Program-made: the position numbers and the translations under genes
Source: a virus
Taxonomy: Duplodnaviria > Heunggongvirae > Uroviricota > Caudoviricetes
Virus record (IMG/VR): IMGVR_UViG_3300025316_000590
Location: 134-64,133 of that record
Strand: one strand, 5' to 3'
Length of the DNA: 64,000 nucleotides
The notes under the pieces: model-generated
The model's input: the letters and a program-made list of their open reading frames with translations, nothing else
Databases searched by the model: none
What the model was told of the DNA's origin: nothing
Shown here: positions 1-64,000 of the stretch, in pieces
How the letters are laid out: every line of letters begins with the position of its first letter
Numbering within the stretch: position 1 is the first letter of the stretch

Positions 1-2
1 CT

Positions 3-593
3 TTTCAGATCATTAGGGTCATGGATCATGAGGCTCATGGCAAGACCCTCATCGTGGGCGACGATGTTATGTCGGCCAACAGTGATACTGAGTATGATCG
101 GGCTATGCTCGACCTGCTGCCCGACATGGATCACATGCGGGTCTTGATCATGGGCGGAGGCGACGGCAGCCTGGCAGCCGAGCTATGCGACCTGCCCAAC
201 GTGGCACGAGTCACATGCTGTGAGATTGATAGCGAGGTTCTCGACGTTTGCCGGCGGCACTTTCCCATAAGCCTTAACGGCGAGGCCCACAAGCTGCACG
301 TGAACGTAGGTGACGCGTTCCGATACTTGTACGAGAACGCCGACAAGTACGACGTTGTTTTTGATGATATGACTGTCGAGCCGACTCATGCATCCGAGGA
401 TTACAGGCTCAATCTAGCGCGGGCCTTCCGCGGCAAGTGGGTCATATCACAAACCGGCGAGCACAAGTCGAAGTCTGAAACCAGAATCATCAGGCTTCTC
501 CAGGACGAGGCTACGGCGGAGTTTCACAGGTTCTGCCGCTACTGCCCATTGTTCGAGACCTTCTGGACGTTCACGAAGTACAGGCTGGCGTAA
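3..593 (+). CDS. Spermidine/spermine synthase-like aminopropyltransferase, 5' end truncated by window edge
   Basis: Frame is open from base 3 (FQIIRVMDHEAHGKTL); motifs RVLIMGGGDG, CEIDSEV, GDAF, YDVVFDD. Confidence 0.8.
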   Translation, partial: FQIIRVMDHEAHGKTLIVGDDVMSANSDTEYDRAMLDLLPDMDHMRVLIMGGGDGSLAAELCDLPNVARVTCCEIDSEVLDVCRRHFPISLNGEAHKLHVNVGDAFRYLYENADKYDVVFDDMTVEPTHASEDYRLNLARAFRGKWVISQTGEHKSKSETRIIRLLQDEATAEFHRFCRYCPLFETFWTFTKYRLA

Positions 594-597
594 TATC

Positions 598-846
598 ATG
601 GATCGTAAACTGACCATAGCCAGCTTGCCCGAAAATCCCGTAAAACCCGAGCCGGATCCACAAGCCAATTTGAGGGCCGCTCATCTGGCCGCGAATATCG
701 AGGCCGACACAAGGGCCTTAAAAATGATGGATATTAAAGCCGCATCCAGCGAGGCCCAGACCAAGTTGAGAAAGGCAGTGCGAGAATTTCAACGAACCGC
801 TTTCCTGTTGTACGATAGTATGACGAGCTTGAAGGGGCCAAAATGA
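598..846 (+). CDS. Hypothetical protein
   Basis: Tightly packed ORF, stop overlaps next start. Confidence 0.6.
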   Translation: MDRKLTIASLPENPVKPEPDPQANLRAAHLAANIEADTRALKMMDIKAASSEAQTKLRKAVREFQRTAFLLYDSMTSLKGPK

Positions 847-1406
847 ACAAACAATGGATCGAGGCCCAGAGCCATGAGAAGCATCACGGCCAGAACGCTG
901 ATGTTAGTCGCCGAAACTATGAGGTTTTCCAGTATCTCGCCATCACAGCCGAGGACGTAGCAGACAGAACGATCCTGGAGATCGGCGGTGGAAACTTTCC
1001 GGTATGCGGCAACTTGCCGATGTTTCGCAGAGCCGTGAACGTTGATCCGCTGTGGGTCGCGTATCATGACAAGCTGCAACGAGACGACGTCGAGATCATC
1101 CCCCTGCCGTTCGAGCAGTACGAGGCACCCTCGATTTTCGATGAAGCGTGGATCTTCAACGTGCTGCAGCATGTAGTCGATCCCAGAATGATACTAAGGA
1201 AGGCGAAGTCATGTGCAAAAGTGCTGCGAGTCTTCGAGCCGATTAACTGGCCCACAGACAAGTTGCATTTGCACGTATTAACTGAGGCCATGTTCCACGA
1301 GGAATTCCCACAGGCCGAAATCAAGATTTACAAGGGCGGAACAACAAGGCATTTTCACGAGAGCGATTGTATTTACTTTTCAACATCACAGGAGCCGAAA
1401 TCATGA
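843..1406 (+). CDS. Class I SAM-dependent methyltransferase
   Basis: ILEIGGG, NVDP, FNVLQHVVDP, FEP motifs. Confidence 0.75.
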   Translation: MNKQWIEAQSHEKHHGQNADVSRRNYEVFQYLAITAEDVADRTILEIGGGNFPVCGNLPMFRRAVNVDPLWVAYHDKLQRDDVEIIPLPFEQYEAPSIFDEAWIFNVLQHVVDPRMILRKAKSCAKVLRVFEPINWPTDKLHLHVLTEAMFHEEFPQAEIKIYKGGTTRHFHESDCIYFSTSQEPKS

Positions 1407-1594
1407 CCATGACCTACAACGTTGTCGCCAAGGACAAGGACAACATGATCATCACACAGGCCAGTTACACAGAGGCCCAATTTCACGGCCTAAGTGCCAT
1501 CGGCCTGTTACGCCAATTGGTCGCCAACGATAAGCCGGTCGTTGACGCGGGCGGCAGTATCACTATTACGGCACATGAGGTAGCCAAGCCATGA
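1403..1594 (+). CDS. Hypothetical protein
   Basis: AGGAG SD, ATGA overlaps at both ends. Confidence 0.6.
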   Translation: MTMTYNVVAKDKDNMIITQASYTEAQFHGLSAIGLLRQLVANDKPVVDAGGSITITAHEVAKP

Positions 1595-1785
1595 ACGAAG
1601 GATGGACGTGCCCGAAGTGTGGAAGGGCCAACGCCCCGTGGGTGCGGTCGTGTGCATGCGGGCCTACAGTGCAGCCTGGGCTAGGGACGTTTCCTGTTGG
1701 CCCGCCTATCCAGGACCCACGTGTGCCCAATAGGGTAACGACTGGAGACCCGCTGCCTGACCAACAACCCAAGATCATCTGTTAG
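1591..1785 (+). CDS. Small zinc-ribbon protein
   Basis: GWTCPKCG...P...C-x-C, typical small phage protein. Confidence 0.6.
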   Translation: MNEGWTCPKCGRANAPWVRSCACGPTVQPGLGTFPVGPPIQDPRVPNRVTTGDPLPDQQPKIIC

Positions 1786-2215
1786 CCACGAGATCACACA
1801 CGCACATGGGCACACGACGTAAGACCAACGGTAAGCGTAGACGCAGCGTGCGTTGCACGATGTGTACGTCATACAGATGGCTGGGCAACTCTAAGGGAAG
1901 ATTTAAACCCAAGGACGAGCGTGAGACGCGTGACAGGACGCGTCTTCATGAAACGAACGATGAATGAAGATCATACACACGCGAACAGTAACTGTAATCT
2001 AATGGACGTGTGCAACGCAAGACATCCAGTGATCGCAGGAGATCACGGTTGCGTCGCGTGATCGAAGACGGTGTACAGGAGTAGCGTAATGAACGCACAG
2101 CGACGTAACAAGATCTGTATAGACATGTTGCGTGGTTGTGCGTCGCGTCACACGTTGATTCAACAACAATATGATAAGGATATCATACCGAAGCAAACGG
2201 AAGTCATGGGGGCGG

Positions 2216-2285
2216 ATGTAGACAGTATCTATGTAGACAGTATCTATGTAGACAGTATCTATGTAGACAGTATCTATGTAGACAG
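2216..2285. repeat. 15-bp tandem repeat ATGTAGACAGTATCT x4.7
   Basis: Exact units at 2216, 2231, 2246, 2261 and a partial at 2276. Confidence 0.95.
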
Positions 2286-2489
2286 GAGACGTGATGCTTC
2301 TCATGGACGGGGGGTCACGGGGACTACAGCTTTGAAAATCGGGTCGGACGCGCCAAACACAGCCGCCACTCGCTTTTCCGACCCGGCAACAGATTCAGGC
2401 CCCCGCCCCACATTTAAATCTAGAAGCACCCGAGGCGAGCAACGTTTAAGCCCAATGACTGGGCGGGCTGCATTTCCAGGGGGCTCAAT

Positions 2490-2735
2490 ATGATACACAG
2501 CCTGAAGCAGCGTTTGCTTCGCATGGAAAATACCCTGGGGCGGATACGTGAGACCAACACTCGCACGCACGTCGATACGAAGGTCTCCGCCGTAGACGAA
2601 TCGTGGTTGCAGACCGATGAAGTAGGCAGCCGGGCCGGGCCAGATGCAACCTGCAACGAGTCAACACGTCGTATCTACGACATGATCATTCGTATGGAGG
2701 AAGCGACCTGTCGAACCAACACGGAGGAAATATGA
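2490..2735 (+). CDS. Hypothetical protein
   Basis: ORF with stop overlapping next start. Confidence 0.45.
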   Translation: MIHSLKQRLLRMENTLGRIRETNTRTHVDTKVSAVDESWLQTDEVGSRAGPDATCNESTRRIYDMIIRMEEATCRTNTEEI

Positions 2736-2908
2736 TCGCCGTATTACTCACAGCCCTAATTATTTCTGTCTGCCTGAATATCATCTTGCTGGCCGCCGCG
2801 AATCATTGGTGCGGCGAGGCGTGCAGCAGCGGGGCACAAAACAAGCGGCTCCAGATCGAACTGGATATCGCAAAGCGTTACGCTCAAATCTCAGATTGGT
2901 CTGAGTAA
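2732..2908 (+). CDS. Small membrane protein (58 aa, not in ORF track)
   Basis: GGAGG SD; MIAVLLTALIISVCLNIILLAAAN hydrophobic N-terminus. Confidence 0.6.
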   Translation: MIAVLLTALIISVCLNIILLAAANHWCGEACSSGAQNKRLQIELDIAKRYAQISDWSE

Positions 2909-2929
2909 CTAACCTCTAGGAGACAGATC

Positions 2930-3370
2930 ATGTTAACCGCAGCGTTACTACTGGCAGCATCTTTCATTGGGGCCGACTTCGAGATTGAATGTCCCGACGT
3001 CACGCACCCCGGCCTGGTCATCATCTCGGCTCCCGTGCCTGCCGAGTGCCCGCATAAGAATGGGCCGTGCAAAGCCACGGTCTACGACTACATGACCAAG
3101 CCGCCGGCGTTCAAAGACGGCAAGCCCAATCCCGAGCAGCCCAAGACGTTGCACATGATCAAGAGCGTCAGTCCCTGCGGCTGCGTGGTCAAACACGAGC
3201 TATGTGCCTGCGTGCCCAACGGCGAGTATCCGGGAACATGTGAAGCCAGCTACTCCAATGATAAGGCTAAGCAGTTGGGCAAGTTCGATCAGTCGGTCTG
3301 CACTTACGCCATCAAGGTGCCGCTAGAGAAAGCGTGCTGCCCCGCGGGCGGGCCGTGCCCCAAGCCATAA
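2930..3370 (+). CDS. Cys-rich secreted protein
   Basis: AGGAG SD; signal peptide MLTAALLLAASFIGA; many Cys. Confidence 0.65.
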   Translation: MLTAALLLAASFIGADFEIECPDVTHPGLVIISAPVPAECPHKNGPCKATVYDYMTKPPAFKDGKPNPEQPKTLHMIKSVSPCGCVVKHELCACVPNGEYPGTCEASYSNDKAKQLGKFDQSVCTYAIKVPLEKACCPAGGPCPKP

Positions 3371-3426
3371 CGTCGCCTGAACGGCCTTCATCCGTTATGC
3401 TATGTGATACGGAGGCCCGAGATGCG

Positions 3427-3639
3427 ATGCGTAATCACGACGAGTTTGCTCGCCGCCTGGCTGAGAACCTGTATGAGAAGTTCCGCCGCTATGAGAAGGA
3501 CGAAGCGTCTCGTCGTGAGAAGTTCATCACTGAAGCCACAAATTTCATCGCAGCATCATTATGCCTGCGATGTTTGGCATGCCATGAACCGCATGAAGCA
3601 TGCCCGCCGCTAACCAAGGATGTATCATGTCAGCCCTAG
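3427..3639 (+). CDS. Hypothetical protein, start uncertain
   Basis: GGAGG at 3411; C-terminal CxxCxxCxxxH. Confidence 0.4.
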   Translation: MRNHDEFARRLAENLYEKFRRYEKDEASRREKFITEATNFIAASLCLRCLACHEPHEACPPLTKDVSCQP

Positions 3640-6600
3640 ATATCCCCGTTGAGATGCCCGCCCTGATTCTGTCCGTGCAGCGGGACTGCGTGGTCTTTGA
3701 ACCCGAGAAGGGCAAATGGTACTGCGCCGTCGCACCTTATCCCGATGAAGATAAAGCCGACCGCATGCGGTCGGAGATGGGCAGCGACTTCCACAGCGAC
3801 TACATCGAGCAGCCCGGAATATCAGAAGGTAACCTGTACGGCCCGGCCAAGTCTGCCGACCATGCATACGATATGATGCATGACCAGGAGGCCAACCCCG
3901 GCGGGCATCACGAGATCTCCCATGATATGATGTCCGCAGCCGACAAGAAGCACTGGCAGAAGTTCGTCAAGGACCGAACCGACGCGGGCCGCAACCGCGG
4001 ACGGGGCGGGGCCTGGAACACGAACGTGTTTGGCGACCGTGCTATTGGACGCGTTCTTAACGTGGGCCGCAGAAATCTCGCCCAGACTCCACAGGAGGGC
4101 TTCGTGGCCCGCAGCCAACGACTGGCCAGGGAGAAGGCCGCCGCCGATAAAAAGGTTGCAGATGATAAGGCGAAGGCCGAAGCTGCCAAGAAGGCCGAAA
4201 AGGAAAAGGCTGGCAACCTGAAGAAGCACGCCACGGCATCTGCACGGGCCGACCGTCGTGCGTCCCAGGTCAAATCCGCCGAGGACGCCCACCGTGCGGA
4301 TCCGTCCCACGGCAATCTGGTCAACCTGCGGCGGGCGCACAGGAACGCTTATCTAGACCGGAATGACGCAGCCCGCAAGGCCGAGAAGGCGGGCCTGTCC
4401 GATGCAGCATCCCAGCACCGCGTGAAGGCCCGCACGCACAACGCCGGATCCAAACTTCCGGACGATGCTCATTGGGTCACGATCAACGGACACCCGGTTC
4501 TCATCGGTGGCGGTAAGGACGCCGCATTGAGCCAGGATGCCACCTGCCCGGCCTGCAAGGGTGCGTGTCAGGATGGTAAGTGCCCGACCTGCGGCCAGAC
4601 GTGCCAGCCCAAGGACGACGCTGTTGGCGACGGAGCTACCGCCCTGCGGGGAGATCTGCGGGCCAGCCACGGCGAGGGCCAGGAACGGGACGCCCGTGGG
4701 AGGTTCGCCGCGACCGCACAGGAGGCCGTAGACTACGCCGCCAAGGCCAGCAAGGAAGCCATTGGCTCACCGCCCGGTCGCCGCGGAGCAGCCGCACGCG
4801 ACGCACACGGTGCGGCCAACACGGCAGCCGTGGTCGCCCTGAAGGAGTCAGCCTCGGGCCGGTCGAACGACGCTGCTTTCAAAGCCTGTGCGAGGGCTGC
4901 GAACGAGTATCATCACACAGCCGACCTGCACAACGATGCTGACCTGAACAGTTCCGATGGTCACGATTCATATCATGAAGACGCCGCCGACGCCTGTCGC
5001 TCTGCCGGCGAGGCCCTACAGGAACTGGCGAACCATCATCTCCAGTCTTGGACTGGAAGTACCAAACCAGAGGATATGGCCATGAGCCAAACTGACACCG
5101 CGTTAGCCGATGACCTAAATTTAGGTCATGGCCTAAATATTGATCTTGAGCTTGGTGACGTTGCAGGTCACGAGTTCCACGGGAATCAGTACACGCACCA
5201 GGGAGCCGTTGATGCTGTGAAGAAGGCTAGTGACGCCACCAACAGTACGAAGGGCGCACGGGCTGGCAAACGTCATGTGGACGCTTCAGATGATGCGAAG
5301 CGTCTCGTCAAGGACGGCCTGTATTCTGCCGCAGCATCACGTTGTCGCGACGCCGCCGAAGGTCATGCGAATGCCTCTGAGGCACCAAGGCTGACCCAGC
5401 TTGAACGCGGCCAGCACAGAATGGCGGCACGAGAGCATATTGAGACGGCTAAGTATCTGGAGGGAGCCGCCGAGCAGCACGGCCAGTACCTGGCAGGCCA
5501 GCGGGTAGCCATCAAACCGGAGTGGCAGGATCCCGGAGATGATGCTCGTGACTTCCGGGTCGTCGAAGACCGCGGCAATGCTGTTGTGATCACGCACGAT
5601 GCGGGACTGCCCATAAACCCGCAGCAAAGCGTGGGTAAGAATATGATCGAGCCGTATCATGACCGTCCCCAGACAGATTTGACTGCATTGCCGGCGGTAG
5701 CGCAAAGCAATGCAGTCACGGCAGCTCAGCAACTTCATGATGATACGCACGCGGCGGCAAATGATGTAAGTATGTCAGCCTACGTTGAGCACAAGTACCA
5801 TACAACGCAGGCTGGACAAGCAGCATCACGGGCTCTGGCTGCCGGGGATACACCCGAGGCCATACAGCATCATCTCGATGCTGCGGGTCATCTGAGGGAG
5901 GCTGCGGCTGTCGGCAGAACCGTGCGGGGCGTGTATGAGAACCGTGGTTTGCCCGTGGCGAAGAGTGCTGCCAATGATCCTGAGAAGCTGGAAGACCTGG
6001 CAACACGTCATACTTCGATGGCTCAGGGAAAACGCATGAGTCTCCAGGCAGATGAGATGCGTAGGCAGGCCATTGCCGCCGGCTGGAACCCGGAAGATGA
6101 TGACGAGCATGGTCGCAAGTACGGGGATGCTCACAATGCCAACGTGCAGGGCCGTCAGAATGATTTCCAGATCAAGGGCCTGAGTCATGATCTACCTATC
6201 GAGCTTGGTGACGTCGCAGGGCACGCGTTTCATGGCAACCAGTTCACGGCAACAGAATCATCTGCCAAGGCTAACGCCGCCATCCGGAACTATAAGTTGT
6301 TCCCCCTAGCCGGTACGGTGCAGAAGGGCGCACTAGCCAAGAGCATCGCGTCGACCAGCGATAACAACGTGGCCCTGGTGACGGCGAAGAAAGCCATTGC
6401 CTCCGGTGCGGCGGCAGATCATGATAAGGCCGCCGAGCAGTTCCAGAAGGCTGCTAAAGGTCATGTTCTCGCCGCCCAGCATCATGAAGAAGACGGCAGT
6501 GACGTCAGCCTGGAGTTCGCCAGCATGCACCACGCCGCCCAGAAGGCAGCAATCTCTGCGGCTCGCGAACACGAGGAGGAATCGCGACGCATACGCGGAG

Positions 6601-7379
6601 CAGGCGAGCACGTGGTCAGACTGCCATCCGCCGGCAGGATGCAGGCCCTGCGAGATAACGCGGCCAAGGCCCAGGCTGAAGCCCATCCTCCCCGCCGCCC
6701 CCGCGACGCTCGGTTGAGTCTGGATGTGCCGCTGGAGCTTGGTGACGTTGCGGGGCATGAATTCCGCGGCAATCAGTACAGTGCTGGCCAGCCCAAGGAG
6801 CCCGACGCGAAGAAGGCTATCCAGTACGAGCAGGCCGACTACGCCGCCCGCATAGCTGCGGGCGAGGCCATGAACGCCCACCACCACGGTGGACCGCCGC
6901 AGGCCCTGACGCCCGACATCGAGGATTCCATGCACCACTGGATCGGCAACCGCCTGGGCGATGCCGCGGTGAAGCACATGAAGGCCGCCAAGCTGGCCGA
7001 GGCGGTCGGAGACCAGCCCGGAACCGAAGACCATGACGAGCAGGCCCGAGCCCTGATGGCCTTCATGCACCTGCACGAGCACGGGGCCAGCGACCACGAG
7101 TTTGAAGACCGCAAGGGCAAGCTCAAGGATCATCCAGCTTACGCGGCCATGCAGGAGCGTGCTGACGCGGCCATGAAGACGGCCCAGCAGGCGGGCAAGG
7201 CGTACCGAGCATCCACGGCATCACCGGGCGAGAAAGCCTCGTTGGCAGTCAGGGCATCTGAGGCGTTTGCCGATTCTGCCGTGAAGCACCGAGCTGCCGG
7301 CAGCACGAACCGAGCGAGTAATCACTTCGGTCGGGCACGATTCTATCGTCGCCAAGCTGAGCAGCATGCCAAGGGTTGA
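3627..7379 (+). CDS. Modular cargo polyprotein 1 (three GHxFxGNQ motifs, one WVT motif, one RDxxGR motif, Zn ribbon)
   Basis: AAGGA SD before ATG 3627; motif copies at 5145, 6198, 6732. Confidence 0.8.
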   Translation: MSALDIPVEMPALILSVQRDCVVFEPEKGKWYCAVAPYPDEDKADRMRSEMGSDFHSDYIEQPGISEGNLYGPAKSADHAYDMMHDQEANPGGHHEISHDMMSAADKKHWQKFVKDRTDAGRNRGRGGAWNTNVFGDRAIGRVLNVGRRNLAQTPQEGFVARSQRLAREKAAADKKVADDKAKAEAAKKAEKEKAGNLKKHATASARADRRASQVKSAEDAHRADPSHGNLVNLRRAHRNAYLDRNDAARKAEKAGLSDAASQHRVKARTHNAGSKLPDDAHWVTINGHPVLIGGGKDAALSQDATCPACKGACQDGKCPTCGQTCQPKDDAVGDGATALRGDLRASHGEGQERDARGRFAATAQEAVDYAAKASKEAIGSPPGRRGAAARDAHGAANTAAVVALKESASGRSNDAAFKACARAANEYHHTADLHNDADLNSSDGHDSYHEDAADACRSAGEALQELANHHLQSWTGSTKPEDMAMSQTDTALADDLNLGHGLNIDLELGDVAGHEFHGNQYTHQGAVDAVKKASDATNSTKGARAGKRHVDASDDAKRLVKDGLYSAAASRCRDAAEGHANASEAPRLTQLERGQHRMAAREHIETAKYLEGAAEQHGQYLAGQRVAIKPEWQDPGDDARDFRVVEDRGNAVVITHDAGLPINPQQSVGKNMIEPYHDRPQTDLTALPAVAQSNAVTAAQQLHDDTHAAANDVSMSAYVEHKYHTTQAGQAASRALAAGDTPEAIQHHLDAAGHLREAAAVGRTVRGVYENRGLPVAKSAANDPEKLEDLATRHTSMAQGKRMSLQADEMRRQAIAAGWNPEDDDEHGRKYGDAHNANVQGRQNDFQIKGLSHDLPIELGDVAGHAFHGNQFTATESSAKANAAIRNYKLFPLAGTVQKGALAKSIASTSDNNVALVTAKKAIASGAAADHDKAAEQFQKAAKGHVLAAQHHEEDGSDVSLEFASMHHAAQKAAISAAREHEEESRRIRGAGEHVVRLPSAGRMQALRDNAAKAQAEAHPPRRPRDARLSLDVPLELGDVAGHEFRGNQYSAGQPKEPDAKKAIQYEQADYAARIAAGEAMNAHHHGGPPQALTPDIEDSMHHWIGNRLGDAAVKHMKAAKLAEAVGDQPGTEDHDEQARALMAFMHLHEHGASDHEFEDRKGKLKDHPAYAAMQERADAAMKTAQQAGKAYRASTASPGEKASLAVRASEAFADSAVKHRAAGSTNRASNHFGRARFYRRQAEQHAKG

Positions 7380-7509
7380 TCATACTTAGATCATTGTAAA
7401 ATGAGAAAAGTAATGGTATCGCTAAGATTGCCCCAACCGTGTATTATGGAAGTCAATGCAGTTAAGCCCTTGCAGTGCTGCTGCGTCATATCGTATCATA
7501 GGTAACATC

Positions 7510-8205
7510 ATGTCGAGCCTGAACAAGACCATTGACACCTTTTTGGGAATCAAGCCGGGCCACGCTTCCGACATGACCTTGAGTCATGATAACCTTCGTG
7601 GCGGTGACCTGGTTCTGGGTGATGTTGCCGGCCACAAGTTTCGCGGCAATCAGTACACGGACGGCGGCGATCCCGATAAGGCTTCCGATAAGGCCATCGA
7701 CGCCACGAACGATGCTTACGATAAGAACACGCCCGAGGCCCATAAGACCGCAGCCGACTTGAACCGGCGTGCGGCCAGTGTCATCAACGAGGCCCTCGAC
7801 GATTTCCCAGCCGCCCCCAAGGTTCCATACCCCGCGTCACGGTACGAGGATGAAGGTTACGAGCCATTAGAAAAGTGGCAGGAGAACAAGCGGGAGTATC
7901 AGAACAAGGTCAAGGGTCATCTCGAAGAGGCGGCCAATCACGACGCCGAAGCAACAAAGCTCGCGTCAGCCGTCACCGTTCCCGCCGGCAAAATCCCGTC
8001 GCACGGATATCAGGCCGGTGTGCCCTACGCGGGTCATCTTCCCGCAGGCGATTACGTCGAGCACAATCCCGCCGGTGGCAGCGCGACGCGATCCCAAAAC
8101 AATCAGGTGCTGGTCACGCCCAAGGGGCAGTCGCCAAGCGTGCATGAGCACAGCCAGTACTACGTCAACAAAGCTGCATGGGAGCAGCACAAGGCGGGCA
8201 AATAA
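7510..8205 (+). CDS. Cargo protein with leader and one GHKFRGNQ motif
   Basis: LVLGDVAGHKFRGNQYT at 7609. Confidence 0.75.
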   Translation: MSSLNKTIDTFLGIKPGHASDMTLSHDNLRGGDLVLGDVAGHKFRGNQYTDGGDPDKASDKAIDATNDAYDKNTPEAHKTAADLNRRAASVINEALDDFPAAPKVPYPASRYEDEGYEPLEKWQENKREYQNKVKGHLEEAANHDAEATKLASAVTVPAGKIPSHGYQAGVPYAGHLPAGDYVEHNPAGGSATRSQNNQVLVTPKGQSPSVHEHSQYYVNKAAWEQHKAGK

Positions 8206-8244
8206 GCCCGCGATCATCCGAAGCCGAATTAGGAGATTTCCGAA

Positions 8245-8748
8245 ATGCCAGAAGTAGCCGAATCAACAACGAACACCAGCAGCCGCCGTCGCATCATCCG
8301 CGAGCAGCCGCAATACACTCCGCCGCCCCGCACGCCATATCCCGACGAGGCTGTCCTTGACGTCCTCCTCGCCGATATCGAGGACATCGCCACAGGTGAT
8401 GGCCTGGCAAGCCGCACGGCGGAATTGGCCCGAGCCATCTGGGAAATGCAGGGCATCCTCCTGCGACGCCGCTTCGGCGATCCCACGGTGGTGGGCAGCG
8501 TGCCCGAACCGGATCCGACCATTGTGAACAGGCTGCACGCGTTGGAACGCACCCTGGCCACTCTGCGTCGCCGGTCAACGGACACCTACGCAATTCAACA
8601 AACCGTCTCGCGAAATGGCGCACAGGCCCGCATTGAGACGGACGCTATGATCGTGATCATCGACTGCGGGGCACGCGTGGTGCGTGCCATGCGGGAAGCG
8701 GGCCTGCAAGCGCGTGTCACCGGCACGGCGGACGCCGAAGTTCAGTAA
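8245..8748 (+). CDS. Hypothetical helical protein (terminase small subunit possible but unsupported)
   Basis: AGGAG SD; no diagnostic motif. Confidence 0.55.
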   Translation: MPEVAESTTNTSSRRRIIREQPQYTPPPRTPYPDEAVLDVLLADIEDIATGDGLASRTAELARAIWEMQGILLRRRFGDPTVVGSVPEPDPTIVNRLHALERTLATLRRRSTDTYAIQQTVSRNGAQARIETDAMIVIIDCGARVVRAMREAGLQARVTGTADAEVQ

Positions 8749-8769
8749 ACCATACGGAGCACCATTACA

Positions 8770-9837
8770 ATGGCCACATTGAAGACCTACCAGTCCAGCG
8801 AAATGCCGCCGCGGCGGAAGATTCGCTACTTCCAGTTCGCCCTGCTGCGAATGGCCCGCCTCATGTACACTGGGCCGGGCACGACAGCGGGCTACATCTC
8901 GGCCACGCAGTACGCGGCCATCGACGCCTTCTACAAGAAGCCGTTTCGACGGGCGGTGCTGACGTCAGGCTCGGACCTTCTACCCTGGGCCAAGGCTGCC
9001 ACACAGCCGGGCGGTGCGGGGCAGAACTACCGCATCGGCGACATCCTGACCCTGGTGCAGACCGGGGCGTCGGGCGGCAAGGTGGTGGTGGCCAGAATCA
9101 GCGCGACGGGCGGTGTGACCGCCGTCTTGCCCTTGGTTCCCGGTACGGGATACAAGGCGGGCTTCGCCACGACCACGGCTGTCAACTCCTCCGGTGCGGC
9201 CAGCAGCGGCACGGGTGCGGTCATCGGACTGCGGGCGGTCTACGGTACGGTGGTGGACGTCCTCGATCAGGTGCGGGTTGACGTGCAGAACATCGCCGCA
9301 GGTCAGACCTCCCAGCTTTTCGGACCCAACGTTTCGCAGGGTGTCAGCGACGGCTACGGAGTGTCCGGTAACGCTCGCCAGCCTGGAACCTTGCTGACGA
9401 CGGGCGGAAGTCTGGCTCAGTACAGCGAGGCTTACAACATCAAGGACTGGGGCAACCCCAACACCACGATGCGGTGGTTGACCAGCATCACGGCCACGAC
9501 CAGTATCGGTTCGCCCGGAGCCTACGCGGGCGGTACGTCCTACGTTCCTGGGATGCTTGCGACAAACGGCAGCACCTACATGTGCTACCGGGCGATTACC
9601 GGCACAGCACCGACCGCCGCCGGCATCCCGAACGGTCTGGGTCTTACGGGTCTCATCGGTCCCTACAACTTCTGTAAGATTCTTGGCATAGCCGCACCAG
9701 CAGCGGGCACCGATCCGTATTGGGTCATCCTGCCCAACGGCGGAACCAAGAACGCGGGCCAGCTACTGAACCCGATTGGAGTCACCATCGCGTCTATGGT
9801 TGGACGCACAGCAGCCGTGCTGCAGGGTATTGTCTAA
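8770..9837 (+). CDS. Putative virion structural protein, Gly/Thr/Ala-rich, possible carbohydrate-binding-like segment
   Basis: GQNYRIGDILTL..GGVTAV..GTGY beta motifs; YAGGTSYVPG...YMC...YW. Confidence 0.55.
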   Translation: MATLKTYQSSEMPPRRKIRYFQFALLRMARLMYTGPGTTAGYISATQYAAIDAFYKKPFRRAVLTSGSDLLPWAKAATQPGGAGQNYRIGDILTLVQTGASGGKVVVARISATGGVTAVLPLVPGTGYKAGFATTTAVNSSGAASSGTGAVIGLRAVYGTVVDVLDQVRVDVQNIAAGQTSQLFGPNVSQGVSDGYGVSGNARQPGTLLTTGGSLAQYSEAYNIKDWGNPNTTMRWLTSITATTSIGSPGAYAGGTSYVPGMLATNGSTYMCYRAITGTAPTAAGIPNGLGLTGLIGPYNFCKILGIAAPAAGTDPYWVILPNGGTKNAGQLLNPIGVTIASMVGRTAAVLQGIV

Positions 9838-9865
9838 TCAAATGATCTTACAAAGGAGAATCGTC

Positions 9866-11404
9866 ATGACGAGGATGTTCGATAACCGTCCGGTGGGTGA
9901 CTGGGCCATGAGCCTGAGTAACCAGCTTTTCGGTACGAAGGAAATCAAGCTGGGCACGAGCAGCAAGCCGACGACGGATGTTCTCCTTCTGTCCCTTGGC
10001 TGCGGCGAGTTTGAAGTTCTTCGATTGGGCGATGTGACGGGACACGAGTTCCACGGGAACCAGTACGGGCCGGGCAGCATCCACGGTGCGAAGACCCGCG
10101 AGTTCCTGAACAACGACCTCAAGAAGGGCAACAACATCATCAGCGTCGCCCACCGTAAGGTCTTCTCCGCAGCCAACGGTGAACTGGTCAAGAAGCACCG
10201 TGGCATCGCAGCGGACGGCGGCGAGCATCCGAACAAGGGCAAGAAGACCGAGGAGCTGTACCCGCAGGGCGTCACCCGCGAAGCGGTCGGTCGTTTCCAC
10301 GTCGGGTTCAATTACGAGAAGAACGTGCAGGCCCAGCAGGGCCGTGAGGGTCTCGATCAGGACTTCGAGAAGCAGCCCATGTGGGTCTCGAAGGCCCATC
10401 CCGAAGGTGCCGGCCAGCACGATGCCGACAACCCCCAGATCATCAAGCACGTCGATACCGGACGTGAATACCTCCAGCTTCGTCCGCACACCGACGCCAA
10501 GGGCAACGTGCGACGCGAGCACGAGCAGTGGCGTGACAATGCCACGGGCCGCGTCCTGCCGGCGGAAGAGGTGAAGGAACTCAAGAAGAATCTCCTGCAA
10601 GGCGGCAACAGCAAGCCCAAGGCAGCGGAGCAGGGCGGCATCGAGAAGAAGATTCCCGTGCGGGCCATCCCGCTAGAGGATATCTATTCCCTGCGGGCCA
10701 GCCGCGACAAGGGATGGAAGAAAATCAACCAGGCGTCCCACGATGAAGCCGCAGCCGCACCGGCAGCCCTGAGTCGCGGTGATCTGAAACTGGCCTTCGG
10801 CAAGAAGGGTGCCCCGAGCCGTGCGTCCATGAACGCCCTGATGGCCAAGCACGATGCCGACTGCGACAAGTGGGACGCGAAGGGCGGTGGTCAGGACACC
10901 TCCCTGAGCCACGGCGACCTCGTTCTCGAACAGGCCGGGCACGCGTTCCACGGCAACCAGTACGCCGGTGGCGAGGCTGGTGCTGCGGTGGGAGCCCGTG
11001 CGGCGGCCAAGCGGATTGTCGAGCGTGCCCCAGGTGAAGGCAAGCCCGTTCTCCGCAGCGACGTCAAGCCGGCTGCCCGTCAGACCAAGAGTTACGGGCG
11101 GGCCGAGAAGAAGGTGGTGGCCGCCACATCGAATGAAGAGCATGAGCAGATGCGAATTCTGACCATGAACGACCGCGACTTGGCCACTCGCATCAACAAG
11201 ATCAAGAACAAGGACAAACTGGAACGCTTCGTCGGTGCCCTTAAGCGGGCGGGAAAACACGACCTCGCCAAGGCCGCGGGTGAACGTTTGGTGTCCCTGA
11301 GCCGTGGCGAGAACCTGCCTCTGGTGTTCAGCCAGGGTGCATGGGTTCTGGAACGTCCCGCGACAGTGGTGATGGCCGAGCGTATGGCTGCTCTGGCGAA
11401 GTAA
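9866..11404 (+). CDS. Modular cargo polyprotein 2 (two GNQ motifs)
   Basis: AAGGAG SD; motifs at 10019 and 10919. Confidence 0.8.
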   Translation: MTRMFDNRPVGDWAMSLSNQLFGTKEIKLGTSSKPTTDVLLLSLGCGEFEVLRLGDVTGHEFHGNQYGPGSIHGAKTREFLNNDLKKGNNIISVAHRKVFSAANGELVKKHRGIAADGGEHPNKGKKTEELYPQGVTREAVGRFHVGFNYEKNVQAQQGREGLDQDFEKQPMWVSKAHPEGAGQHDADNPQIIKHVDTGREYLQLRPHTDAKGNVRREHEQWRDNATGRVLPAEEVKELKKNLLQGGNSKPKAAEQGGIEKKIPVRAIPLEDIYSLRASRDKGWKKINQASHDEAAAAPAALSRGDLKLAFGKKGAPSRASMNALMAKHDADCDKWDAKGGGQDTSLSHGDLVLEQAGHAFHGNQYAGGEAGAAVGARAAAKRIVERAPGEGKPVLRSDVKPAARQTKSYGRAEKKVVAATSNEEHEQMRILTMNDRDLATRINKIKNKDKLERFVGALKRAGKHDLAKAAGERLVSLSRGENLPLVFSQGAWVLERPATVVMAERMAALAK

Positions 11405-11422
11405 ATATCAAAGGAGACCGCC

Positions 11423-11944
11423 GTGCAGAATTACATCGTCGATCTATTCTTGAGCCAGCCGTCGCTCGTTCTGGGCGACGTGGCGGGTCACGCGTTTCAC
11501 GGCAATCAGTATACTGCATCAGCCGAGACCGCGTCGTCCGAGGCCAACGCTAAGACCAGAGCACTGAACGGTGCTATGGGTGCCAAGAATCATGCGGACA
11601 TGGCCCAGGCCAAGGCAGACGAGGCTAAGGGTCATCTCGCCAAAGGCAAGTTCGGCAAGGCCGTTGTGGCTTACCGTTCCGCAGCAAAATATCATAAGAA
11701 GGCGTGGCTGGAGCACGAGGATACTTACAATCACGTCGACTACCGCGACGTAACTCGTGACGGTGAAGCCGCCAGTGCCCAGATGAAGGCCAAGGCAGCC
11801 AACGAGGCTGCCGCCAAATCCATCGAGGCCGATCATCCTGAAGCCAAGTCCAAGCCGCGACGCGTTAGTGCTCGGGAGCAAGCCAACTTGGATGCCGGCC
11901 TGAAGAAGGTGCGGGGAGACCTGGGCGGCGTATATTACGAATAA
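11423..11944 (+). CDS. Cargo protein, leader MQNYIVDLFLS and one GNQ motif
   Basis: AAGGAG SD, GTG start; motif at 11465. Confidence 0.8.
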   Translation: MQNYIVDLFLSQPSLVLGDVAGHAFHGNQYTASAETASSEANAKTRALNGAMGAKNHADMAQAKADEAKGHLAKGKFGKAVVAYRSAAKYHKKAWLEHEDTYNHVDYRDVTRDGEAASAQMKAKAANEAAAKSIEADHPEAKSKPRRVSAREQANLDAGLKKVRGDLGGVYYE

Positions 11945-11953
11945 GGTGGTATC

Positions 11954-14416
11954 ATGCAGAACTTCATCGTCGATATGTTTCTCAGCCTTCCGGTTAGCGG
12001 CAAGGCTATTTCTCTGGGCGGCGACCAGGCCCGCGACGAGAACGGTCGCTGGGCCGCTGTAGGTAAGGCTCGCGACACCGTCGAACGCCTGAAGCGTGTA
12101 GCGGACAAACGGGGCGTCGATACCCATGACGATGACGAGGTAACGGCGTCCTCAGATGATGCCCAGAAGGCCAGCAGCAAGTGCGGCCCGAAGTGCAACA
12201 GCAGCGATCACGACACCGCCTCCAACGCACACGGTGCGGCCCAGGACTACGCTGAGAAGATGGCGGCCAAATACAGTCAGTCAGCCGAGGACGGCCCCAC
12301 GGACGGCCCGCTACGCGGCAGGGAGTATAACCGTGCCGATAGTCGCGAGGCATCCGAGCACGGCGCGAACCACCAGGACATGCACGAGAAGCTTTCTGCG
12401 GCCTACAGTGCGTTAGCCCGTGCCCACGAAGACGCCGCCGTTGATCACGACGACAAGTCGTCCACGGGCAAGCTTTCCCGCGGCCTTGACCTTGAGCTTG
12501 GTGATCTTGCGGGTCATCCTTTCCACGGTAACCAGTGGTCGGGCGGTGCGGGCGGAGCAAAGTTGGCTCCGGATAACGGCGGTGGATCCGGCGGTGCCGC
12601 CCCACGAGCCAAGTACCGAATGCCGGATCATGACGATCTACGCAACCGCATGGGCGAGCGTGCCTATGAGAAGGCGATGGACCATGAGTACAAGCGTCTC
12701 AGGACGATGGACGACGCCGCCCTGGAACGTCGCATCGGCAAGATCAAAGATCCCGACAAGATGGCCATGTTCGCCCTGGCCCTGGAAAACGAGAATCACC
12801 ACCGCATGGCGGCGAAGGCTTACGACGCTCACAAGGCCATGTGGCAGGCTGCCAACCCAGCACCAGTGGCACCGCCTGCCCCGGTTGCTCCGCCACCGGC
12901 TGCCAAACCGCAACTGAGCACGACCGACGAGGCGATGTCGCGGCGGGTGCAGGCCGCCGATAAGGCAGCCGCCGACGCGAACCGTGCTCGCATTGGTGTG
13001 CGGCAGGCTGCTGATCGCCCCACACCCGCAGGCAAAATGCCCGCCAAGATCGCCCGTGACTTTGGTGGTGTACCCAATCCCCGTATTCGTGAACGGCAGC
13101 AGCGTATCGAACGTGAGAACCGCCGCGACCGTGAGCTTCAGGGTCGGCGACGTGACGCCAAGGATCAGAAAGCATGGGATCATGAAAAGATGCGAATTCG
13201 CTCGATGGACGAGAAAGCCCTCATCCGCCGCGTCAACAAGATCGGCCACAAGGACAAGCTGAAGATGTTCGGCGACGCCCTTGAGGATGAGAACTATCAT
13301 GCCCTCGCGGCTTTGGCTCGTCAGCGTGCTTTGACCCTGAGCAGCGGGCGGAACTTCGAGGTGATGCTGTCGGGGCGAGTGTTGGTGCTGGGCGAAGTGG
13401 GTGCTTTGGTTCTGGGCGATACCCCAGGCCATCCATTCCGCGGCAACCAGTTCTCGCCGGGCGGTGAGGAGCACGCCGATAAGGTCGGCAAGCTGCATCC
13501 GTCGCTCGCGGGCGATAAGAATCATGCCCAGAAGCAGGCAGAGTCACTCGGCATCCAGAAGCCAAACTTCGCCGGTCAGGGCGTTCACCTGGGGCACGTC
13601 AACAACCCGCATTACAACACCATCGTGGACAACGGGTTCCATTACAGCCACTCGACCGGCATCGGAACCGGCAATGCTGGAAACGATCCATACGTTCATC
13701 ATACTTACACCAGCGACAAGAACCCTGACCTGCACGTTGGTGTTGACGCCCGCAACAACAAATGGGACGTGAGCACAAGTGGATCCGGTCGCCAGACGAC
13801 CGGCAGCAGTTCGGGCGATCTGGCCCGCGTTCTGAGGCGTCGTAACGCGGCCATCGACACCGGCATTGCCGGCCCGAAGCCTGGGCCGCTGACGAGTGCC
13901 ATCGATACGGGCATTGCCCCGCAGCGGCCCGGTCCCCTGACGAGTGCCATCGATCCTGGTGGAATCGCGGGTCGTACTCCGAAGCATACGGATCCGATTT
14001 ATCGCGACCAGCAGAAGATGCCGAAGTACAACGGCACGGTGAGCCCTCTGACCGCAGGCTATAACGATGCCGGCAAGATTCTGCGACAGCGGATGCCTGG
14101 AGCGTCGAAGGCAGACCACGTGGCCCACGGCGACGTTCACTTCTCCAACGCCAAGGCGATGGAAGCCAAGCATACGGCCCTGGTCGACAAAACGGTCAAG
14201 AAGATGGGTGGTGACCCGAAGCTTCCCACGGCCCTCCAGCAGGACAAGTTCGGCCCGCCGATCAGCGGTGTGGTCAGCGAAAAGTTTCCAGACAAGGTCA
14301 AGAGCAAGCTGCGAGACCTCGCTCAGGGTGCTTCGGCATCGAAATCTGCAGCGATGGCCCACTACGCGGCAGCGGGCAAGAAGCTCGATACAGCCCGAGC
14401 CAAACTTCACGAGTAA
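11954..14416 (+). CDS. Modular cargo polyprotein 3 (RDENGRW header and two GNQ motifs)
   Basis: Leader MQNFIVDMFLS; motifs at 12032, 12491, 13406. Confidence 0.8.
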   Translation: MQNFIVDMFLSLPVSGKAISLGGDQARDENGRWAAVGKARDTVERLKRVADKRGVDTHDDDEVTASSDDAQKASSKCGPKCNSSDHDTASNAHGAAQDYAEKMAAKYSQSAEDGPTDGPLRGREYNRADSREASEHGANHQDMHEKLSAAYSALARAHEDAAVDHDDKSSTGKLSRGLDLELGDLAGHPFHGNQWSGGAGGAKLAPDNGGGSGGAAPRAKYRMPDHDDLRNRMGERAYEKAMDHEYKRLRTMDDAALERRIGKIKDPDKMAMFALALENENHHRMAAKAYDAHKAMWQAANPAPVAPPAPVAPPPAAKPQLSTTDEAMSRRVQAADKAAADANRARIGVRQAADRPTPAGKMPAKIARDFGGVPNPRIRERQQRIERENRRDRELQGRRRDAKDQKAWDHEKMRIRSMDEKALIRRVNKIGHKDKLKMFGDALEDENYHALAALARQRALTLSSGRNFEVMLSGRVLVLGEVGALVLGDTPGHPFRGNQFSPGGEEHADKVGKLHPSLAGDKNHAQKQAESLGIQKPNFAGQGVHLGHVNNPHYNTIVDNGFHYSHSTGIGTGNAGNDPYVHHTYTSDKNPDLHVGVDARNNKWDVSTSGSGRQTTGSSSGDLARVLRRRNAAIDTGIAGPKPGPLTSAIDTGIAPQRPGPLTSAIDPGGIAGRTPKHTDPIYRDQQKMPKYNGTVSPLTAGYNDAGKILRQRMPGASKADHVAHGDVHFSNAKAMEAKHTALVDKTVKKMGGDPKLPTALQQDKFGPPISGVVSEKFPDKVKSKLRDLAQGASASKSAAMAHYAAAGKKLDTARAKLHE
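13850..13972 (+). repeat. 48-bp (16-aa) coding tandem repeat AIDTGIAxxxPGPLTS x2.5
   Basis: Units at 13850, 13898 and a partial at 13946. Confidence 0.85.
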
Positions 14417-14428
14417 GGAGATCATACG

Positions 14429-14911
14429 ATGCCCGGAATTACGCAACCAGCTACTCAGGTAGCTCAGAATCTACAATCGGGTGTGTTTCAGCCGAACGCT
14501 GACGGTCGGTTCGTTCCGCCTCCCGGCTATATCTTCACGCGTGAGCACGAGAATCACACCATGCGGAATGCCGCGACAGGCGTGCCACTTTCCGCCACGG
14601 TGAACGCCATGTCGGTTCGTGGCATGGCCGCCGTTGTGCCGCCTGCGGCAAGCACGCTTATTACGGCATGCACTGGATGGTCTGCGCCAGCGGCGTCGTT
14701 ACAGGCCACGCTACAAGCAGTCTTGATTGCAGCATCAGGTTCGGGCGTGTTCATGGCCTACAATGCTACCGCAAGTGCATCTTCAGTGCCTGTGCCGACA
14801 AACGGCATAATGATTCCGATCAATTACGGCGATCTCATCTTGATGAAGTTTTACGGTAACGCATCTGCGACTGTGAGTATTATCATGCTCGGCTTCGTGC
14901 CGCCTATTTAA
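14429..14911 (+). CDS. Putative small virion structural protein
   Basis: AAGGAG SD; Ala/Thr/Val-rich beta-type composition. Confidence 0.55.
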   Translation: MPGITQPATQVAQNLQSGVFQPNADGRFVPPPGYIFTREHENHTMRNAATGVPLSATVNAMSVRGMAAVVPPAASTLITACTGWSAPAASLQATLQAVLIAASGSGVFMAYNATASASSVPVPTNGIMIPINYGDLILMKFYGNASATVSIIMLGFVPPI

Positions 14912-14912
14912 T

Positions 14913-15899
14913 ATGTCCATTATTGTCGATCTATTCCTGAGCCTCGATATCCGTCGCACCGAACGCCACATGCGGGCGTTGTGTTTGGCTGGTGATCCCG
15001 ACCAGGCTCGCGACGATCATGGCCGTTGGGCTCGCATCGAGGCGGCCATATCCACGGCCCGCGAAGGAATGACCGCAGCTCTAGCCAACGGCAAGCCCAA
15101 GGGCAGTTTCCTCAAGGAACCTGAGAAGATTCACGATACGGTGCGTCATGCATCAGCGGTTGCGTCAGCTTCTGGATCGGTTAAGGATCATAAGGCGGCA
15201 GCCAAAGCCGCCAAGTCGGCGGCCAATAAGGTCGAAGTGCTGGCTGGGGATCACGCTCGTGCTGGCAACAAGGTCGAGGCCCAAGCATCCCTAGCGGCAG
15301 TGAAAGCCTACAAAGACTTGGCTCGGCATCACGCAGCCACAGCCGTGGCCGGTGGGGAAAGCAGCCCCCACGGTGCGTTGATGACCAACAGCCCCGTGCG
15401 TCGTCGCATCGATAATCAGCCACTGGCGGAGGCTGCTCCCGCTGCTCCACCTGAGCCGCAGCCCGATATCGAATACGAGAAACGACCGGACTATGGTGTG
15501 ATGTCCGAAGACCAGATGATGGATTTGCCTCTAACTGATCTGGATAAGTACGGTAAGGGCTATCAGGGATCCATGCCATTCCGAGGCGACGAGGTGAAAG
15601 AAGCCCTGGACAAGTTGGGTAGCAAGTCGGACAATGCTCGTGCGTTGCAGAAGGATTTCGACGCCGGCAAAACGACCGACATTGAAAACCTCATGAACAT
15701 GCACGCGGATGCCTTGGCGGGCATCAAAGAAGTGACTACACTGCTAAAGCCTTACTCAGGTGGCGTGCGGTGGAATCGTATGTCGGACGACGCCGACTAC
15801 CACGAGACGCAGCTACGCAAACTTGAGGAAAAAGCGGGTCCGAAATCACCCCGCAGCACCTGCCCGTCAGGCAATCCGAATATGTGGTGCAGCCGATAA
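14913..15899 (+). CDS. Cargo protein, leader MSIIVDLFLS and DQARDDHGRW header
   Basis: Shares leader and header with 11423 and 11954. Confidence 0.75.
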   Translation: MSIIVDLFLSLDIRRTERHMRALCLAGDPDQARDDHGRWARIEAAISTAREGMTAALANGKPKGSFLKEPEKIHDTVRHASAVASASGSVKDHKAAAKAAKSAANKVEVLAGDHARAGNKVEAQASLAAVKAYKDLARHHAATAVAGGESSPHGALMTNSPVRRRIDNQPLAEAAPAAPPEPQPDIEYEKRPDYGVMSEDQMMDLPLTDLDKYGKGYQGSMPFRGDEVKEALDKLGSKSDNARALQKDFDAGKTTDIENLMNMHADALAGIKEVTTLLKPYSGGVRWNRMSDDADYHETQLRKLEEKAGPKSPRSTCPSGNPNMWCSR

Positions 15900-15917
15900 T
15901 CCTATTTGAAGGTCATC

Positions 15918-16418
15918 ATGAATCGCCGAAGTTTTCTACAGCGAGCCTCCGCATTCTTTGCGGCGGTCGTAGCAGGGCCGAAGGCCCTGTTTTCGTCAGC
16001 TACCAAACCGAAGCTGGAACTAACCAAGGACGCAGAGTTTGAGGTCTACCTGGACCTCGACTATGTTCCTTCGAGTCTGTTGTATACCTACGGCAGCGTG
16101 AATGCCGTCCAGTTCAAGGACTGGTCAGCGGGAACCCTGTGGGCCAAGGCTTATAAGGTGGACAGAATCCTGACGCCTGAGCAGGAGCCGTCATTTAGTA
16201 TCAGCATACTGATGGCCTACCGCAAGGATGGCTGGAACCGAGTCTTTGCGTGCGACACTCCGGAGTTCTGGGACGCATTCGACCGCGGTGACGATCTTCC
16301 GCCGGCTCAGGGACGGTGGATTAACGCACCGCTGTACGCCAAGGCGTCGTTCGCCTGGCTGGAGAACGCGTCGATCAGCCCGTACATCGATGCTCCGAAG
16401 TCACGCAGCCGCGGCTAG
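15918..16418 (+). CDS. Protein with twin-arginine-like N-terminus
   Basis: MNRRSFLQRASAFFAAVVAG. Confidence 0.6.
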   Translation: MNRRSFLQRASAFFAAVVAGPKALFSSATKPKLELTKDAEFEVYLDLDYVPSSLLYTYGSVNAVQFKDWSAGTLWAKAYKVDRILTPEQEPSFSISILMAYRKDGWNRVFACDTPEFWDAFDRGDDLPPAQGRWINAPLYAKASFAWLENASISPYIDAPKSRSRG

Positions 16419-16436
16419 AACCGCAGGAGGTTCACC

Positions 16437-19202
16437 ATGCCGTTAGCTGTACCGCAGTTCGTCGATGTCGGTGGGGCTCAATGGAAGATTCTTGATCGCC
16501 ACGCCGAGCAGGAGGCGATGTGGAACACCGCCCGCTACTGCAAAATGATCTACGCCTGTGCTTCCCGTGGTGCAGGCAAGTGCATCGTCGAGGGCGGTCT
16601 CGTGACGATGGCCGACGGCACCGTGCGAGCCATTGAGGATGTGAAAGCTGACGATCATGTTGTGAACGTCAGCCGTCACCTGCGGCGGCAAACGACGAAG
16701 GTGGTGGGTCTCATGAACAACGGCATGCGGCCCACTCTGAACATCCGCCTGTCGGGACGTGTGTTGCCATGCACAGATAATCACCCTCTGCTGGTCAACG
16801 GCAATCATTGGGTGAACGCGGGCGATGTGCGGGTAAATGATCTTGTGGCGGTGCTCAGATCGGATCCGCAGTTCGGCACAGAACGCATGGCTGATGATGA
16901 CCTCGATTTCCTCGCTATGTGGCTGGCTGAAGGTGCGGCGTACACCATCAGCAACCAGACGCCCGCTATCGTGAACCGTCTGCACGAGGTTGCGGCGGGT
17001 TGGGATTTGACGCCCACCAGTGATGATGGGTGTGCATGGTACTTGAAGATGAATGCTCCACGGCACGATGCGAATCTTGGCGTGCGGCATCAGGCGAGGT
17101 TGCTGCTGGAACGCCTCGGTTTATGGGGGCGGGACAGTAAAACGAAGTTCATCCCCGACTGCGTATTTAAGCTGCCCCGCGATCAGCTTGCCCGATTCCT
17201 GAGCGTGTTCTACGGCTGTGACGGTTACTGCTGCCCGAAAACAGAAAGGGGCGGGCGGGTCGCTTACACTATCGGTACGGGCTTGGCGAATCGTCTTATG
17301 GTACGGCAGATGTCGGCCCTGCTCCTCAAATTCGGCATCCGTGGTAGTTTCACTCATAGACATCACGCGGCACGCAGCCGTCGCACTGGACAGCGGTTTC
17401 ATTCATGGCGGCTGGAGACGGTATGCTCGGACGGCATTGTGCGGTTTGCTGAGGAGATCGGCATGCTGGGGAAAGAGACTGCTGTGCAGCGGGCACTCAT
17501 CGCGGCCAAGGCACTGACCCGACCGAACTGTAATGATCTTTTGCCCATCACCGAACAGGAATTTAGCGACCACGTTGTAATTCGGCGATACCACATCACA
17601 CCGCACAATGCCAGAATTCGCGGGGCTGCACCCGATCTGCTTCAGAATATGAGCCTGTGGCGAAACAGGAATTCTCGGCGGGTGTCGCGGGCCATGTTCG
17701 AGAAGATCAGGAAGCACTCGGACGGATCATTCGACAACCTCGCTGATGGTGATGTGGTTTGGGAACGCGTCGTGGCCATCGAGGATGGTGGCGTGCGACA
17801 GACGTATGATCTGGAGGTGGAAGGCGAGCATAACTTCATTGTGGAGGGGGCAGTTGTTCATAACAGTGAGATGGCCAAGCGTAAGCTGGCTATGAGTCTG
17901 GGTATCCGCAAGCCGTGGTATGACCCACGCTATTTCTACGCTGCCCCAACGTACCGGCAGGTTAAATCAGTGGTGTGGCAGGATATGCTGCACTTCGTGC
18001 CGCCGTCGTGGATCGCACCACATGGCATATCACACAGCGAACTCACGATCAGGACGATCTTCGGCAGTGAACTTAAGCTATTCGGTCTGGACAGCGCACA
18101 GCGCATGGAAGGCGTGCAGTACGATGGTGGCGTTGTAGACGAAGCCTCCGACGTCGACCACGGCATGGTTGACCGAGCTATTCTCCCCGCCCTGACGCAC
18201 CGCGACGGCTGGCTGTGGAAGATCGGTGTGCCTAAGCGGTTCGGCATCGGGGCGTATGAGTTCAAGAAGCAGTTCCTGCGTGCGATGCGGAAACGCCGCG
18301 AGTCCGAGGCCAACGGTACAGTTCCAGAAGAAGCTGCGTTCATTTGGCCCGCAGACGGCATCGTGCCCCAGGCCCGCCTGGACTTCTACCGTCGCACGTG
18401 GGATCCGCAGGACTTTGAGGAGCAGTTCGGTGCCCAGTGGCTGGAGGTGGGCGGCGGCATTTACCACAGTTTCTCAGCGGCGGAGGACGGCACGGGCAAC
18501 GTGCGGCCATGTCCGTACCGACCTGATCTGCCCATCCGCGTAGGCATGGACTTCAACGTGAACCCAGGTGCGATCACCCTGGGACACAAGGTCGACAATC
18601 ACTTTGAGGTGTTCGACGAGTTCCATCTGCTCAATACGAACACCCAGAGGATGCTCGACTCCCTGTGGAACCGCTACGGCACGCCAGGGCGGAATCATCG
18701 CAGTGGCTTCTGGTTCTACGGTGACGCCACGGGCCGAGCACGCAAGACGTCGGCAGCATCATCTGACTACACCCAGATCTTCAACGACGCCAGATTCCGC
18801 GAGGTGGGTCGAACTATTCATTGGCAGAAGAGCAACCCGCCCCGCACCGACAGGTTTGCCTGCACGAACGCCCTAATCAAGAATGGTGAAAATGAACGTC
18901 GATTACTCATCGACCCACGATGCACGCACCTGATCGACGACTACATGCACCGTGCGTGGCGTGAGCACACCCGCGAACTGCCGACCGAAGAAGGTATGGT
19001 AGGGCATCATGCAGATTCATGTGACTATATCATCTGGCGTGTGTTCCCGCTGCGTTTGAACGTCATGGAGCTTCCCGACGTCAGCATTTCCCTGCCAACG
19101 CAGGCAACGTTGCCTAACCCCGGCCTGACGTCGCAAGTGCCCGGATACATGGATCCGCGGGCCAGCCGCAGTCTGAGAATCAATCCATTGGCTGGCGAGT
19201 AG
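16437..19202 (+). CDS. terL: Terminase large subunit, intein-containing
   Basis: Walker A ASRGAGK|S, YAAPTYRQVK, Walker B GGVVDEA, nuclease GMDFN, YGDATG, HHADS. Confidence 0.93.
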   Translation: MPLAVPQFVDVGGAQWKILDRHAEQEAMWNTARYCKMIYACASRGAGKCIVEGGLVTMADGTVRAIEDVKADDHVVNVSRHLRRQTTKVVGLMNNGMRPTLNIRLSGRVLPCTDNHPLLVNGNHWVNAGDVRVNDLVAVLRSDPQFGTERMADDDLDFLAMWLAEGAAYTISNQTPAIVNRLHEVAAGWDLTPTSDDGCAWYLKMNAPRHDANLGVRHQARLLLERLGLWGRDSKTKFIPDCVFKLPRDQLARFLSVFYGCDGYCCPKTERGGRVAYTIGTGLANRLMVRQMSALLLKFGIRGSFTHRHHAARSRRTGQRFHSWRLETVCSDGIVRFAEEIGMLGKETAVQRALIAAKALTRPNCNDLLPITEQEFSDHVVIRRYHITPHNARIRGAAPDLLQNMSLWRNRNSRRVSRAMFEKIRKHSDGSFDNLADGDVVWERVVAIEDGGVRQTYDLEVEGEHNFIVEGAVVHNSEMAKRKLAMSLGIRKPWYDPRYFYAAPTYRQVKSVVWQDMLHFVPPSWIAPHGISHSELTIRTIFGSELKLFGLDSAQRMEGVQYDGGVVDEASDVDHGMVDRAILPALTHRDGWLWKIGVPKRFGIGAYEFKKQFLRAMRKRRESEANGTVPEEAAFIWPADGIVPQARLDFYRRTWDPQDFEEQFGAQWLEVGGGIYHSFSAAEDGTGNVRPCPYRPDLPIRVGMDFNVNPGAITLGHKVDNHFEVFDEFHLLNTNTQRMLDSLWNRYGTPGRNHRSGFWFYGDATGRARKTSAASSDYTQIFNDARFREVGRTIHWQKSNPPRTDRFACTNALIKNGENERRLLIDPRCTHLIDDYMHRAWREHTRELPTEEGMVGHHADSCDYIIWRVFPLRLNVMELPDVSISLPTQATLPNPGLTSQVPGYMDPRASRSLRINPLAGE
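16581..17864 (+). mobile_element. Intein with LAGLIDADG endonuclease (428 aa) in TerL Walker A
   Basis: Starts CIVEGGLV; TDNHP block B; FLAMWLAEG and FLSVFYGCDG; ends YDLEV..HNF..VVHN followed by Ser. Confidence 0.93.
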
Positions 19203-19232
19203 TTGCTATGATAAACGCATTGGAGGTGTGAT

Positions 19233-19460
19233 ATGAACGCTCATGATGAGATGGCAATTGAGGTGCGGGTTTTACTCGTGAAGACCGGAGACACGACCCT
19301 GGGTACGATCTCCCACAGGACGCACATATCATGCCCCGTGCTGATCCAGATGCTGGAGGCAAACAAGGAATCATTCTGGTTTCTGAGAAAGGCCCCAGCA
19401 CGTGAATCCGACGTCGGGCTGACGTCGGTGGGTATGGCGAAAGCCTCGGAGGAACAATGA
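19233..19460 (+). CDS. Hypothetical protein
   Basis: GGAGG SD; stop overlaps next start. Confidence 0.6.
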   Translation: MNAHDEMAIEVRVLLVKTGDTTLGTISHRTHISCPVLIQMLEANKESFWFLRKAPARESDVGLTSVGMAKASEEQ

Positions 19461-22400
19461 TTATAGACGTACCGATCATTCTTGGTGATACAGCCGGTCA
19501 TGAGTTCCGCGGGAACCAGTACACAGGTCGGTCTAAACAATCTGACGTTCGTGATACGAATGCCGCCTGGCAGAAGATCATGGACATGCCGACGACCGAT
19601 GATTCCAGCAAGGCTGGGTTTGTGCGGCCAGACGGCAAATACGTGAACATGAACAAGGGCCGACCTGGTTGCATGAACCATGCTGATCTGTTTCCCAGAA
19701 ACCCAGGCCGTTTACAGGAGATCATTGCTAATGGTATGTTGCGGGTGGACGCGGACTTCGGCATCGTCGAGGTTGGTAGCAAACCCACATCAGAACAGCG
19801 GGCATCATTGCGGGAATTCATACTGGATACGATGGTCAGCGGGAAGACCATAGACCTCGATTTGCACAGCGGTCTGGGTAAGCCTTTTAAAGATGATCCA
19901 GTGACGACAACGTACCGACGACCAGACGGTGGCGTGGTGAAGCAGTTCAGGAGCAACCCGGATGATGTGATGAGCAGCATTGATCAGTTCTTCAGTCAGC
20001 CTGAAAATCATGTTAGGTATCAGTCGCCGCACAAATCATTCCTCAGCACCGATATACCTTCGTGGGCAGCTTCCCTTGGCCTACAGGCAGAAACCTGTCA
20101 TAATGGTCAGCAGCCCCAAGGAGCAATCATAATGCCCGTTCTGGAAGTACCCATCATTCTCGGAGACGTCGCAGGTCACCCGTTCCGTGGTAACCAGCAC
20201 GCTCCCGATCCGCACGGCGACGTGTTCGACGTGGGTGAGAACCCCAAATTTGCGGGATCAATGGTGAATGCAAAACGCATGGAGAGGGAAGCCCGCCGTC
20301 TGCACGAGGCGTTTCAACTCCACAGCGATCCATCAGAAAGTGACCATCATCGCATCGGTGATGCCCTAATCGAGGCCGCCGATGCTCATCGCAAGGCTGC
20401 CGATGCTGCCACATATCGTGTGAACTATGACAAACATCATGCCCTCGCTGATGATCTTATTGGTCTTGCAAAAGATCATGCAGAGTCCGCAGGAGATCAC
20501 GAGTGGCCGACCAAGCCGGGCAAGCTCAAGGATGATTCCGCCCTGGTGAAGCCGCTAACCGTATCGCTCAACGTGGATATCACGTTGGGTGGTCCTGGCA
20601 GCGGAAATCATGGACACTCGGGACGGCCCGGTCATCGCGGCGGATCTGCACCTCGTGATAGCGGTGCTGGTTCCAGTGCTGATATCATGACGGCTAGTGA
20701 CGGCAAGAGCGAAAAGGCGATGGACGCGACACGTGCCCTGTCCGGTCACCTCAACAATGACGACAAGATCGACGTTGATGATATGGACTACTTCCGCGAG
20801 CAGGCCCGTGGTCGCACGGGAGGTCGCGAGCGAGTCAACCTGCCCGAGTCTCTGGACAACATCAGTGTCATTCATGATTCCCTGGCCGAAGGACATCATA
20901 CTAAGGAGGACGCGTTCCGCAAGGACGGCAAGTATGATGAGGCCAACGCCCACGGTACTGCCGCCGGCCTGCACGAGGACGCCGCTCTGGAGGCCGATAA
21001 ACTGGCTGCGGACCTGCGGGGCAAGACCGGCCTGGGTGACAGCAAACCAACGCCCAAGGTGAAAGAAGTTCAGCCGCCCGTGCAGTCCAAACGAGGTCAC
21101 TGGAGTAACGAACCGTTGGATCGTGATACGCATCCCAGCGTACCGTATGACGAAGCTCGCGCTCCTGGGGCGAAGAAGCCCGATGGTGTTAGCGACGCAC
21201 GCTGGGCGGCCATCCAGCAGCAAATCAAGAACCGTGGCGGTAAGCGGGACAAGACGTTCCGCGAGCATCATCAGTTCGAGAACTATGAGGATCGACCACC
21301 CAATACATATCCCGTTCCGCCCAGGTTTCCTGACCACGTCCTGAGCATGGACGTAGACATCATCCTGCCCGGCGAGGCTACGATTCATGATGCTGTCGAT
21401 ATCAAGCTCAGTGGCACGGATGATGAAGACGGCAGGTGGGTCACCATGCACGGCAGTCCGGTTTTCATCAAGACCGGTCAGAGCTTCGACGACGCCATTA
21501 AGGAGCACTTCAAGAAGAACAATGTCAAGACGCATGCCAAGAAGTTCAAGGCAGAGGATTATCAGCAGCCGAACATTGGCGAACGCGTCTCGGCCTGGAA
21601 GGGCAAGTCAGTCACCGAGCGTGACCGCATGGCCAACGCTTCGGTCTCCATCCCCAAGCGGATTCACGAGTATGTCGGCGATCTGCCCAAGGCTCCCAAC
21701 ACCGGCAAGCTCGAATCTGATCTTCATGCCCGTGTCGACCAGATGAAGGATCGCTTGACGCCGGAAGCGTCGGTTATGATCAAGAAGACTCTGTCTGATT
21801 ATTCAGGTAACCTGACCAAGGCCGGCGTGGATGACGAGACGGCCCGCGACTTGTCGATGCAGGCTGCTGAACACCTGGCTGCTCAGGAGATGGAGGCGTG
21901 TACCCGCCAGCTTGGCGACCACGGCATTCATCATATCGAGGGCAATATTCGTGTGGGATCGCAAATCCTCGACCAGATACCGGGTCAGGGGACAGCCGAG
22001 CAGAAGGCCATGCTGGCGACTGCCATGATCTTCCACGATGCTGGTTACCTGACCGAGCCGTCCCGAAACTTCCTCGACGAGGGTCACCCGCGGTGGTCGG
22101 CCCAGCACTTCCGGGCCAACATTGGCAACCTGACCGACAAGGCATTTGGTACGGCAGCCACGGGCCAGATCGAACACGTCATCGCCACCCACGACGCCAC
22201 GGACATGAACTGGGAAAGCGACCCGCTTGGATCCGCCAGCCGCGTAGCCGACAACCTTGCATTGTTCAGTAAGGAGAAGCTGCCGCCGATGTACCGCTAC
22301 GTCCCGGCCAACGAGAAGACTCTGGAGGCGTTCGCCGAGAAGAAGCTCAGCCTGGAGGATGCCCGAGCCCAGATCAAGGAGCAGACAGCAAAGTCAGACC

Positions 22401-24490
22401 TGCCCGACAAGGTGAAGGCCGCCCTGACAAAGGCCGCCGATGAGATGGGGCCGCTGACGCCCAAGTTCACACTGGGTATGCTGGGCGGCGAGATCAGCGA
22501 CATCAAGTGGGACAGTGGGCACGTGCGAGTCGACCTGAAGGAAAGTGCCGAGGTGACCCGCCTGAACAAGATGGGCGACTTCGGCCAGCGGCAGTTTGGC
22601 AAGTTTGCCGAGACCTATGGCGGCGACCCGAAGCAGTTCTCGTCTGATCTCAACTTCAAGTTCCGCAAGCCGCCGCCGGATGGACAGGTGATGCTGGAGA
22701 CCCGCATCACGAAGTCCAGCGGCGAGGTGAAGGCCAATCTGGACGTCCCATTGGAACTGGGCGATCTGGCCGGGCATCCGTTCCACGGAAATCAGTGGAC
22801 CGGGGGCGGTGGCAACGCAAAATTAGCACCGGACAACGGCGGAGGTGCGGGCGGGGCCGGCGGCGGTCGCCACCCCGCCTTCGCCAGTGTCAACGCACGC
22901 CAGATCATACGGTGGTGCGGCAAGGAAGGCATGAACGCAGCCGCAACAAAAGCGGCCCTGAACCGGGCCGGTATGGATGCTCCGCTGCCGACGATTCGAG
23001 CTGAACTACCCATTGGGGCGAGAGGCATTGGTCGCAAGGGCGAGCAGGCCCCTATCCACCCGTTTACCGCTGATCAAAAGGCCGTTCTACGCGGCGGTGT
23101 GTACCGCACCGCACCGGGCCTCACGGACGCACAGGTAGCCCGTGCTGCCGAGTTCCAGGCCAAGGTCGGACAGCGAGCCCAACAGGCCCCAGCCGCCGCA
23201 CCAAGCCCCAACGCTGCGGGCGTGGCAGCCGTGAACCGCATTATGGCTACACCGGCCCATGTGACGGCCACGGGGCAGGTAGGCTACAGCACCCGCAAGG
23301 ACATCGCCGACCAGGCCGATGGGGAAATACGTGGTCTGCGGGCCAGGATCAACGCGGGTGATCGTAGTCAGGCGACTTACCGCGAGCGTGCCCTGGCCGG
23401 GCTGGCTGCCGCGAACGCTCACCGGGCTGCGGCGATGGCTGCGAACGACGCGGGCAACAACGCGGCGATGATACAGCACATGGAACGGGCCAATCATCAC
23501 GACACTCGTGCTCAATACTACAACTCGAAGCTGCCCGCTAACATGCGGGCTCAGGGTGGTGATGATGACGTGCGGAACCGCGGCAACGCAATCGCTGCTA
23601 GGGCCGGGCACGCCAGTGCAGTTCCGCCGGCCCAGGCTGCGGCACCAGCACCCGCTGCACCTCCGCCGAAGACGCCGGCGGCGATTGCCGACGTTGAAAA
23701 GAAGCTCCAGTCCGATCCCATCACCGAATTAAAGAAGGTGGGTGGGACGCACATCAGTGACTGCTACGCGGCAAAGAACGGTAAGAACATAGTTGGCTTC
23801 TACAAGCCGCAGAACGGCGAGTGCGGCTACCTGCGACCGGGTCAGACTGTGAATGATCTTCCTTACGACCGCAAGGGGCAAGCCGCCCGCGCGTTCATTG
23901 CCCACGGGTTCACCGCAGGCCAGTGCTACAAGCGCGAGCTTGCTGCCTGGGAGGTGGCCAAGGCGGTCGGCATGACCGATATGGTTCCCGCCAGCCAGGA
24001 ACGACACCACCCCGATCATGGCGTCGGTGTAATCATGGATAACGTGCCGGGCAAGGACGCGGGTGATATACTGATAGCAGCACAACGTAAGGGACTGGTG
24101 GCCCACATGCAGGCCCACGAGCAGGCTTACGACGGTATGCAAGATCAGCAGCGGGCTTTGATCTTTGACTACATCATCCAGAACGTGGATCGACATCCGG
24201 GCAACTGGCGGTTGAAGCCGGACGGACGCATCGGTCTGATTGATCACGGCTTCAGTCTTCCGACGCAGGACTGCCATAGTCATTTCGCCCAGAACGACGC
24301 CTTCGCCCAGAACGTTGATCAGCACAAGAACATTCCAGCCGACGTCAAATCCGCCTGGAACGGCAAGTGGCCACAGATCGAAGCTGGCCTTAAAAAGTGC
24401 GGAATCGAGGATACGGCTATACATCTGGCTAAAAAACGCTACGATAAGTTGATGGCCGCGACGACCTTCAGGGACTTCATGCGAAGCTAG
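19457..24490 (+). CDS. Polyvalent cargo polyprotein 4: GFxRPD module, His-helical modules, HD domain, C-terminal PI3/4K-HipA-like kinase
   Basis: GNQ motifs at 19475, 20153, 22751; HD: DHGIHH..FHDAGY..H..THD..ADNL; kinase: FYKP, RELAA, DRHPGN, IDHG. Confidence 0.85.
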   Translation: MIIDVPIILGDTAGHEFRGNQYTGRSKQSDVRDTNAAWQKIMDMPTTDDSSKAGFVRPDGKYVNMNKGRPGCMNHADLFPRNPGRLQEIIANGMLRVDADFGIVEVGSKPTSEQRASLREFILDTMVSGKTIDLDLHSGLGKPFKDDPVTTTYRRPDGGVVKQFRSNPDDVMSSIDQFFSQPENHVRYQSPHKSFLSTDIPSWAASLGLQAETCHNGQQPQGAIIMPVLEVPIILGDVAGHPFRGNQHAPDPHGDVFDVGENPKFAGSMVNAKRMEREARRLHEAFQLHSDPSESDHHRIGDALIEAADAHRKAADAATYRVNYDKHHALADDLIGLAKDHAESAGDHEWPTKPGKLKDDSALVKPLTVSLNVDITLGGPGSGNHGHSGRPGHRGGSAPRDSGAGSSADIMTASDGKSEKAMDATRALSGHLNNDDKIDVDDMDYFREQARGRTGGRERVNLPESLDNISVIHDSLAEGHHTKEDAFRKDGKYDEANAHGTAAGLHEDAALEADKLAADLRGKTGLGDSKPTPKVKEVQPPVQSKRGHWSNEPLDRDTHPSVPYDEARAPGAKKPDGVSDARWAAIQQQIKNRGGKRDKTFREHHQFENYEDRPPNTYPVPPRFPDHVLSMDVDIILPGEATIHDAVDIKLSGTDDEDGRWVTMHGSPVFIKTGQSFDDAIKEHFKKNNVKTHAKKFKAEDYQQPNIGERVSAWKGKSVTERDRMANASVSIPKRIHEYVGDLPKAPNTGKLESDLHARVDQMKDRLTPEASVMIKKTLSDYSGNLTKAGVDDETARDLSMQAAEHLAAQEMEACTRQLGDHGIHHIEGNIRVGSQILDQIPGQGTAEQKAMLATAMIFHDAGYLTEPSRNFLDEGHPRWSAQHFRANIGNLTDKAFGTAATGQIEHVIATHDATDMNWESDPLGSASRVADNLALFSKEKLPPMYRYVPANEKTLEAFAEKKLSLEDARAQIKEQTAKSDLPDKVKAALTKAADEMGPLTPKFTLGMLGGEISDIKWDSGHVRVDLKESAEVTRLNKMGDFGQRQFGKFAETYGGDPKQFSSDLNFKFRKPPPDGQVMLETRITKSSGEVKANLDVPLELGDLAGHPFHGNQWTGGGGNAKLAPDNGGGAGGAGGGRHPAFASVNARQIIRWCGKEGMNAAATKAALNRAGMDAPLPTIRAELPIGARGIGRKGEQAPIHPFTADQKAVLRGGVYRTAPGLTDAQVARAAEFQAKVGQRAQQAPAAAPSPNAAGVAAVNRIMATPAHVTATGQVGYSTRKDIADQADGEIRGLRARINAGDRSQATYRERALAGLAAANAHRAAAMAANDAGNNAAMIQHMERANHHDTRAQYYNSKLPANMRAQGGDDDVRNRGNAIAARAGHASAVPPAQAAAPAPAAPPPKTPAAIADVEKKLQSDPITELKKVGGTHISDCYAAKNGKNIVGFYKPQNGECGYLRPGQTVNDLPYDRKGQAARAFIAHGFTAGQCYKRELAAWEVAKAVGMTDMVPASQERHHPDHGVGVIMDNVPGKDAGDILIAAQRKGLVAHMQAHEQAYDGMQDQQRALIFDYIIQNVDRHPGNWRLKPDGRIGLIDHGFSLPTQDCHSHFAQNDAFAQNVDQHKNIPADVKSAWNGKWPQIEAGLKKCGIEDTAIHLAKKRYDKLMAATTFRDFMRS

Positions 24491-24499
24491 GAGACAGCA

Positions 24500-24757
24500 A
24501 TGTTCATATTCTGGTCTAGGAACGATGACGGTGAGGCTACCGAGGTCGGTCGCATTTGGATTCAGGATGGCGTTATTCAGGCCAGCGGTTCGGAACGCGT
24601 GCTGGCTATTGCCAAGGAGCCGATTGAGACGACGTTCGGCGACGAGGTTGACCCGGTCGGCGACCCAGAGGCATTCCTCGACGCGATTCTCATGCGGTAT
24701 CATGGGACATACTTCTTCGCCACCGAGGTTCCGGACGAGACACCAACGCAGGTATAA
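24500..24757 (+). CDS. Small acidic protein, putative kinase immunity/partner
   Basis: AGGAG SD; paralog of 43630..43914; both follow kinase domains. Confidence 0.65.
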   Translation: MFIFWSRNDDGEATEVGRIWIQDGVIQASGSERVLAIAKEPIETTFGDEVDPVGDPEAFLDAILMRYHGTYFFATEVPDETPTQV

Positions 24758-24760
24758 CAC

Positions 24761-26962
24761 ATGCCTATTCAGTCATCCAACGGACCGCCCGTGCGGCGAC
24801 GAATCAGCACACCCACGCCGGTAACCCGTCGCAGGATTCTCTCCCTGTCGCAGGGATTCGGCGATCCCAACATGAACATGCCTGACGGTCAGGTGCATGC
24901 TGCGGGCGTCGATATGTCGGGTAACCAGTACCCAGCAGGTGCCGGGCCTGGAACGCAGGGCAGTGCTTACTACTCGGGCAGCACAGGGCGTCGCTCCGAT
25001 CAGCAGGCCCGCAGCCCGCAGGTCATTCAGGTGCAGGGGCAGGCCATGCCCCAGACGAACATGGTGCTGCAACCTGGCAGCCCGGAAGTTCTTACCCATG
25101 AACTGACCACCGGCCAGACCGGCATTATCTACGGCGTGCCCCAGGCCCCGATAGTGATGATCTCCGACCCATCGGTGATCAACCTCTATCGCAAGTATTA
25201 CACCACATACGAGGAGTATCGGAAGATCCGCAAGGATCCGACGATAGCCCTGTGCCGGGCAGTAATCGCCGCCCCGATTCTCAGTAGCACATGGCAGGTG
25301 AAGTCGAAGGAGGGTGTCGAGACCGAACGCGTGGCGTTCATCACGGACATGCTTGTGAAGCATCGCTTCCACATCATGGAGAAGGCCATTTATGGCATGA
25401 TCGACTTCGGCTGGCAGGGATACGAGAAAGTGTTCGGTGTCGATATGTGGACGCCGCCTCCTGACCGGCCAGCATCGAAGGATGCGGATCAGCCGCAGAT
25501 GCCAGCACCCGTGCCGCCGTCAGTTCCTGATGGCACGAGCAAGACCAATCTCCAGCTTGCGTTCGGCCAGCCTGACAGCAATGGTGCTGTCCCGACCAAG
25601 GTCGAACCACCCAAGGATCCGCCCAAGCCGAAGCCCAAGAAGATGGTCGTGCTGCGGAAAGTCAAACCGCTGCTTCAGGACATGACCAGTATCATGGTCT
25701 ACCTGTACACCGGCGACTTCGCCGGCTTCCGGCAGGGTATCGTGTTCGTCGAGGCTCCAGCCAAGGCGATGTTGATCAGCTACCGCGTGGAAGGCACGAT
25801 GTGGCATGGCTATCCACTTCTGGAGCAGGCCCGCGAGACGGTCGAGAAGTGGGACAACGTCGAGATCGGTGCCCAGCGTTACGACATGAAGATTGCGGGC
25901 AGCCACTTCGTGGTTTACTATCCGATGGGCAGCAGCAACGTCAACGGTGCTCAGGTGAGCAACGCATCCATCGCTAACGACATCATCAGGGGCTTGGAAG
26001 CGGGCGGCAGCATGTCGGTGCCGAATATTCTGGCCCAATACGTCGAAGGCATGGAAGCCGGCGGTGAAAACGCGAGTAGTGCCTGGAAGATTGACTTCTT
26101 AGAGGACCGCGGAGCCCGCCAGTCGAGCTTCGTTGATCGCTTGAAGTACCTCGACTCCCTGAAGTGCCGGGCGATGAACATTCCAGAGCGGGCCATCACC
26201 GAGGGTCAGTTCGGCACGAAGGCGGAGGCTCAAGGGCACGCCGATATCATGACGGTCATCCTGCAAAACATGGATTTGCAGGTAACGCAAAGCGTCAATA
26301 CTCAGGTTGTCGATCACCTTCTGGCCATGAACTACGGCAAGGATGCTGTGGGATCCGTGTGGTTGGAAAGCTCTCCGATCTCGGACGACCGCATCAGCTA
26401 CGCCCGCAGTCTGTTCACGGCGATGCTTACAAACCAGCAGATGGGACCGGCCATCTTCCCGCACATCGATTTCTCGGCCCTCATGTCCGAGGTTGAGGTC
26501 CCCCTGAACAAGGGTGTGGTGCGGCAGGCCGGGCAGGCAGAAATCGGCCAGCTTGCTCCGGGTGGCCCGATGATAGCACCGCCGCCTGGATCGGGATCAC
26601 CAGGGGCTGGCGGGGCCGCAGCCGGGGCGATTGCCCACACCGGCGTGTCGCCGCAGCAGCCCAACGGAAAGGCCGCACCAGGCCCCGCCACGAGCAATCC
26701 CCAGGCGGAAGCCGCGGCGAAGGAAGCAGCCGCACAGGCAGCGGATACGGCCCGCCAGAAGGCTTTGGCAAACCAGATGGGCCTACAGCCCGGTCAGCAG
26801 AAGACCATTCTCGACGTCATCCGACACATGCGGGCGTCGGGTGGCCTGCCACCGAAAGGCGTCACAGGCGAGAAGACGGGGGCACAGGCACTAGGCGTGC
26901 CCCAGGCCAGCCAAGCCCCGCCGCCTCGCGGGCGAAGCCTCACGAAGGGCAGCGGTGGCTAG
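24761..26962 (+). CDS. Portal protein (Mu gp29/DUF935-like) with low-complexity extensions
   Basis: YRKIRKDPTI..W.V..FGWQGYEKV..GYPLL..GTKAEAQGHAD; lies downstream of terL. Confidence 0.75.
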   Translation: MPIQSSNGPPVRRRISTPTPVTRRRILSLSQGFGDPNMNMPDGQVHAAGVDMSGNQYPAGAGPGTQGSAYYSGSTGRRSDQQARSPQVIQVQGQAMPQTNMVLQPGSPEVLTHELTTGQTGIIYGVPQAPIVMISDPSVINLYRKYYTTYEEYRKIRKDPTIALCRAVIAAPILSSTWQVKSKEGVETERVAFITDMLVKHRFHIMEKAIYGMIDFGWQGYEKVFGVDMWTPPPDRPASKDADQPQMPAPVPPSVPDGTSKTNLQLAFGQPDSNGAVPTKVEPPKDPPKPKPKKMVVLRKVKPLLQDMTSIMVYLYTGDFAGFRQGIVFVEAPAKAMLISYRVEGTMWHGYPLLEQARETVEKWDNVEIGAQRYDMKIAGSHFVVYYPMGSSNVNGAQVSNASIANDIIRGLEAGGSMSVPNILAQYVEGMEAGGENASSAWKIDFLEDRGARQSSFVDRLKYLDSLKCRAMNIPERAITEGQFGTKAEAQGHADIMTVILQNMDLQVTQSVNTQVVDHLLAMNYGKDAVGSVWLESSPISDDRISYARSLFTAMLTNQQMGPAIFPHIDFSALMSEVEVPLNKGVVRQAGQAEIGQLAPGGPMIAPPPGSGSPGAGGAAAGAIAHTGVSPQQPNGKAAPGPATSNPQAEAAAKEAAAQAADTARQKALANQMGLQPGQQKTILDVIRHMRASGGLPPKGVTGEKTGAQALGVPQASQAPPPRGRSLTKGSGG

Positions 26963-27225
26963 GTCTCGTCCACAAGAACGTCGCGGCAGCCGTCGCATAG
27001 CACGAACGGTGTATCATCACCGTTGATGTCTTGTTCGTAAGGATCGGGTACGGGGACGGCGTCGATGGCGTACAGCACTTTGCCGCAGTCTCGGCAACGC
27101 CCGATCAGGTCAGCGACTCGGTATTCCGTATCGGTGAAGTCGGACGGATCCAGAACCTTCCCGTTGAAGAACAGGAAGCCCCGTTTCATGATTGGCTGTC
27201 GAGCAATCGTTCGACGTGCGGGCAT
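26959..27225 (-). CDS. Small zinc-finger protein
   Basis: CRDCG...DPY...LCDGC; AGGA SD. Confidence 0.6.
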   Translation of the reverse strand: MPARRTIARQPIMKRGFLFFNGKVLDPSDFTDTEYRVADLIGRCRDCGKVLYAIDAVPVPDPYEQDINGDDTPFVLCDGCRDVLVDET

Positions 27226-27237
27226 GGTGATTTCCTA

Positions 27238-27687
27238 TCAGTCTAACGCCGCTTGGACGGTTCTCAGGAACGACACCCGAGCTTCGGCTTTGGGTAGGGC
27301 GACGCTGAGGTACTTTTGGATGCACGGCTTAACCTCGTCCACCGTGGCGTGGTTCCAGTTCTCACACCATACCTCGCGGGACGTGGTGGAGATCCATTCG
27401 ATAGCGTGATCATAGCAGTTGCCTACTTCCAGTGGTCGCCACTTCAGTCGCAACGCTCCGTGAAACCGGACACCATGATTCCAACCGGGAACGAACAACC
27501 CTTCGGGCTGAAGCATAGCCGATACGGTCGGCCAGTCGAACTGTACGCGGTTGATATGATCCGCTCTCCATACCAGTCCAGCATGGCTGATGAAGATATC
27601 CAGCCACACAAAGTCATCTTTGCTCTGGATGAGGATATCAGCGTAGCCGCGATGAACGACGTCGATGAGGTATTCTTCGTGCGTCAT
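27238..27687 (-). CDS. Hypothetical protein (start MTHEEYL)
   Basis: Start overlaps stop of upstream gene; Trp-rich globular composition. Confidence 0.55.
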   Translation of the reverse strand: MTHEEYLIDVVHRGYADILIQSKDDFVWLDIFISHAGLVWRADHINRVQFDWPTVSAMLQPEGLFVPGWNHGVRFHGALRLKWRPLEVGNCYDHAIEWISTTSREVWCENWNHATVDEVKPCIQKYLSVALPKAEARVSFLRTVQAALD

Positions 27688-28346
27688 ACCAGCACTTCCT
27701 CCCTGGCCCGTTCGCCCGCCCAAATGATCGGCGAACCATCGAAGGAACGGCTCTTTCGGTTCTCGCGGTTGGACGAGTAAATCCAGCACGGCATGGTCGG
27801 GTACTGTTCCCAATGCGACGGGTTGATATGCACGTGTTGGCATATACTGCCGGGGGTGTCGAAGGTGTCGGGCAAGACTCGCAGGTTGACGAGGGTGCGG
27901 TAGTACCAGGAATGGTCGGCGTCCTGTGGGCGGAACGCCTCCAGACGGTCGATTTTGGTGATCGCCTTCGCCCAGTTCTCGGCATCGTACACGAACACTT
28001 CAAAGTACACGGCGTGCTCGGGGCAAGCCAGAACCTGAATGCCCTGCACCGTGAAGTTCGGCAGGAATGCCTTGATCACGCGGCTGTAACGGGCGTCGGT
28101 CCACGGGCGACGCTCGTACCAGCCCATGCCGTCGTCGTCACCGTTGTCGGGAGCCTTGGATCCGACCGGCAAGCCCATCAAAGGATGGTTGCCGCCCGCG
28201 AAACGTAGGGTTCCGAACACGGCAACCGGAAACGGGATGCTCCACTTGTGGATGGGATCGGGAACGGCCTGGAACGCTCGCATGAGGGAGGCGAACTCGT
28301 CGTGCTTGCGGGCAAAAAGGTTGCGGATGAACTGGGGAATGAACAT
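27684..28346 (-). CDS. Gamma-glutamylcyclotransferase (AIG2-like) family protein
   Basis: VAVFGTLR..GNH, EVFVYD, IDRLE, YYR, CWIY. Confidence 0.75.
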   Translation of the reverse strand: MFIPQFIRNLFARKHDEFASLMRAFQAVPDPIHKWSIPFPVAVFGTLRFAGGNHPLMGLPVGSKAPDNGDDDGMGWYERRPWTDARYSRVIKAFLPNFTVQGIQVLACPEHAVYFEVFVYDAENWAKAITKIDRLEAFRPQDADHSWYYRTLVNLRVLPDTFDTPGSICQHVHINPSHWEQYPTMPCWIYSSNRENRKSRSFDGSPIIWAGERAREEVLV

Positions 28347-28391
28347 GAGGCTTCTCCTGATCTTGAAATAGCGGTTTTGTTACTGGACACG

Positions 28392-28587
28392 TCATCTTCC
28401 GAACAAGGCTGCGATGATATAGCAGGCTACCAGAGCCGACACCAGAATGACCGCGATGCCTCGTACCATTACGGTGAGACCAGACTCGGTCGGTTCGTGG
28501 TCGTTCTTCGTGCAGCGTTTGCGGTGATGGTCGAACAGCGGGCACTTCTGGCACTGGGGGTCGTCGGCTACAGGTATGAGGTTCATA
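28392..28587 (-). CDS. Small membrane protein with CxxC
   Basis: CQKC plus C-terminal hydrophobic helix. Confidence 0.5.
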
Positions 28588-28635
28588 TCAGCACCAGTCC
28601 CTTGCTTCAATTTCGTCTCCTGTTGGTTTCATGGT

Positions 28636-28899
28636 TTACAGTCCAGGGTCGGCGTCGGAGGTGACGGTGAAGCCGTCGAATGCTCCGCCGTAGTCGGGGT
28701 CTTGAGCCCACGGTGGGGCAACGTCGGCGAGGGTGTCCAGAGCTTCGCGTCCCCAGCGGGCGATGTATTCTTCCTCAGTCCAGACCGCAAGCAGGTGATC
28801 GTGGTCTTCCCGCAGTTCCTCGACCTCCTTCTCGGATGCCCAGTGGTGATGGGTCTCGCCCTCGTTATCGCGGACACAGACTATTCGGAAATTGGACAT
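28636..28899 (-). CDS. Small acidic hypothetical protein
   Basis: AAGGA SD before MSNFRIV. Confidence 0.55.
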   Translation of the reverse strand: MSNFRIVCVRDNEGETHHHWASEKEVEELREDHDHLLAVWTEEEYIARWGREALDTLADVAPPWAQDPDYGGAFDGFTVTSDADPGL

Positions 28900-28930
28900 G
28901 GCTTGGTTCCTTTGGGTTGTACGGTTCAAT

Positions 28931-29194
28931 TTATTCGCATCCCGACTCGTCGCTCGGCTGGTCGCAGTGCGGGCAGATAGTCACGGATGTCATGTCGATG
29001 CCTGTGGCTACGCCGCGAGCAAACTCGCCCTCGGCGGAATACTCGACGCAGCAGATCTCGTGGCCGACCTGACGCATGTCGATAAACTTTGGGCTACCGA
29101 CGTCGCGGTCCATGACGTTGTCCCGCAGCCACTTGGAGAACTTCTCGGCGTTCTCGTGGGTGCTGAAGGTGAAGGTGGTTTGTTCGCGTTTCAT
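28931..29194 (-). CDS. Hypothetical protein
   Basis: AAGGAGA SD before MKREQTT; preceded by sigma54-type promoter. Confidence 0.65.
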   Translation of the reverse strand: MKREQTTFTFSTHENAEKFSKWLRDNVMDRDVGSPKFIDMRQVGHEICCVEYSAEGEFARGVATGIDMTSVTICPHCDQPSDESGCE

Positions 29195-29216
29195 GGCTGT
29201 TCTCCTTGGTAGTACA

Positions 29217-29429
29217 TCATGCAACTGGCGTGCCGGGCATGGATTCATACTTGCTGCGGGCGGTCAGGCCGTTGACGCCGTCCCACAGGCGGTGATAGTT
29301 GTTGGGGTCGGTGGTGTGCGAAAGCACCCAATAGATCGACCGGGATTCACCGGATGGGCCAGCGGGGCGAATTTCCTCGCGGAGGGTGTAGGTTGTCTTG
29401 CCGTCGATCTTGGTGGCTAGGATATTCAC
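29217..29429 (-). CDS. Hypothetical protein
   Basis: GAGGA SD, GTG start. Confidence 0.5.
   Translation of the reverse strand: MNILATKIDGKTTYTLREEIRPAGPSGESRSIYWVLSHTTDPNNYHRLWDGVNGLTARSKYESMPGTPVA
29221..29235 (-). promoter_or_regulatory. Sigma54-type promoter
   Basis: Minus strand CGGCACG-CCAG-TTGCA, upstream of 29194 start. Confidence 0.65.
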
Positions 29430-29432
29430 GGC

Positions 29433-29849
29433 TTAGTCCTCGTGGATGGGTTTGTATTGTAGCTCTTCGGCCTCGACTCGGTAGTTCTCCTCGACGCGAA
29501 ACGGCTGCGTGGGGCACTGAGCCTCATGGTAGGCAGCCTCGACTTCTGCTCCCTTGCGGGTGGTGTGGAAGCTGACCGCGAACCACTCGGGCCAGTTCTC
29601 GAACACCTCGACGCCGTTGTCGTCCGTCCAAGTGCCCTTGTCGTAGGCCAGCACCGCGAAGGGGACGGTGACCATTTCCCAGCGGGCTTCTTGTTCGGCC
29701 CGGTAAGCCTCGTAGTCACGCTCGGCTTCAGCGGCCTCGGTGGCCAGACGCTCGGCCTCGCACTGGCAGACCTCGCTGTTGCAGGCGTGGCAGGGAACCG
29801 TCGCAAAGGCGGCGGCAAGCTGAAGGCGGTAAGGAAGGTAGCGGGCCAT
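29433..29849 (-). CDS. Hypothetical protein with CHAC..CQC
   Basis: AAGGA SD; downstream of sigma54-type promoter. Confidence 0.6.
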   Translation of the reverse strand: MARYLPYRLQLAAAFATVPCHACNSEVCQCEAERLATEAAEAERDYEAYRAEQEARWEMVTVPFAVLAYDKGTWTDDNGVEVFENWPEWFAVSFHTTRKGAEVEAAYHEAQCPTQPFRVEENYRVEAEELQYKPIHED

Positions 29850-29883
29850 GTTTGTAGTCCTTGGGGTTTGCCTCTAGTATCAT

Positions 29884-29898
29884 GCAACCGCCGTGCCA
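29884..29898 (-). promoter_or_regulatory. Sigma54-type promoter
   Basis: Minus strand TGGCACG-GCGG-TTGCA, perfect -24/-12 consensus. Confidence 0.8.
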
Positions 29899-29905
29899 GC
29901 CGGAT

Positions 29906-30238
29906 TCAATAACCGTATGCATCGTTGTAGGCTTCGCAGCCGCCCATCATGCCCGCCTGCATGGCGATCTCGTGCTGCCAGTCGTTGCTGGCGTGGGGGC
30001 GACCGGGCATGAAGCCTGGGTTCTTGCGGACGGCAAGCTGGTGAACCTCGTTGCCGTTTTCGACGCGGGTAAGCTGGATATAGGCTACGCTGCCGGTCGG
30101 GCTATACAGGGGGAACACCGGGTTGTTGAACTGCTCGCGGGCGGCTGCCTCGGTCGAGAAGTCATCGCCAGTCCAGCAGTCGTCGTTGCCGGCGTTTGGG
30201 TGCGAGCCCCAGAACTCAACGCAGAATTTCGTAAGCAT
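29906..30238 (-). CDS. Hypothetical protein (start MLTKFCVEFWG)
   Basis: AGGA SD; intergenic promoter lies upstream of this start. Confidence 0.65.
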   Translation of the reverse strand: MLTKFCVEFWGSHPNAGNDDCWTGDDFSTEAAAREQFNNPVFPLYSPTGSVAYIQLTRVENGNEVHQLAVRKNPGFMPGRPHASNDWQHEIAMQAGMMGGCEAYNDAYGY

Positions 30239-30286
30239 GGTTGGGTATCCTAGCTGGTTTTGGGTAGTTTCTGGAAGGCATATCAT

Positions 30287-30301
30287 GCGAATGCCGTGCC
30301 A
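30287..30301 (-). promoter_or_regulatory. Sigma54-type promoter
   Basis: Minus strand TGGCACG-GCAT-TCGCA. Confidence 0.65.
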
Positions 30302-30308
30302 GTTGAAT

Positions 30309-30590
30309 CTAGTAGTCGGATCGATAACCGTGGTTAGCGTGGGCGTCGCACCAGTCTTGGATCTGCTTATTCCAGCCATCGGGCAAGGTAGTGGTCGGGA
30401 CGTCGGAGGCGTTAAGGAGATCGCCATCTTCCACGACTTGGCAGATCATAGTAAAGATGCCGTTGTCGTTCATAATGATTTCATCGCCGAACTCGCAGTT
30501 TTCGTTCCAGCAGCGGAAGTGCTGATCGATGTTGTAACGAAGGTCATCAGAAAAGCACGCCAACGGGTGGGTGGTTTGCTCAGTAGTCAT
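30309..30590 (-). CDS. Hypothetical acidic protein
   Basis: ORF lies between two promoter copies. Confidence 0.6.
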   Translation of the reverse strand: MTTEQTTHPLACFSDDLRYNIDQHFRCWNENCEFGDEIIMNDNGIFTMICQVVEDGDLLNASDVPTTTLPDGWNKQIQDWCDAHANHGYRSDY

Positions 30591-30634
30591 AATAGTGGTT
30601 TCTATGGGTTAGAGGGTTCTGGAAGGAATATCAC

Positions 30635-30649
30635 GCAATTCGTGTGCCA
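30635..30649 (-). promoter_or_regulatory. Sigma54-type promoter
   Basis: Minus strand TGGCACA-CGAA-TTGCG. Confidence 0.75.
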
Positions 30650-30667
30650 GTATGATACGACTTTAGT

Positions 30668-30710
30668 CGGTTAGGGACGGTTAGGGACGGTTAGGGTCGG
30701 TTAGGGTCGG
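30668..30710. repeat. 10-bp tandem repeat CGGTTAGGG(A/T) x4
   Basis: Read directly. Confidence 0.9.
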
Positions 30711-31406
30711 TGTTTTCAGGTATAGCGGGTCGGGAGACTGATAGATAAAGCGAGTCACTTTGGCGGACGGTTCAACCGCACTACGGCAGTCAGGACGTTT
30801 GGCACGCGGCTAACCCGCCACTACGGAAGCGAAGCAACCGGCGAAAAGACGGAAGTCCCATAACGTACTACGGTGTGGCCTTAACCGCCTGAACGGGAAT
30901 TCCGAGCAGATCGCCCCTTATACGATACGCTTTTTTGGCAGAGCCCTTACACGTAGCGGCAATTATTTGATAAGCGAACAGCTATTCCGCAGGAAGTTTT
31001 AGGTTTAGGCTGGTATTAGGGCAAAATTAGGGCAGAATTCCGTCCAGAATTATTTCAGTTGCCAGTTTACAAGCAGTTTGGAACCCTGCCAACACAGTCG
31101 TTTGCGGGTCGATTGTGAACGACAAGCAGTACGACGAGGCCATTTATCTTAGGTAGGCTGCTGACGGTCTACTGCTCCCCACGATTTGCCGACCTGCATG
31201 TCGGAGATCACCGACGCCACCGCCGGCGACTCAGTGCAAAGTGCATAATACCCTAGCAACTGCATAGGGTTTTCCATTATGTCGGTTTCCGACGAAATGG
31301 GAGAGCATATTGAAATGATATGGCACAACGCGGTAAGATACTAGATACGGCGAAGGAACAGTATCGCCATAAACCCCTGTTTCTAGCGGCTTTATAGGAG
31401 GTCAGT

Positions 31407-31991
31407 ATGATGAGGTGTATGATATGGTGTATGATGTTTGTTTTGGGATGCACACACGGTCCTGATTTGACTGTGTTAAAAACCGAGCAAAAGCCATGCA
31501 GTCAGCCCGTAACGGCAACGCAAAATCATCCAGCCTACTTGCCCAACATGATCCTGACGCCTGGCAAAGTTTCAGCAGGCTGGACTTTGGATGATACCAA
31601 GCAGGCTGGCGGCACGCAGAGCCACCGCAACGTTCCGGAATCATTGAAGAAGGCTGTCTGGGAAAGGTACGGGTATGATAAGACCATCGGGCCGTACCAT
31701 GATCACAGCGGTGAATTTGAGATTGATCACCGACTTATGAATGCGTTAGGTGGATCATCTACAATAGAGAACCTGTGGCCCGAGCCTTATAATGTGCAGT
31801 GGGGAGCGCACATCAAAGATCGGCTTGAGGATCGTATTCTGGCAAAAGTGAAGTCTGGGAAGATGACACTCAAACAGGGTCAGGATGTATTCCTTGAGCC
31901 CGATTGGACGAAGGTCTACATCCGAGAGGGTTTGTCTACGCCCCCGAATATTAGTGCTGTACGTTCATGTCCTGACGATGATCATGAATAG
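31407..31991 (+). CDS. HNH-domain protein with putative lipoprotein signal
   Basis: GGAGG SD; FVLGC lipobox-like; EIDHR..LGGS..ENLWPEP..KDRLE. Confidence 0.7.
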   Translation: MMRCMIWCMMFVLGCTHGPDLTVLKTEQKPCSQPVTATQNHPAYLPNMILTPGKVSAGWTLDDTKQAGGTQSHRNVPESLKKAVWERYGYDKTIGPYHDHSGEFEIDHRLMNALGGSSTIENLWPEPYNVQWGAHIKDRLEDRILAKVKSGKMTLKQGQDVFLEPDWTKVYIREGLSTPPNISAVRSCPDDDHE

Positions 31992-32040
31992 ATCGATCTT
32001 CTACTTCCTAAATGGTCGTACATGAGTTATATTGAATGTT

Positions 32041-33024
32041 ATGAAACGAAGACGTATAGCACCAGTTGGTGGTTGGAAGACCGGCGTTTACTGTATCCGA
32101 AATACGGTAAACGGTAAAGTTTATGTTGGTAGTGCTGCTCGTGATTTTGAACATCGTTTTGGGCAACATAAAGGGGCACTACGATACGGAAATCATCACA
32201 CGTCGCATTTACAATCGGCCTGGAACAAGTACGGTGAGGTGGCATTTGAGTTCGTCGTGTTAGAACGTTGCCAACCAGACCTATGCCTTGATCGAGAACA
32301 GTACTGGATTGATCGTCTACATGCTACTGATTCACAGTTCGGCTACAACAGTGTGCCTGCTACGGGACGCCAAATCGGATCTGTCAATTCTCCTGAGACT
32401 CGTGAAAAGATACGGACATTTTGGCGAAATGCTAAAGAGAACCCGATTCAGGTATCAATCAGATTCGCCGAGCGATTTCATCTCAAGTCGTCTGAGCCTG
32501 TTTATATAGCTTGGAATGCCACAATAAAAAGACGACGTAGTCTGTTTTGTATCCGTTGGTTAAAATTTGAAAATTTCTATGCTGATATGGGACCTCGCCC
32601 TGTAGATCGACCGATCATAGGTCGCATTGATGCTGACGGGTTATACGAGCTAAGCAACTGCCGTTGGATGACGCGAATGGAATCAGCACACACGTCGCTG
32701 CGGTCGAAACTGATTGCGTACAATGGAAAAACCCAGCATATAGCAGCGTGGGCTCGTGAACTTAGCAAAAACCGCATACAACTGGCAACGCGGCTGCGGG
32801 AAGGCTGGTCATTTGAACGTGCTATATCAGAGCCATATCATAAAATGGATAAGATGACATTCAACGGCGAAACACACAGTGTAGCCGAATGGGCTAGGCT
32901 GAAAGGTTTAAGTCACGGATGTATTTGTGGCAGACAACGCATGGGGTGGAGCATTGATCGAATTCTAACAACGCCAACACGTGGGAAATATCACCCACGT
33001 CGTCGCCGTATACAGTCAATATGA
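32041..33024 (+). CDS. GIY-YIG homing endonuclease with additional HNH-like segment and repeated DNA-binding units
   Basis: GVYCIRN..VYVGSA, LQSAWNKYG, REQYWID, GYN; FENFYADMG..RID..Y..SNCRW; 2x NG.T....WA..GWS. Confidence 0.85.
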   Translation: MKRRRIAPVGGWKTGVYCIRNTVNGKVYVGSAARDFEHRFGQHKGALRYGNHHTSHLQSAWNKYGEVAFEFVVLERCQPDLCLDREQYWIDRLHATDSQFGYNSVPATGRQIGSVNSPETREKIRTFWRNAKENPIQVSIRFAERFHLKSSEPVYIAWNATIKRRRSLFCIRWLKFENFYADMGPRPVDRPIIGRIDADGLYELSNCRWMTRMESAHTSLRSKLIAYNGKTQHIAAWARELSKNRIQLATRLREGWSFERAISEPYHKMDKMTFNGETHSVAEWARLKGLSHGCICGRQRMGWSIDRILTTPTRGKYHPRRRRIQSI

Positions 33025-33225
33025 TGCTGGCCGCAGCCCTATACCGGAGATTGGAATGCTCATATCAAAGATCGTCTGGAGGCCCACGTGCGTGCTGAGG
33101 TAATAGCTGGTAGAATGAGCTTGAAGGAAGCCCAGCAGATCTTCGTTCCAGATTGGACGTCGACCTTCAAAAAGATGGGCTTAGATAAATGCTCCGCAAT
33201 CCAGGTTGACGAAGACATCCAGTAG
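33025..33225 (+). pseudogene. Displaced alternative 3' end of the 31407 HNH gene
   Basis: Startless frame CWPQPYTGDWNAHIKDRLE..GRMSLKEAQQIF.PDWT, homologous to LWPEPYNVQWGAHIKDRLE..GKMTLKQGQDVF.PDWT. Confidence 0.85.
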
Positions 33226-33232
33226 GTTAAAT

Positions 33233-36200
33233 ATGATCATTGATATCCCGATCTTTCTCGGAGATGTGGAAGGCCATGCGTTCCACGGCAATCAGTGGAC
33301 GGGCAATGCTAAACTGGCTCCCGATACGGGAGGTGGTGATGGCGGAATGACCGAAGTGGAAGAAGGCCACGATCAGACCATGCGGGGTGAGTTCTGGCTA
33401 CAGGGATCCACGGCGATGTCGGCTGATGGTGATATCGATGATATGAACCACGAGGCGTACGCCATCCAGCAGGCACGAAGTGATCTTGCCGATTCCCTCG
33501 GTGTGGACTCCGACGATGATGATGCAGATACCATCATCGAAAAATATGCCGAGGATCATCCCGATGAAGCTGATATTCTGAGGGGTAGCGATTACAGTAC
33601 GCCAGAGGCTAAAAAGCTATTCGAGGAAATCGGCTTGAGCCCTGATACCCTGTCGGTGGCACAGGGGTTCGGCGATTCCAGGTTGTGGGCGGCAGCAGAG
33701 CACGGATGGGTGCGGGTGGCTGGCAACAGCGTACAGACCGTGGGCATCGATAGCTCCAAGATGTCCGAGATCGCGGATGGGCTACATGATGCGTACGGTG
33801 AGGATGTGGAGACGCAGTCGTTCGATGTGGAGGTCGTTACTCATGACTCGGCTCGCCCCGGTATGGTGGTGAACTCGCACACGTACCGCGATGTGCCGTT
33901 TCAGGTGCTGGGCGAAGGAAATATGAGACGATTCTCTGAATACCGCGATGCCGCATTTTCTTTGTCTGGTGATACGCCGAAGCCTACTGGCGACAAAAAC
34001 AATCGGGGCGAGTCTGGATACTGGATCACGACACATGGCGGCCACCACGTCTTTATCCTTGAAGGTGGATCTGGTATCGATGAGGATAAGCTAAAGGCCG
34101 CGGCAGCGACACTGCCGTCTACGCCTGGGTTTGGGACGGCACAGAGCCGTGCCGCGAGCCGGGCGGCAGGAAACGTCATCAGCGGGAACACGTACCGAGT
34201 CAAAGACCTCATTAGTCATTACGGCGGGCAGTGGGATGGTAAAACTAAAGACTGGGTCATGCCCAACGCCGAAAGCACGAAGATGATGCGAGACGTGATG
34301 GCGGGCAAGTACAACGCCAGTACAGCATCACCCGCACCGCGTGTATCATCTCCAGCGGCAGCACCACTTGTGATTCATGGTGCTACCTTCGGCATCAAGG
34401 ACGTGATCAAGAGTGCCGGCGGTCGCTGGAATCCCAACGGGAAGAATTGGTTGATGCCAAACCAGGAAGCTGTCGAAAAGGTGCGTGATCATGTAACGAA
34501 GAACAGCATCAAGGGCGTGAATATGCCCGACGCCGCCAAGGAACCGGCACCGGCAGCGAAGCCGGAAGCAGACGCCGTGGAGGCAAGACAAGCGGTACGC
34601 GTGGCACGGGCGAATCGGGATGGGAAGGGTACGCTGTCGCGTGATGCTGAAAACGCAACAGATCATTCATCCCGACTGGACAACGTGGCCATGCAGAAGA
34701 AGACGCCGGAATCCCTGACCGCGGCCTTGGCTGCCACAGCAGACGCGGCGACGAAGCGGCGGGCGGCTGCCGATGCCATGATCGATCACAACAACCAGAT
34801 ATATCGGGATCATATTAACTGGGCCGAGACTCATGAACAGCGTAAGGCATCCCTGGAGCAGGAACTGCATCATCCAGAGGTAGCACAAGCTGCTGCTGCC
34901 GAAGCGGCACTCATTGCTAAACCCGTGGCGTGGAAATCGCATCGTGCGGGTGGCGACGTAACTGCAAGATCAGAAACGCAGCAAGGTTTCACGGTGCAAA
35001 GCCAGCGTGGTGAATATAGTGCTAGCCCGGATGAAGGTTATGTCGGCCAACTGCGTGGCTACCGCGTGTACTTCAAGGGTAGCGACGGGTCGCAGGAAAG
35101 TCTCGGTACTGTTTCAGACATGATCGGGGCATCGGGGATGGTCAACAAACATTTATCGAAGAACAAGGATCATACCCTGTCCTTGGAGGTTCCAATTGAT
35201 ATCGGTCGCGATGCGAGCTTCTTCGCTCCGGGCGTGCCAGTATCGTACAACGGTTTGGTTCAGCACGTCAGGGACCCGCAGGTTCAGAAGAATGCCGACA
35301 GAATCATTTCGGGCACGACCAACAAGCCACTGATACAGCGTAGGATCGAGAGCGACTCTGATCTAGCCCATATCTTTGGCGGCAAGATAGACTTGCCTAC
35401 CGCACAGCACGCAGCCGACATTACGTGCGACGAGCTTAATCTGTTACGCCTGACTGTGAAATTTATGGTGGGCGACAGCGGCCTGACCAACGATGGATTC
35501 CAGCGGGTTGGTCATTACAAGAATGATACAGCACAGTTATGGGGAGCTGGGCAGACCATACCAGTTCTCCTGCATGAGATTGTGCATCATGTGATGACCC
35601 ACAGCCCAGATTGTGAACCAGAGGATAGGCACAGTCCGCTATTTAACAGTACCTATTACAGGGTAGTCAATGCCTATCTACAGGCGATTGGTTCGACGGT
35701 TTGTCTGTCTCTCGATGTGCCTATTGAACTGGGGGACGTAGCGGGTCACGAGTTTCGTGGCAATCAGTACACTGTTGGAATAGCCAAAGACTATTTTCCC
35801 AAGGAGATGCATCCCAAGGGAATAGGTGAATCGTTTGTTCACACGACTACGGTTAAGGCGGGCAGTCGTGCAGAGGCGGCAAGTAAGTACTGGGCCGAAC
35901 ACGGTCCAAGTCATTTACCACGCATGATTCCCGAGGGTAGGCTGCCCAGGAAGGTCAGCGTTCACGTTAGCTCATCTGGATTTAAGCCTGGAATGGGCAG
36001 CGAGACCGGATCGGGACCGTCGCGTCTAATGCCGATTTTGGTACACGGACCTGGGGCTCCGCAACCGCTGGAACGTACGTTCAAGACCATGAAGCATGCG
36101 GCCAATGAACTGCAAGCGATCAGGAACGACTTTGCATCGGCGGCACACGATCCCATCGATCAGCTCAAGGCTCGTGTGGATGCAGTGGGCAAGTGGGCGG

Positions 36201-39200
36201 CTGGGCAGAAGAATACCAAGTTCATCGCCAAGCTGCTAGAGGAGGCCCACATGCTGCACGACAGGCTAAGTGGAGGCAGCGGCAAGGCTGGCATGCGTAT
36301 CCAGATGAACCTCGACGATTCGCTTGAATTGGGTGACACTGTTGGGCACGAGTTCCGTGGGAACCAGTGGACAAAGCATCTTCTTGCCAAACTTCCAACG
36401 ACGGACGATAAGTCTCAGTCTGGATTCATTCGCCCCGACGCCCAATTGGTAGATGTCGGGCACAGCGATGCATTTGACGATGTCAAAACACACGCGGCGG
36501 CGGCTCTCGGGGAAGATGGTGTTTACGAGGACGAGCCTCGTGCCATGAACGCTCTGGCCAAGGCGATGCATGTTGGGTTCATTCGTCATACGGGGAACGG
36601 AAGTTTTGAGATACACAAAGAGCCGACGGATAGCCAGTATCAGACTATTCAGGATATGGCAGAGGATGCCGTGCAGCGAGGCTACCGAGCACGGGTTCAA
36701 ATGTACGGAGCCAAAAATATACCATCGGGTGCCGCGGATAACGCATACGTCAGTGCGAACAGTGATGCTGAGGTCAGGGGTATATCAGATCGAGTTCGGA
36801 TGTACTATCAAACTGGCAAGCAGCCGTACGTGTCGCCACTACGCCTTGGTGACGTTGCTGGTCACGAGTTTCACGGCAATCAGTGGACAAATCACGGACT
36901 GTCAAAGTTACCCACCACAGAAAATCAGGATGACGCCGGTTTCATTCGGCCAGATGCGAAGCTGATTGATATGGGTAGAAGCATCGGCTTCAAGTTCGAC
37001 AAGAACGGTAGGGAATTAAAGGGTGGCCCTTTAACGCATCTAAAGGCGGCTGGTAGCCACAGTCAGCTAGATGTGGCATTCGCACATGGTTTCATTCGGT
37101 ACTACCCAGAGCATCAATCTTTTGATATCCACAAGGAACCGAATGATGCACAGTACGAACGCATCGCGGCGATGGTGCATAAGCATGCTGCTGAAGATAA
37201 GGTATCCAACCTGGAACTATTTGATAGCAAGGGCGAGAGCACGTACATTGAGATAGAACCAGAAACCCCTGATTTGGCCGTGAGCAAGATAAGGTCGTTT
37301 TACTCAGGTGTTAAACCGTATGCGTCTCCGCTACGCCTCGGTGACGTAGCGGGCCATGAGTTTCATGGTAATCAGTGGACGGAGGGTGCGGCTCGCCTAG
37401 AGGTCGCTGCCATCAAGGCGAGTAAGGCCCGCGAGGCACTGGACGCCTTGATCACCGCGAAGGCCAGCCCGGAGGCCAAGGAACCGCTGGCCGCGGCGTG
37501 GCGGAAGGCACAGGACGAATACGCGGATATCCATCGCGAGGTGTCGAACATGCCACCGCAGCCGCCACCGCCGTTGGGTAGCCTCACAGGCCCCGACGAT
37601 GGCAGCCGGTTCGACGAACTGCGGAAGAACGGCCTGCTGGTGAAGAACGGTCGCCCGACTGGCACGCGAGACGTAGGGCCGGTCGATATCAAGGGATGGC
37701 GAGTCGGCAGCCGAGATGACAAGTACGGTCGTGGTGTGTTCTATGCATCGGACGATCAGGGGGCGAAAGCTTACGCATCCCTGCATCCAGGCGAGGAGGT
37801 CAAGGCTGATGATCTTCACCTCACCAATGTCCTCCTGGCCGGTCATCAGGACGACGTGAGCATGAAGCTCTTCGGCAAACACTACGGCGATATGATGGAT
37901 GGCCTGGCTGCTCGCAACAAGAGCGAAGTTGTGGGTGGCCAGAAGTTCGATGTGAAACTTGCCAAAGAAGCGAAGAAGCGTGGTTACGACGCCATCATCT
38001 ACACCGCACCTGCCCCGCCGGCTAGTGGTGAAATCGCCGTGTTGGGCAGCAAGAAGCGTGCAGCGAAGCTAAGCCTGGACGTACCGCTGGAACTGGCCCT
38101 AGTGACTTTCGACGATATCAAGGACGGGGGCCGGAACCGTGTGCAGCGGGACTTGGCACAGGCGGCTGCTGACACCGATACCGAAGCCTCCGAGGCTGCG
38201 AAGAAGGCCGGGACACTACTGATGTCGGTGCGTGTAGAGGGCATCGACCAACCTGTAGAATTCGGATATGGGCAGGGCATGCTTCATGATGTTGATTGCA
38301 CCAGCACACAAAACGATGTTGCCCTTGACGTAGCCCTTAGCGGAGTCGATGCGGTCAACGGAAACAATCATAGGGTTGATGCGTCGGTGTCCATGACGCC
38401 GTCTGGTTCCAACCTTACGGGCGTAAATCATGGGCAACCCTGTGTAGAAGCATGTGCCGTTTTGACTGTTCCAAAGGTCACGGATGTAATCGAAGTCGAT
38501 ATTGCACTTCCTATGCGTTTGGCGACATCGCAGGCGAACGTTGTCCATGACGGTACGAAGGGCGAAATCGAGCGATTTGAACTTCCTGGTTTTGTAAGCA
38601 GCCTTAGCTCGCTTTCTGCATCCGTGACAGACACCCTCAAAACTCGTTCTGCCAGTCTTCAGCAGAACTTTATTAAAACTTCCCACGGGAAAGTCGTCGC
38701 CACACCGCTTGCAGCGTTTTTGACCAGTACGGATGGCCTCGGCGGTGCGGTTTCTGGCACGAATCGAGCGTTGGTTGAACAGCGTCGAGTCGTCAATGAA
38801 CCGACGAACATCGGAGGCAAACTTATCCGTGAAAAACATAATCTTCTGGTCGCATCGACCAGAAGTACCGATAGGAAAATGAATAGTGTAGTCGATGCCA
38901 ACGGTAGGCGACAGGGCTCGAACCACTGTACGCCGCCATCCATCGTAGCGGGTTGTGACCCTGCGTCCCGTGGCAGTCTTGATTTGCCGATAGAGATCGA
39001 ACAGCGGTCGGGAATCGACGGGAAATCCAGAGTGGACAGTAGCAATTCGTCGTCGTATGATGACCATACTAAAACCTCCTTAGTAGGTTGCGGTCATGCC
39101 CCTGGTGTTTCCAGCACGCAGGGGCAACTTCTATGTTCTAGCATAAACACTGATGCTGATCAAGATGTTAGGCATCAACTAGCGAAAGCTGCATTGGAAA

Positions 39201-42200
39201 CCGACCTTCATTCTAGTCCAGCACAGCAGCAGTCTGGATCATACAAGAAGGGCCGTGTCACCATAGCTGGACTGGGTATCGCCATCGAGAACCCGCACAT
39301 GAGCACCCGCTGCGGTATCGGAGCGAATGGCCCGTGGTCTACCGTGATGAAGGGCGGGCACTACGGTTACATCTACAAGATCGACGGCAACTGGGCTCCG
39401 CGGAGCGAGGCTGATGGTGATCACATGGATATCTTCGTGGCCCCCGACATCGGGAATGGCCCGGAGACCGATACAGTCTACGTCATCGACCAGACCAAGG
39501 TGGGTTCCCCCGGCGAGTTCGACGAGGCCAAGGCCATGTTCGGCTATCCCAACGCCGACGCCGCAGTGAAGGCGTACTTCGACAGCTACAGCCCCGGCTG
39601 GGCGAACGTAGCCGACATGGTACAGATACCTCTGGGTCAATTTAAAGCGTGGGTGGAGTCGGGGAAGACTGCCGAGCCCGCGGGCCTGCTGAAAAATGGA
39701 ACTGCGGTTACGTTATCCCACGACGAGGACGAAGAGGATGATGATGACGATACGATTGTGGAGCCCAACGTTCTGGGCGGGCATAACTACCGCAAGCAAG
39801 ATGGCCGCACCGCCTCGACTCGCAGAAACGTGTTCGGCGGCGAGTCCCAGGTGGGCGACGGTGACTTCGAGACCCGGCCCGGTGTGGGCGGCACGAAGCA
39901 CGTCAGTGGCCATCTGAAGTTCAGCACGGACGTACCGCTGGAGCTTGGCGATGTCGAGGGCCATGCCTTCCACGGCAACCAGTGGACGCAGTCGCCCTTG
40001 GCGAAGCTGCCCACGACCACGGATACTAAATCAGCCGGCTTCATCCGACCTGACGGGAAGCTCGTCGACCTGAACCGCAACAAGCGTGAGGGTTACTTGA
40101 GCCACAGCAACGCCGCCGAGGGAAACCTGCACCAAGAGCTTGCCCGCAACGGGTTCATTCGCTGGTCGCCTGACGGATACAAACTGGACATCCGGTCCGA
40201 GCCTACCGACGAGCAGTACGCGGCCATCTCCGATATTATTGCGAAACACCACAAACCCGTAGACCTGGAGATGGGCGACCAGACCGGCAAGGCCGATGTG
40301 GGATCGTGGGAGAACGGTGTGGCCGCGGTCAAGAAGCTGAAGGACTGGTCGTCGAATGGTGCCCTGTCTACGGCAATTGCCGCCAGCCTTGAGTCAATCT
40401 ACGCTGCCCGTGATGAACTGGCACTGAGCGACGTATCATTCAAAACATTCAGCCCAACGCAGGAGAAGCTGCCAATGGGTAACTACGATTACGAATATAA
40501 CCATCCGCTGTGCAAGAAGCACAACTATCGTCACAGCCGCAGGGGCATGGGGTGCCCGTATTGCCGAGATGATGGCAGCCAGCCTTGGTGTAGTGCGTGT
40601 GGTGAAGGTATCCCGCTAGGCGAGGTAAAGCAGGACGAGCCGCATACACATGACGTGCATAAGACGTGTGCGGGTAAGCACCTGACCGCTCTGGAAAAAC
40701 TACGGCCATTGATGGATTACGAAACGCAGTGGGAGAAAGCCAAAATGCCAGAAACCAAACCACAGCAGGGCGGGATGCTCGCCATGTTCTCACGCGATGA
40801 TCGGCAGGCTATCCGTTTGTCCCGTCGCAAGAAGAAAAAGGAATTGGTCAAGTTCACCGAGGAGACTGCACCACTACAGGCCCGTGCCTTGCTCCACTCC
40901 CTGGCCATGCGATTGATTGCCTGCCGCGACGCCGGTTGGAACCGCCAGCAAATCTACACCGAGCTTGGCCGGTACTATAACTCGCAGGTCGCCGATATCT
41001 GGGACGCCGCCGAAAACCAGGAGGTGAAGCGGATGGTCGTTCAGGGCGAGATTGCAGCCTCGCTGGAGAAGACCGTGAAGTGCCTGGACTGTGATCAGGA
41101 CTGCGACGAGAACGGCAAGTGCCCGAAGTGCGGTGGGGCAGTGAATGTGTTCACGGGTAACGCGTTCGGTCTATCAGCGGACGTCATCACGGCGTTCCGA
41201 GACCTGTTCGATGCCTACCTGAAAGGTGATGTTGTCCTCGGCGACCTGCCTGGGCATACGTTCCACGGTAACCAGTACGGTGGCCTGCCGGTGTACGATA
41301 AGCAGCCTTGGGGCGACGCCTGGCAGAAGCGTATGGCCCGCAGCGGTCTTGATCCTACCAAGGTGAAAACCGTTCTGGTCAAATCTTCATCGGGAGGCCG
41401 ACCGCACTACTCCAAGATGCTGGCTCATCCTACCGAGCCGAGGAAGGCGTGGGTGGGTGAAGCGGGCAACGTCCACGAGGAGGTAGTTCCGCACCATAAC
41501 GTGTATCATGCGAATTCGCAGGGGAACGTGGTTCTCCTTGGGCCAAAGCCAGATCATGAACTCAAGTTTGTGGAGGATGGTAACGTGACCGCATCATTAG
41601 ATATTCCGCTGGAACTGCACATGGCAACCGGCAAACGTGATGAAACCATCGGCATCGACTTCGATGGTACGCTGGTCAAACGGCTGGATGGCCCGTACAA
41701 CCCCGCCGCCCACGGCGACCCCATCGACGAACGCTGGGACGAGGTGCGTGCCGCCCTCGACGCGGGTAAGCAGGTGGTGATTTTTACGGCCCGCGTGGCA
41801 AACGATCCGAACAGCATCGCCCGCGGAGCCATCGAAGACCTGTGCATGGAGGAACTGGGGCAGGTACTTCCGATCACCAACGAGAAGACCCCGAACATGA
41901 TCAGAATCATCGACGACCGAGCCACGGGCGTGACTCCGGACGGTACGGACATGCCCAGCTTGGCTGCGTCCCTCGATATTCCTCTGGTGCTTGGCGATAC
42001 CCCAGGCCACGAATTCCACGGAAATCAATGGACAGGAGGAGGCGGTGCAGCTCAGGGTGCAGCCAACGCAGTCGCGTCAGGCGATGCGGCGATGCTTGTG
42101 CGGATGGGTCAGCCCCACCCAGCCTTCACCAACTTCAAGCAGCCCATGCGGAAGCTCCTGCGGTGGTGTGGCCGGGAGGGCATGAACCTCCAGCAGGCCA

Positions 42201-43618
42201 AGAACGCCCTGAACCGTGCTGGGCTTAAAGTGCCGCCGGATCCAACTATTCGGGCAGAACTGCCCATCGGAGCCCGCGGCCTCACACGCGGCGGGCGTGG
42301 GGCCGACATGCCCAACCTGACCGACGAGCAGAAGGCTATTCTGCGTGGCCGCATTGGGGGCACCGACCCCGGCGTGGCTGGCCGCCAAGCCGCCGCAGCC
42401 GCTGAGTGGCAGAAGCAGCAGGCTGCCAAACCCGCCCCAGCAGCCAAAGCACCCGCCGCAGCCCCAGCCGCTCCGCCGGCCCAGAAGTATGCTGATCATA
42501 AGGATCGAGCCGACCGGGCCGATGCTGCCGAACGTGTTGTTCGAGATCGTATCATCAGAGGGGAACGTGGGGCGGGTGTGTATCGTGATCGTGCTGTGGC
42601 CTGCCTGGCAGCGGCAAAGATTCATGACGACGCGGCGGCAGCCGCCCGTGCGGAAGGGAAGAACACCGAAGAGTCGCAGCACGGCCATAGGGCCGATGAG
42701 CACGAGGTCAAGGCCGCGAAATACAACGACAAACTCGACGCGGCGAACAAGGTCACCGACCAGCACCCAGACGTCAAGAACGCTGTGAAGTCCATCGACG
42801 ACGCGATGGCCGCGACGCGGAACCAGCCCGCTCAACCGGCACAGGTATCGATCACCCCCGCCGACAAGGTCAAGCGGGAAGGTGAACTAGCCAGCACCCC
42901 GGCCAAGAAGATCGGGGATATCCCCGGCGTGGATAAGTGGAACCACGTCAGCCAGACATTCCTAATCACGGATCAGGACGGCAAGAAGCACGTGTTCAAG
43001 CCCGTCAACGGCGAGGCTGACTACTCGGGCGTGTGGTACGAAAGCTCGGGTTCAGGGCCTGGAGCCCGCCGCGAAGCCGCCGCGTACAGCATGGCCAAGT
43101 GCGTAGGCATGACCGACATCGTGCCGGTGACGGTTATGCGTAACCAGCCGAAAATTAAATCAGAAGGCGGGGAGACCGTGTCTGGTACTGGTAGTGCCCA
43201 GGACTTCTGCGACGGCTGTAAGACGGCACGCAAGTCGGCCAATGCCTGGGACGGGGAGAAGGATGCAGCCCGCTGTGCGGCGTTCGATTACGTCATGGGC
43301 CTGACCGACCGGCATCAGAACAACTGGCTGATTGACAAGGACGGAGCGGACGACGGCAAAATACACCTCATCGACCACGGCTACTCCCTGCCAGACGTCG
43401 ATAAGTCCCTCGACGACCGCGGGTTCCTCGGACACGCCAGCCAAAACCGTACTCCGATCTCTGATGAGATCAAGTCGGCGTGGCGAGGCAAGTGGGGTGA
43501 CATTGAGGTGGCCCTGAAGAAGCTGGACATCGGGCCGAAAGCCATCGAGAAGTGCAAGGCCCGCTATGATAACCTCCTGCGTGCTAAAAACTTCCGAGAA
43601 ATCAGCCTGCGGGCTTGA
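33233..43618 (+). CDS. Giant polyvalent cargo polyprotein 5 (3461 aa)
   Basis: Starts MIIDIPIFLGD like 19457; GNQ motifs at 33251, 35723, 36323, 36839, 37331, 39938, 41231, 41984; HExxH, ART-like, PPase-like, HAD and kinase modules. Confidence 0.85.
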   Translation: MIIDIPIFLGDVEGHAFHGNQWTGNAKLAPDTGGGDGGMTEVEEGHDQTMRGEFWLQGSTAMSADGDIDDMNHEAYAIQQARSDLADSLGVDSDDDDADTIIEKYAEDHPDEADILRGSDYSTPEAKKLFEEIGLSPDTLSVAQGFGDSRLWAAAEHGWVRVAGNSVQTVGIDSSKMSEIADGLHDAYGEDVETQSFDVEVVTHDSARPGMVVNSHTYRDVPFQVLGEGNMRRFSEYRDAAFSLSGDTPKPTGDKNNRGESGYWITTHGGHHVFILEGGSGIDEDKLKAAAATLPSTPGFGTAQSRAASRAAGNVISGNTYRVKDLISHYGGQWDGKTKDWVMPNAESTKMMRDVMAGKYNASTASPAPRVSSPAAAPLVIHGATFGIKDVIKSAGGRWNPNGKNWLMPNQEAVEKVRDHVTKNSIKGVNMPDAAKEPAPAAKPEADAVEARQAVRVARANRDGKGTLSRDAENATDHSSRLDNVAMQKKTPESLTAALAATADAATKRRAAADAMIDHNNQIYRDHINWAETHEQRKASLEQELHHPEVAQAAAAEAALIAKPVAWKSHRAGGDVTARSETQQGFTVQSQRGEYSASPDEGYVGQLRGYRVYFKGSDGSQESLGTVSDMIGASGMVNKHLSKNKDHTLSLEVPIDIGRDASFFAPGVPVSYNGLVQHVRDPQVQKNADRIISGTTNKPLIQRRIESDSDLAHIFGGKIDLPTAQHAADITCDELNLLRLTVKFMVGDSGLTNDGFQRVGHYKNDTAQLWGAGQTIPVLLHEIVHHVMTHSPDCEPEDRHSPLFNSTYYRVVNAYLQAIGSTVCLSLDVPIELGDVAGHEFRGNQYTVGIAKDYFPKEMHPKGIGESFVHTTTVKAGSRAEAASKYWAEHGPSHLPRMIPEGRLPRKVSVHVSSSGFKPGMGSETGSGPSRLMPILVHGPGAPQPLERTFKTMKHAANELQAIRNDFASAAHDPIDQLKARVDAVGKWAAGQKNTKFIAKLLEEAHMLHDRLSGGSGKAGMRIQMNLDDSLELGDTVGHEFRGNQWTKHLLAKLPTTDDKSQSGFIRPDAQLVDVGHSDAFDDVKTHAAAALGEDGVYEDEPRAMNALAKAMHVGFIRHTGNGSFEIHKEPTDSQYQTIQDMAEDAVQRGYRARVQMYGAKNIPSGAADNAYVSANSDAEVRGISDRVRMYYQTGKQPYVSPLRLGDVAGHEFHGNQWTNHGLSKLPTTENQDDAGFIRPDAKLIDMGRSIGFKFDKNGRELKGGPLTHLKAAGSHSQLDVAFAHGFIRYYPEHQSFDIHKEPNDAQYERIAAMVHKHAAEDKVSNLELFDSKGESTYIEIEPETPDLAVSKIRSFYSGVKPYASPLRLGDVAGHEFHGNQWTEGAARLEVAAIKASKAREALDALITAKASPEAKEPLAAAWRKAQDEYADIHREVSNMPPQPPPPLGSLTGPDDGSRFDELRKNGLLVKNGRPTGTRDVGPVDIKGWRVGSRDDKYGRGVFYASDDQGAKAYASLHPGEEVKADDLHLTNVLLAGHQDDVSMKLFGKHYGDMMDGLAARNKSEVVGGQKFDVKLAKEAKKRGYDAIIYTAPAPPASGEIAVLGSKKRAAKLSLDVPLELALVTFDDIKDGGRNRVQRDLAQAAADTDTEASEAAKKAGTLLMSVRVEGIDQPVEFGYGQGMLHDVDCTSTQNDVALDVALSGVDAVNGNNHRVDASVSMTPSGSNLTGVNHGQPCVEACAVLTVPKVTDVIEVDIALPMRLATSQANVVHDGTKGEIERFELPGFVSSLSSLSASVTDTLKTRSASLQQNFIKTSHGKVVATPLAAFLTSTDGLGGAVSGTNRALVEQRRVVNEPTNIGGKLIREKHNLLVASTRSTDRKMNSVVDANGRRQGSNHCTPPSIVAGCDPASRGSLDLPIEIEQRSGIDGKSRVDSSNSSSYDDHTKTSLVGCGHAPGVSSTQGQLLCSSINTDADQDVRHQLAKAALETDLHSSPAQQQSGSYKKGRVTIAGLGIAIENPHMSTRCGIGANGPWSTVMKGGHYGYIYKIDGNWAPRSEADGDHMDIFVAPDIGNGPETDTVYVIDQTKVGSPGEFDEAKAMFGYPNADAAVKAYFDSYSPGWANVADMVQIPLGQFKAWVESGKTAEPAGLLKNGTAVTLSHDEDEEDDDDDTIVEPNVLGGHNYRKQDGRTASTRRNVFGGESQVGDGDFETRPGVGGTKHVSGHLKFSTDVPLELGDVEGHAFHGNQWTQSPLAKLPTTTDTKSAGFIRPDGKLVDLNRNKREGYLSHSNAAEGNLHQELARNGFIRWSPDGYKLDIRSEPTDEQYAAISDIIAKHHKPVDLEMGDQTGKADVGSWENGVAAVKKLKDWSSNGALSTAIAASLESIYAARDELALSDVSFKTFSPTQEKLPMGNYDYEYNHPLCKKHNYRHSRRGMGCPYCRDDGSQPWCSACGEGIPLGEVKQDEPHTHDVHKTCAGKHLTALEKLRPLMDYETQWEKAKMPETKPQQGGMLAMFSRDDRQAIRLSRRKKKKELVKFTEETAPLQARALLHSLAMRLIACRDAGWNRQQIYTELGRYYNSQVADIWDAAENQEVKRMVVQGEIAASLEKTVKCLDCDQDCDENGKCPKCGGAVNVFTGNAFGLSADVITAFRDLFDAYLKGDVVLGDLPGHTFHGNQYGGLPVYDKQPWGDAWQKRMARSGLDPTKVKTVLVKSSSGGRPHYSKMLAHPTEPRKAWVGEAGNVHEEVVPHHNVYHANSQGNVVLLGPKPDHELKFVEDGNVTASLDIPLELHMATGKRDETIGIDFDGTLVKRLDGPYNPAAHGDPIDERWDEVRAALDAGKQVVIFTARVANDPNSIARGAIEDLCMEELGQVLPITNEKTPNMIRIIDDRATGVTPDGTDMPSLAASLDIPLVLGDTPGHEFHGNQWTGGGGAAQGAANAVASGDAAMLVRMGQPHPAFTNFKQPMRKLLRWCGREGMNLQQAKNALNRAGLKVPPDPTIRAELPIGARGLTRGGRGADMPNLTDEQKAILRGRIGGTDPGVAGRQAAAAAEWQKQQAAKPAPAAKAPAAAPAAPPAQKYADHKDRADRADAAERVVRDRIIRGERGAGVYRDRAVACLAAAKIHDDAAAAARAEGKNTEESQHGHRADEHEVKAAKYNDKLDAANKVTDQHPDVKNAVKSIDDAMAATRNQPAQPAQVSITPADKVKREGELASTPAKKIGDIPGVDKWNHVSQTFLITDQDGKKHVFKPVNGEADYSGVWYESSGSGPGARREAAAYSMAKCVGMTDIVPVTVMRNQPKIKSEGGETVSGTGSAQDFCDGCKTARKSANAWDGEKDAARCAAFDYVMGLTDRHQNNWLIDKDGADDGKIHLIDHGYSLPDVDKSLDDRGFLGHASQNRTPISDEIKSAWRGKWGDIEVALKKLDIGPKAIEKCKARYDNLLRAKNFREISLRA
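38216..39067 (-). CDS. HNH endonuclease with Zn ribbon and AntA-like N-terminus, nested antisense in polyprotein 5
   Basis: AGGAGG SD; CKRC..CHGC; QNGTCFYTG; SVDRIDSAKGYVKGNIVLC..N.MK. Confidence 0.85.
   Translation of the reverse strand: MVIIRRRIATVHSGFPVDSRPLFDLYRQIKTATGRRVTTRYDGWRRTVVRALSPTVGIDYTIHFPIGTSGRCDQKIMFFTDKFASDVRRFIDDSTLFNQRSIRARNRTAEAIRTGQKRCKRCGDDFPVGSFNKVLLKTGRTSFEGVCHGCRKRAKAAYKTRKFKSLDFALRTVMDNVRLRCRQTHRKCNIDFDYIRDLWNSQNGTCFYTGLPMIYARKVGTRRRHGHRRINPMIVSVDRIDSAKGYVKGNIVLCAGAINIMKHALPISEFYRLVDALYTHRHQ
39135..39163 (-). promoter_or_regulatory. Sigma70-like promoter for the nested HNH gene
   Basis: Minus strand TTGATC-N17-TAGAAC with TG extension; hairpin at 39097-39126 follows. 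Confidence 0.5.
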
Positions 43619-43629
43619 AAGGACAAATC

Positions 43630-43914
43630 ATGATCATTGTTGAAATTTACGAGGCAGCCAGCGGCGAGTGGAGTAAGGTCGGCGACGTGACATTCGATGG
43701 TGGAGTTCTGTCCGCTACGGATGATGGTGTACGCCTAATCAATGAGCCTCTGCAATGCCTCGACGACAGCGGCAGGTACGATATCGATCCCAAGGCTGAT
43801 CCCGAGAAGTTCATCCGAACCCTACCGAAGGTGATCACGGGATCGTACTACCGGGCCGTCATGACTCGGAATGACAGCCCGGCGACGCTGGAAGTTCCCG
43901 TGCGTATTGGCTAG
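43630..43914 (+). CDS. Small acidic protein, putative kinase immunity/partner
   Basis: AAGGA SD; VG.....G...A..EP..DP..DPE.F..G.Y..A shared with 24500. Confidence 0.65.
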   Translation: MIIVEIYEAASGEWSKVGDVTFDGGVLSATDDGVRLINEPLQCLDDSGRYDIDPKADPEKFIRTLPKVITGSYYRAVMTRNDSPATLEVPVRIG

Positions 43915-44053
43915 GATGTGTCTGGTGACGGTTGAACCTTCACCTGTTTCCCATCAAGGTCAATATCATGTTGTAGATGCAGATCTCCTCCCGTTCTCCG
44001 CGTTTCGACGTGTCTGAATCAACGTAACGCATCAAATACCAAGGAGAACGAAC

Positions 44054-44539
44054 ATGTTATCGAGATACACCCGCGCGAAGTACCGCGTGAAAATCAAATC
44101 CCTGGCCGAGGAAGCCAGAATCATCCGTGCTGAAGAGGCTCGTGCCCTTCGGCCCTTCCGTCTGAGCCGCCTTCAACGCCGCGTTATGAGAACCGGCATT
44201 GTCGATTTCGCCCTTCCCAAGGCGAAGGTCGAGGCTCTCACCGCCGAGATTGCCAAGACCGGCGACAACCGCATCATGACCGCCACGGGCCTGCGGCTGC
44301 ACCGCATCGGCATCCTCCGCGACGAGGCCCGAGCCACTCAGCTTGCCTATGCTTTCGCCCGCGGCGTGCCCTACGGGGTTTGCGAGAAGACCAGTAAGCG
44401 GTTGGACGTCAAACGCGTGTTTGAGATCGTGCGGTCGATGGTCGGCTACGGCGATCACCTCAAGGTCGAGATCACGCCGGCCAGCATCACGGACTGGGCC
44501 GTAACCACGGATCCCGTCCTGCATGAACAGACGGCATGA
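44054..44539 (+). CDS. Basic helical hypothetical protein
   Basis: AAGGAG SD; KIKSLAEEARIIR..HR..R.EARAT.LAYAF.RG.PY. Confidence 0.7.
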   Translation: MLSRYTRAKYRVKIKSLAEEARIIRAEEARALRPFRLSRLQRRVMRTGIVDFALPKAKVEALTAEIAKTGDNRIMTATGLRLHRIGILRDEARATQLAYAFARGVPYGVCEKTSKRLDVKRVFEIVRSMVGYGDHLKVEITPASITDWAVTTDPVLHEQTA

Positions 44540-44555
44540 TCCGTCGCCAGATAAC

Positions 44556-44630
44556 GGGGGCGTGGGCTAATTGGTAAGTCACCAGCATTCTAAAGCTGTC
44601 GAGATGATGGTTCGATTCCGTCCGTCCTTA
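44556..44630 (+). tRNA. Atypical tRNA or tRNA-like gene, loop contains CUA (possible amber suppressor or pseudo-tRNA)
   Basis: Acceptor GGGGGCG/CGTCCTT, D arm GGCT-AATTGGTA-AGTC, anticodon arm CAGC-ATTCTAAA-GCTG, T arm GATGG-TTCGATT-CCGTC; no CCA. Confidence 0.65.
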
Positions 44631-44662
44631 TGTTATACTGTGTCTAGTGAATCGGAGACGAT

Positions 44663-44839
44663 ATGCTATCCCCAATTTACCTAGCGTTGGTGATTTCGAT
44701 ACTGAAGGCCCGTGCATGCCGGGTCGAGCTAGGTTGCACGCTCTATGACGAATGCCGCGTCTGCGGGGTCGGCACCCGCGTAGCCCACATGAGGCCGCGA
44801 CAGCGGCCCGGAGGTTACGGCCATACCACGCCCGCGTGA
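44663..44839 (+). CDS. Possible 58-aa protein
   Basis: GGAG SD; hydrophobic N-terminus, CxxC. Confidence 0.35.
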   Translation: MLSPIYLALVISILKARACRVELGCTLYDECRVCGVGTRVAHMRPRQRPGGYGHTTPA

Positions 44840-44851
44840 GGCGGGCGTTTT
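44828..44851 (+). terminator. Probable intrinsic terminator
   Basis: ACGCCCGC-GTGAG-GCGGGCGT then TTT. Confidence 0.55.
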
Positions 44852-45200
44852 GTTCGATACCTAAAGCTCACGTACTGAGCGCACACTTATAGCCCGCTGA
44901 TCGCCGAACGCCACGGCCAGCGGGCTTGAATTGTTTCTGGGCCTGGCAGATAGCATTGCTGGCTGAAACAGGAAGCGAACAGTCAGCGAACGGGCAGCGA
45001 CGCAAACAATCGTAGAATATCGAAGAATTGTTCAAATCGGCGCAAAACTCGGGTTATTTACGAGCAAATTGCGTCGTCATAAATCCTAACGGTGTATAGA
45101 CTTACAACAGCGGCATTAGAGGGGTAAACGCGGTAAGGCAGGGCTTTCTGACTGCGTAAGGAAATGGTGCCCGCATGGTGCCGGGATTGTGCGAACGGGT

Positions 45201-45240
45201 CGAGATCTTACCGAGATCTTACCGCGGTCTTACCAAGATC
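45201..45240. repeat. 11-bp imperfect tandem repeat CGAGATCTTAC x3.6
   Basis: Units at 45201, 45212, 45223 and a partial at 45234. Confidence 0.8.
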
Positions 45241-45325
45241 GGATACGGCAGTGTCTGGTGACGTGTCGGGCGACCTCCGCCCGGCTTCTTTACGGGTTAC
45301 AATATCATACGGTCGGTAACCGAGC

Positions 45326-45354
45326 TTGCACTCGAAGCCGCCGATCTCTACGAT
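45326..45354 (+). promoter_or_regulatory. Sigma70-like promoter
   Basis: TTGCAC-N17-TACGAT upstream of the protease/scaffold operon. Confidence 0.45.
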
Positions 45355-45520
45355 GAACATCTAATTGGTTGGAAGGCGACGCATATAACCCGCCGCTGTG
45401 GTTTCAGGAGGATCCCCTTCCAACCATAGGCTACCTCAAGCACCCAGCGGCGGGCCTTAACTTTGCGTATGATACTAAATCCACCTTGCTCGTTCAATCA
45501 GCACCTGTTAGGATGTTAGT

Positions 45521-45919
45521 ATGTTTGGTTTTACCACTGATCTCAGTGACGCGAGCATCAAGAAGATCGCCCAGGCGACCGCTCAGGCGGTAGCCGCGGC
45601 CATCTTGCCCGTGTTGCGTACCATCTATCAACAGGAGAAATACGAAATGGCATCCCTTGCCGACCTCAAGACCGAAACCGATGCCCTGACCGCCAAGGTT
45701 ACCGGCCTCACTGCGGTCACACAGTCCGTCGAGACGTTGCTCACCGGCGTTGTGGCCCAGAACAAGGCCCTGGCCGATCAGCTCGCTGCAGCAATTGCCG
45801 CCAATGATCCTGTCGCTATCCAGGCCGCATCCGACGCCCTTACGGCGGCGAACGCGAACCTCGATGCGAACATCGCCAGCCTGACCGCTGCGGTGACGGC
45901 GAACACTCCCGCCGCCTGA
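45521..45919 (+). CDS. Ala-rich coiled-coil protein (alternative start 45647 with AGGAG SD)
   Basis: Heptad pattern, ends L.AAV.ANTP. Confidence 0.65.
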   Translation: MFGFTTDLSDASIKKIAQATAQAVAAAILPVLRTIYQQEKYEMASLADLKTETDALTAKVTGLTAVTQSVETLLTGVVAQNKALADQLAAAIAANDPVAIQAASDALTAANANLDANIASLTAAVTANTPAA

Positions 45920-46028
45920 TCACTTTTCGCGGCCTGGAATGATAGGCTGACGGCATTATCCATTGAGCTTTTTGCTACAGGCCGTTAGACTAGGAGCATC
46001 ACCATACTCCAACTAATGGTCTGTACCA

Positions 46029-50708
<4,680 letters not shown>

Positions 50709-50748
50709 GTATCGAGAACCGCCCGTAAACAAGGAGATTTAACCCACT

Positions 50749-51099
<351 letters not shown>

Positions 51100-51129
51100 T
51101 TAGCCCGTGCGAAAGGGTTGAAACTTCGC

Positions 51130-51735
51130 ATGGACGCCGACTACACAATCGTAATCCCTACGTTCCGCAGCCGTGAAGACCTCCGAGACCTTCTCGATGA
51201 AATCACGGCTGCGGAACCATCTATTGGTGATCGCCTGATCGTGACGGGACGGCAGGGATCGCCCGCGTTCAACCGGAACGTTGGTCTGGACGCCGCCGCC
51301 ACACCCGTGGTCGTCATGGTTGATGACGACATTCATCGTTTCCCGCAGTTCTTCGCCCGCGACTTAGTTTCTACACTACGCTCGGATTCACAGCACGTTG
51401 TGGTAACTGCTAAGTTGCTGAATGCCAACGGCAAAATGTTCATGGGTGGATGCTTCCCCAATCGCGAGACGGGCATCGACCAATCGGCTGTTCGATGGGC
51501 TCCGTCAGCATGCATAGCCATTTACCGGGCTGCGGCACGATTCGACGAGACGTTCCCATGTTACGAGGACGTTGATTACTGCATGCAGTTGATCGGACTT
51601 AAACGCGACGCTAAGTTCGTGGTGAATAACGCGGTTCAGGTCTTGCATCTCAACGAGGAGAAGTGGCGGCATGATCTCAACTCGGTAATAGGTAAATGTC
51701 GATTCAAAGATAAGTGGGGACATGATATACCATGA
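51130..51735 (+). CDS. Glycosyltransferase family 2
   Basis: IVIPT, RNVG, VMVDDD, FDE.F..EDVDYC. Confidence 0.8.
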   Translation: MDADYTIVIPTFRSREDLRDLLDEITAAEPSIGDRLIVTGRQGSPAFNRNVGLDAAATPVVVMVDDDIHRFPQFFARDLVSTLRSDSQHVVVTAKLLNANGKMFMGGCFPNRETGIDQSAVRWAPSACIAIYRAAARFDETFPCYEDVDYCMQLIGLKRDAKFVVNNAVQVLHLNEEKWRHDLNSVIGKCRFKDKWGHDIP

Positions 51736-52364
51736 TAAATCACAACGTCGAAATTACTGTCATGGAGGTAAGGACATTTCTCAGCGGTATCGCCGCACCT
51801 CGTATTCTTGAGGTGGGTGCTCACGACGGCGAGTCGACTGAGAAGTTCTTTACTGAGATTGCGAACTGCTCCGTGGTGGCTTACGAGCCGGATCCGCGAC
51901 CCGCGGCCCGGTTTATTCAACGCGTAGGAAGCCATCCGCGGCTGGTGTTTCGGCAGGTAGCCGTGGGAGCGGAGGTTGGTTCGGTGAACTGGTACGCCAG
52001 CCACGGGAAAGTGCCTGGTCACGGGGATGACTGGGATTACTCCAGCTCAATCCGCCGGCCAACCGAGCACCTGAATCGTTCGCGGGAAATATCGTTTTCC
52101 GTTGATCAGTCTGTGCCGTGCGTGAGACTCGACGATGAGGGATTTGATGGTTTTGACTTTGCGTGGATAGACGCTCAGGGTGCTCAGCGTGACGTCATCA
52201 TGGGAGGTCGACGAACGTTGGACGCTACAACGTACATCTACATTGAACTTCACGATACGCCGCTTTACGATGGTGAACCGACGTTCGATGAGCTTCACGC
52301 ATTACTACACAATCACATGGCTGTTCATAAGTACGGAGAGAACGTACTGTTCAAAAAGGCGTAG
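51732..52364 (+). CDS. FkbM-family methyltransferase
   Basis: LEVGAHDG, YEPDP, SSI, WIDAQGA, YIE. Confidence 0.85.
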   Translation: MINHNVEITVMEVRTFLSGIAAPRILEVGAHDGESTEKFFTEIANCSVVAYEPDPRPAARFIQRVGSHPRLVFRQVAVGAEVGSVNWYASHGKVPGHGDDWDYSSSIRRPTEHLNRSREISFSVDQSVPCVRLDDEGFDGFDFAWIDAQGAQRDVIMGGRRTLDATTYIYIELHDTPLYDGEPTFDELHALLHNHMAVHKYGENVLFKKA

Positions 52365-52366
52365 TT

Positions 52367-53128
52367 GTGGACGTTGCAATCACAGGATCACGAGGGTTTA
52401 TTGGTGGACACCTGATGCGGTGTTTCCCATCGGCAACGCCTATTTATCACGACACACCGCTGAGCACGATCAATGCCGACGTCATAATCAACTGCGGGTG
52501 GCCGACGTCTTCGCAACTGTATCATGATGAACAGTATCAGGAGCAGGGCGTGCTGTTCTTACGTAACCTGCTGGCCTCGGTCAACTGTCGCAAGTTCATA
52601 GGTGTCGGCAGCCAGTCCGAGGTTTACCGCAGCGATACGGTTCATGCAAAGATACGGGAAAAGGCCCGCAGTGAGGCGAGTACCGAGTGTCGACGTCGCG
52701 GCATCGACTTCGCCTGGATGAGGGTGTTCAGCGTCTACGGGACGGGTGATACATCGGTTCGATTCATACCGTACATCATTGACGAGCTTCTTCACGGTCG
52801 CGTACCCGTACTATCGAACTGCGAATTGATGTGGGACTTTTTGCACGTAAGCGATGCCGCCTCGGCTTTCGTTAAAGTGGCGACGTGCGGAGCGACTGGT
52901 GTTTTTGACGTAGGAAGTGGCACGCCGGTTAGAATGCGGGATGTGGCCATTATGATTCGGGATATGATTGATCCCACATTACGTCTTGAATTTGGGCGGC
53001 GTCCCGTTAAGTCTTACGATTTGAAATCAACGCAAGCGGATACTCAGCGTCTGCGTGACCTGGGATGGAAACCCGAGATTGATATTCATTACGGGCTACG
53101 GATGTTGATTGAGGAGACGCGTAAATGA
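52367..53128 (+). CDS. NAD-dependent sugar epimerase/reductase
   Basis: ITGSRGFIG, GSQSEVY, RVFSVYG, WDFLHVSD. Confidence 0.85.
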   Translation: MDVAITGSRGFIGGHLMRCFPSATPIYHDTPLSTINADVIINCGWPTSSQLYHDEQYQEQGVLFLRNLLASVNCRKFIGVGSQSEVYRSDTVHAKIREKARSEASTECRRRGIDFAWMRVFSVYGTGDTSVRFIPYIIDELLHGRVPVLSNCELMWDFLHVSDAASAFVKVATCGATGVFDVGSGTPVRMRDVAIMIRDMIDPTLRLEFGRRPVKSYDLKSTQADTQRLRDLGWKPEIDIHYGLRMLIEETRK

Positions 53129-53904
53129 AGGTTGTAATTTTGTGTGGTGGTCGCGGCACGCGATTACAGGAAGAAACCGAGTTTCGTCCGAAGCCTATGG
53201 TGCCGATAGGCGATCATCCTATCCTATGGCACATCATGCGGTACTATGCTCACTACGGGCATACGGAATTCATCCTGTGCCTGGGATATAAGGGTGACTG
53301 CATCAAGGATTACTTCCGGAACTACCTCTGGAACACGTGCGACGTAACTATAAATCTGGAGACCAATACGCCCGTATTCCACAACCGCAGTAACGGGGCG
53401 AAGTGGACGGTTACCCTTGCTGAAACGGGCAAGGATTCCATGACAGGATATCGGGTAGTGCAGGCTCTGCCCTACGTCGCCCCCGACGAAACGTTCCTGA
53501 TGACCTACGGTGACGGGTTATCCAATATCGACATACCGAGCCTGATTGCGGATCATCATAAACACAGTCGTATCCTTACCCTGAGCGGTGTGCATTCTCA
53601 GGGACGATTTGGACTGCTGCACATCGACCCCAGCACGGGCCACGTCGATGGGTTCGCCGAGAAGGTTCAGGAGCCAGGATACATCAACGGTGGGTTCATG
53701 GTGTGCCATAACAAGATCGGCGACTATATACCGAACGATCCATCATCAGTTCTGGAGGTGGATACGATTAGCCGATTGGTCAGTGGCGGTCAGGTTCACG
53801 CATACACGCATGAGGGATGGTGGCATCCAATGGATACCGTACCCGATATGCAGCATTTGAACCGTCTATGGATGGAAGGACGTGCCCCGTGGAAGGTTTG
53901 GTAG
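53125..53904 (+). CDS. rfbF: Glucose-1-phosphate cytidylyltransferase
   Basis: CGGRGTRL.EET..PKPMV.IG, LGYKG, TYGDG, INGGF, MDT, APWKVW. Confidence 0.93.
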   Translation: MKVVILCGGRGTRLQEETEFRPKPMVPIGDHPILWHIMRYYAHYGHTEFILCLGYKGDCIKDYFRNYLWNTCDVTINLETNTPVFHNRSNGAKWTVTLAETGKDSMTGYRVVQALPYVAPDETFLMTYGDGLSNIDIPSLIADHHKHSRILTLSGVHSQGRFGLLHIDPSTGHVDGFAEKVQEPGYINGGFMVCHNKIGDYIPNDPSSVLEVDTISRLVSGGQVHAYTHEGWWHPMDTVPDMQHLNRLWMEGRAPWKVW

Positions 53905-54965
53905 ATACTAATTCAGGCTACGCGGGCAAGTCCGTTCTGGTTACAGGCAACACTGGATTTAAGGGATCGTGGTTGAGCGAGTGGCTCATGCACTTGCGGG
54001 CCGACGTGCATGGCTATGCACTCACACCGCCGACGAATCCATCGCTATTTGTCAGTCTTCGGCATGGTGATCGTCTTGTGTCACATCAGTTCGCTGATAT
54101 ACGCAACTGTGACAGCGTCCGAGACGCCGTGGTGCAAACGCAGCCTGACTTTATATTTCATCTGGCGGCTCAGCCTATTGTTCGCACCGGGTATCTGACG
54201 CCCGTCGAGACCTACGCAACCAACGTCATGGGTACGATTCATGTGCTGGAAGCTGCCCGCAGCCTGGAAAAGCCGTGTGTCGTTATCGTCGTCACTTCCG
54301 ATAAGTGCTACGAGAATCAGCACTGGCGTTATCCGTACAAGGAGGTCGACAGGCTGGGTGGCCGCGATCCGTACAGTTCCAGCAAGGCGATGTCCGAACT
54401 GGCGGTTAGTGCGTACCGCAGTTCTTTCCTTCACGGTAACGTGCGTGTTGCCAGCGTCAGGGCTGGTAACGTAATTGGCGGCGGCGATTGGGCCAAGGAC
54501 CGCATCGTACCCGACTGCGTGCGTGCCCTCGGTGAAGGAAAGCCGATCTTTGTCCGCAACCCCGAATTCACCAGGCCTTGGCAGCACGTTATGGACGCAT
54601 TATCCGGCTACATGATTCTGGCTATGCGTATTTATCAAGGCAGTACCGATCTCGCCGACGCCTTTAACTTTGGGCCAGACGATTCCAATCATACGGTGCG
54701 GGAATTGGTCGAGGAGATACTAAAGCATTGGCCTGGGAGGTGGGAACATCCTGCGGAAGTGTCAACGATGCATGAGGCTAAACTACTGAAACTGAGTATC
54801 GATAAGGCATGCACCATGCTTGGTTGGTGTCCTGTGTGGCGATTTGCCGACGCGGTCAGGAACACGGCCATCTGGTATCGTGAAGCTATTGCAGCACCGG
54901 ACAACATCCGCAGCTTGACGTTGCGGCAGATCGAGTCTTATGAAAGAAGCACCGTACTATCATGA
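53889..54965 (+). CDS. rfbG: CDP-glucose 4,6-dehydratase
   Basis: [48 protein letters not shown]. Confidence 0.93.
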
Positions 54966-56266
54966 CCCGCGAAGCCATCCGCCGACAAATATTAGACCTC
55001 GTGCGGCAGTACCACGAAGCAGCCCCCGCACGTAAGTTCACGCCGGGTGTAGATGTGGTTCACTACTCCGGGCGAAATTTCGATGATCAGGAGCTGATGT
55101 ACCTTGTTGGATCATCTCTGGATTTCTGGCTCACCGCCGGAAGATACGCGAAGGAGTTTGAGAATAATCTCGCACAGTGGCTTGGTGCTGGTCACGTACT
55201 TCTTACCAACTCTGGATCATCGGCGAATCTTCTGGCGGTCTCAGCGTTGACGTCGCCGAAGTTGAAGGATCGCCGCATCCAGCCTGGTGATGAGGTGATC
55301 ACAGTGGCCACCGGTTTCCCAACGACGGTCAATCCCATCATCCAGAACCGGGCGGTTCCGGTTTTTGTAGATGTGGACTTGGGCACTTACGTTCCATCGG
55401 TTGATAGCATCGAAGCTGCGATAAGCCCGAGAACGCGTGCGGTTATGATGGCTCACACGATGGGCGTCCCGTTCGCCGCGGCGGAGATACGCGACTTGTG
55501 CGATAGCCGCGGGCTATGGCTCATCGAGGATAACTGCGATGCCCTTGGTAGCGTTTACGACTATCGGCAGACCGGCACATTCGGCGACTTGGCAACCATC
55601 AGCTTCTACCCAGCACATCATATTACTATGGGCGAGGGCGGAGCCGTGGTGACCGGCAACGAAGACCTTGCACGCATAGTGGCGAGCTTCCGCGACTGGG
55701 GGCGGGACTGTTTCTGCGTTGGAGGTCGAAGCGATACGTGCCGCCAGCGTTTCTCCCAGCAGTTTGGCAACCTGCCGTTCGGATACGATCATAAGTATGT
55801 CTACAGCCATATTGGCTACAATCTTAAGCTCACAGACTTACAGGCAGCAATTGGTGTCGCCCAACTGGGAAAACTCGACGCGTTTATTGCCGCCCGCAGG
55901 CGTAACCATAATATCATTCACCAATCGATACAGGAACTAGATCACCTGATACCGCACTCCGCCCCGCCGAAGTCGGATCCGTCGTGGTTCGGTTACGTCA
56001 TCACTGTGCGTCCTGATGCTCCGTTCACTAGGCGGGATATCGTTGCCGCCCTGGAGCAGGCCCGCATCGAAACACGCAGCCTGTTTTGTGGGAACCTGAT
56101 CCGACATCCGGCCTATGCGGACATTGACTACCGTGTCAGTGGTACGCTGGATAACTCGGATATCATTACCGAGAATACATTTTTTGTGGGAGTTCATCCA
56201 GGACTGACGGCGGAGATGATTTCACATGTTCTGTCGGTCATACACCAATTTGTGGCGGGGCGATAA
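54962..56266 (+). CDS. rfbH: CDP-4-keto-6-deoxyglucose 3-dehydrase (E1/DdhC)
   Basis: [43 protein letters not shown]. Confidence 0.93.
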
Positions 56267-57180
56267 TGCGTATCCATACAGTACCCGACGAACTGCGGAG
56301 TCCCGGGCATAGGTATCCGTCGCACAATACCAGCAACGGGCTGGAGGGGCATTTCGATGAGTTTACTCATCAGCACGCCTCCGACCTGGATACCGACTGG
56401 ATATACCTGCCTGTGCGGTGGACTAATAACTACGTGAGGAGCCGTCAGGCCCGCAACGACTGCGACCTGGAGGCATGTCCACAGCACCAGTCCGTGCTGG
56501 ATAGTCTGTCACCGGGCGAACGATACTTCACCGTGGTGCAGTGCGACGACGGCATCTACGAGGATACCCCGAAAAACCTACTTGTGTTCGGGGCAGGCGG
56601 GGTTGGGGACATACCCGTACCTTTGATCTGCAGCCCGCACACGCGGGCACGTGGGGGCACACGACCCTGGTTTGCGTCGTTCATCGGTGAGGTGAACGCC
56701 TGTGGTCCGAAGAAGACCGATGGCAAAATGCGGAGGTCGGGGTCCGACCCGGACTCATCGGCCCGTCGTATACGTCAGGGCATAGCCTCGCGGTTCCTGC
56801 GAGAGCCGCAATGTTTGGTAGATTCCGTGTACAAGGGATCAGACTACTTTTGCCAAGAGATGATCAAGACCGTCTTCGCTCTATCACCACGTGGTTATGG
56901 TCGAACCAGCTTCCGGATGTATGAGGCGATAGAGCTTGGGTGTATTCCGGTCTACATCTACGATGAACCGTGGCTACCGTACACCGACGTGATCGACTGG
57001 CGTGAGTTCAGCGTTCTTTGTTCACAGGGTGATATCGATTCGTTACCGGAAAGGCTCAAGAGCATTTCAGATAGTTGGCGTCAGTCCGCTTTGTCTTTGG
57101 CGGATAGATTGTATGATGACTACTTCACGCTGGATGGAATGAGCCGACAAATCTTTCGTATGATTATGGAAAGGACTTAG
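56266..57180 (+). CDS. Exostosin (GT47)-like glycosyltransferase
   Basis: FALSPRGYG.TSFR.YEA..LG.IPV. Confidence 0.8.
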   Translation: MRIHTVPDELRSPGHRYPSHNTSNGLEGHFDEFTHQHASDLDTDWIYLPVRWTNNYVRSRQARNDCDLEACPQHQSVLDSLSPGERYFTVVQCDDGIYEDTPKNLLVFGAGGVGDIPVPLICSPHTRARGGTRPWFASFIGEVNACGPKKTDGKMRRSGSDPDSSARRIRQGIASRFLREPQCLVDSVYKGSDYFCQEMIKTVFALSPRGYGRTSFRMYEAIELGCIPVYIYDEPWLPYTDVIDWREFSVLCSQGDIDSLPERLKSISDSWRQSALSLADRLYDDYFTLDGMSRQIFRMIMERT

Positions 57181-57182
57181 TT

Positions 57183-57857
57183 ATGAACTTAAATCCCGAA
57201 CAGCTTGGACAGATCGGCGACCTTCTCCGCGGCCTGGGCAATCATATACAGCGGACGTATCCGCGAGTGGGCCGTGACGGTTCTCAGACCGAGGAGGACG
57301 AGATACTAGCCAAGCTGCTGCCCGAGCCGAATGGCTGTTACGTGGACATCGGAGCTGCTGATCCCGTGGATAACTCCAACACGTGGCAGTTTTACAAACG
57401 GGGATGGCGTGGTCTACTTGTCGAGCCCGTGCCGTCGTTTCACATCCGCATCCTTCGGCAGCGATGGCAGGATAAGCTCTGGCCTACAGCCGCCGGCGAC
57501 TATGCCGGTTATGCAAAAATGCGTATTTGCGGGCAGGTTAGCTCGCTGCGTAATGATTGGAACATGGAGGAGCGAACGGACGGGCTAGTTGAGGTGATGC
57601 CGACTCGCGAGATTCTGGCCACGTTTCCTGAGATTCGTGACAAGTGTGACTTATGTTCCGTCGACGTGGAAGGTTTCGAGAAGGCCGTACTGGATGGCAT
57701 TGACTGGAACCTGTTTCGCCCCAGGGTGCTGTGTGTTGAATACGTCGTTCACGGCGTATCTGGAGCCGACTCCTCGTCGGAATGGGAACCCATCCTGACT
57801 CGTAACGGCTACAACCGTGTGGCTCAAACGTGCTGTAACTACATTTACCGGAGATAG
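57183..57857 (+). CDS. FkbM-family methyltransferase
   Basis: YVDIGA.DP..SNT, GW.GLLVEP, SVDVEG.E. Confidence 0.85.
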   Translation: MNLNPEQLGQIGDLLRGLGNHIQRTYPRVGRDGSQTEEDEILAKLLPEPNGCYVDIGAADPVDNSNTWQFYKRGWRGLLVEPVPSFHIRILRQRWQDKLWPTAAGDYAGYAKMRICGQVSSLRNDWNMEERTDGLVEVMPTREILATFPEIRDKCDLCSVDVEGFEKAVLDGIDWNLFRPRVLCVEYVVHGVSGADSSSEWEPILTRNGYNRVAQTCCNYIYRR

Positions 57858-57859
57858 CC

Positions 57860-58693
57860 GTGAAGGTTAAATTCATTTGCGGTCGGATAGAGAACCCCTG
57901 GGCTCAGGAATGGTTCGATATGCACCATCCAAACATGGAGGAGTACTGCTCGCGGCACGGCTATACCTATGCCAAAGATCTGGACTGGCAGGCGAGTGCC
58001 GACCGGCTGGGTTATGTGGGAGCCCGTGCTGAAAATCGAGACTCACTACGTCCTGTGATCGGAAATCCTCCGCGGTGGGAAGTGCAGAATGTGGTGTGCC
58101 AGTTTAATAGTGCAGGTTGCGAGTTCTCAGGCAGAATTTCCGGATGCAAGCACCTGCTTCTAGAGCAGCTTACAGACTGTGACCTGTTGGTATGGCTTGG
58201 CGTGGATACCGTAGTCACGAACATGACAATCAAACTGGAAAACGTCATGCCGCCGCATGCCCACGTGGCCCTGCCCCTCGATGACTTTGGTTACGAGTGT
58301 GATTCCGTTATCGTCAGGAATTCGCCCGAGGGCATAGGCATCATCACGGACTGGATATCGTGGATGCTGAATGAATCCCATCCGGTGTGGATGAACTACG
58401 GATCGACGTGCATCCCATCCTGTGCCCCCGATAGGTGGATCGCACCGGACGCGGATCCGGGCGAGCACGGCGAATGGATGCGTTCACATCTATACCACGA
58501 CGACGCTGTACTGACTGCTGTTTGCGAACGATATCCCGAACAGGCAGCCCGCTTCCACGGGTTTGGCAAGAAGGAATTTTGTATTAAGCACATTCGTTGG
58601 GAGGCCGGCGACTACATTATGCACGTCCCAGGATCGCCCAATGATCACCGCACTTCGTATATGAAGATGGGGTTAGAAAATGTCGTGAGGTAA
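57860..58693 (+). CDS. GT34-like glycosyltransferase, divergent
   Basis: YC.RHGY, W...D.VVTN, GD.I.H.PG; DxD motif degenerate. Confidence 0.55.
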   Translation: MKVKFICGRIENPWAQEWFDMHHPNMEEYCSRHGYTYAKDLDWQASADRLGYVGARAENRDSLRPVIGNPPRWEVQNVVCQFNSAGCEFSGRISGCKHLLLEQLTDCDLLVWLGVDTVVTNMTIKLENVMPPHAHVALPLDDFGYECDSVIVRNSPEGIGIITDWISWMLNESHPVWMNYGSTCIPSCAPDRWIAPDADPGEHGEWMRSHLYHDDAVLTAVCERYPEQAARFHGFGKKEFCIKHIRWEAGDYIMHVPGSPNDHRTSYMKMGLENVVR

Positions 58694-58695
58694 GC

Positions 58696-60474
58696 ATGAG
58701 GCTTCGCGTTGCAGACTACATAACCGATCAGCTATACCGGGCCGGCGGCAGGAATGTGTTCATGGTCTCGGGCGGTATGATCATGCACCTTACCGATGCC
58801 CTGTTGCAGCACAAGCACCAGACATACACGTGCTGTCACCACGAGCAGGCCGCCGCGATGGCCGCCGAGGCTTACGGGCGGTTCACCGGCGAGTTGGGCG
58901 TAGCTTACGTCACTGCTGGCCCAGCCGCCCTGAACACGCTGACCGGCGTTGTGGGGGCTCTTGTTGATACATCGCCGTGCATTGTAGTGGCTGGCCAGTC
59001 CAAGGTATCGCAGGCCAAGCAGACCGGCCCGAGACAGTTCGCCCTGCAAGGATTTAACACGCTGCCGATCTTCCAGCAGGTGACCAAGTACGCGGTTATG
59101 CTTGATGATATCACCAGCGTTCGGTACAAGGTCGAGAAGGCCATATACATGGCTAAGTCGCCGAGGGTGGGGCCAGTTTGGATTGAAGTGCCTATTGATA
59201 TTCAGGCTGCGACGTTTGATCCAGATGAGCACGCGGGTTACACCCCTCGCATAAATACGGCGTCGCAGAGCTTTCCGGAAATGCTTCATCGTGCGGCGAA
59301 GAGCATCTGTCTGAGTAGCCGCCCGTGCATTTTGGCGGGAGCTGGTGTGCGGCTTTCAGGAGCTGTGGATCGGCTTCGGCAGTGCGCTGAGTCATGGGGC
59401 ATACCAGTTCTAACATCCCGTCTGGGCATGGATTTGATCGAACACGATCATCCGTTGTTTGTGGGCAGGCCGGGGACATACGGTGATCGGGCCGCGAACT
59501 TCACCATTCAAAACTGCGATCTGTTGCTGGTCATTGGCTGCCGTCTTGGAATAGGTCTGGTCGGCTACGACTTCAAGAACTTCGCCAGCGGTGCACAGAA
59601 AATTATGGTGGACGTGGATGCTCAGGAACTTATTAAGCCGTCCGTGATTCCTGATATCGCGGTACTGTCAGACGCTACTGAGTTCTTGATTAAGATGCGG
59701 GAAGAACTAGGTGATTACAAGCTGGATAACGATAACTGGTTGCGGCGAACCCAGCACTGGAAGCGAACCTATCCGGTGAACCTTCCAGAGTACGAACACG
59801 AGACTGACGGCGTTAATTCCTATCGATTCATATCAGAGCTTTCCCGAAGGTTGCCCGCCGATGCTGTGGGTGTGCTCGATACGGGGTCATGCTTCCACGT
59901 GTATTCTCAGGCATTTGAGGTGAAACGTGGCCAGCGACACATCATTACAGGCGGGCTATCAACGATGGGCTACTGGCCCGGATCGGTCGGCGTTGCCGCT
60001 GCGACCGGAAAGGAGGTTTACTGCATTACAGGCGACGGGTCGTTGCAGTTCAACTTGCAGGAATTGCAGACAATGGTTCACAACGGCTATCCCATCAAAA
60101 CCGTGGTGCTGAATAATGACGGCTACCTGCTCATACGCTTGACACAGCAGAACTTTCAGGACGGCAGACTGATCGGATCCAGTCGAGAGTCTGGCGTGAG
60201 TTGCCCCGATCTGAAGAAGATCGCGGCGGCCTACGGCATCAAGTTCATACGGATATCCAGCCTGGACGAGATGAACAACGGACTGAACGAATTGATATCG
60301 CACCAGGGTGCTATGATATGTGAGGTCATGACGCCGAAGAATCAGCTACTGATGCCTCGCGTTGCTTCACGCAAGCTCGAAGATGGTAGCATGGCGTCAG
60401 CACCCTACGACGATATGTTCCCGTTCCTGCCGCGAGATGAGTATCAACGGAACCTTAAGGATGCACGGCAATGA
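58696..60474 (+). CDS. ThDP-dependent acetolactate synthase-like enzyme (YerE-like branched-sugar carboligase)
   Basis: HHEQAAAMAAE, GPVWIEVP.D.Q, GDGSLQFNLQEL..NN; sugar operon context. Confidence 0.85.
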   Translation: MRLRVADYITDQLYRAGGRNVFMVSGGMIMHLTDALLQHKHQTYTCCHHEQAAAMAAEAYGRFTGELGVAYVTAGPAALNTLTGVVGALVDTSPCIVVAGQSKVSQAKQTGPRQFALQGFNTLPIFQQVTKYAVMLDDITSVRYKVEKAIYMAKSPRVGPVWIEVPIDIQAATFDPDEHAGYTPRINTASQSFPEMLHRAAKSICLSSRPCILAGAGVRLSGAVDRLRQCAESWGIPVLTSRLGMDLIEHDHPLFVGRPGTYGDRAANFTIQNCDLLLVIGCRLGIGLVGYDFKNFASGAQKIMVDVDAQELIKPSVIPDIAVLSDATEFLIKMREELGDYKLDNDNWLRRTQHWKRTYPVNLPEYEHETDGVNSYRFISELSRRLPADAVGVLDTGSCFHVYSQAFEVKRGQRHIITGGLSTMGYWPGSVGVAAATGKEVYCITGDGSLQFNLQELQTMVHNGYPIKTVVLNNDGYLLIRLTQQNFQDGRLIGSSRESGVSCPDLKKIAAAYGIKFIRISSLDEMNNGLNELISHQGAMICEVMTPKNQLLMPRVASRKLEDGSMASAPYDDMFPFLPRDEYQRNLKDARQ

Positions 60475-61376
60475 CTACTTCAGGGAAAATGAAGATCGCG
60501 ATTCTTGGCAGTGGTAACATCGGAACCGACCTGCTGATGAAGGTGCTGCGATCTCCGGTTCTGGAGTGCTCATTGTTCATTGGGCGAAGCCTATCGTCTC
60601 AGGGTATGGCGAAGGCTAACCGGGTTGGTGTGCCTATCAGCGATCAAAGCATTGAGGCCATCGTACAGAATCCGGATTGCTGCGATCTGGTGTTCGATGC
60701 CACGTCAGCTATGGATCATAAACGGCACTGGCCCGTTTTACAGAAGCTGGGCAAGCGGGTCATTGATATGACCCCGTCGAACCTGGGCATGAAGTGCGTA
60801 CCAACTGTTAATTTAGACGCGTGCCTAAACCAAAATCACATCAGCATGATTAGCTGTGGTGGCCAGACATCGATACCGCTGGCTTACGTGATCGGACAGA
60901 CCCAGCAGGACGTGTCGTATATCGAGGTTACATCAAGCATAGCCTCTCGTAGTGCTGGCCCGGCCACGCGTGTGAACCTCGATGAATACATCGAGACAAC
61001 CGAGGCCGCGGTCAGCGAGTTCTCGGGATGTGCTCGAACCAAGGTGATACTGAACCTTAACCCGGCCCAGCCGTGCATCGATGCCCAGACAACGATATCA
61101 GCAATGGTTAGGGAACCGGACTTACAGAAGTTACTACCCGCCGTCAACGCAATGATACAGCAAGTCCAGCAGTACGTTCCAAACTACAATCTGGTCGTAT
61201 CGCCGCGAGTTGAATCTAATCGCATTGTGATGATGGTGAAGGTTCTAGGTCTGGGTGACTATCTGCCTAAGTACGCGGGCAATCTTGATATAATCAACTG
61301 CGCCGCAGTCGCCGCGTGCGAGGCGTTCGCTCGACACTCTATGCTACGGAAGGGCTCGACCAATGGTCACAGTTAA
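60471..61376 (+). CDS. mhpF: Acetaldehyde dehydrogenase (acylating), DmpF/MhpF family
   Basis: ILGSGNIGTDL, FDATSA, SCGGQ, SAGP.TR.N.DE, YLP.YAGNLDI. Confidence 0.9.
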   Translation: MTTSGKMKIAILGSGNIGTDLLMKVLRSPVLECSLFIGRSLSSQGMAKANRVGVPISDQSIEAIVQNPDCCDLVFDATSAMDHKRHWPVLQKLGKRVIDMTPSNLGMKCVPTVNLDACLNQNHISMISCGGQTSIPLAYVIGQTQQDVSYIEVTSSIASRSAGPATRVNLDEYIETTEAAVSEFSGCARTKVILNLNPAQPCIDAQTTISAMVREPDLQKLLPAVNAMIQQVQQYVPNYNLVVSPRVESNRIVMMVKVLGLGDYLPKYAGNLDIINCAAVAACEAFARHSMLRKGSTNGHS

Positions 61377-62379
61377 AATCAGCGATCCAACATTACGCGA
61401 CGGCAGCCACGCGGTTGGCCATCAACTGACCTGTGCCCAGATCGCCCGCTACGCAGAAGCCGCTGAAATTGCTGGTGTTCCCATTGTCGAGGTCGGGCAC
61501 GGTAACGGCATTGGTGCATCTTCCCTACAGGTTGGGTTAAGCCGAGAAGATGACGCCACCATGATTAGAACGGCCCGCGAGAAGCTCTGGCGTTCGCGGT
61601 TGGGTATTCACTGTATTCCGGGGTTCGCCACGATCAACAAAGATCTGCGGCAGGCGGTTGATCTGGGAGTGGACGTGGTTCGTGTGGCCAGCCACTGTAC
61701 CGAAGCCGATATCACGCAGCGGCACATCGAATTTGTCCGAGATCAGGGCAAGGAGGCTATCGGTGTGTTGATGATGAGCCACATGGCTCCCATCGACGAG
61801 CTTCTGGAGCAGGCGGCCAAGATGGAATCATACGGAGCTGAAGCCATAATTCTTATGGACTCAGCCGGGGCGATGCTTCCGCCAGACGTCACCAATCGGG
61901 TAGGAACCCTGGTGCGAGGTCTCAGTATTCCCGTGGGTTTTCACGCCCACAATAATCTAGGCATGGCTATCGCTAACTCGATCACCGCCGTGCAGGCCGG
62001 GGCTACAATCATCGACGGTACGGCCCGTGGATTTGGGCCTGGTGCTGGTAATGCTCAACTAGAGGTGCTGGTTGCGGTAATGGAGAAGATGGGCGTATCG
62101 ACGGGCATCAGTTTGTACGGTATTCTTGACCTGAGCGACTTGGCGGAAAGAGAGATCATCCCATCGGTTCCGATCATTAATTCGATCAGCATCGTTAGTG
62201 GTATGGCCGGTGTGTTCTCGGCATTTGGCAAGCACGTCGACCGCATTTCCAAGCAGTACCATGTTGATCCACGCGACGTATTTTTTGAACTTGGTCGCCG
62301 CCGTATTGTGGCGGGCCAGGAAGATATAATCCTAGAGGCCGCACAGCAACTAGCACAAATGAAGGGCACACCAGCATGA
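61363..62379 (+). CDS. dmpG: 4-hydroxy-2-oxovalerate aldolase, DmpG/MhpE family
   Basis: D.TLRDG.H, EVGHG.G.G, A.HCTEAD, DSAG, HAHNNLG. Confidence 0.9.
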   Translation: MVTVKISDPTLRDGSHAVGHQLTCAQIARYAEAAEIAGVPIVEVGHGNGIGASSLQVGLSREDDATMIRTAREKLWRSRLGIHCIPGFATINKDLRQAVDLGVDVVRVASHCTEADITQRHIEFVRDQGKEAIGVLMMSHMAPIDELLEQAAKMESYGAEAIILMDSAGAMLPPDVTNRVGTLVRGLSIPVGFHAHNNLGMAIANSITAVQAGATIIDGTARGFGPGAGNAQLEVLVAVMEKMGVSTGISLYGILDLSDLAEREIIPSVPIINSISIVSGMAGVFSAFGKHVDRISKQYHVDPRDVFFELGRRRIVAGQEDIILEAAQQLAQMKGTPA

Positions 62380-63167
62380 GCTTCACGTTCGCCGTCACTG
62401 CGTTTCAGGAGAGCAGTACCCGTCGCCGTTGCGGCGAGCGTATTCGGGCATGCCTGCGGGCTGCACAGGATCATCCCGACATCAATGAAATCACGGTCGT
62501 TGACGACTGTAGCGAGGACTACGACGCCCTCGTGCAAATCCTCGCTCCATTTTCCAAGGTTGTTCTTCACCGTAATGACCGCCGCTTGAAATGCTTCGGC
62601 AACAAGATCGAGGCGATTGTTCGCAGCACGTCCGAATGGGTCATCACGTGTGACAGCGACAATGTGATGAGCCGTGAATATTTGGACCTGGTGATCAGCA
62701 GGGCGAAGCGGCCCACGTCGTGGTACTGCCCCACGTTTGCTAGGCCGCTGTTCAACTACCGCAGCGTCGTCGGCACGTGGAACGGACGCAATATCAAAGA
62801 CGCCGCAGCCCAATCCTGCTTCTGCTGCTTTATCAACACGGGCAACCAGACTGTTAGACGGGACGAGTTCACGACCGTGTTCAGCCCGTACCGTGGCAGA
62901 TCGCTCAGTTCGTTCATGCCCGATATTATAGGATTAGGTCACGGGTATCCGGACGGCGTGTGGGACGGCAACGATTCCAGAACTTTTAACCTCATCTGGC
63001 TGCGGGCAGGTGGGCAACTGGATGCTGTGGCTGGAATGGAATACGAGCATACGGCCAATGATTCTGAACAAGGCAACTACGTGATTTGTGCTCAGGATCC
63101 ACGATGTGGTGAGATTGGGCAGGTCATCGACAAATTATTTGAGGAGGAAATATGTCCGGTGTCATAA
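62376..63167 (+). CDS. Glycosyltransferase family 2
   Basis: VVDDCSED, DSDN. Confidence 0.75.
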   Translation: MSFTFAVTAFQESSTRRRCGERIRACLRAAQDHPDINEITVVDDCSEDYDALVQILAPFSKVVLHRNDRRLKCFGNKIEAIVRSTSEWVITCDSDNVMSREYLDLVISRAKRPTSWYCPTFARPLFNYRSVVGTWNGRNIKDAAAQSCFCCFINTGNQTVRRDEFTTVFSPYRGRSLSSFMPDIIGLGHGYPDGVWDGNDSRTFNLIWLRAGGQLDAVAGMEYEHTANDSEQGNYVICAQDPRCGEIGQVIDKLFEEEICPVS

Positions 63168-64000
63168 CAATGTCGAATCTTGGTCGCTACGGTCGACTGG
63201 CGAACCAAGTTTTTCAGGCTTCGTTTCTCCACTGCTACGCCAAAATGTACGGTCTCACTGTGCAGGCCCCGCGTCCCGAGGGATGGCCATTCGATTTCTG
63301 GTTCGAGCCTGTGACGACGGCCACCGTGCCGCTTGAGGAAACGTATAACTCTCAGGGTAAGCCTGATTTCGGAACAAGACCGCCTGCCGGGCCGGAGTTC
63401 GTTAACCGCGAATTCCTCGGCTATGCCCAGTGGAACACGTCATGGTACAAGCCCTGGAAGGACGAGCTACAGAAGTGGTTCACCATTGACCGACCAGCTC
63501 TCGGTGACGGGACGAATACCGTTGTTGGTATCCATCATCGGGCAGGTGATTACGATAACAAGACCATCAAGTGGCGAGCACCCTGGGCATGGTACGAAAA
63601 CTGGCTGGCCGCGAACTGGAGCCGCCTGAAGAACCCGATATTAGTCATCGCTTCCGAAGGTCCGGTTCCGGAAGACCTCCGCACGCCGGCACCGCCGCGA
63701 ATACTTTCTGGATCGCCAGAGGAGGACTGGGCCGATCTTGCCCACTGCGACATCGTGCTGTGCCCGAACAGTACTTACAGCTATGCAGCAGCTATGATGA
63801 ATCCAAACCTTAAGGAGGCGTGGCGAGCCTGTTTGCCCGCTGGCGGGTTTGTTCGGTTCGATCCGTGGGATTCCACACCACTGCTTTACGACCAGTGTGA
63901 GGTGTACTGGAAGATTCTTGGTATGCCCGAGCCGCCGCCTCCGCCGGCTCCGCCGAGATCGACGAGCAACCGAGTCAGCGTCATCATTCCGTGTTACAAT
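63152..64000 (+). CDS. GT11 (alpha-1,2-fucosyltransferase-like) fused to a GT2 domain, truncated at window end; absent from ORF track
   Basis: GAGGAGG SD; GRLANQVFQ, GIHHRAGDY, NSTYS; Pro linker then VSVIIPCYN. Confidence 0.85.
   Translation, partial: MSGVITMSNLGRYGRLANQVFQASFLHCYAKMYGLTVQAPRPEGWPFDFWFEPVTTATVPLEETYNSQGKPDFGTRPPAGPEFVNREFLGYAQWNTSWYKPWKDELQKWFTIDRPALGDGTNTVVGIHHRAGDYDNKTIKWRAPWAWYENWLAANWSRLKNPILVIASEGPVPEDLRTPAPPRILSGSPEEDWADLAHCDIVLCPNSTYSYAAAMMNPNLKEAWRACLPAGGFVRFDPWDSTPLLYDQCEVYWKILGMPEPPPPPAPPRSTSNRVSVIIPCYN

Follow-up and report, generated by a model that had tools for sequence, protein, structure and literature searches.

The window analysed here is a stretch of 64,000 nt (positions 134 to 64,133 of IMG/VR record IMGVR_UViG_3300025316_000590) from the 192-kb genome of an uncultured phage. 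Within it we identified a 13-residue peptide, here termed the header, with the consensus G-D-x-x-G-H-x-F-[HR]-G-N-Q-[YWFH], eight residues of which are invariant. The header is present in 20 copies, one of them a variant, in seven ORFs (A to G). These ORFs, the head genes among them and the positions of the headers, in window coordinates, are as follows.

3600–7379, + strand: ORF A, open from 3600, with a 1008-residue gene call (P0093) from ~4353; alternative header RDARGRF at 4686–4706; headers at 5154–5192, 6207–6245 and 6741–6779
7456–8205, + strand: ORF B, 249 residues; header at 7618–7656
9776–11404, + strand: ORF C, 542 residues; header at 10028–10066; variant header LEQAGHAFHGNQY, beginning LEQAGH, at 10925–10963
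11423–11944, + strand: ORF D, 173 residues; leader (V/M)QNYIVDLFLS, then header at 11474–11512
11954–14416, + strand: ORF E, 820 residues; leader MQNFIVDMFLS; alternative header RDENGRW at 12032–12052; headers at 12500–12538 and 13415–13453
14913–15899, + strand: 328-residue ORF; leader MSIIVDLFLS, of the same type as in ORFs D and E; alternative header RDDHGRW at 15009–15029; GHxFxGNQ absent
16437–19202, + strand: TerL, the large terminase subunit, split by an intein with a LAGLIDADG domain
19457–24490, + strand: ORF F (P0091), 1677 residues, starting MIIDVPIIL and then GD; headers at 19484–19522, 20162–20200 and 22760–22798; C-terminal PI3/PI4-kinase-like module
24761–26962, + strand: portal protein, with a partial Portal_Mu match and a PHROG portal assignment
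33233–43618, + strand: ORF G (P0002), 3461 residues, starting MIIDIPIFL and then GD; headers at 33260–33298, 35732–35770, 36332–36370, 36848–36886, 37340–37378, 39947–39985, 41240–41278 and 41993–42031; DUF5710, InPase (residues 1977–2154) and a C-terminal PI3/PI4-kinase-like module
46029–50708, + strand: P0151, 1559 residues, with a long N-terminal extension, a protease domain and an acidic, scaffold-like C-terminus
~48363–48908, + strand: Mu gpI-like protease domain of P0151 (residues 779–960), by homology

A six-frame scan for GH.F.GN returned exactly 20 matches, all on the + strand, in frame and within the seven long ORFs. This is the count given by a first-pass annotation of the same DNA, whose coordinates lie 6–9 nt upstream of our GD starts because they were counted from [LIV]-x-L; it puts these and related genes at 27.7 kb, but the seven ORFs sum only to ~24.6 kb. 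A degenerate DNA pattern of the header likewise matched 20 times, whereas the figure for 100 dinucleotide-preserving shuffles was 0.00, and no further copies were found in the remaining 128 kb of the genome. All codons for Gly, Asp, His, Phe and Asn are employed in the header, third-codon-position identity at identical residues is 0.49, and the 39 nt of the header have a mean identity of 0.71. Synonymous positions thus vary freely and selection acts on the peptide, as had been proposed. These values also bear on the idea that the repeats are recombination joints conserved as DNA for module swapping. Modules have been reshuffled between this phage and a relative, P0159, which is a mosaic of ORF F and ORF G modules with homology breakpoints mostly at junction elements. 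However, because synonymous sites vary so freely, there is no long identical DNA on which to recombine, and it is the peptide that unrelated phages conserve; this explanation is already disfavoured, and we give it almost no weight.

The header forms the second, usually present part of a two-part junction, in which a hydrophobic, lineage-specific upstream element comes first and a flexible Gly-rich linker and module come after. In this phage the upstream element is S-L-D-[VI]-P-[LI]-x-L, and (S/N)LD[VI]P[LI]xL precedes approximately half of the header copies, in keeping with the earlier remark that the peptide often follows LD[VI]P; in other phages the element is [VI]-x-K, x-E-F or [RK]-x-[LA]. 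A Gly-rich stretch lies directly downstream of the header, and the segments between motifs, compared within this phage, are mostly without relation to each other, so that the earlier description of a peptide placed ahead of otherwise differing modules holds. The header is the N-terminal head of the module behind it. The candidate cargo ORFs of this phage have leaders in common, MIIDVPIIL and M(Q)N[YF]IVD[LM]FLS. The same upstream element precedes three kinds of header, and copies without a header occur at additional sites in ORFs F and G. Elements of this type, together with junction-like sites in P0151, are as follows.

20564–20587, + strand: junction element SLNVDITL in ORF F, adjoined by a third kind of header
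20588–20647, + strand: third kind of header in ORF F, GGPGSGNHGHSGRPGHRGGS
21344–21367, + strand: junction-like SMDVDIIL in ORF F, no header downstream
38072–38095, + strand: junction element SLDVPLEL in ORF G, no header; ALVTF... comes next
38975–38998, + strand: junction element SLDLPIEI in ORF G, no header downstream; the modelled InPase fold lies 54 residues further on
41594–41617, + strand: junction element SLDIPLEL in ORF G, no header downstream; kept in P0159 as TLDIPIEL followed by HMATG
46095–46121, + strand: junction-like DVPVLTL before AS in P0151
48408–48431, + strand: junction-like PAIEL before SGD in P0151

This phage has at least three alternative headers, of which GDxxGHxFxGNQ is one, and the putative cleavage signal and the header are separable.

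In an AF2 model, the InPase domain of ORF G has a pLDDT of 73–93 and the next junction and header ~30, a low value for which shallow alignments are a possible cause; no globular structure is predicted for the header region. This prediction is also consistent with proteins that are never cut, in which the header and its Gly-rich tail would be a conserved flexible connector or domain cap and the giant proteins would be packaged and ejected whole. Full-length transfer of polyvalent proteins is cited by Iyer et al. (PMC5512222), N4 vRNAP and TraC1 being known members of that class transferred uncut. A connector offers no reason, however, for eight invariant residues to be kept across phages of many phyla, or for trailing a lineage-specific element that also stands alone, and we consider it unlikely.

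The candidate enzyme for cleavage at the upstream element is the protease domain of P0151. This domain has six homologues (E 2e-37 to 5e-24), three of which carry PF10123, and the H, S and H columns are invariant in the protease-domain alignment (A3). Because no Pfam match was obtained at E≤1 when the segment was scanned directly, we assign residues 779–960 to the Mu gpI-like prohead proteases (PF10123) by transitive homology. P0151 itself is without the GHxFxGNQ header, and no peptidase family match was found in the seven ORFs at E≤0.01. We recognised no major capsid protein and no MuF domain in this genome.

A profile search of 1.84e9 representatives, a step proposed in the first-pass annotation together with a check of domain boundaries, found the header to be widespread, with 2451 protein clusters at E≤1e-3 and 105 at E≤1e-30, nearly all of them metagenomic; ORF G, with 8 copies, ranked second. 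The header is not special to this phage. Of the earlier interpretation, peptide-level selection, the heading of modules and the head-gene context stand, and in other phages the effector repertoire agrees with it. No model in Pfam or NCBIfam covers the peptide, and the literature searched holds no description of it. Header proteins carry up to eight or nine copies per polypeptide. Among the best 150 of the 2451 proteins, the first copy lies ≤45 residues from the start in 46%, the tail beyond the last copy is at least 117 residues in 90%, the median spacing is 217 residues, and the shortest leaders are of 6 residues; the header is thus frequent near N-termini and rare at C-termini. It also stands directly behind Portal_Mu, Phage_portal_3, MuF, S78, S78_2 and Mu-like_Pro domains, ahead of a C-terminal extension, the protease–scaffold boundary being the expected position of maturation cuts. 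The gene neighbours encode portal, TerL and protease. In a Pfam census, the header proteins hold the effector set of polyvalent, or capsid-cargo, proteins (MuF, ADP-ribosyltransferases, kinase, InPase, ParB and others), which is in line with the earlier idea of an effector carrier.

Agreement at position -1 within header proteins is 0.846, compared to 0.431 when shuffled (z 23), although this pattern may partly mirror shared ancestry of the copies, because variable positions inside the header are also consistent within a protein. The residues at -1 are K, L, F or A, resembling the P1 preferences of prohead proteases, and stand-alone header proteins always retain at least 6 residues upstream of the header. 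A cut after x-L and before GD would agree with the lineage-consistent -1 residue, with the header-less SLDVPLEL and with these retained residues.

The invariant residues are identical across phages of Proteobacteria, Verrucomicrobiota, Actinomycetota, Bacillota, Bacteroidota and Saccharibacteria. Such constancy in six host phyla would suit a universal host partner over fast-evolving phage proteins, and the cargo domains are host-directed enzymes. The header might then act in the host after ejection, binding a conserved bacterial component such as a chaperone, the membrane, DNA or a metal and refolding, placing or activating the effector, with cleavage as a separate matter. Two observations weigh against this role and make it, in our estimation, distinctly unlikely: the header also splits prohead-protease domains of three families from scaffold-like C-terminal parts, and it lies behind portal domains, neither portal nor protease proteins being effectors. 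Moreover, the variable header positions are lineage-specific and therefore indicate a phage-encoded partner.

A short, extremely conserved peptide between the modules of viral polyproteins, found whatever the protease family, could also act on itself, through an autocatalytic cut (Asn cyclisation at G-N-Q, assisted by His or Asp) or through ribosome skipping like that of eukaryotic viral 2A peptides. Asn-dependent self-cleavage does occur in other virus capsid proteins. However, the header is unlike the 2A consensus D(V/I)ExNPGP, and we know of no bacterial case of a 2A-type mechanism. A 13-residue peptide without a fold is also an improbable catalyst, and self-action leaves unexplained both the adjoining lineage-specific element and a position behind leaders of 6–30 residues; we hold it to be highly improbable.

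We hypothesize instead that the seven ORFs encode phage-type polyvalent (head-cargo) proteins, built as chains of interchangeable modules. The precursors would reach the procapsid via their leaders or, in other phages, via fusion to portal, MuF or protease. There, the phage's own prohead protease, in this case the Mu gpI-like domain of P0151, would recognise the upstream element as its cleavage site and cut directly ahead of Gly-Asp, such that each freed module bears the header as its new N-terminus. The header would most likely be a docking peptide for a conserved head-assembly component, aiding processing, cargo retention or both. A function beyond plain substrate recognition is suggested because the block far exceeds what the primed side would need and is identical with three protease families. 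Judged from sequence, we give an even chance to this reading, in which head-cargo polyproteins would be cut at their upstream elements and the header would tag them for loading or processing. Thousands of effector-carrying proteins from other uncultured phages, of many host phyla, are also punctuated by the header, which is missing from domain databases; the header is thus probably an undescribed mark for capsid-cargo cutting and loading.

To our knowledge, how a phage chooses its capsid-borne proteins is understood only in a few models (T4, P1 and phiKZ-like phages), each with a private signal. Should the header serve as a tag for loading or processing, metagenome sequence alone could reveal which proteins are capsid cargo, anti-defence and host-takeover enzymes among them, and the tag would offer a compact handle to load foreign proteins into phage heads. 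More speculatively, the header could be a universal, portable cargo label that phages of many bacterial phyla would read through some conserved feature of HK97-type head assembly, coupled to a lineage-specific protease site, with RDxxGR[WF] and GSGN[FH]GHxGRPG as alternative labels. We regard this extension as possible but doubtful; were it true, the two-part junction would suffice for the loading, release and injection of any enzyme.

Among the nearest known systems are the polyvalent proteins, giant multi-domain proteins that phages and conjugative elements encode (Iyer, Burroughs, Anand, de Souza and Aravind 2017, PMC5512222). Like the header ORFs, these are encoded among head genes and combine unrelated effector domains. 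Here, ORF G joins the unrelated DUF5710, InPase and PI3/PI4-kinase-like domains, and TerL, portal and the protease-scaffold gene lie interspersed among the ORFs, as the first-pass annotation had observed. The polyvalent repertoire matches the header-associated InPase, ART-PolyVal, MuF, ParB, Zeta, 2H and NUDIX domains. Processing of the polypeptides was predicted in that study by zincin-like metallopeptidase domains, which are common though not universal in the class and were not found in these seven ORFs, whereas here two-part junctions lie at the boundaries and the candidate enzyme is a prohead protease. In the text of PMC5512222 we found neither a GNQ-type motif nor a linker or junction element.

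Fusions to MuF or portal are frequent among the header proteins of other phages, and in many of them the header lies right behind a MuF domain. This organisation recalls the MuF polymorphic toxins of temperate phages, in which a toxin that varies from protein to protein forms the C-terminal part behind a MuF head domain (Jamet et al. 2017, PMC5576092); the text of PMC5576092 does not mention a junction motif.

In T4, a capsid-targeting sequence on IPI-III and Alt is removed by the prohead protease gp21, and the cargo is injected with the DNA (PMC9024508). As is proposed for the header system, a short N-terminal peptide on unrelated head-internal proteins combines targeting with a protease site, and a short N-terminal peptide is shared here too, both as leaders and as the header near the start of the proteins noted above. 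The T4 tag, however, is of ~10 residues, lineage-specific and ends [LI]-x-E, whereas the putative sites in this phage end in Leu before Gly and those of other phages in Lys, Phe or Ala; the header is a 13-residue block conserved over many phyla and repeated within one polypeptide. In phiKZ-like giant phages (SPN3US gp245, phiKZ gp175), the prohead protease processes numerous proteins inside the head by recognising a short motif, and the cargo ejected into the host amounts to tens of MDa (PMC7411985, PMC10052503). That motif, S/A/G-x-E, lacks a conserved downstream header, and its substrates are mostly separate gene products.

Two further likenesses concern P1 and the encapsulins. In P1, the N-terminal 30 residues suffice for a 250-kDa anti-restriction protein to be taken into the head, although P1 cargo consists of separate proteins, unlike motif-punctuated polyproteins. 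The cargo-loading peptides of encapsulins, which are short, conserved and borne on a flexible linker, bring diverse enzymes into an HK97-fold shell; this is a functional analogy only, these peptides being of other sequence, usually C-terminal and without proteolysis, unlike the header. Among sequenced isolates, the header was found only in Xanthomonas phage Rb1, where it resides in an 'internal head protein' beside DarA- and DarB-like genes, a likeness to P1 by context.

We identified exactly 20 matches to GH.F.GN in a six-frame scan of the window, all of them on the + strand, in frame and within seven long ORFs (A-G), in agreement with the repeated peptide described by the first-pass annotation, whose coordinates lie 6-9 nt earlier because they were counted from [LIV]-x-L. 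Nineteen of these copies read GDxxGHxF[HR]GNQ[YWFH], a 13-residue peptide that we refer to as the header and that opens successive modules of the ORFs; the remaining copy reads LEQAGHAFHGNQY. Upstream of the header lies a hydrophobic junction element, S-L-D-[VI]-P-[LI]-x-L, and a junction plus header can be written as SLDVPLEL-GDVAGHEFHGNQWT-linker (in what follows, ↓ marks the end of the junction element, the proposed cut site where Gly-Asp follows).

Header-bearing ORFs
3600-7379, + strand, ORF A
7456-8205, + strand, ORF B
9776-11404, + strand, ORF C
11423-11944, + strand, ORF D
11954-14416, + strand, ORF E
19457-24490, + strand, ORF F
33233-43618, + strand, ORF G

The window spans bases 134-64133 of its source, a single IMG/VR virus record of 192,133 bp and 57.7% G+C that CheckV rates as 99% complete and linear. 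Nearly all long ORFs of the first 51 kb lie on the + strand, and no header copy occurs in the two thirds of the genome outside the window. The degenerate DNA pattern was matched 20 times versus 0 in 100 shuffles. At the invariant residues, third-position identity is 0.49 and every synonymous codon is in use; this free choice of codons indicates selection on the peptide and not on the DNA, as had been proposed at the first pass. The same variation at synonymous sites contradicts a DNA-level recombination joint, which we therefore reject.

The segments between copies are mostly unrelated to one another, the two exceptions being a module of ~165 aa that recurs as F1, G3, G4, and G6 and the kinase-like C-terminal modules of F and G. 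The latter (22760-24490 and 41993-43618) are paralogs with 36% identity over ~590 residues, each with a PI3/PI4-kinase-like segment and a Gly-rich AKLAPDNGGG directly behind the header. Pfam recognized only InPase, a PI3/PI4-kinase-like region, and DUF5710 in the seven ORFs, PHROGs tied the InPase region to DarB-like, minor head, and virion proteins, and most window modules had no relatives among the other header proteins compared. A related polyprotein of 1626 aa from another contig (P0159) presents the F and G modules reordered as a mosaic, at 57-74% identity. Its homology breakpoints mostly coincide with junction elements, some with a header and some without (e.g. SLEVPVDV↓G, SLDVPLEL↓GVSF, TLDIPIEL↓HMATG, and SLDLPLVL↓GD), so that the evolutionary units are delimited by junctions.

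The header is widespread, yet uncatalogued. At least 119 IMG/VR loci match the exact degenerate DNA pattern, with 188 ORFs and up to 10 copies in each among the matches listed, and their consensus is [VIL]-x-K-G-D-x-P-G-H-P-F-[RH]-G-N-Q-[YW]-T-x-G-x-G-G, a Gly-rich stretch following the block. A 34-position header profile, the kind of search proposed at the first pass, was scored against 1.84 billion representative proteins and matched 2451 at E<=1e-3, 497 at E<=1e-10, and 105 at E<=1e-30, almost all of them metagenomic and unnamed; ORF G ranked second (as P0002) and ORF F was also recovered (as P0091). No Pfam or NCBIfam model matched any of 150 header instances, even at E<=10. A full-text literature search for several spellings of the motif found nothing relevant, and text searches of the polyvalent-protein (PMC5512222) and MuF-toxin (PMC5576092) papers for motif, linker, and junction found this peptide in neither. 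Short header queries run by tblastn against 50,697 deposited phage genomes recovered a single isolate, Xanthomonas phage Rb1; because tblastn is insensitive with queries this short, the result at most suggests rarity among isolates. In Rb1 the header lies at residue 736 (LD↓GDFSGHPFRGNQH) of a protein annotated as 'internal head protein', with DarA- and DarB-like genes adjacent. The DNA pattern occurs at 59 places in 185,579 species genomes, of which ~27 are genuine (Verrucomicrobiota, Proteobacteria, Actinomycetota, Bacillota, Bacteroidota, Chloroflexota, and Saccharibacteria) and 32 look like chance, missing the aromatic residue at +12. A match to a Microviridae 'DNA pilot protein' was likewise dismissed as chance, the protein being without the motif, and the plasmid collection gave one marginal match only.

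Pfam annotation of 77 IMG/VR header ORFs revealed head and protease families (MuF, portal, S78, S78_2, and Mu-like proteases), ADP-ribosyltransferases (ADPrib_exo_Tox and ART-PolyVal), Zeta toxin, pentapeptide repeats, Top1B, NUDIX, and PI3/PI4 kinase. Precomputed Pfam results for 120 further header proteins add PARP, GNAT, ParB_N, InPase, 2H phosphoesterase, Tpt1, and others. Phage-type polyvalent proteins have this effector repertoire (PMC5512222). Recurrent neighbors in header loci include the Mu-type portal (17 loci), an SNF2 helicase with DUF5710 (15), TerL (14), ParB-DUF4417 (14), and the S78_2 protease (7).

Ten ORFs were scanned singly for the place of the header relative to the recognized head domain. 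It lies behind the end of that domain and ahead of a C-terminal extension, except in an ORF of locus L002, where it falls inside the span of the Mu-like_Pro match, which reaches into the scaffold part.

Head domain and header position
Portal_Mu, residues 92-459; header at 593
Phage_portal_3, residues 79-443; header at 506
MuF, residues 177-287; header at 320
S78_2, residues 13-134; header at 277
S78, up to residue 143 or 178; header at 247 or 259
Mu-like_Pro; header at 207

The architecture of protease, header, and extension recurs in all three protease families (S78, S78_2, and Mu-like). In the S78_2 (XkdF-type) protease proteins of locus L011 (6590-8209) and relatives, DUF6496 (VMREFExGxLKSSSGKxV...QAMAIAxSE) stands directly before the header, giving the fixed order protease, DUF6496, header, extension. 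Among the best 150 proteins, the first header begins within 45 residues of the start in 46%, the shortest leaders being six residues; in 90% at least 117 aa follow the final header, and the median spacing is 217 aa; together these features indicate that the peptide belongs to the module that follows it. In an AF2 model of ORF G residues 1915-2330, the InPase domain has a pLDDT of 73-93, and residues 2231-2251, which hold the following junction and header, a pLDDT of ~30. This speaks against a motif inside folded domains, the placement that would have refuted the first-pass reading, with shallow alignments as a caveat. The AF2 model of the S78_2-header fusion from L011 was poor overall (mean pLDDT 55.7, header region <50), and no docking of the header in cis was readable in it.

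The junction consists of two separable parts. Residue -1, before Gly-Asp, is mostly K; it is L here, and other proteins have F or A. Its within-protein agreement is 0.846 versus 0.431 when shuffled (z 23); positions -3 and -2 are lineage-consistent in the same manner. The variable header positions 2, 3, 6, and 8 are also lineage-consistent and synonymous sites are not, which points to a phage-encoded partner of the header rather than to gene conversion. We built a weight matrix from the eight positions preceding each of the 19 headers that have that many residues upstream; in a whole-genome scan, its top score was a header-less site.

Junction elements without GDxxGHxFxGNQ
20564-20587, + strand, site followed by a different header, GGPGSGNHGHSGRPGHRGGS
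21344-21367, + strand, header-less junction
38072-38095, + strand, top-scoring header-less site, SLDVPLEL↓ALVTF
38975-38998, + strand, header-less junction, SLDLPIEI↓EQRSG
41594-41617, + strand, header-less junction, SLDIPLEL↓HMATG

The alternative header of ORF F (20588-20647) sits directly behind its junction element, and a near-identical GSGNFGHxGRPGxVGGS follows '...L↓' in four other header proteins among the best 150. A further header, (Q/A)xRDxxGR[WF]A, occurs behind leaders or junctions at 4686-4706 (ORF A), 12032-12052 (ORF E), and 15009-15029 (the ORF at 14913-15899), and RDxxGR[WF] is enriched in header proteins elsewhere (14 in 165,319 residues versus ~0.6 expected). These header-less elements and alternative headers show that the lineage-specific element is separable from the universal header and that the slot behind it takes at least three kinds of header or none.

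The neighboring genes include a candidate for the processing enzyme.

Head-region genes
16437-19202, + strand, large terminase subunit interrupted by a LAGLIDADG-domain intein
24761-26962, + strand, Mu-type portal
46029-50708, + strand, 1559-aa protease-scaffold protein (protease region at about 48363-48908, residues 779-960)

Residues 779-960 have six homologs (E 2e-37 to 5e-24), three of which carry Pfam Mu-like_Pro (PF10123), and in the homolog alignment one His, one Ser, and a second His column are invariant and the C-terminal part is scaffold-like. The protease call is by transitive homology, because a direct Pfam scan of the segment returned nothing at E<=1; BLASTP against the Mu-like_Pro ORF of L002 likewise found no similarity. 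Complex prediction from residues 1-195 of this alignment and the header alignment gave 'no answer' (score 0.01), which carries no weight either way. The major capsid protein is unrecognized, given that Phage_capsid (PF05065) and Mu-like_gpT (PF10124) had no match anywhere in the 192-kb genome; MuF (PF04233) had none either. In the protease-scaffold protein, the first 778 residues form an N-terminal extension rich in Ala, Lys, and His, and ~30 Asp residues occur in a run; the acidic run with its flanking sequence is repeated in the small adjacent ORF at 50749-51099.

Most safely, the seven ORFs can be described as head-region polyvalent proteins of the phage type in which a conserved, undescribed header marks the modules. 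We hypothesize that the upstream element is a putative cleavage site of the phage's prohead protease, given that it is lineage-specific, ends in residues typical of P1 preferences, and is kept even with nothing upstream, and that the unit sits where maturation cuts would be expected (the protease/scaffold boundary, and the boundary between portal or MuF and the C-terminal extension). The first-pass reading, in which packaged polyproteins are cut after x-L and free header-tagged effectors, is partly supported, its observation of the peptide holding in full. To cleavage plus tagging we assign roughly an even chance, the balance being shared by modules joined through uncleaved connectors, a host-directed function of the header, self-cleavage, and the DNA-level joint. 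A host-directed function is countered by headers on non-effector proteins, which favor a function in morphogenesis over one in the host. The header is identical in phages whose proteases and portals differ, which favors either a conserved partner or a chemical role.

By analogy, the header system may work similarly to the capsid-targeting sequence of T4 and its processing by gp21, to the DarB signal of P1 (PMC9024508), and to the ejection proteins that are processed in phiKZ-like phages. It differs from these in its two-part junction, in a header conserved across host phyla, and in a unit that recurs up to eight or nine times within one chain. Domain content and genomic setting place the ORFs in the polyvalent-protein class, although that class has a proposed processing metallopeptidase and the system here is without one.

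The ORF G segment at 38096-38974 (+), between the header-less elements at 38072-38095 and 38975-38998, is mostly overlapped by a 283-aa ORF at 38216-39067 (-), a proposed HNH endonuclease; Pfam assigned no family to the product of either strand at E<=0.01. The terminase intein matches Intein_splicing (residues 56-476) and LAGLIDADG_3 (residues 249-342), the ORF at 31407-31991 has a weak HNH_5 match, and a GIY-YIG endonuclease gene (32032-33024) lies ~200 nt upstream of ORF G.

Follow-up and report, generated by a model that had tools for sequence, protein, structure and literature searches.

A type II PI 4-kinase-like domain and a small downstream partner with a HipS-like predicted fold form a recurrent cassette in uncultivated phages

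Beyond a few model phages, little is known of the injected proteins with which a phage rewires its host in the opening seconds of infection. In the bacterial HipBST, hipJS, hipIN, and hipL modules (PMC6581861, PMC8262856, PMC10627512, PMC9325769), a Ser/Thr kinase core of PI3/4K fold, lacking an N-subdomain 1 of its own, is accompanied by a separate partner of about 85-100 aa that consists of an N-terminal beta-sheet, helices, and a last strand. To neutralise HipT, HipS uses two residues, Glu63 and Trp65, which it inserts at the Gly-rich loop (PMC10627512). In hipJS, hipIN, and hipL the HipS-like domain lies downstream of the kinase core or is fused after it, sometimes with extra C-terminal domains; in HipL and HipA, this domain is not known to be inhibitory (PMC8262856). 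A HipA-like kinase is also neutralised by a small DUF3037 partner (PMC12548924), the two forming a bacterial anti-phage system (PADLOC PDC-M66). MuF polymorphic toxins of temperate phages (PMC5576092; for Apk2 toxins, PMC12226406) consist of a head-module carrier with a variable C-terminal enzyme, and an ORF of fewer than 150 aa follows 89% of the toxin genes; the study of these toxins lists no kinase toxin (PMC5576092). Polyvalent proteins (Iyer et al. 2017, PMC5512222) are very long multi-enzyme phage proteins with 2-15 unrelated effector domains per polypeptide, predicted to be delivered with the DNA, in which kinases, ART, GNAT, and peptidases recur. Their kinase clade is Ser/Thr/Tyr-type by description, has lost the C-terminal subdomain, and comes from Verrucomicrobia, Chlamydia, and Bacteroidetes, with no partner described.

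The DNA analysed here (the window) is a 64,000-nucleotide stretch of a Caudoviricetes virus, positions 134 to 64,133 of IMG/VR record IMGVR_UViG_3300025316_000590. It encodes giant polyproteins, of which polyprotein 5 combines several unrelated effector domains, as polyvalent proteins do. Two of the polyproteins end in a kinase domain, and each is followed directly by a gene for a small protein (Table 1).

Table 1. Features of the two kinase-partner cassettes and the adjoining portal gene, in window coordinates
Feature	Position	Strand	Description
Polyprotein 4	19457-24490	+	1677 aa; kinase domain at C-terminal end
Terminal module of polyprotein 4	22733..24490	+	Header motif, then Ala-rich region of ~300 aa, then kinase
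Kinase domain 1	23690..24487 (about)	+	Type II PI4K-like, catalytic residues all intact
Small partner gene 1	24500..24757	+	85 aa; HipS-like predicted fold
Portal gene	24761..26962	+	Pfam Portal_Mu E 3.1e-11; phrog_113 portal
Polyprotein 5	33206-43618	+	3470 aa; ends in kinase
Terminal module of polyprotein 5	41966..43618	+	Order of parts as in module 1
Kinase domain 2	42827..43615	+	Pfam PF00454, 39.2 bits
Small partner gene 2	43630..43914	+	94 aa from ATG 43630, 11 nt past polyprotein 5 stop

A first-pass annotation, made from the letters and their translations, had described polyprotein 4 as ending in a PI3/4K-HipA-like kinase with the motifs FYKP, RELAA, DRHPGN, and IDHG, followed 9 nt later by an acidic gene of 85 codons. 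All four motifs are found in the translation, and the spacer has the length given: the TAG stop of polyprotein 4 occupies 24488-24490, the ATG of small gene 1 is at 24500, and an AGGAG Shine-Dalgarno sequence lies between them, 6-7 nt upstream of that ATG. The small protein is acidic as described, with a net charge of -12. Acidity was considered as a trait of the partner family and ruled out, as net charge averages -2.2 across the family. The terminal module opens with the header motif LDVPLELGD..GH.F.GNQ. Because the portal gene adjoins small gene 1, starting 3 nt past it, cassette 1 is placed in the head module. A position just before the portal might also suggest a lambda gpW-like head-completion gene; this candidate was rejected, as the second copy and the relatives precede quite different genes.

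The same arrangement, with homologous partners, had been reported at 42900-43914, and it is real. The product of small gene 2 matches the partner-family HMM (E 3.5e-16) and aligns to that of small gene 1 at E 3e-7, while the two terminal modules share 37% identity across about 600 aa (E 1e-82). The Ala-rich region upstream of the kinase is common to the two window copies only and is absent at other loci. By domain search, polyprotein 5 contains an InPase, the kinase, and other modules. An alternative TTG start at 43615 would lengthen the product of small gene 2 to 99 aa; its tail, LEVPVRIG, is like the opening residues of the module header motif. The 192-kb phage genome contains exactly two copies each of kinase and partner, and the two kinases are sisters in the family tree (support 88/87). 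Duplication of the cassette took place independently in the window phage and in a relative, L007; in both cases the kinase and its partner were duplicated as a unit. The partners have diverged faster than the kinases (24% versus 35-37% identity; end branches of 4.3-4.7 versus 1.2-1.7), as expected of cognate specificity; the partner tree is unresolved, and we draw no claim of co-phylogeny from it.

Kinase 1 matches Pfam model PI3_PI4_kinase (PF00454) with 30.5 bits (E 4.4e-7), and it and kinase 2 both score above the curated GA cut-off of 27.1 bits. In an alignment of 14 kinase sequences, K39, R82-E83, D167-R-H-x-x-N172-W, and I184-D185 are invariant; the family thus keeps the ATP-binding Lys, the D-R-H-x-x-N catalytic loop, and the Mg-binding Asp (I-D-x-G). 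PI4KII alpha is the top match to the AF2 model of kinase 1 (pLDDT 81.8) both by Foldseek (E 1.3e-7, TM 0.64) and by VIA structural comparison (Z 20.7, 243 residues aligned, rmsd 3.9), and a profile search of the PDB finds PI4K2A at E 1.2e-10. HipT (Z 12.1-12.7) and HipA (Z 11.5-11.7) form a second tier of structural relatives by VIA, behind PI4KII, CtkA, and Fam20. The HipA_C profile (PF07804) has no match in the window kinases, and HipA_2 reaches 15 bits (E 0.014), below its cut-off of 27 and compared with 46-54 bits for the true Hip kinases of L019, L021, and L022. PADLOC gives weak matches to PDC-M03A and PDC-M66A (E 0.006 for the latter), which are Hip-type kinases having HipS-like or DUF3037 partners. 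The kinase has its nearest relatives among the type II PI 4-kinases, with a probable, more distant fold relationship to the Hip toxin kinases, and is not a member of the HipA_C family. Given a bacterial host, a protein substrate would be more likely than a phosphoinositide.

The small proteins belong to a large family, whose profile matches at least 872 database clusters at E<=1e-3. Free-standing proteins of 76-100 aa make up most of it, and about 130 of the best 150 members are under about 130 aa. A helix carries the conserved motif [DN]-P-E-x-[WF]-h-x-x-L-P..Y-x-G-S-Y-L-R-A, with key positions 92-98% conserved. At the start of the main helix, the E (60%)-x-W/F (98%) element has the spacing of HipS Glu63/Trp65; the aromatic residue is Phe rather than Trp in both window partners. 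Two observations could be taken to mean that the small ORFs are fortuitous reading frames, or the decayed remains of what was once a polyprotein module, namely the header-like tail on small gene 2 and a truncated copy in L063, yet this notion is effectively refuted by the conservation across so many clusters and within the motif, to which are added a confidently modeled fold (pLDDT 91.7 for partner 1 in AF2) and the presence of Shine-Dalgarno and start signals.

Pfam, PHROGs, and PADLOC have no family for the partner. Among 48,161 PDB chains, four of the five best matches to the partner 1 model are HipS (7ab3_B and 7vkb_B, Z 4.0) or HipA N-subdomain 1 (Z 3.8 and 3.4); these scores are weak, and a Z of 4.0 lies under the search method's own level for a meaningful match. 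Structure search of the ESM Atlas with the window partner places DUF3037 clusters at the top (TM 0.58) and finds HipA at TM 0.53, while Foldseek against PDB and BFVD gives no match at E<=0.001. A search of the same atlas by protein language-model features returned nothing for the window partner itself; for family member P0022, Couple_hipA clusters account for 28 of 30 feature matches (score 0.96, 179/256 features), and its structural matches there include HipA (TM 0.57-0.63) and DUF3037. The Pfam model Couple_hipA (PF13657) has no match in the genome at E<=10, nor among 60 family members, and hhalign of the partner profile against HipA and HipN N-domain profiles gives probabilities under 1%, with a HipA fragment set too uniform for a good profile. 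The modeled partner, then, looks weakly like HipS or HipA N-subdomain 1, with no sequence-profile support for the likeness. Because it looks like the bacterial antitoxin HipS, the partner probably binds and controls the kinase. We tentatively propose, with confidence a little short of even, that it guards, in the manner of an antitoxin, a kinase that is packaged in the capsid and injected, working in a HipT/HipS- or hipJS-like mode within the toxin-immunity layout of MuF proteins.

Loci were fetched from the kinase side and from the partner side. Among 12 non-redundant relatives retrieved by kinase similarity alone, 10 have the small domain directly downstream of the kinase, and two (L006 and L015) have a kinase without detectable partner. 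Partner starts in these relatives mostly overlap the kinase stop or fall within about 35 nt of it. Degenerate DNA motif scans for the partner recovered six non-redundant IMG/VR loci, all six with a kinase directly upstream. The partner family is thus tied to kinases elsewhere, and many contigs of uncultivated phages, unrelated to one another, conserve the pair. The gene 3' of the pair varies, and may be a portal gene, an unknown gene, a protease, a scaffold, or a second polyprotein. On the other hand, about half of the non-redundant motif-retrieved partner loci (9/19) have no kinase; three of these nine show a PD-(D/E)xK REase-ARP nuclease alongside, in bacterial-looking contexts, and others are orphans. 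Such loci, and the fusion of the partner domain to many unrelated domains, would fit a promiscuous general module (a capsid-targeting domain, chaperone, or stand-alone regulator) found next to kinases through cassette hitch-hiking. We consider this quite improbable, since the partner always comes directly after the kinase, whichever gene follows, accompanies most of the kinases retrieved without reference to it, and was copied with the kinase in both independent duplications.

In relatives, the polyproteins also carry Zeta toxin, MuF, ART, and GNAT domains, and in some phages the partner itself is part of a longer chain. It forms the N-terminus of a MuF protein in L007 and of an XkdF-type prohead protease in L030, and is similarly fused to ART, GNAT, a dual-specificity phosphatase, and another polyprotein; P0083 has kinase and partner in one chain, the partner coming second. 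A module header motif often comes next after the fused domain (P0040, P0101, P0083). Because of these fusions to packaged or effector proteins, the partner is probably packaged along with them in many cases, something not required of an immunity protein. The first-pass annotation had interpreted the pair as a virion-delivered kinase that is neutralised during assembly, with the small gene as candidate immunity gene. The pairing of the family with kinases, the MuF-toxin layout of one relative, and the HipS-like partner fold agree with that interpretation; the N-terminal fusions, the one kinase fusion, and the many kinase-less loci make the partner unlike a classical immunity protein, and complicate a plain immunity reading.

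The same fusions could mean that the partner is a non-inhibitory kinase subunit or adaptor, comparable to N-subdomain 1 within full-length HipA, which would complete or stabilise the kinase or set its substrate choice, and which in fused form would tether cargo (MuF, prohead protease, ART, GNAT, phosphatase) for joint packaging and delivery. The header motifs after fused domains, the vestigial header that ends small gene 2, and the single-chain P0083, which resembles HipL and HipA in this respect, all speak for such a role, and the fold evidence serves it as well as it serves the guardian. However, family members are mostly free-standing small proteins, some occur in contexts without a kinase, and the small partners of this fold beside Hip-type kinases that have been studied by experiment, three in number, all neutralise the kinase (PMC10627512, PMC9325769, PMC12548924). 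We regard a subunit or adaptor role as somewhat unlikely.

Each cassette is a copy of a widespread two-part phage module, in which a presumably active kinase of PI3/4K-like fold ends a polyvalent (MuF-type) protein of the head module, a probable cargo protein, and is translationally coupled to a partner of about 85 aa. As a guardian, the partner would dock on the kinase near the nucleotide-binding loop through the conserved helix motif and hold it inactive while it is synthesised late in infection. The head-module context suggests virion delivery: the kinase would be packed into the capsid and ejected into the next cell, where it would act on a host protein; the precedent among Hip kinases is aminoacyl-tRNA synthetases as targets. 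A broader version, which we think unlikely, would make the whole family promiscuous HipS-fold guardians that neutralise unrelated toxic enzymes (phage-cargo kinases and bacterial REase-ARP nucleases), act as tethers when fused to the next cargo protein, and supply each duplicated cassette with a cognate guardian of its own.

The cassette resembles the Hip modules in its PI3/4K-fold kinase core without N-subdomain 1 and in its separate small partner, which lies downstream of or is fused after the kinase and, as in those modules, sometimes carries extra C-terminal domains; the predicted partner fold may also follow the same order of sheet, helices, and last strand. In contrast to them, the phage kinase is nearest type II PI 4-kinases, the cassette has no HipB or HTH gene, and the kinase sits at the C-terminus of giant head-module proteins rather than in a chromosomal toxin-antitoxin operon. 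With the HipA-like kinase and DUF3037 it has in common a kinase with a small partner. Like MuF polymorphic toxins, the window cassettes have a C-terminal enzyme on a head-module protein followed by an ORF of fewer than 150 aa, and relative L027 reproduces the layout exactly, with MuF (E 1.7e-17) plus kinase (402 aa) and then a small ORF; in the window, however, Pfam finds no Phage_Mu_F domain in either polyprotein, polyprotein 4 lies upstream rather than downstream of the portal gene, and there is no sign of a temperate lifestyle.

A tblastn search of 50,697 GenBank phages with the window kinase, the L027 kinase, and a typical partner found no match, and a kinase-profile scan of 185,579 prokaryote genomes gave five matches only, all distant, so that the kinase family is nearly absent there. 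Single-sequence searches of IMG/VR for relatives of the kinase and portal found nothing, and word-index homologue searches found near-identical fragments only. The cassette is nevertheless common in uncultivated phages. Should the proposed function hold, a kinase class would be added to the injected arsenal of phages, the way in which a phage shields its own late gene expression from a cargo kinase would become apparent, and HipS-type kinase control would extend beyond Hip kinases to one whose closest relatives of solved structure are eukaryotic type II PI 4-kinases. The broader guardian-family version would imply that the toxin-antitoxin principle lets phages assemble an injected weapon and load it safely. 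The partner family, large and without a Pfam or PHROG entry, is already a well-defined target for annotation.

Both giant proteins of the head module that end in a kinase, polyproteins 4 and 5, are followed directly by a small gene. They belong to a set of several giant ORFs in which a header motif, L-D-V-P-L-E-L-G-D..G-H-x-F-x-G-N-Q, recurs at intervals. The first-pass annotation had described a C-terminal kinase in polyprotein 4, trailed by a candidate immunity gene, and a second such pair with homologous partners. All four kinase motifs it quoted are found in the translation, and the kinase domains of polyproteins 4 and 5 score 30.5 and 39.2 bits against Pfam PI3_PI4_kinase, both exceeding its cut-off of 27.1 bits. 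The first kinase stop codon (TAG, 24488-24490) is followed by AGGAG and then by an ATG at 24500 that opens an 85-aa ORF, 3 nt past the end of which the portal gene starts; the second (TGA, 43616-43618) is followed, 11 nt on, by an ATG at 43630 that opens a 94-aa ORF. Identity between the two small proteins is 24% (E 3e-7); between the terminal modules, each with the order header, ~300-aa region, kinase, it is 37% over ~600 residues (E 1e-82). Because both kinases, both small ORFs and their homology are all found, that observation is confirmed as written. The window covers the opening third of an IMG/VR phage record of 192 kb (CheckV completeness 99%), and no further copies of the kinase module or small gene were found in the 192-kb genome. 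Small gene 2 ends (window 43888-43914) in L-E-V-P-V-R-I-G, a truncated, vestigial header motif, and the gene may formerly have run on into another module. An InPase domain (PF18823) shares a polyprotein with the kinase in the window and in an unrelated contig (L007:5944-8850), with E from 1e-34 to 1e-39, which suggests that a pyrophosphatase-kinase cargo set is recurrent.

Features of the window and of related loci (L) and database proteins (P)
Feature	Location	Length	Remarks
Intein-bearing gene	window 16437-19202		directly upstream of polyprotein 4; LAGLIDADG homing endonuclease in intein; Intein_splicing E 6.8e-17
Polyprotein 4	window 19457-24490	1677 aa	between intein-bearing gene and portal gene
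Polyprotein 5	window 33206-43618	3470 aa	upstream of protease-scaffold gene
InPase domain	window 39221-39659		same polyprotein as kinase
hipIN-type modules	L019:4575-6206; L021:858-2475; L022:3656-5255		HipA_C kinase + Couple_hipA-HIRAN protein; IMG/VR viral contigs
Partner + REase-ARP nuclease	L046:7013-8149; L053:717-1816; L057:1502-2708		three independent metagenome contigs
Partner at N-terminus of protein ending in XkdF-type prohead serine protease	L030:5431-8271 (also L031, L032)	947 aa	Peptidase_S78_2 E 1.9e-23
Partner at N-terminus of MuF protein	L007		
Partner at N-terminus of ART, GNAT, dual-specificity phosphatase domains			
Partner at N-terminus of further polyprotein	P0040		header motif directly after
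Partner in tandem with itself	P0014	176 aa	
Partner C-terminal to kinase, single chain	P0083		

Searching with an alignment of two kinase sequences brought up 17 IMG/VR loci, in which we read the kinase frame and the frames that follow it. An ORF of 70-95 aa begins at the kinase stop codon or shortly downstream of it in L007 (twice), L008, L009, L010, L011, L013, L014 and L016, and in L012 the next large protein has the partner domain as its N-terminus. The partner is thereby present in 10 of 12 non-redundant relatives retrieved by kinase similarity alone, L006 and L015 being the only two with a kinase and no partner. The cassette of kinase plus partner gene is real and conserved. For the reverse test, the partner motif was scanned as degenerate DNA, independently of the kinase. 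IMG/VR yielded eight true partner loci, six of them non-redundant, and a kinase ends directly upstream in all. JGI metagenomes yielded 16 non-redundant true loci (13 new), with a kinase in three or four, yet none in nine. The linkage is thus asymmetric: the kinase is nearly always accompanied by a partner, and the partner family is found elsewhere too. That the partner's tie to the kinase is something looser seems to us quite improbable. In three of the nine kinase-less loci (L046, L053/L055, L057/L058) the small gene sits next to a gene for a REase-ARP PD-(D/E)xK nuclease, among bacterial-looking neighbours (PFOR, TPR and LuxR-type genes); this partner sub-branch and its nuclease may form a separate two-gene toxin-antitoxin-like module. 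At L034:3-1976, a Zeta-toxin kinase domain and a PI4K-like kinase occupy one 658-aa protein, followed by a partner gene. L063:4294-5151 holds a polyvalent protein without a kinase and, after it, a partner domain truncated to a 51-aa frame, possibly a decaying cassette.

The nearest structures to the kinase model (pLDDT 81.8) are, by a wide margin, human type II PI 4-kinases (Z 20.7; Foldseek E 1.3e-7, TM 0.64; profile E 1.2e-10), and the next tier comprises CtkA (Z 14.0), Fam20 (13.6), HipT (12.1-12.7) and HipA (11.5-11.7). The kinase does not belong to the HipA_C family. Across 14 kinase sequences there is no variation in the ATP-binding Lys, the R-E pair of its N-lobe helix, D-R-H-x-x-N-W or I-D; with its catalytic residues invariant, the kinase should be enzymatically active. 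The kinase tree joins the two window kinases as sisters (88/87 support), and likewise the two of L007 (92/95). The cassette has therefore undergone independent duplications in two lineages, both of which copied kinase and partner as a unit. The ~300-aa upstream region was co-duplicated in the window and is absent from all other loci compared. Partners have diverged faster than kinases. The family is barely represented in 185,579 prokaryote genomes and among GenBank phages, and belongs to uncultivated phages, which are probably lytic.

When 1.84 billion representative proteins were searched with a profile built from 12 partners, 872 clusters matched at E<=1e-3, and 111 did so at the stricter E<=1e-10. 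Members are mostly free-standing and 76-100 aa long, and the best 150 carry the signature [DN]-P-E-x-[WF]-h-x-x-L-P-x-x-Y-x-G-S-Y-L-R-A, in which P is conserved in 92%, the aromatic residue in 98%, L in 97% and A in 95%. Pfam, PHROGs and PADLOC contain no model for the family, and the cassette was not found described in the literature searched.

The partner was modeled with confidence (pLDDT 91.7): three strands at the N-terminus lead into a helix and a hairpin, after which come a long helix, starting at the D-P-E-x-W/F motif, and a closing strand. Foldseek returned no match. Aligned exhaustively against 48,161 PDB chains, the model has HipS and HipA N-subdomain 1 at ranks 1, 2, 3 and 5 (HipS chains 7ab3_B and 7vkb_B, Z 4.0 over ~65 residues, rmsd 3.4; HipA chains 4pu3_A, Z 3.8, and 5k98_A, Z 3.4). 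These Z scores are low and insufficient alone, but two ESM Atlas results concur: 28 of 30 feature hits from a language-model search with the family member P0022 are Couple_hipA clusters (score 0.96, 179/256 features), and structure searches with P0022 and the window partner alike find HipA and DUF3037 clusters (TM 0.53-0.63). The feature search with the window partner itself was blank, and no sequence-profile link of the family to Couple_hipA was found. As modeled, the fold is probably HipS-like. HipS, the counterpart of HipA N-subdomain 1 as a separate protein, starts with four strands, which are followed by a helical interface region and a final strand; it neutralises HipT by bringing Glu63 and Trp65 to the Gly-rich loop of this kinase (PMC10627512). 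The E-x-W/F of the partner family is spaced like this pair and, in the model, occupies a comparable place in the fold, which offers a lead.

Related arrangements are known. In hipJS and hipIN a HipS-like protein, possibly with a second domain, is encoded downstream of the kinase, while hipL joins kinase, HipS-like domain and HIRAN in one chain (Gerdes et al., PMC8262856). Three distant loci, L019, L021 and L022, are exactly hipIN modules and match PADLOC candidate system PDC-M03 (E down to 1e-139). A HipA-like kinase is neutralised by DUF3037, the deletion of which is toxic (PMC12548924). Among MuF polymorphic toxins, a small putative immunity ORF usually comes next (PMC5576092), and the relative L027 has this same layout of MuF, kinase and small ORF. 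In its working, the cassette appears closest to a Hip-type split kinase with a HipS-like partner, set in a MuF/polyvalent cargo protein. Its products belong, by sequence, to neither HipA_C nor Couple_hipA. That the partner is an off-switch of the kinase is for us a tentative reading, with a little under an even chance of being right.

Of the best 150 family members, roughly one in eight is a fused form, and these forms suggest that partner and kinase often share the capsid. Such fusions complicate a plain immunity reading: together with the co-packaging they suggest, they suit a subunit or tether of the kinase no less than an inhibitor. The subunit or tether role is one that we hold to be rather unlikely. 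An inhibitor that is co-packaged and then lost or degraded after ejection may also be compatible with them. In the tandem protein P0014, the first domain resembles small protein 1 of the window and the second small protein 2, so that two guardians seem to be fused in a relative of this phage.

Follow-up and report, generated by a model that had tools for sequence, protein, structure and literature searches.

Among described systems, the ShiLan domain or hidden HNH of mycobacteriophage DNA methylases comes close: there a stop-free insertion at a conserved position conceals, in a different reading frame, the ORF of a homing-type nuclease (PMC9957025; Arsenault, Gosselin, Gogarten 2025, PMC11855218). 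As at the locus described here, no intron or intein was detected, a short stretch of flanking host sequence is duplicated, and Ser or Thr follows the insert where empty alleles differ (PMC9957025, PMC11855218). Unlike ShiLan, the ORF here lies on the opposite strand with its own SD and candidate promoter, in an InPase module; the duplicated piece stands in for the N-terminal helix upstream; the host protein is a virion polyprotein punctuated by motifs; and relatives at this site leave the gene split. In fungal mitochondria, mobile ORFs (Allomyces atp6; Glomus atp6, atp9, cox2 and nad3) also insert into a conserved gene, supply a divergent replacement and strand the native piece. They replace a C-terminal part and use LAGLIDADG or GIY-YIG nucleases (PMC3630166), whereas here the N-terminal part of a domain is replaced by an antisense His-Me element in a phage.

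T4-like free-standing endonucleases (mobE in Aeh1 nrdA, mobA, segD) share the lack of an intron, an RBS-sequestering hairpin and insertion in a conserved gene, and segD is a precedent for the opposite orientation; mobE and mobA, however, leave genes in pieces with neither a replacement copy nor an open host frame, and belong to another nuclease family (PMC2988022). In actinobacteriophage inteins with antisense or out-of-frame endonucleases the nuclease gene is, as appears to be the case here, read through within the host polypeptide, but the junk leaves by protein splicing (bioRxiv 10.1101/2025.01.02.630785), whereas the present protein has no Hint domain. The host protein itself recalls the phage polyvalent proteins, which are very large, combine several enzymes, InPase and metallopeptidase-like domains among them, and have been suggested to undergo packaging and possibly processing; a term search of that text for homing gave no match (Iyer et al. 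2017, PMC5512222).

The preliminary description had presented the locus as a third route besides introns and inteins. This was overstated, since the literature already describes stop-free HNH insertions of the hidden type (PMC11855218), inteins whose open frame holds an antisense endonuclease (bioRxiv 10.1101/2025.01.02.630785) and endonucleases that bring along a substitute gene end (PMC3630166). What the locus may offer is one family at one site with two host-sparing modes, split with restart and read-through, and a natural comparison for the origin of full 850-nt antisense overlapping genes.

The insert and its host gene

The window, the whole 64,000-nt stretch of Caudoviricetes DNA that was analysed, contains the following features at the locus.

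33233-43618, plus: gene for the host virion polyprotein (3461 aa), a single gene call on 8 public contigs
38069-38095, plus: module-boundary motif opening the InPase module, aa 1622-1630, the top PSSM match
38141-38212, plus: native, stranded InPase start, 24 codons, by comparison with the insertion-free orthologue P0184 and by GC3
38210-38219, plus: left junction GGG-ACACTAC, supplying the endonuclease's TAG stop; the orthologue reads GGG AAC TAC
38213-39238, plus: whole insert, 1026 nt, 342 codons, host frame stop-free
38216-39067, minus: endonuclease gene, 283 aa (PHROG 3322, E 8e-23; PHROG 1035, E 1e-21; alignment; model and fold search)
38972-38998, plus: GSLDLPIEI, close to the host boundary motif, in the junk frame opposite endonuclease residues ~24-32
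39068-39126, minus: endonuclease leader, with a large hairpin (39097-39126), then the SD AGGAGG (39075-39080) in a small hairpin (39073-39089)
39135-39163, minus: candidate sigma70-type endonuclease promoter, by eye
39167-39238, plus: replacement InPase start, 24 codons, element-borne, by amino acid identity and GC3
39239-39680, plus: InPase core (PF18823, E 1e-34)

The polyprotein ORF spans 33206-43618 on the plus strand, with ATG 33233 as the likely start, and includes InPase and PI3/4-kinase-like domains. Its modules are punctuated by LDxPLEL followed by G/S/A and by GHxFxGNQ, a punctuation not found in the literature searched, where a search on GNQ motifs returned nothing relevant. The insertion-free P0185 has a comparable boundary ahead of its InPase. 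About 1450 polyprotein residues lie downstream of the insertion site.

Insertion-free homologues, which the preliminary description had proposed as a check, were found, and in them (P0184, P0185) the helix is joined directly to NYKKG. The proposed duplication of the pyrophosphatase-like start is real, and by comparison with the orthologue the upstream InPase start is the native one and the downstream copy a foreign replacement. The first half of the upstream copy is identical to P0184 at 12/13 residues and its GC3 is host-like (0.75). Amino acid identity to the orthologue is 46% for the replacement versus 62% for the native copy, and the replacement has a GC3 of 0.33 versus 0.79 downstream. 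The core that follows is 90% identical in amino acids to the orthologue over its first 20 codons and opens with Ser at a residue that is Asn in homologues. The stranded copy has lost a Gln at -4 that is present in 56/56 homologues; the replacement keeps this invariant residue, which suggests that the InPase is still under selection. A native segment stranded beside a supplied divergent homologue, the arrangement of the fungal mobile ORFs, is seen both here and in two relatives (L006, L007).

The left junction resembles the Gly-Asn-Tyr codons of the target into which a single C has been added. This C was dropped as a sign of selection for read-through, since ACACTAC also occurs at the junction of L006. 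An assembly artefact was ruled out by contigs of 4 runs from 3 studies (X1 may be the source sample), which carry the insert with neither an indel nor a differing letter; they include runs of two further studies, in which the sequence is identical. No RNA run was listed among those carrying the sequence, which speaks neither for nor against expression. No insertion-free joint was seen in the same samples among contigs, which cannot show absence, and an 87%-identical relative in those samples covers only 37702-37996.

The endonuclease and its family

The endonuclease ORF lies antisense and codon-aligned inside the polyprotein ORF. The preliminary call of a complete 283-aa HNH gene was right as to the nuclease gene, but the core is not a canonical H-N-H: it is a PacI-like DR..GY..N..N His-Me finger. 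The protein comprises a family-specific N-terminal domain (aa ~14-100), two CxxC pairs and a PacI/EndoVII-like His-Me core, in which D238, R239, G245, Y246, N250 and N259 are invariant across the family alignment. These residues and the PHROG matches point to the beta-beta-alpha-Me catalytic core of a His-Me endonuclease. The match to PacI is weak by sequence (E 0.02); the fold search gave Z 5.0 and rmsd 3.1 over 72 aligned residues, using a model with pTM 0.37, and assigned no fold to the N-terminal domain.

The three closest relatives (~33% identity) all sit antisense at the same InPase motif (3/3 full-length relatives), so that 4/4 family members occupy one site and the group would be a site-specific homing family. 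Empty alleles comprise P0184, P0185 and 56 distinct others, from a scan that selects intact sites. The shared site, orientation and replacement are evident from comparison, and we infer cutting and homing by the endonuclease. The family, apparently undescribed, is directed at the InPase cargo domain that phage virion polyproteins carry. The earlier view of a mobile element with site-specific insertion and a foreign replacement is thus backed by the relatives and the insertion-free orthologue.

The expression signals described earlier were largely recovered. The AGGAGG SD scores -12.7 kcal, better than every host start scored. Its 5-bp hairpin (39073-39089) is present, though weak taken alone (z 0.36); the wider leader, 39060-39140, folds better than chance (z -3.1), and a 58-nt leader alignment with the relative L009 outscores all 2000 shuffles whether or not the SD is included. 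For the sigma70-like promoter, a -35/-10 pair is visible by eye on the minus strand (TTGATC at 39158-63, 17 nt, extended TG-n-TAGAAC at 39135-40), and L009 has a perfect TATAAT at roughly this position, but the promoter scanner made no call there.

As a strategy of the whole family the open frame is not supported: of the findings that the preliminary description named as refuting its view, two are seen in relatives, namely plus-frame stops and an independent downstream start. In-register stops number 4-8 in each of the three relatives, and none of the three frames on the host strand is free of stops, so the family does not share an open host frame in the way of a ShiLan-type insertion. L006 and L007 have a clear in-frame ATG in the replacement, giving the downstream InPase an independent start; their replacements carry a KxA-type motif resembling that of the stranded start. 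No InPase replacement is visible in L009 within the 789 nt available. Because the relatives carry stops and two restart from their own ATG, split-and-restart is the family default, with read-through seen only in this phage's copy.

Such nucleases are easily overlooked in annotation, as public gene calls give the polyprotein. The protein collection holds the polyprotein but not the exact endonuclease sequence, and protein searches are therefore probably biased against open-frame cases. DNA-level searches for members hidden by open frames, using short, insensitive patterns, found none in IMG/VR, only L069 (on the same contig as L010) in JGI metagenomes, and no further members in GTDB or GenBank phages. 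None of 80 IMG/VR InPase loci had the nuclease nearby, with a pattern that selected intact sites.

How the host frame may pass the insert

As first described, the antisense gene is in codon register and the plus frame is stop-free over 342 codons: between 38213 and 39238 the host frame has 0 stops, against 20 and 28 in the other two plus frames, and the endonuclease uses no TTA, CTA or TCA among 15 Leu and 14 Ser codons. The probability of no in-register stop in the gene is 0.024 by genome codon usage, 0.064 from empirical windows and 0.015 by relatives' codon usage, figures to be read knowing that the case was chosen for its open frame. For the spacer it is 0.17, and two register coincidences are needed besides (1/9). 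An estimate of 0.002, based on third-position usage within the gene itself, was not adopted, since TTA, CTA and TCA are uncommon codons in general. Among other homologous nuclease genes, 1/104 has no in-register stop, and it is short and GC-rich. The caveat raised at the outset, that such frames may stay open by chance, holds in that the three codons are rare genome-wide and this genome has many open antisense frames (6/33 long genes contain an open 342-codon stretch), but with a gene-level chance of 0.015-0.06 it appears unlikely that chance alone left the frame open.

We lean towards read-through of the insert with trimming by a protease. A free-standing His-Me homing endonuclease would target the Ala-Gly-Asn-Tyr-Lys-Lys-Gly codons, a conserved stretch where the virion InPase domain of phages begins. 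The element lies antisense and brings a putative promoter, an SD guarded by a hairpin and a second version of the first helix of the domain, so that the InPase would be rebuilt downstream and the original site lost. The 342-residue antisense junk is most likely translated, forming an unstructured spacer, and a putative Mu-like prohead protease probably cuts the polyprotein at boundaries of hydrophobic-x-Leu followed by Gly/Ser/Ala, which would free the modules and trim the junk. The candidate protease domain, residues 795-960 of the protein encoded at 46029-50708, resembles Mu-like_Pro (score 0.95) by feature search only; Pfam, PHROGs and NCBIfam did not recognise it. Were this correct, one family at one site would exist in both the split-and-restart and the read-through state. 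In the likeliest course of events, an ancestor of the split-and-restart kind would have gained a stop-free antisense frame and afterwards lost its restart signal. A vestigial restart may survive in two ATGs, at 39133 and 39165, that are each out of the replacement frame by a single base; the second lies roughly where the restart of L009 is found. The proposed read-through state is represented by a single sequence that shows no allelic variation.

A stronger form of this proposal, that the endonuclease's antisense strand has been shaped into a part of the polyprotein, stop-free and with a boundary signal opposite the nuclease N-terminal domain at which the head protease excises the junk and frees the InPase, is possible but rather doubtful. 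If it holds, a host maturation protease does an intein's job; a genuine boundary signal at this motif would mean that proteolysis by the host can take the place of splicing. The near-match GSLDLPIEI has p 0.004 with the own-genome PSSM and 0.01 with an independent training set, rising to 0.06 with P1' scored: it reads Ile then Glu, where the training sites have Leu in 16/17 and Gly/Ser/Ala next in 16/17. The junk is not richer in minimal cut-like sites than other regions. Proteolytic disposal of the junk, put forward in the preliminary description, is a hypothesis.

We consider it unlikely that the gene is split as in the relatives, with a promoter and start for the downstream modules in the element and the upstream frame open by chance. 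Restart is the rule in L006, L007/8 and L009, and occurs at a second endonuclease of this genome. Candidate starts are ATG 38879 in an ATGA overlap, which would put the boundary-like motif in a leader as in other proteins encoded by this phage, and GTG 39032; the candidate promoter is a plus-strand promoter-like site at 39033-61 (10/12). This site is at chance level, however, the scanner finding 1 against 1.2 expected, and the SDs are poor (-0.5 kcal for ATG 38879, -0.4 for TTG 39194, -4.3 for GTG 39032). Near the replacement no SD-led in-frame restart is evident and there is no in-frame ATG. An SD is missing at several of this phage's apparent gene starts, which leaves room for a weak restart, but the split would still require the 0.015-0.06 event with its register coincidences, and upstream ribosomes would pass through the open frame regardless.

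Lower still we rate a neutral accident, in which the incoming gene happened to lack the three codons and to land in register; the junk would persist as a flexible linker or be cut at arbitrary sites, the cargo modules would be dispensable and the resemblance to the motif would be due to chance. The genome-wide rarity of these codons, the motif's p of 0.06 with P1' and the differing module content of the orthologous polyproteins P0184 and P0001 all agree with it; the low combined probability of the open gene, the open spacer, the registers and the motif, and the Gln kept in the replacement, do not.

Removal or skipping of the insert, whether through a self-splicing intron that escaped recognition and holds an antisense nuclease, through an intein or through ribosomal bypass, is very improbable: antisense endonucleases do occur in inteins (bioRxiv 10.1101/2025.01.02.630785) and Ser follows the insert, but in keeping with the earlier finding of no sign of splicing there is no Rfam intron family down to E 10 and no Hint domain (Pfam) or Asn/His-Asn end, the insert ending QQSG, while the 171 nt outside the nuclease gene are used by leader, promoter and replacement codons, and a replacement segment would be pointless were the insert spliced out.

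In a separate gene of this phage, the terminase, Pfam detects an intein.

The insert and the stranded domain start

The phage record (192 kb, near-complete, from freshwater metagenomes), of which the window is a part, encodes in this region a terminase with an intein, a portal and a protease-scaffold protein, along with several giant proteins in which LDxPLEL|G and GHxFxGNQ motifs recur as punctuation.

Features of the region and of the same phage record (window coordinates unless prefixed)
16437-19202: terminase large subunit, containing a LAGLIDADG intein
32032-33024: free-standing endonuclease of GIY-YIG/HNH type, immediately upstream of the polyprotein, with 16 antisense in-register stop codons
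33233-43618 (plus): host polyprotein gene, with a pyrophosphatase-like (InPase) domain, PF18823, and a kinase-like domain
46029-50708: protease-scaffold protein, residues 795-960 resembling Mu-like prohead proteases (feature match 0.95)
L002:937-2228 (G000:C1 about 175020-176311, outside the window): another His-Me endonuclease (216 aa), encoded on the same strand

The InPase domain of the host gene is of the polyvalent-protein type (PMC5512222). As the preliminary description had it, the minus-strand ORF at 38216-39067 is codon-aligned with the host frame, which is stop-free over the 342 codons of the insert (38213-39238); the other two plus frames contain 20 and 28 stops. The antisense in-register nuclease is a real observation, and the insert is unchanged in contigs from further runs. 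Matches to the protein come from phage endonuclease and EndoVII families, and its core is PacI-like His-Me, with all family-invariant residues present. Its Shine-Dalgarno (SD) sequence outscores every host start that was scored. The 58-nt hairpin leader is kept in a relative with only ~30% protein identity, which supports a regulatory role of the kind that RBS-sequestering hairpins play in T4-type endonucleases (PMC2988022).

In an orthologous insertion-free polyprotein, P0184, the helix is joined directly to NYKKG. The copy of the InPase start upstream of the insert is identical to P0184 at 12 of the first 13 residues and has a host-like GC3 of 0.75, whereas the downstream copy shows less similarity to P0184 and is AT-rich, its GC3 of 0.33 contrasting with 0.79 in the sequence that immediately follows. 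The upstream copy is therefore the native start, now stranded, and the downstream copy arrived with the element. The downstream copy retains a Gln that all 56 homologues share; the stranded copy has lost it.

Relatives at the same site

Three proteins among 1.8 billion representatives aligned with the nuclease over its full length (32-35% identity). All three are antisense and lie immediately after the same InPase motif. At two of their loci, L006 and L007, the InPase core continues from a replacement N-terminus that begins at an ATG of its own; at the third, L009, the downstream gene also has a fresh start, and no InPase is visible in the portion on the contig. The called start of the L007 relative, P0005, is too late (L007:360-452), as N-terminal-domain homology reaches a GTG at 360, which is separated by 10 nt from the ATG where the host restarts on the opposite strand. 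The nuclease stop codon, here and in L006, appears to be built from leftovers of the target's Asn-Tyr codons. The three host genes belong to a different phage-protein group punctuated by KxA motifs (KQA, KLA, KTA, KSA), and a motif of this type is part of the replacement N-termini at L006 and L007.

The 216-aa endonuclease lies between two ORFs, a stranded one of 43 aa and one of 121 aa that begins with ~41 residues closely homologous to the stranded ORF. In this unrelated context, the endonuclease likewise strands a 43-residue N-terminus and provides a fresh one that carries its own start. The shared InPase site and the N-terminal replacements, including this second one in the same genome, make site-specific insertion with replacement a well-supported reading, in which the nuclease would cleave the target and home.

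The preliminary description had proposed read-through, naming plus-frame stops in related insertions and independent downstream starts as evidence against it. Both are found: in the three related insertions every host-strand frame is interrupted by stops (4-8 in register), and read-through does not stand as a behaviour of the family. Judged from these loci, the usual route for sparing the host is split and restart. The relatives came from a protein search, and since the exact nuclease sequence is missing from the collection while the polyprotein is listed, they are probably biased towards split hosts.

The insertion works like the ShiLan hidden-HNH insertion (PMC11855218) but is no member of that group: the nuclease here lies on the other strand, the host differs, and the family at large does not share the open frame. 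The replacement trick resembles that of fungal mitochondrial mobile ORFs (PMC3630166), and nucleases lying anti-sense in an open frame that is read through are known from inteins (bioRxiv 10.1101/2025.01.02.630785). We found no published account of an InPase-targeting nuclease family, of split-and-restart and read-through at one site, or of a possible host processing signal within a nuclease gene.

Expression of the host frame

The analysis establishes the architecture, the shared target site, the foreign replacement and the open frame. Given that frame and the absence of a clear plus-strand terminator, read-through of the insert itself is likely, and the host frame would be translated continuously across it. 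Read-through followed by trimming is the reading we favour, as somewhat more likely than not; that read-through is required and the junk trimmed is about an even call. Processing at the repeated boundaries could be by the Mu-like prohead protease, in whose protein the scaffold part has many hydrophobic-x-Leu-Ser/Ala/Gly sites, and excision of the junk by this host protease is a tentative proposal. The junk frame contains GSLDLPIEI, 80 residues ahead of the InPase core, which ranks directly behind the eight best true boundary motifs of the polyprotein. Leaving the next residue unscored gives a p value of 0.004 to 0.01; scoring it raises this to 0.06, because the motif has Ile|Glu where true sites have Leu|Gly/Ser/Ala. 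Family members do not conserve the nuclease residues that this stretch overlies. The motif is a second, independent feature beside the open frame, suggestive but not decisive.

An independent restart of the downstream half, as in the relatives, is a less probable alternative. There is no in-frame ATG near the replacement, and the in-frame start candidates located in the insert's 3' part are preceded by poor SDs, although some apparent true starts of the phage also lack one. Within the nuclease gene, a perfect hairpin of 10 bp (38843-38865; z about -2.4), terminator-like on the minus strand, lies just upstream of a plus-frame ATG at 38879.

That the open frame is a neutral accident is rather unlikely. 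The nuclease gene would lack TTA, CTA and TCA with a probability of 0.024 under the genome's codon usage, 0.064 judged from real 283-codon windows and 0.015 if the relatives' usage is applied; of 104 other homologous nuclease genes, one is free of them. With an open spacer (0.17) and the host frame in register at both insert ends (1/9), the joint chance is ∼3e-4 to 1e-3, low but weakened by the feature having been picked for openness from a very large scan. Splicing or bypass of the insert is very improbable, no intron or intein signature having been found there.

Two side observations concern related phages. P0185, another insertion-free polyprotein, has the same LEL|S/A/G boundary, with the header N..HDxxGRF instead of GHxFxGNQ. 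A co-occurring relative in sequencing runs X2 and X5, whose contig stops short of the insertion site, is ~87% identical over 37702-37996.
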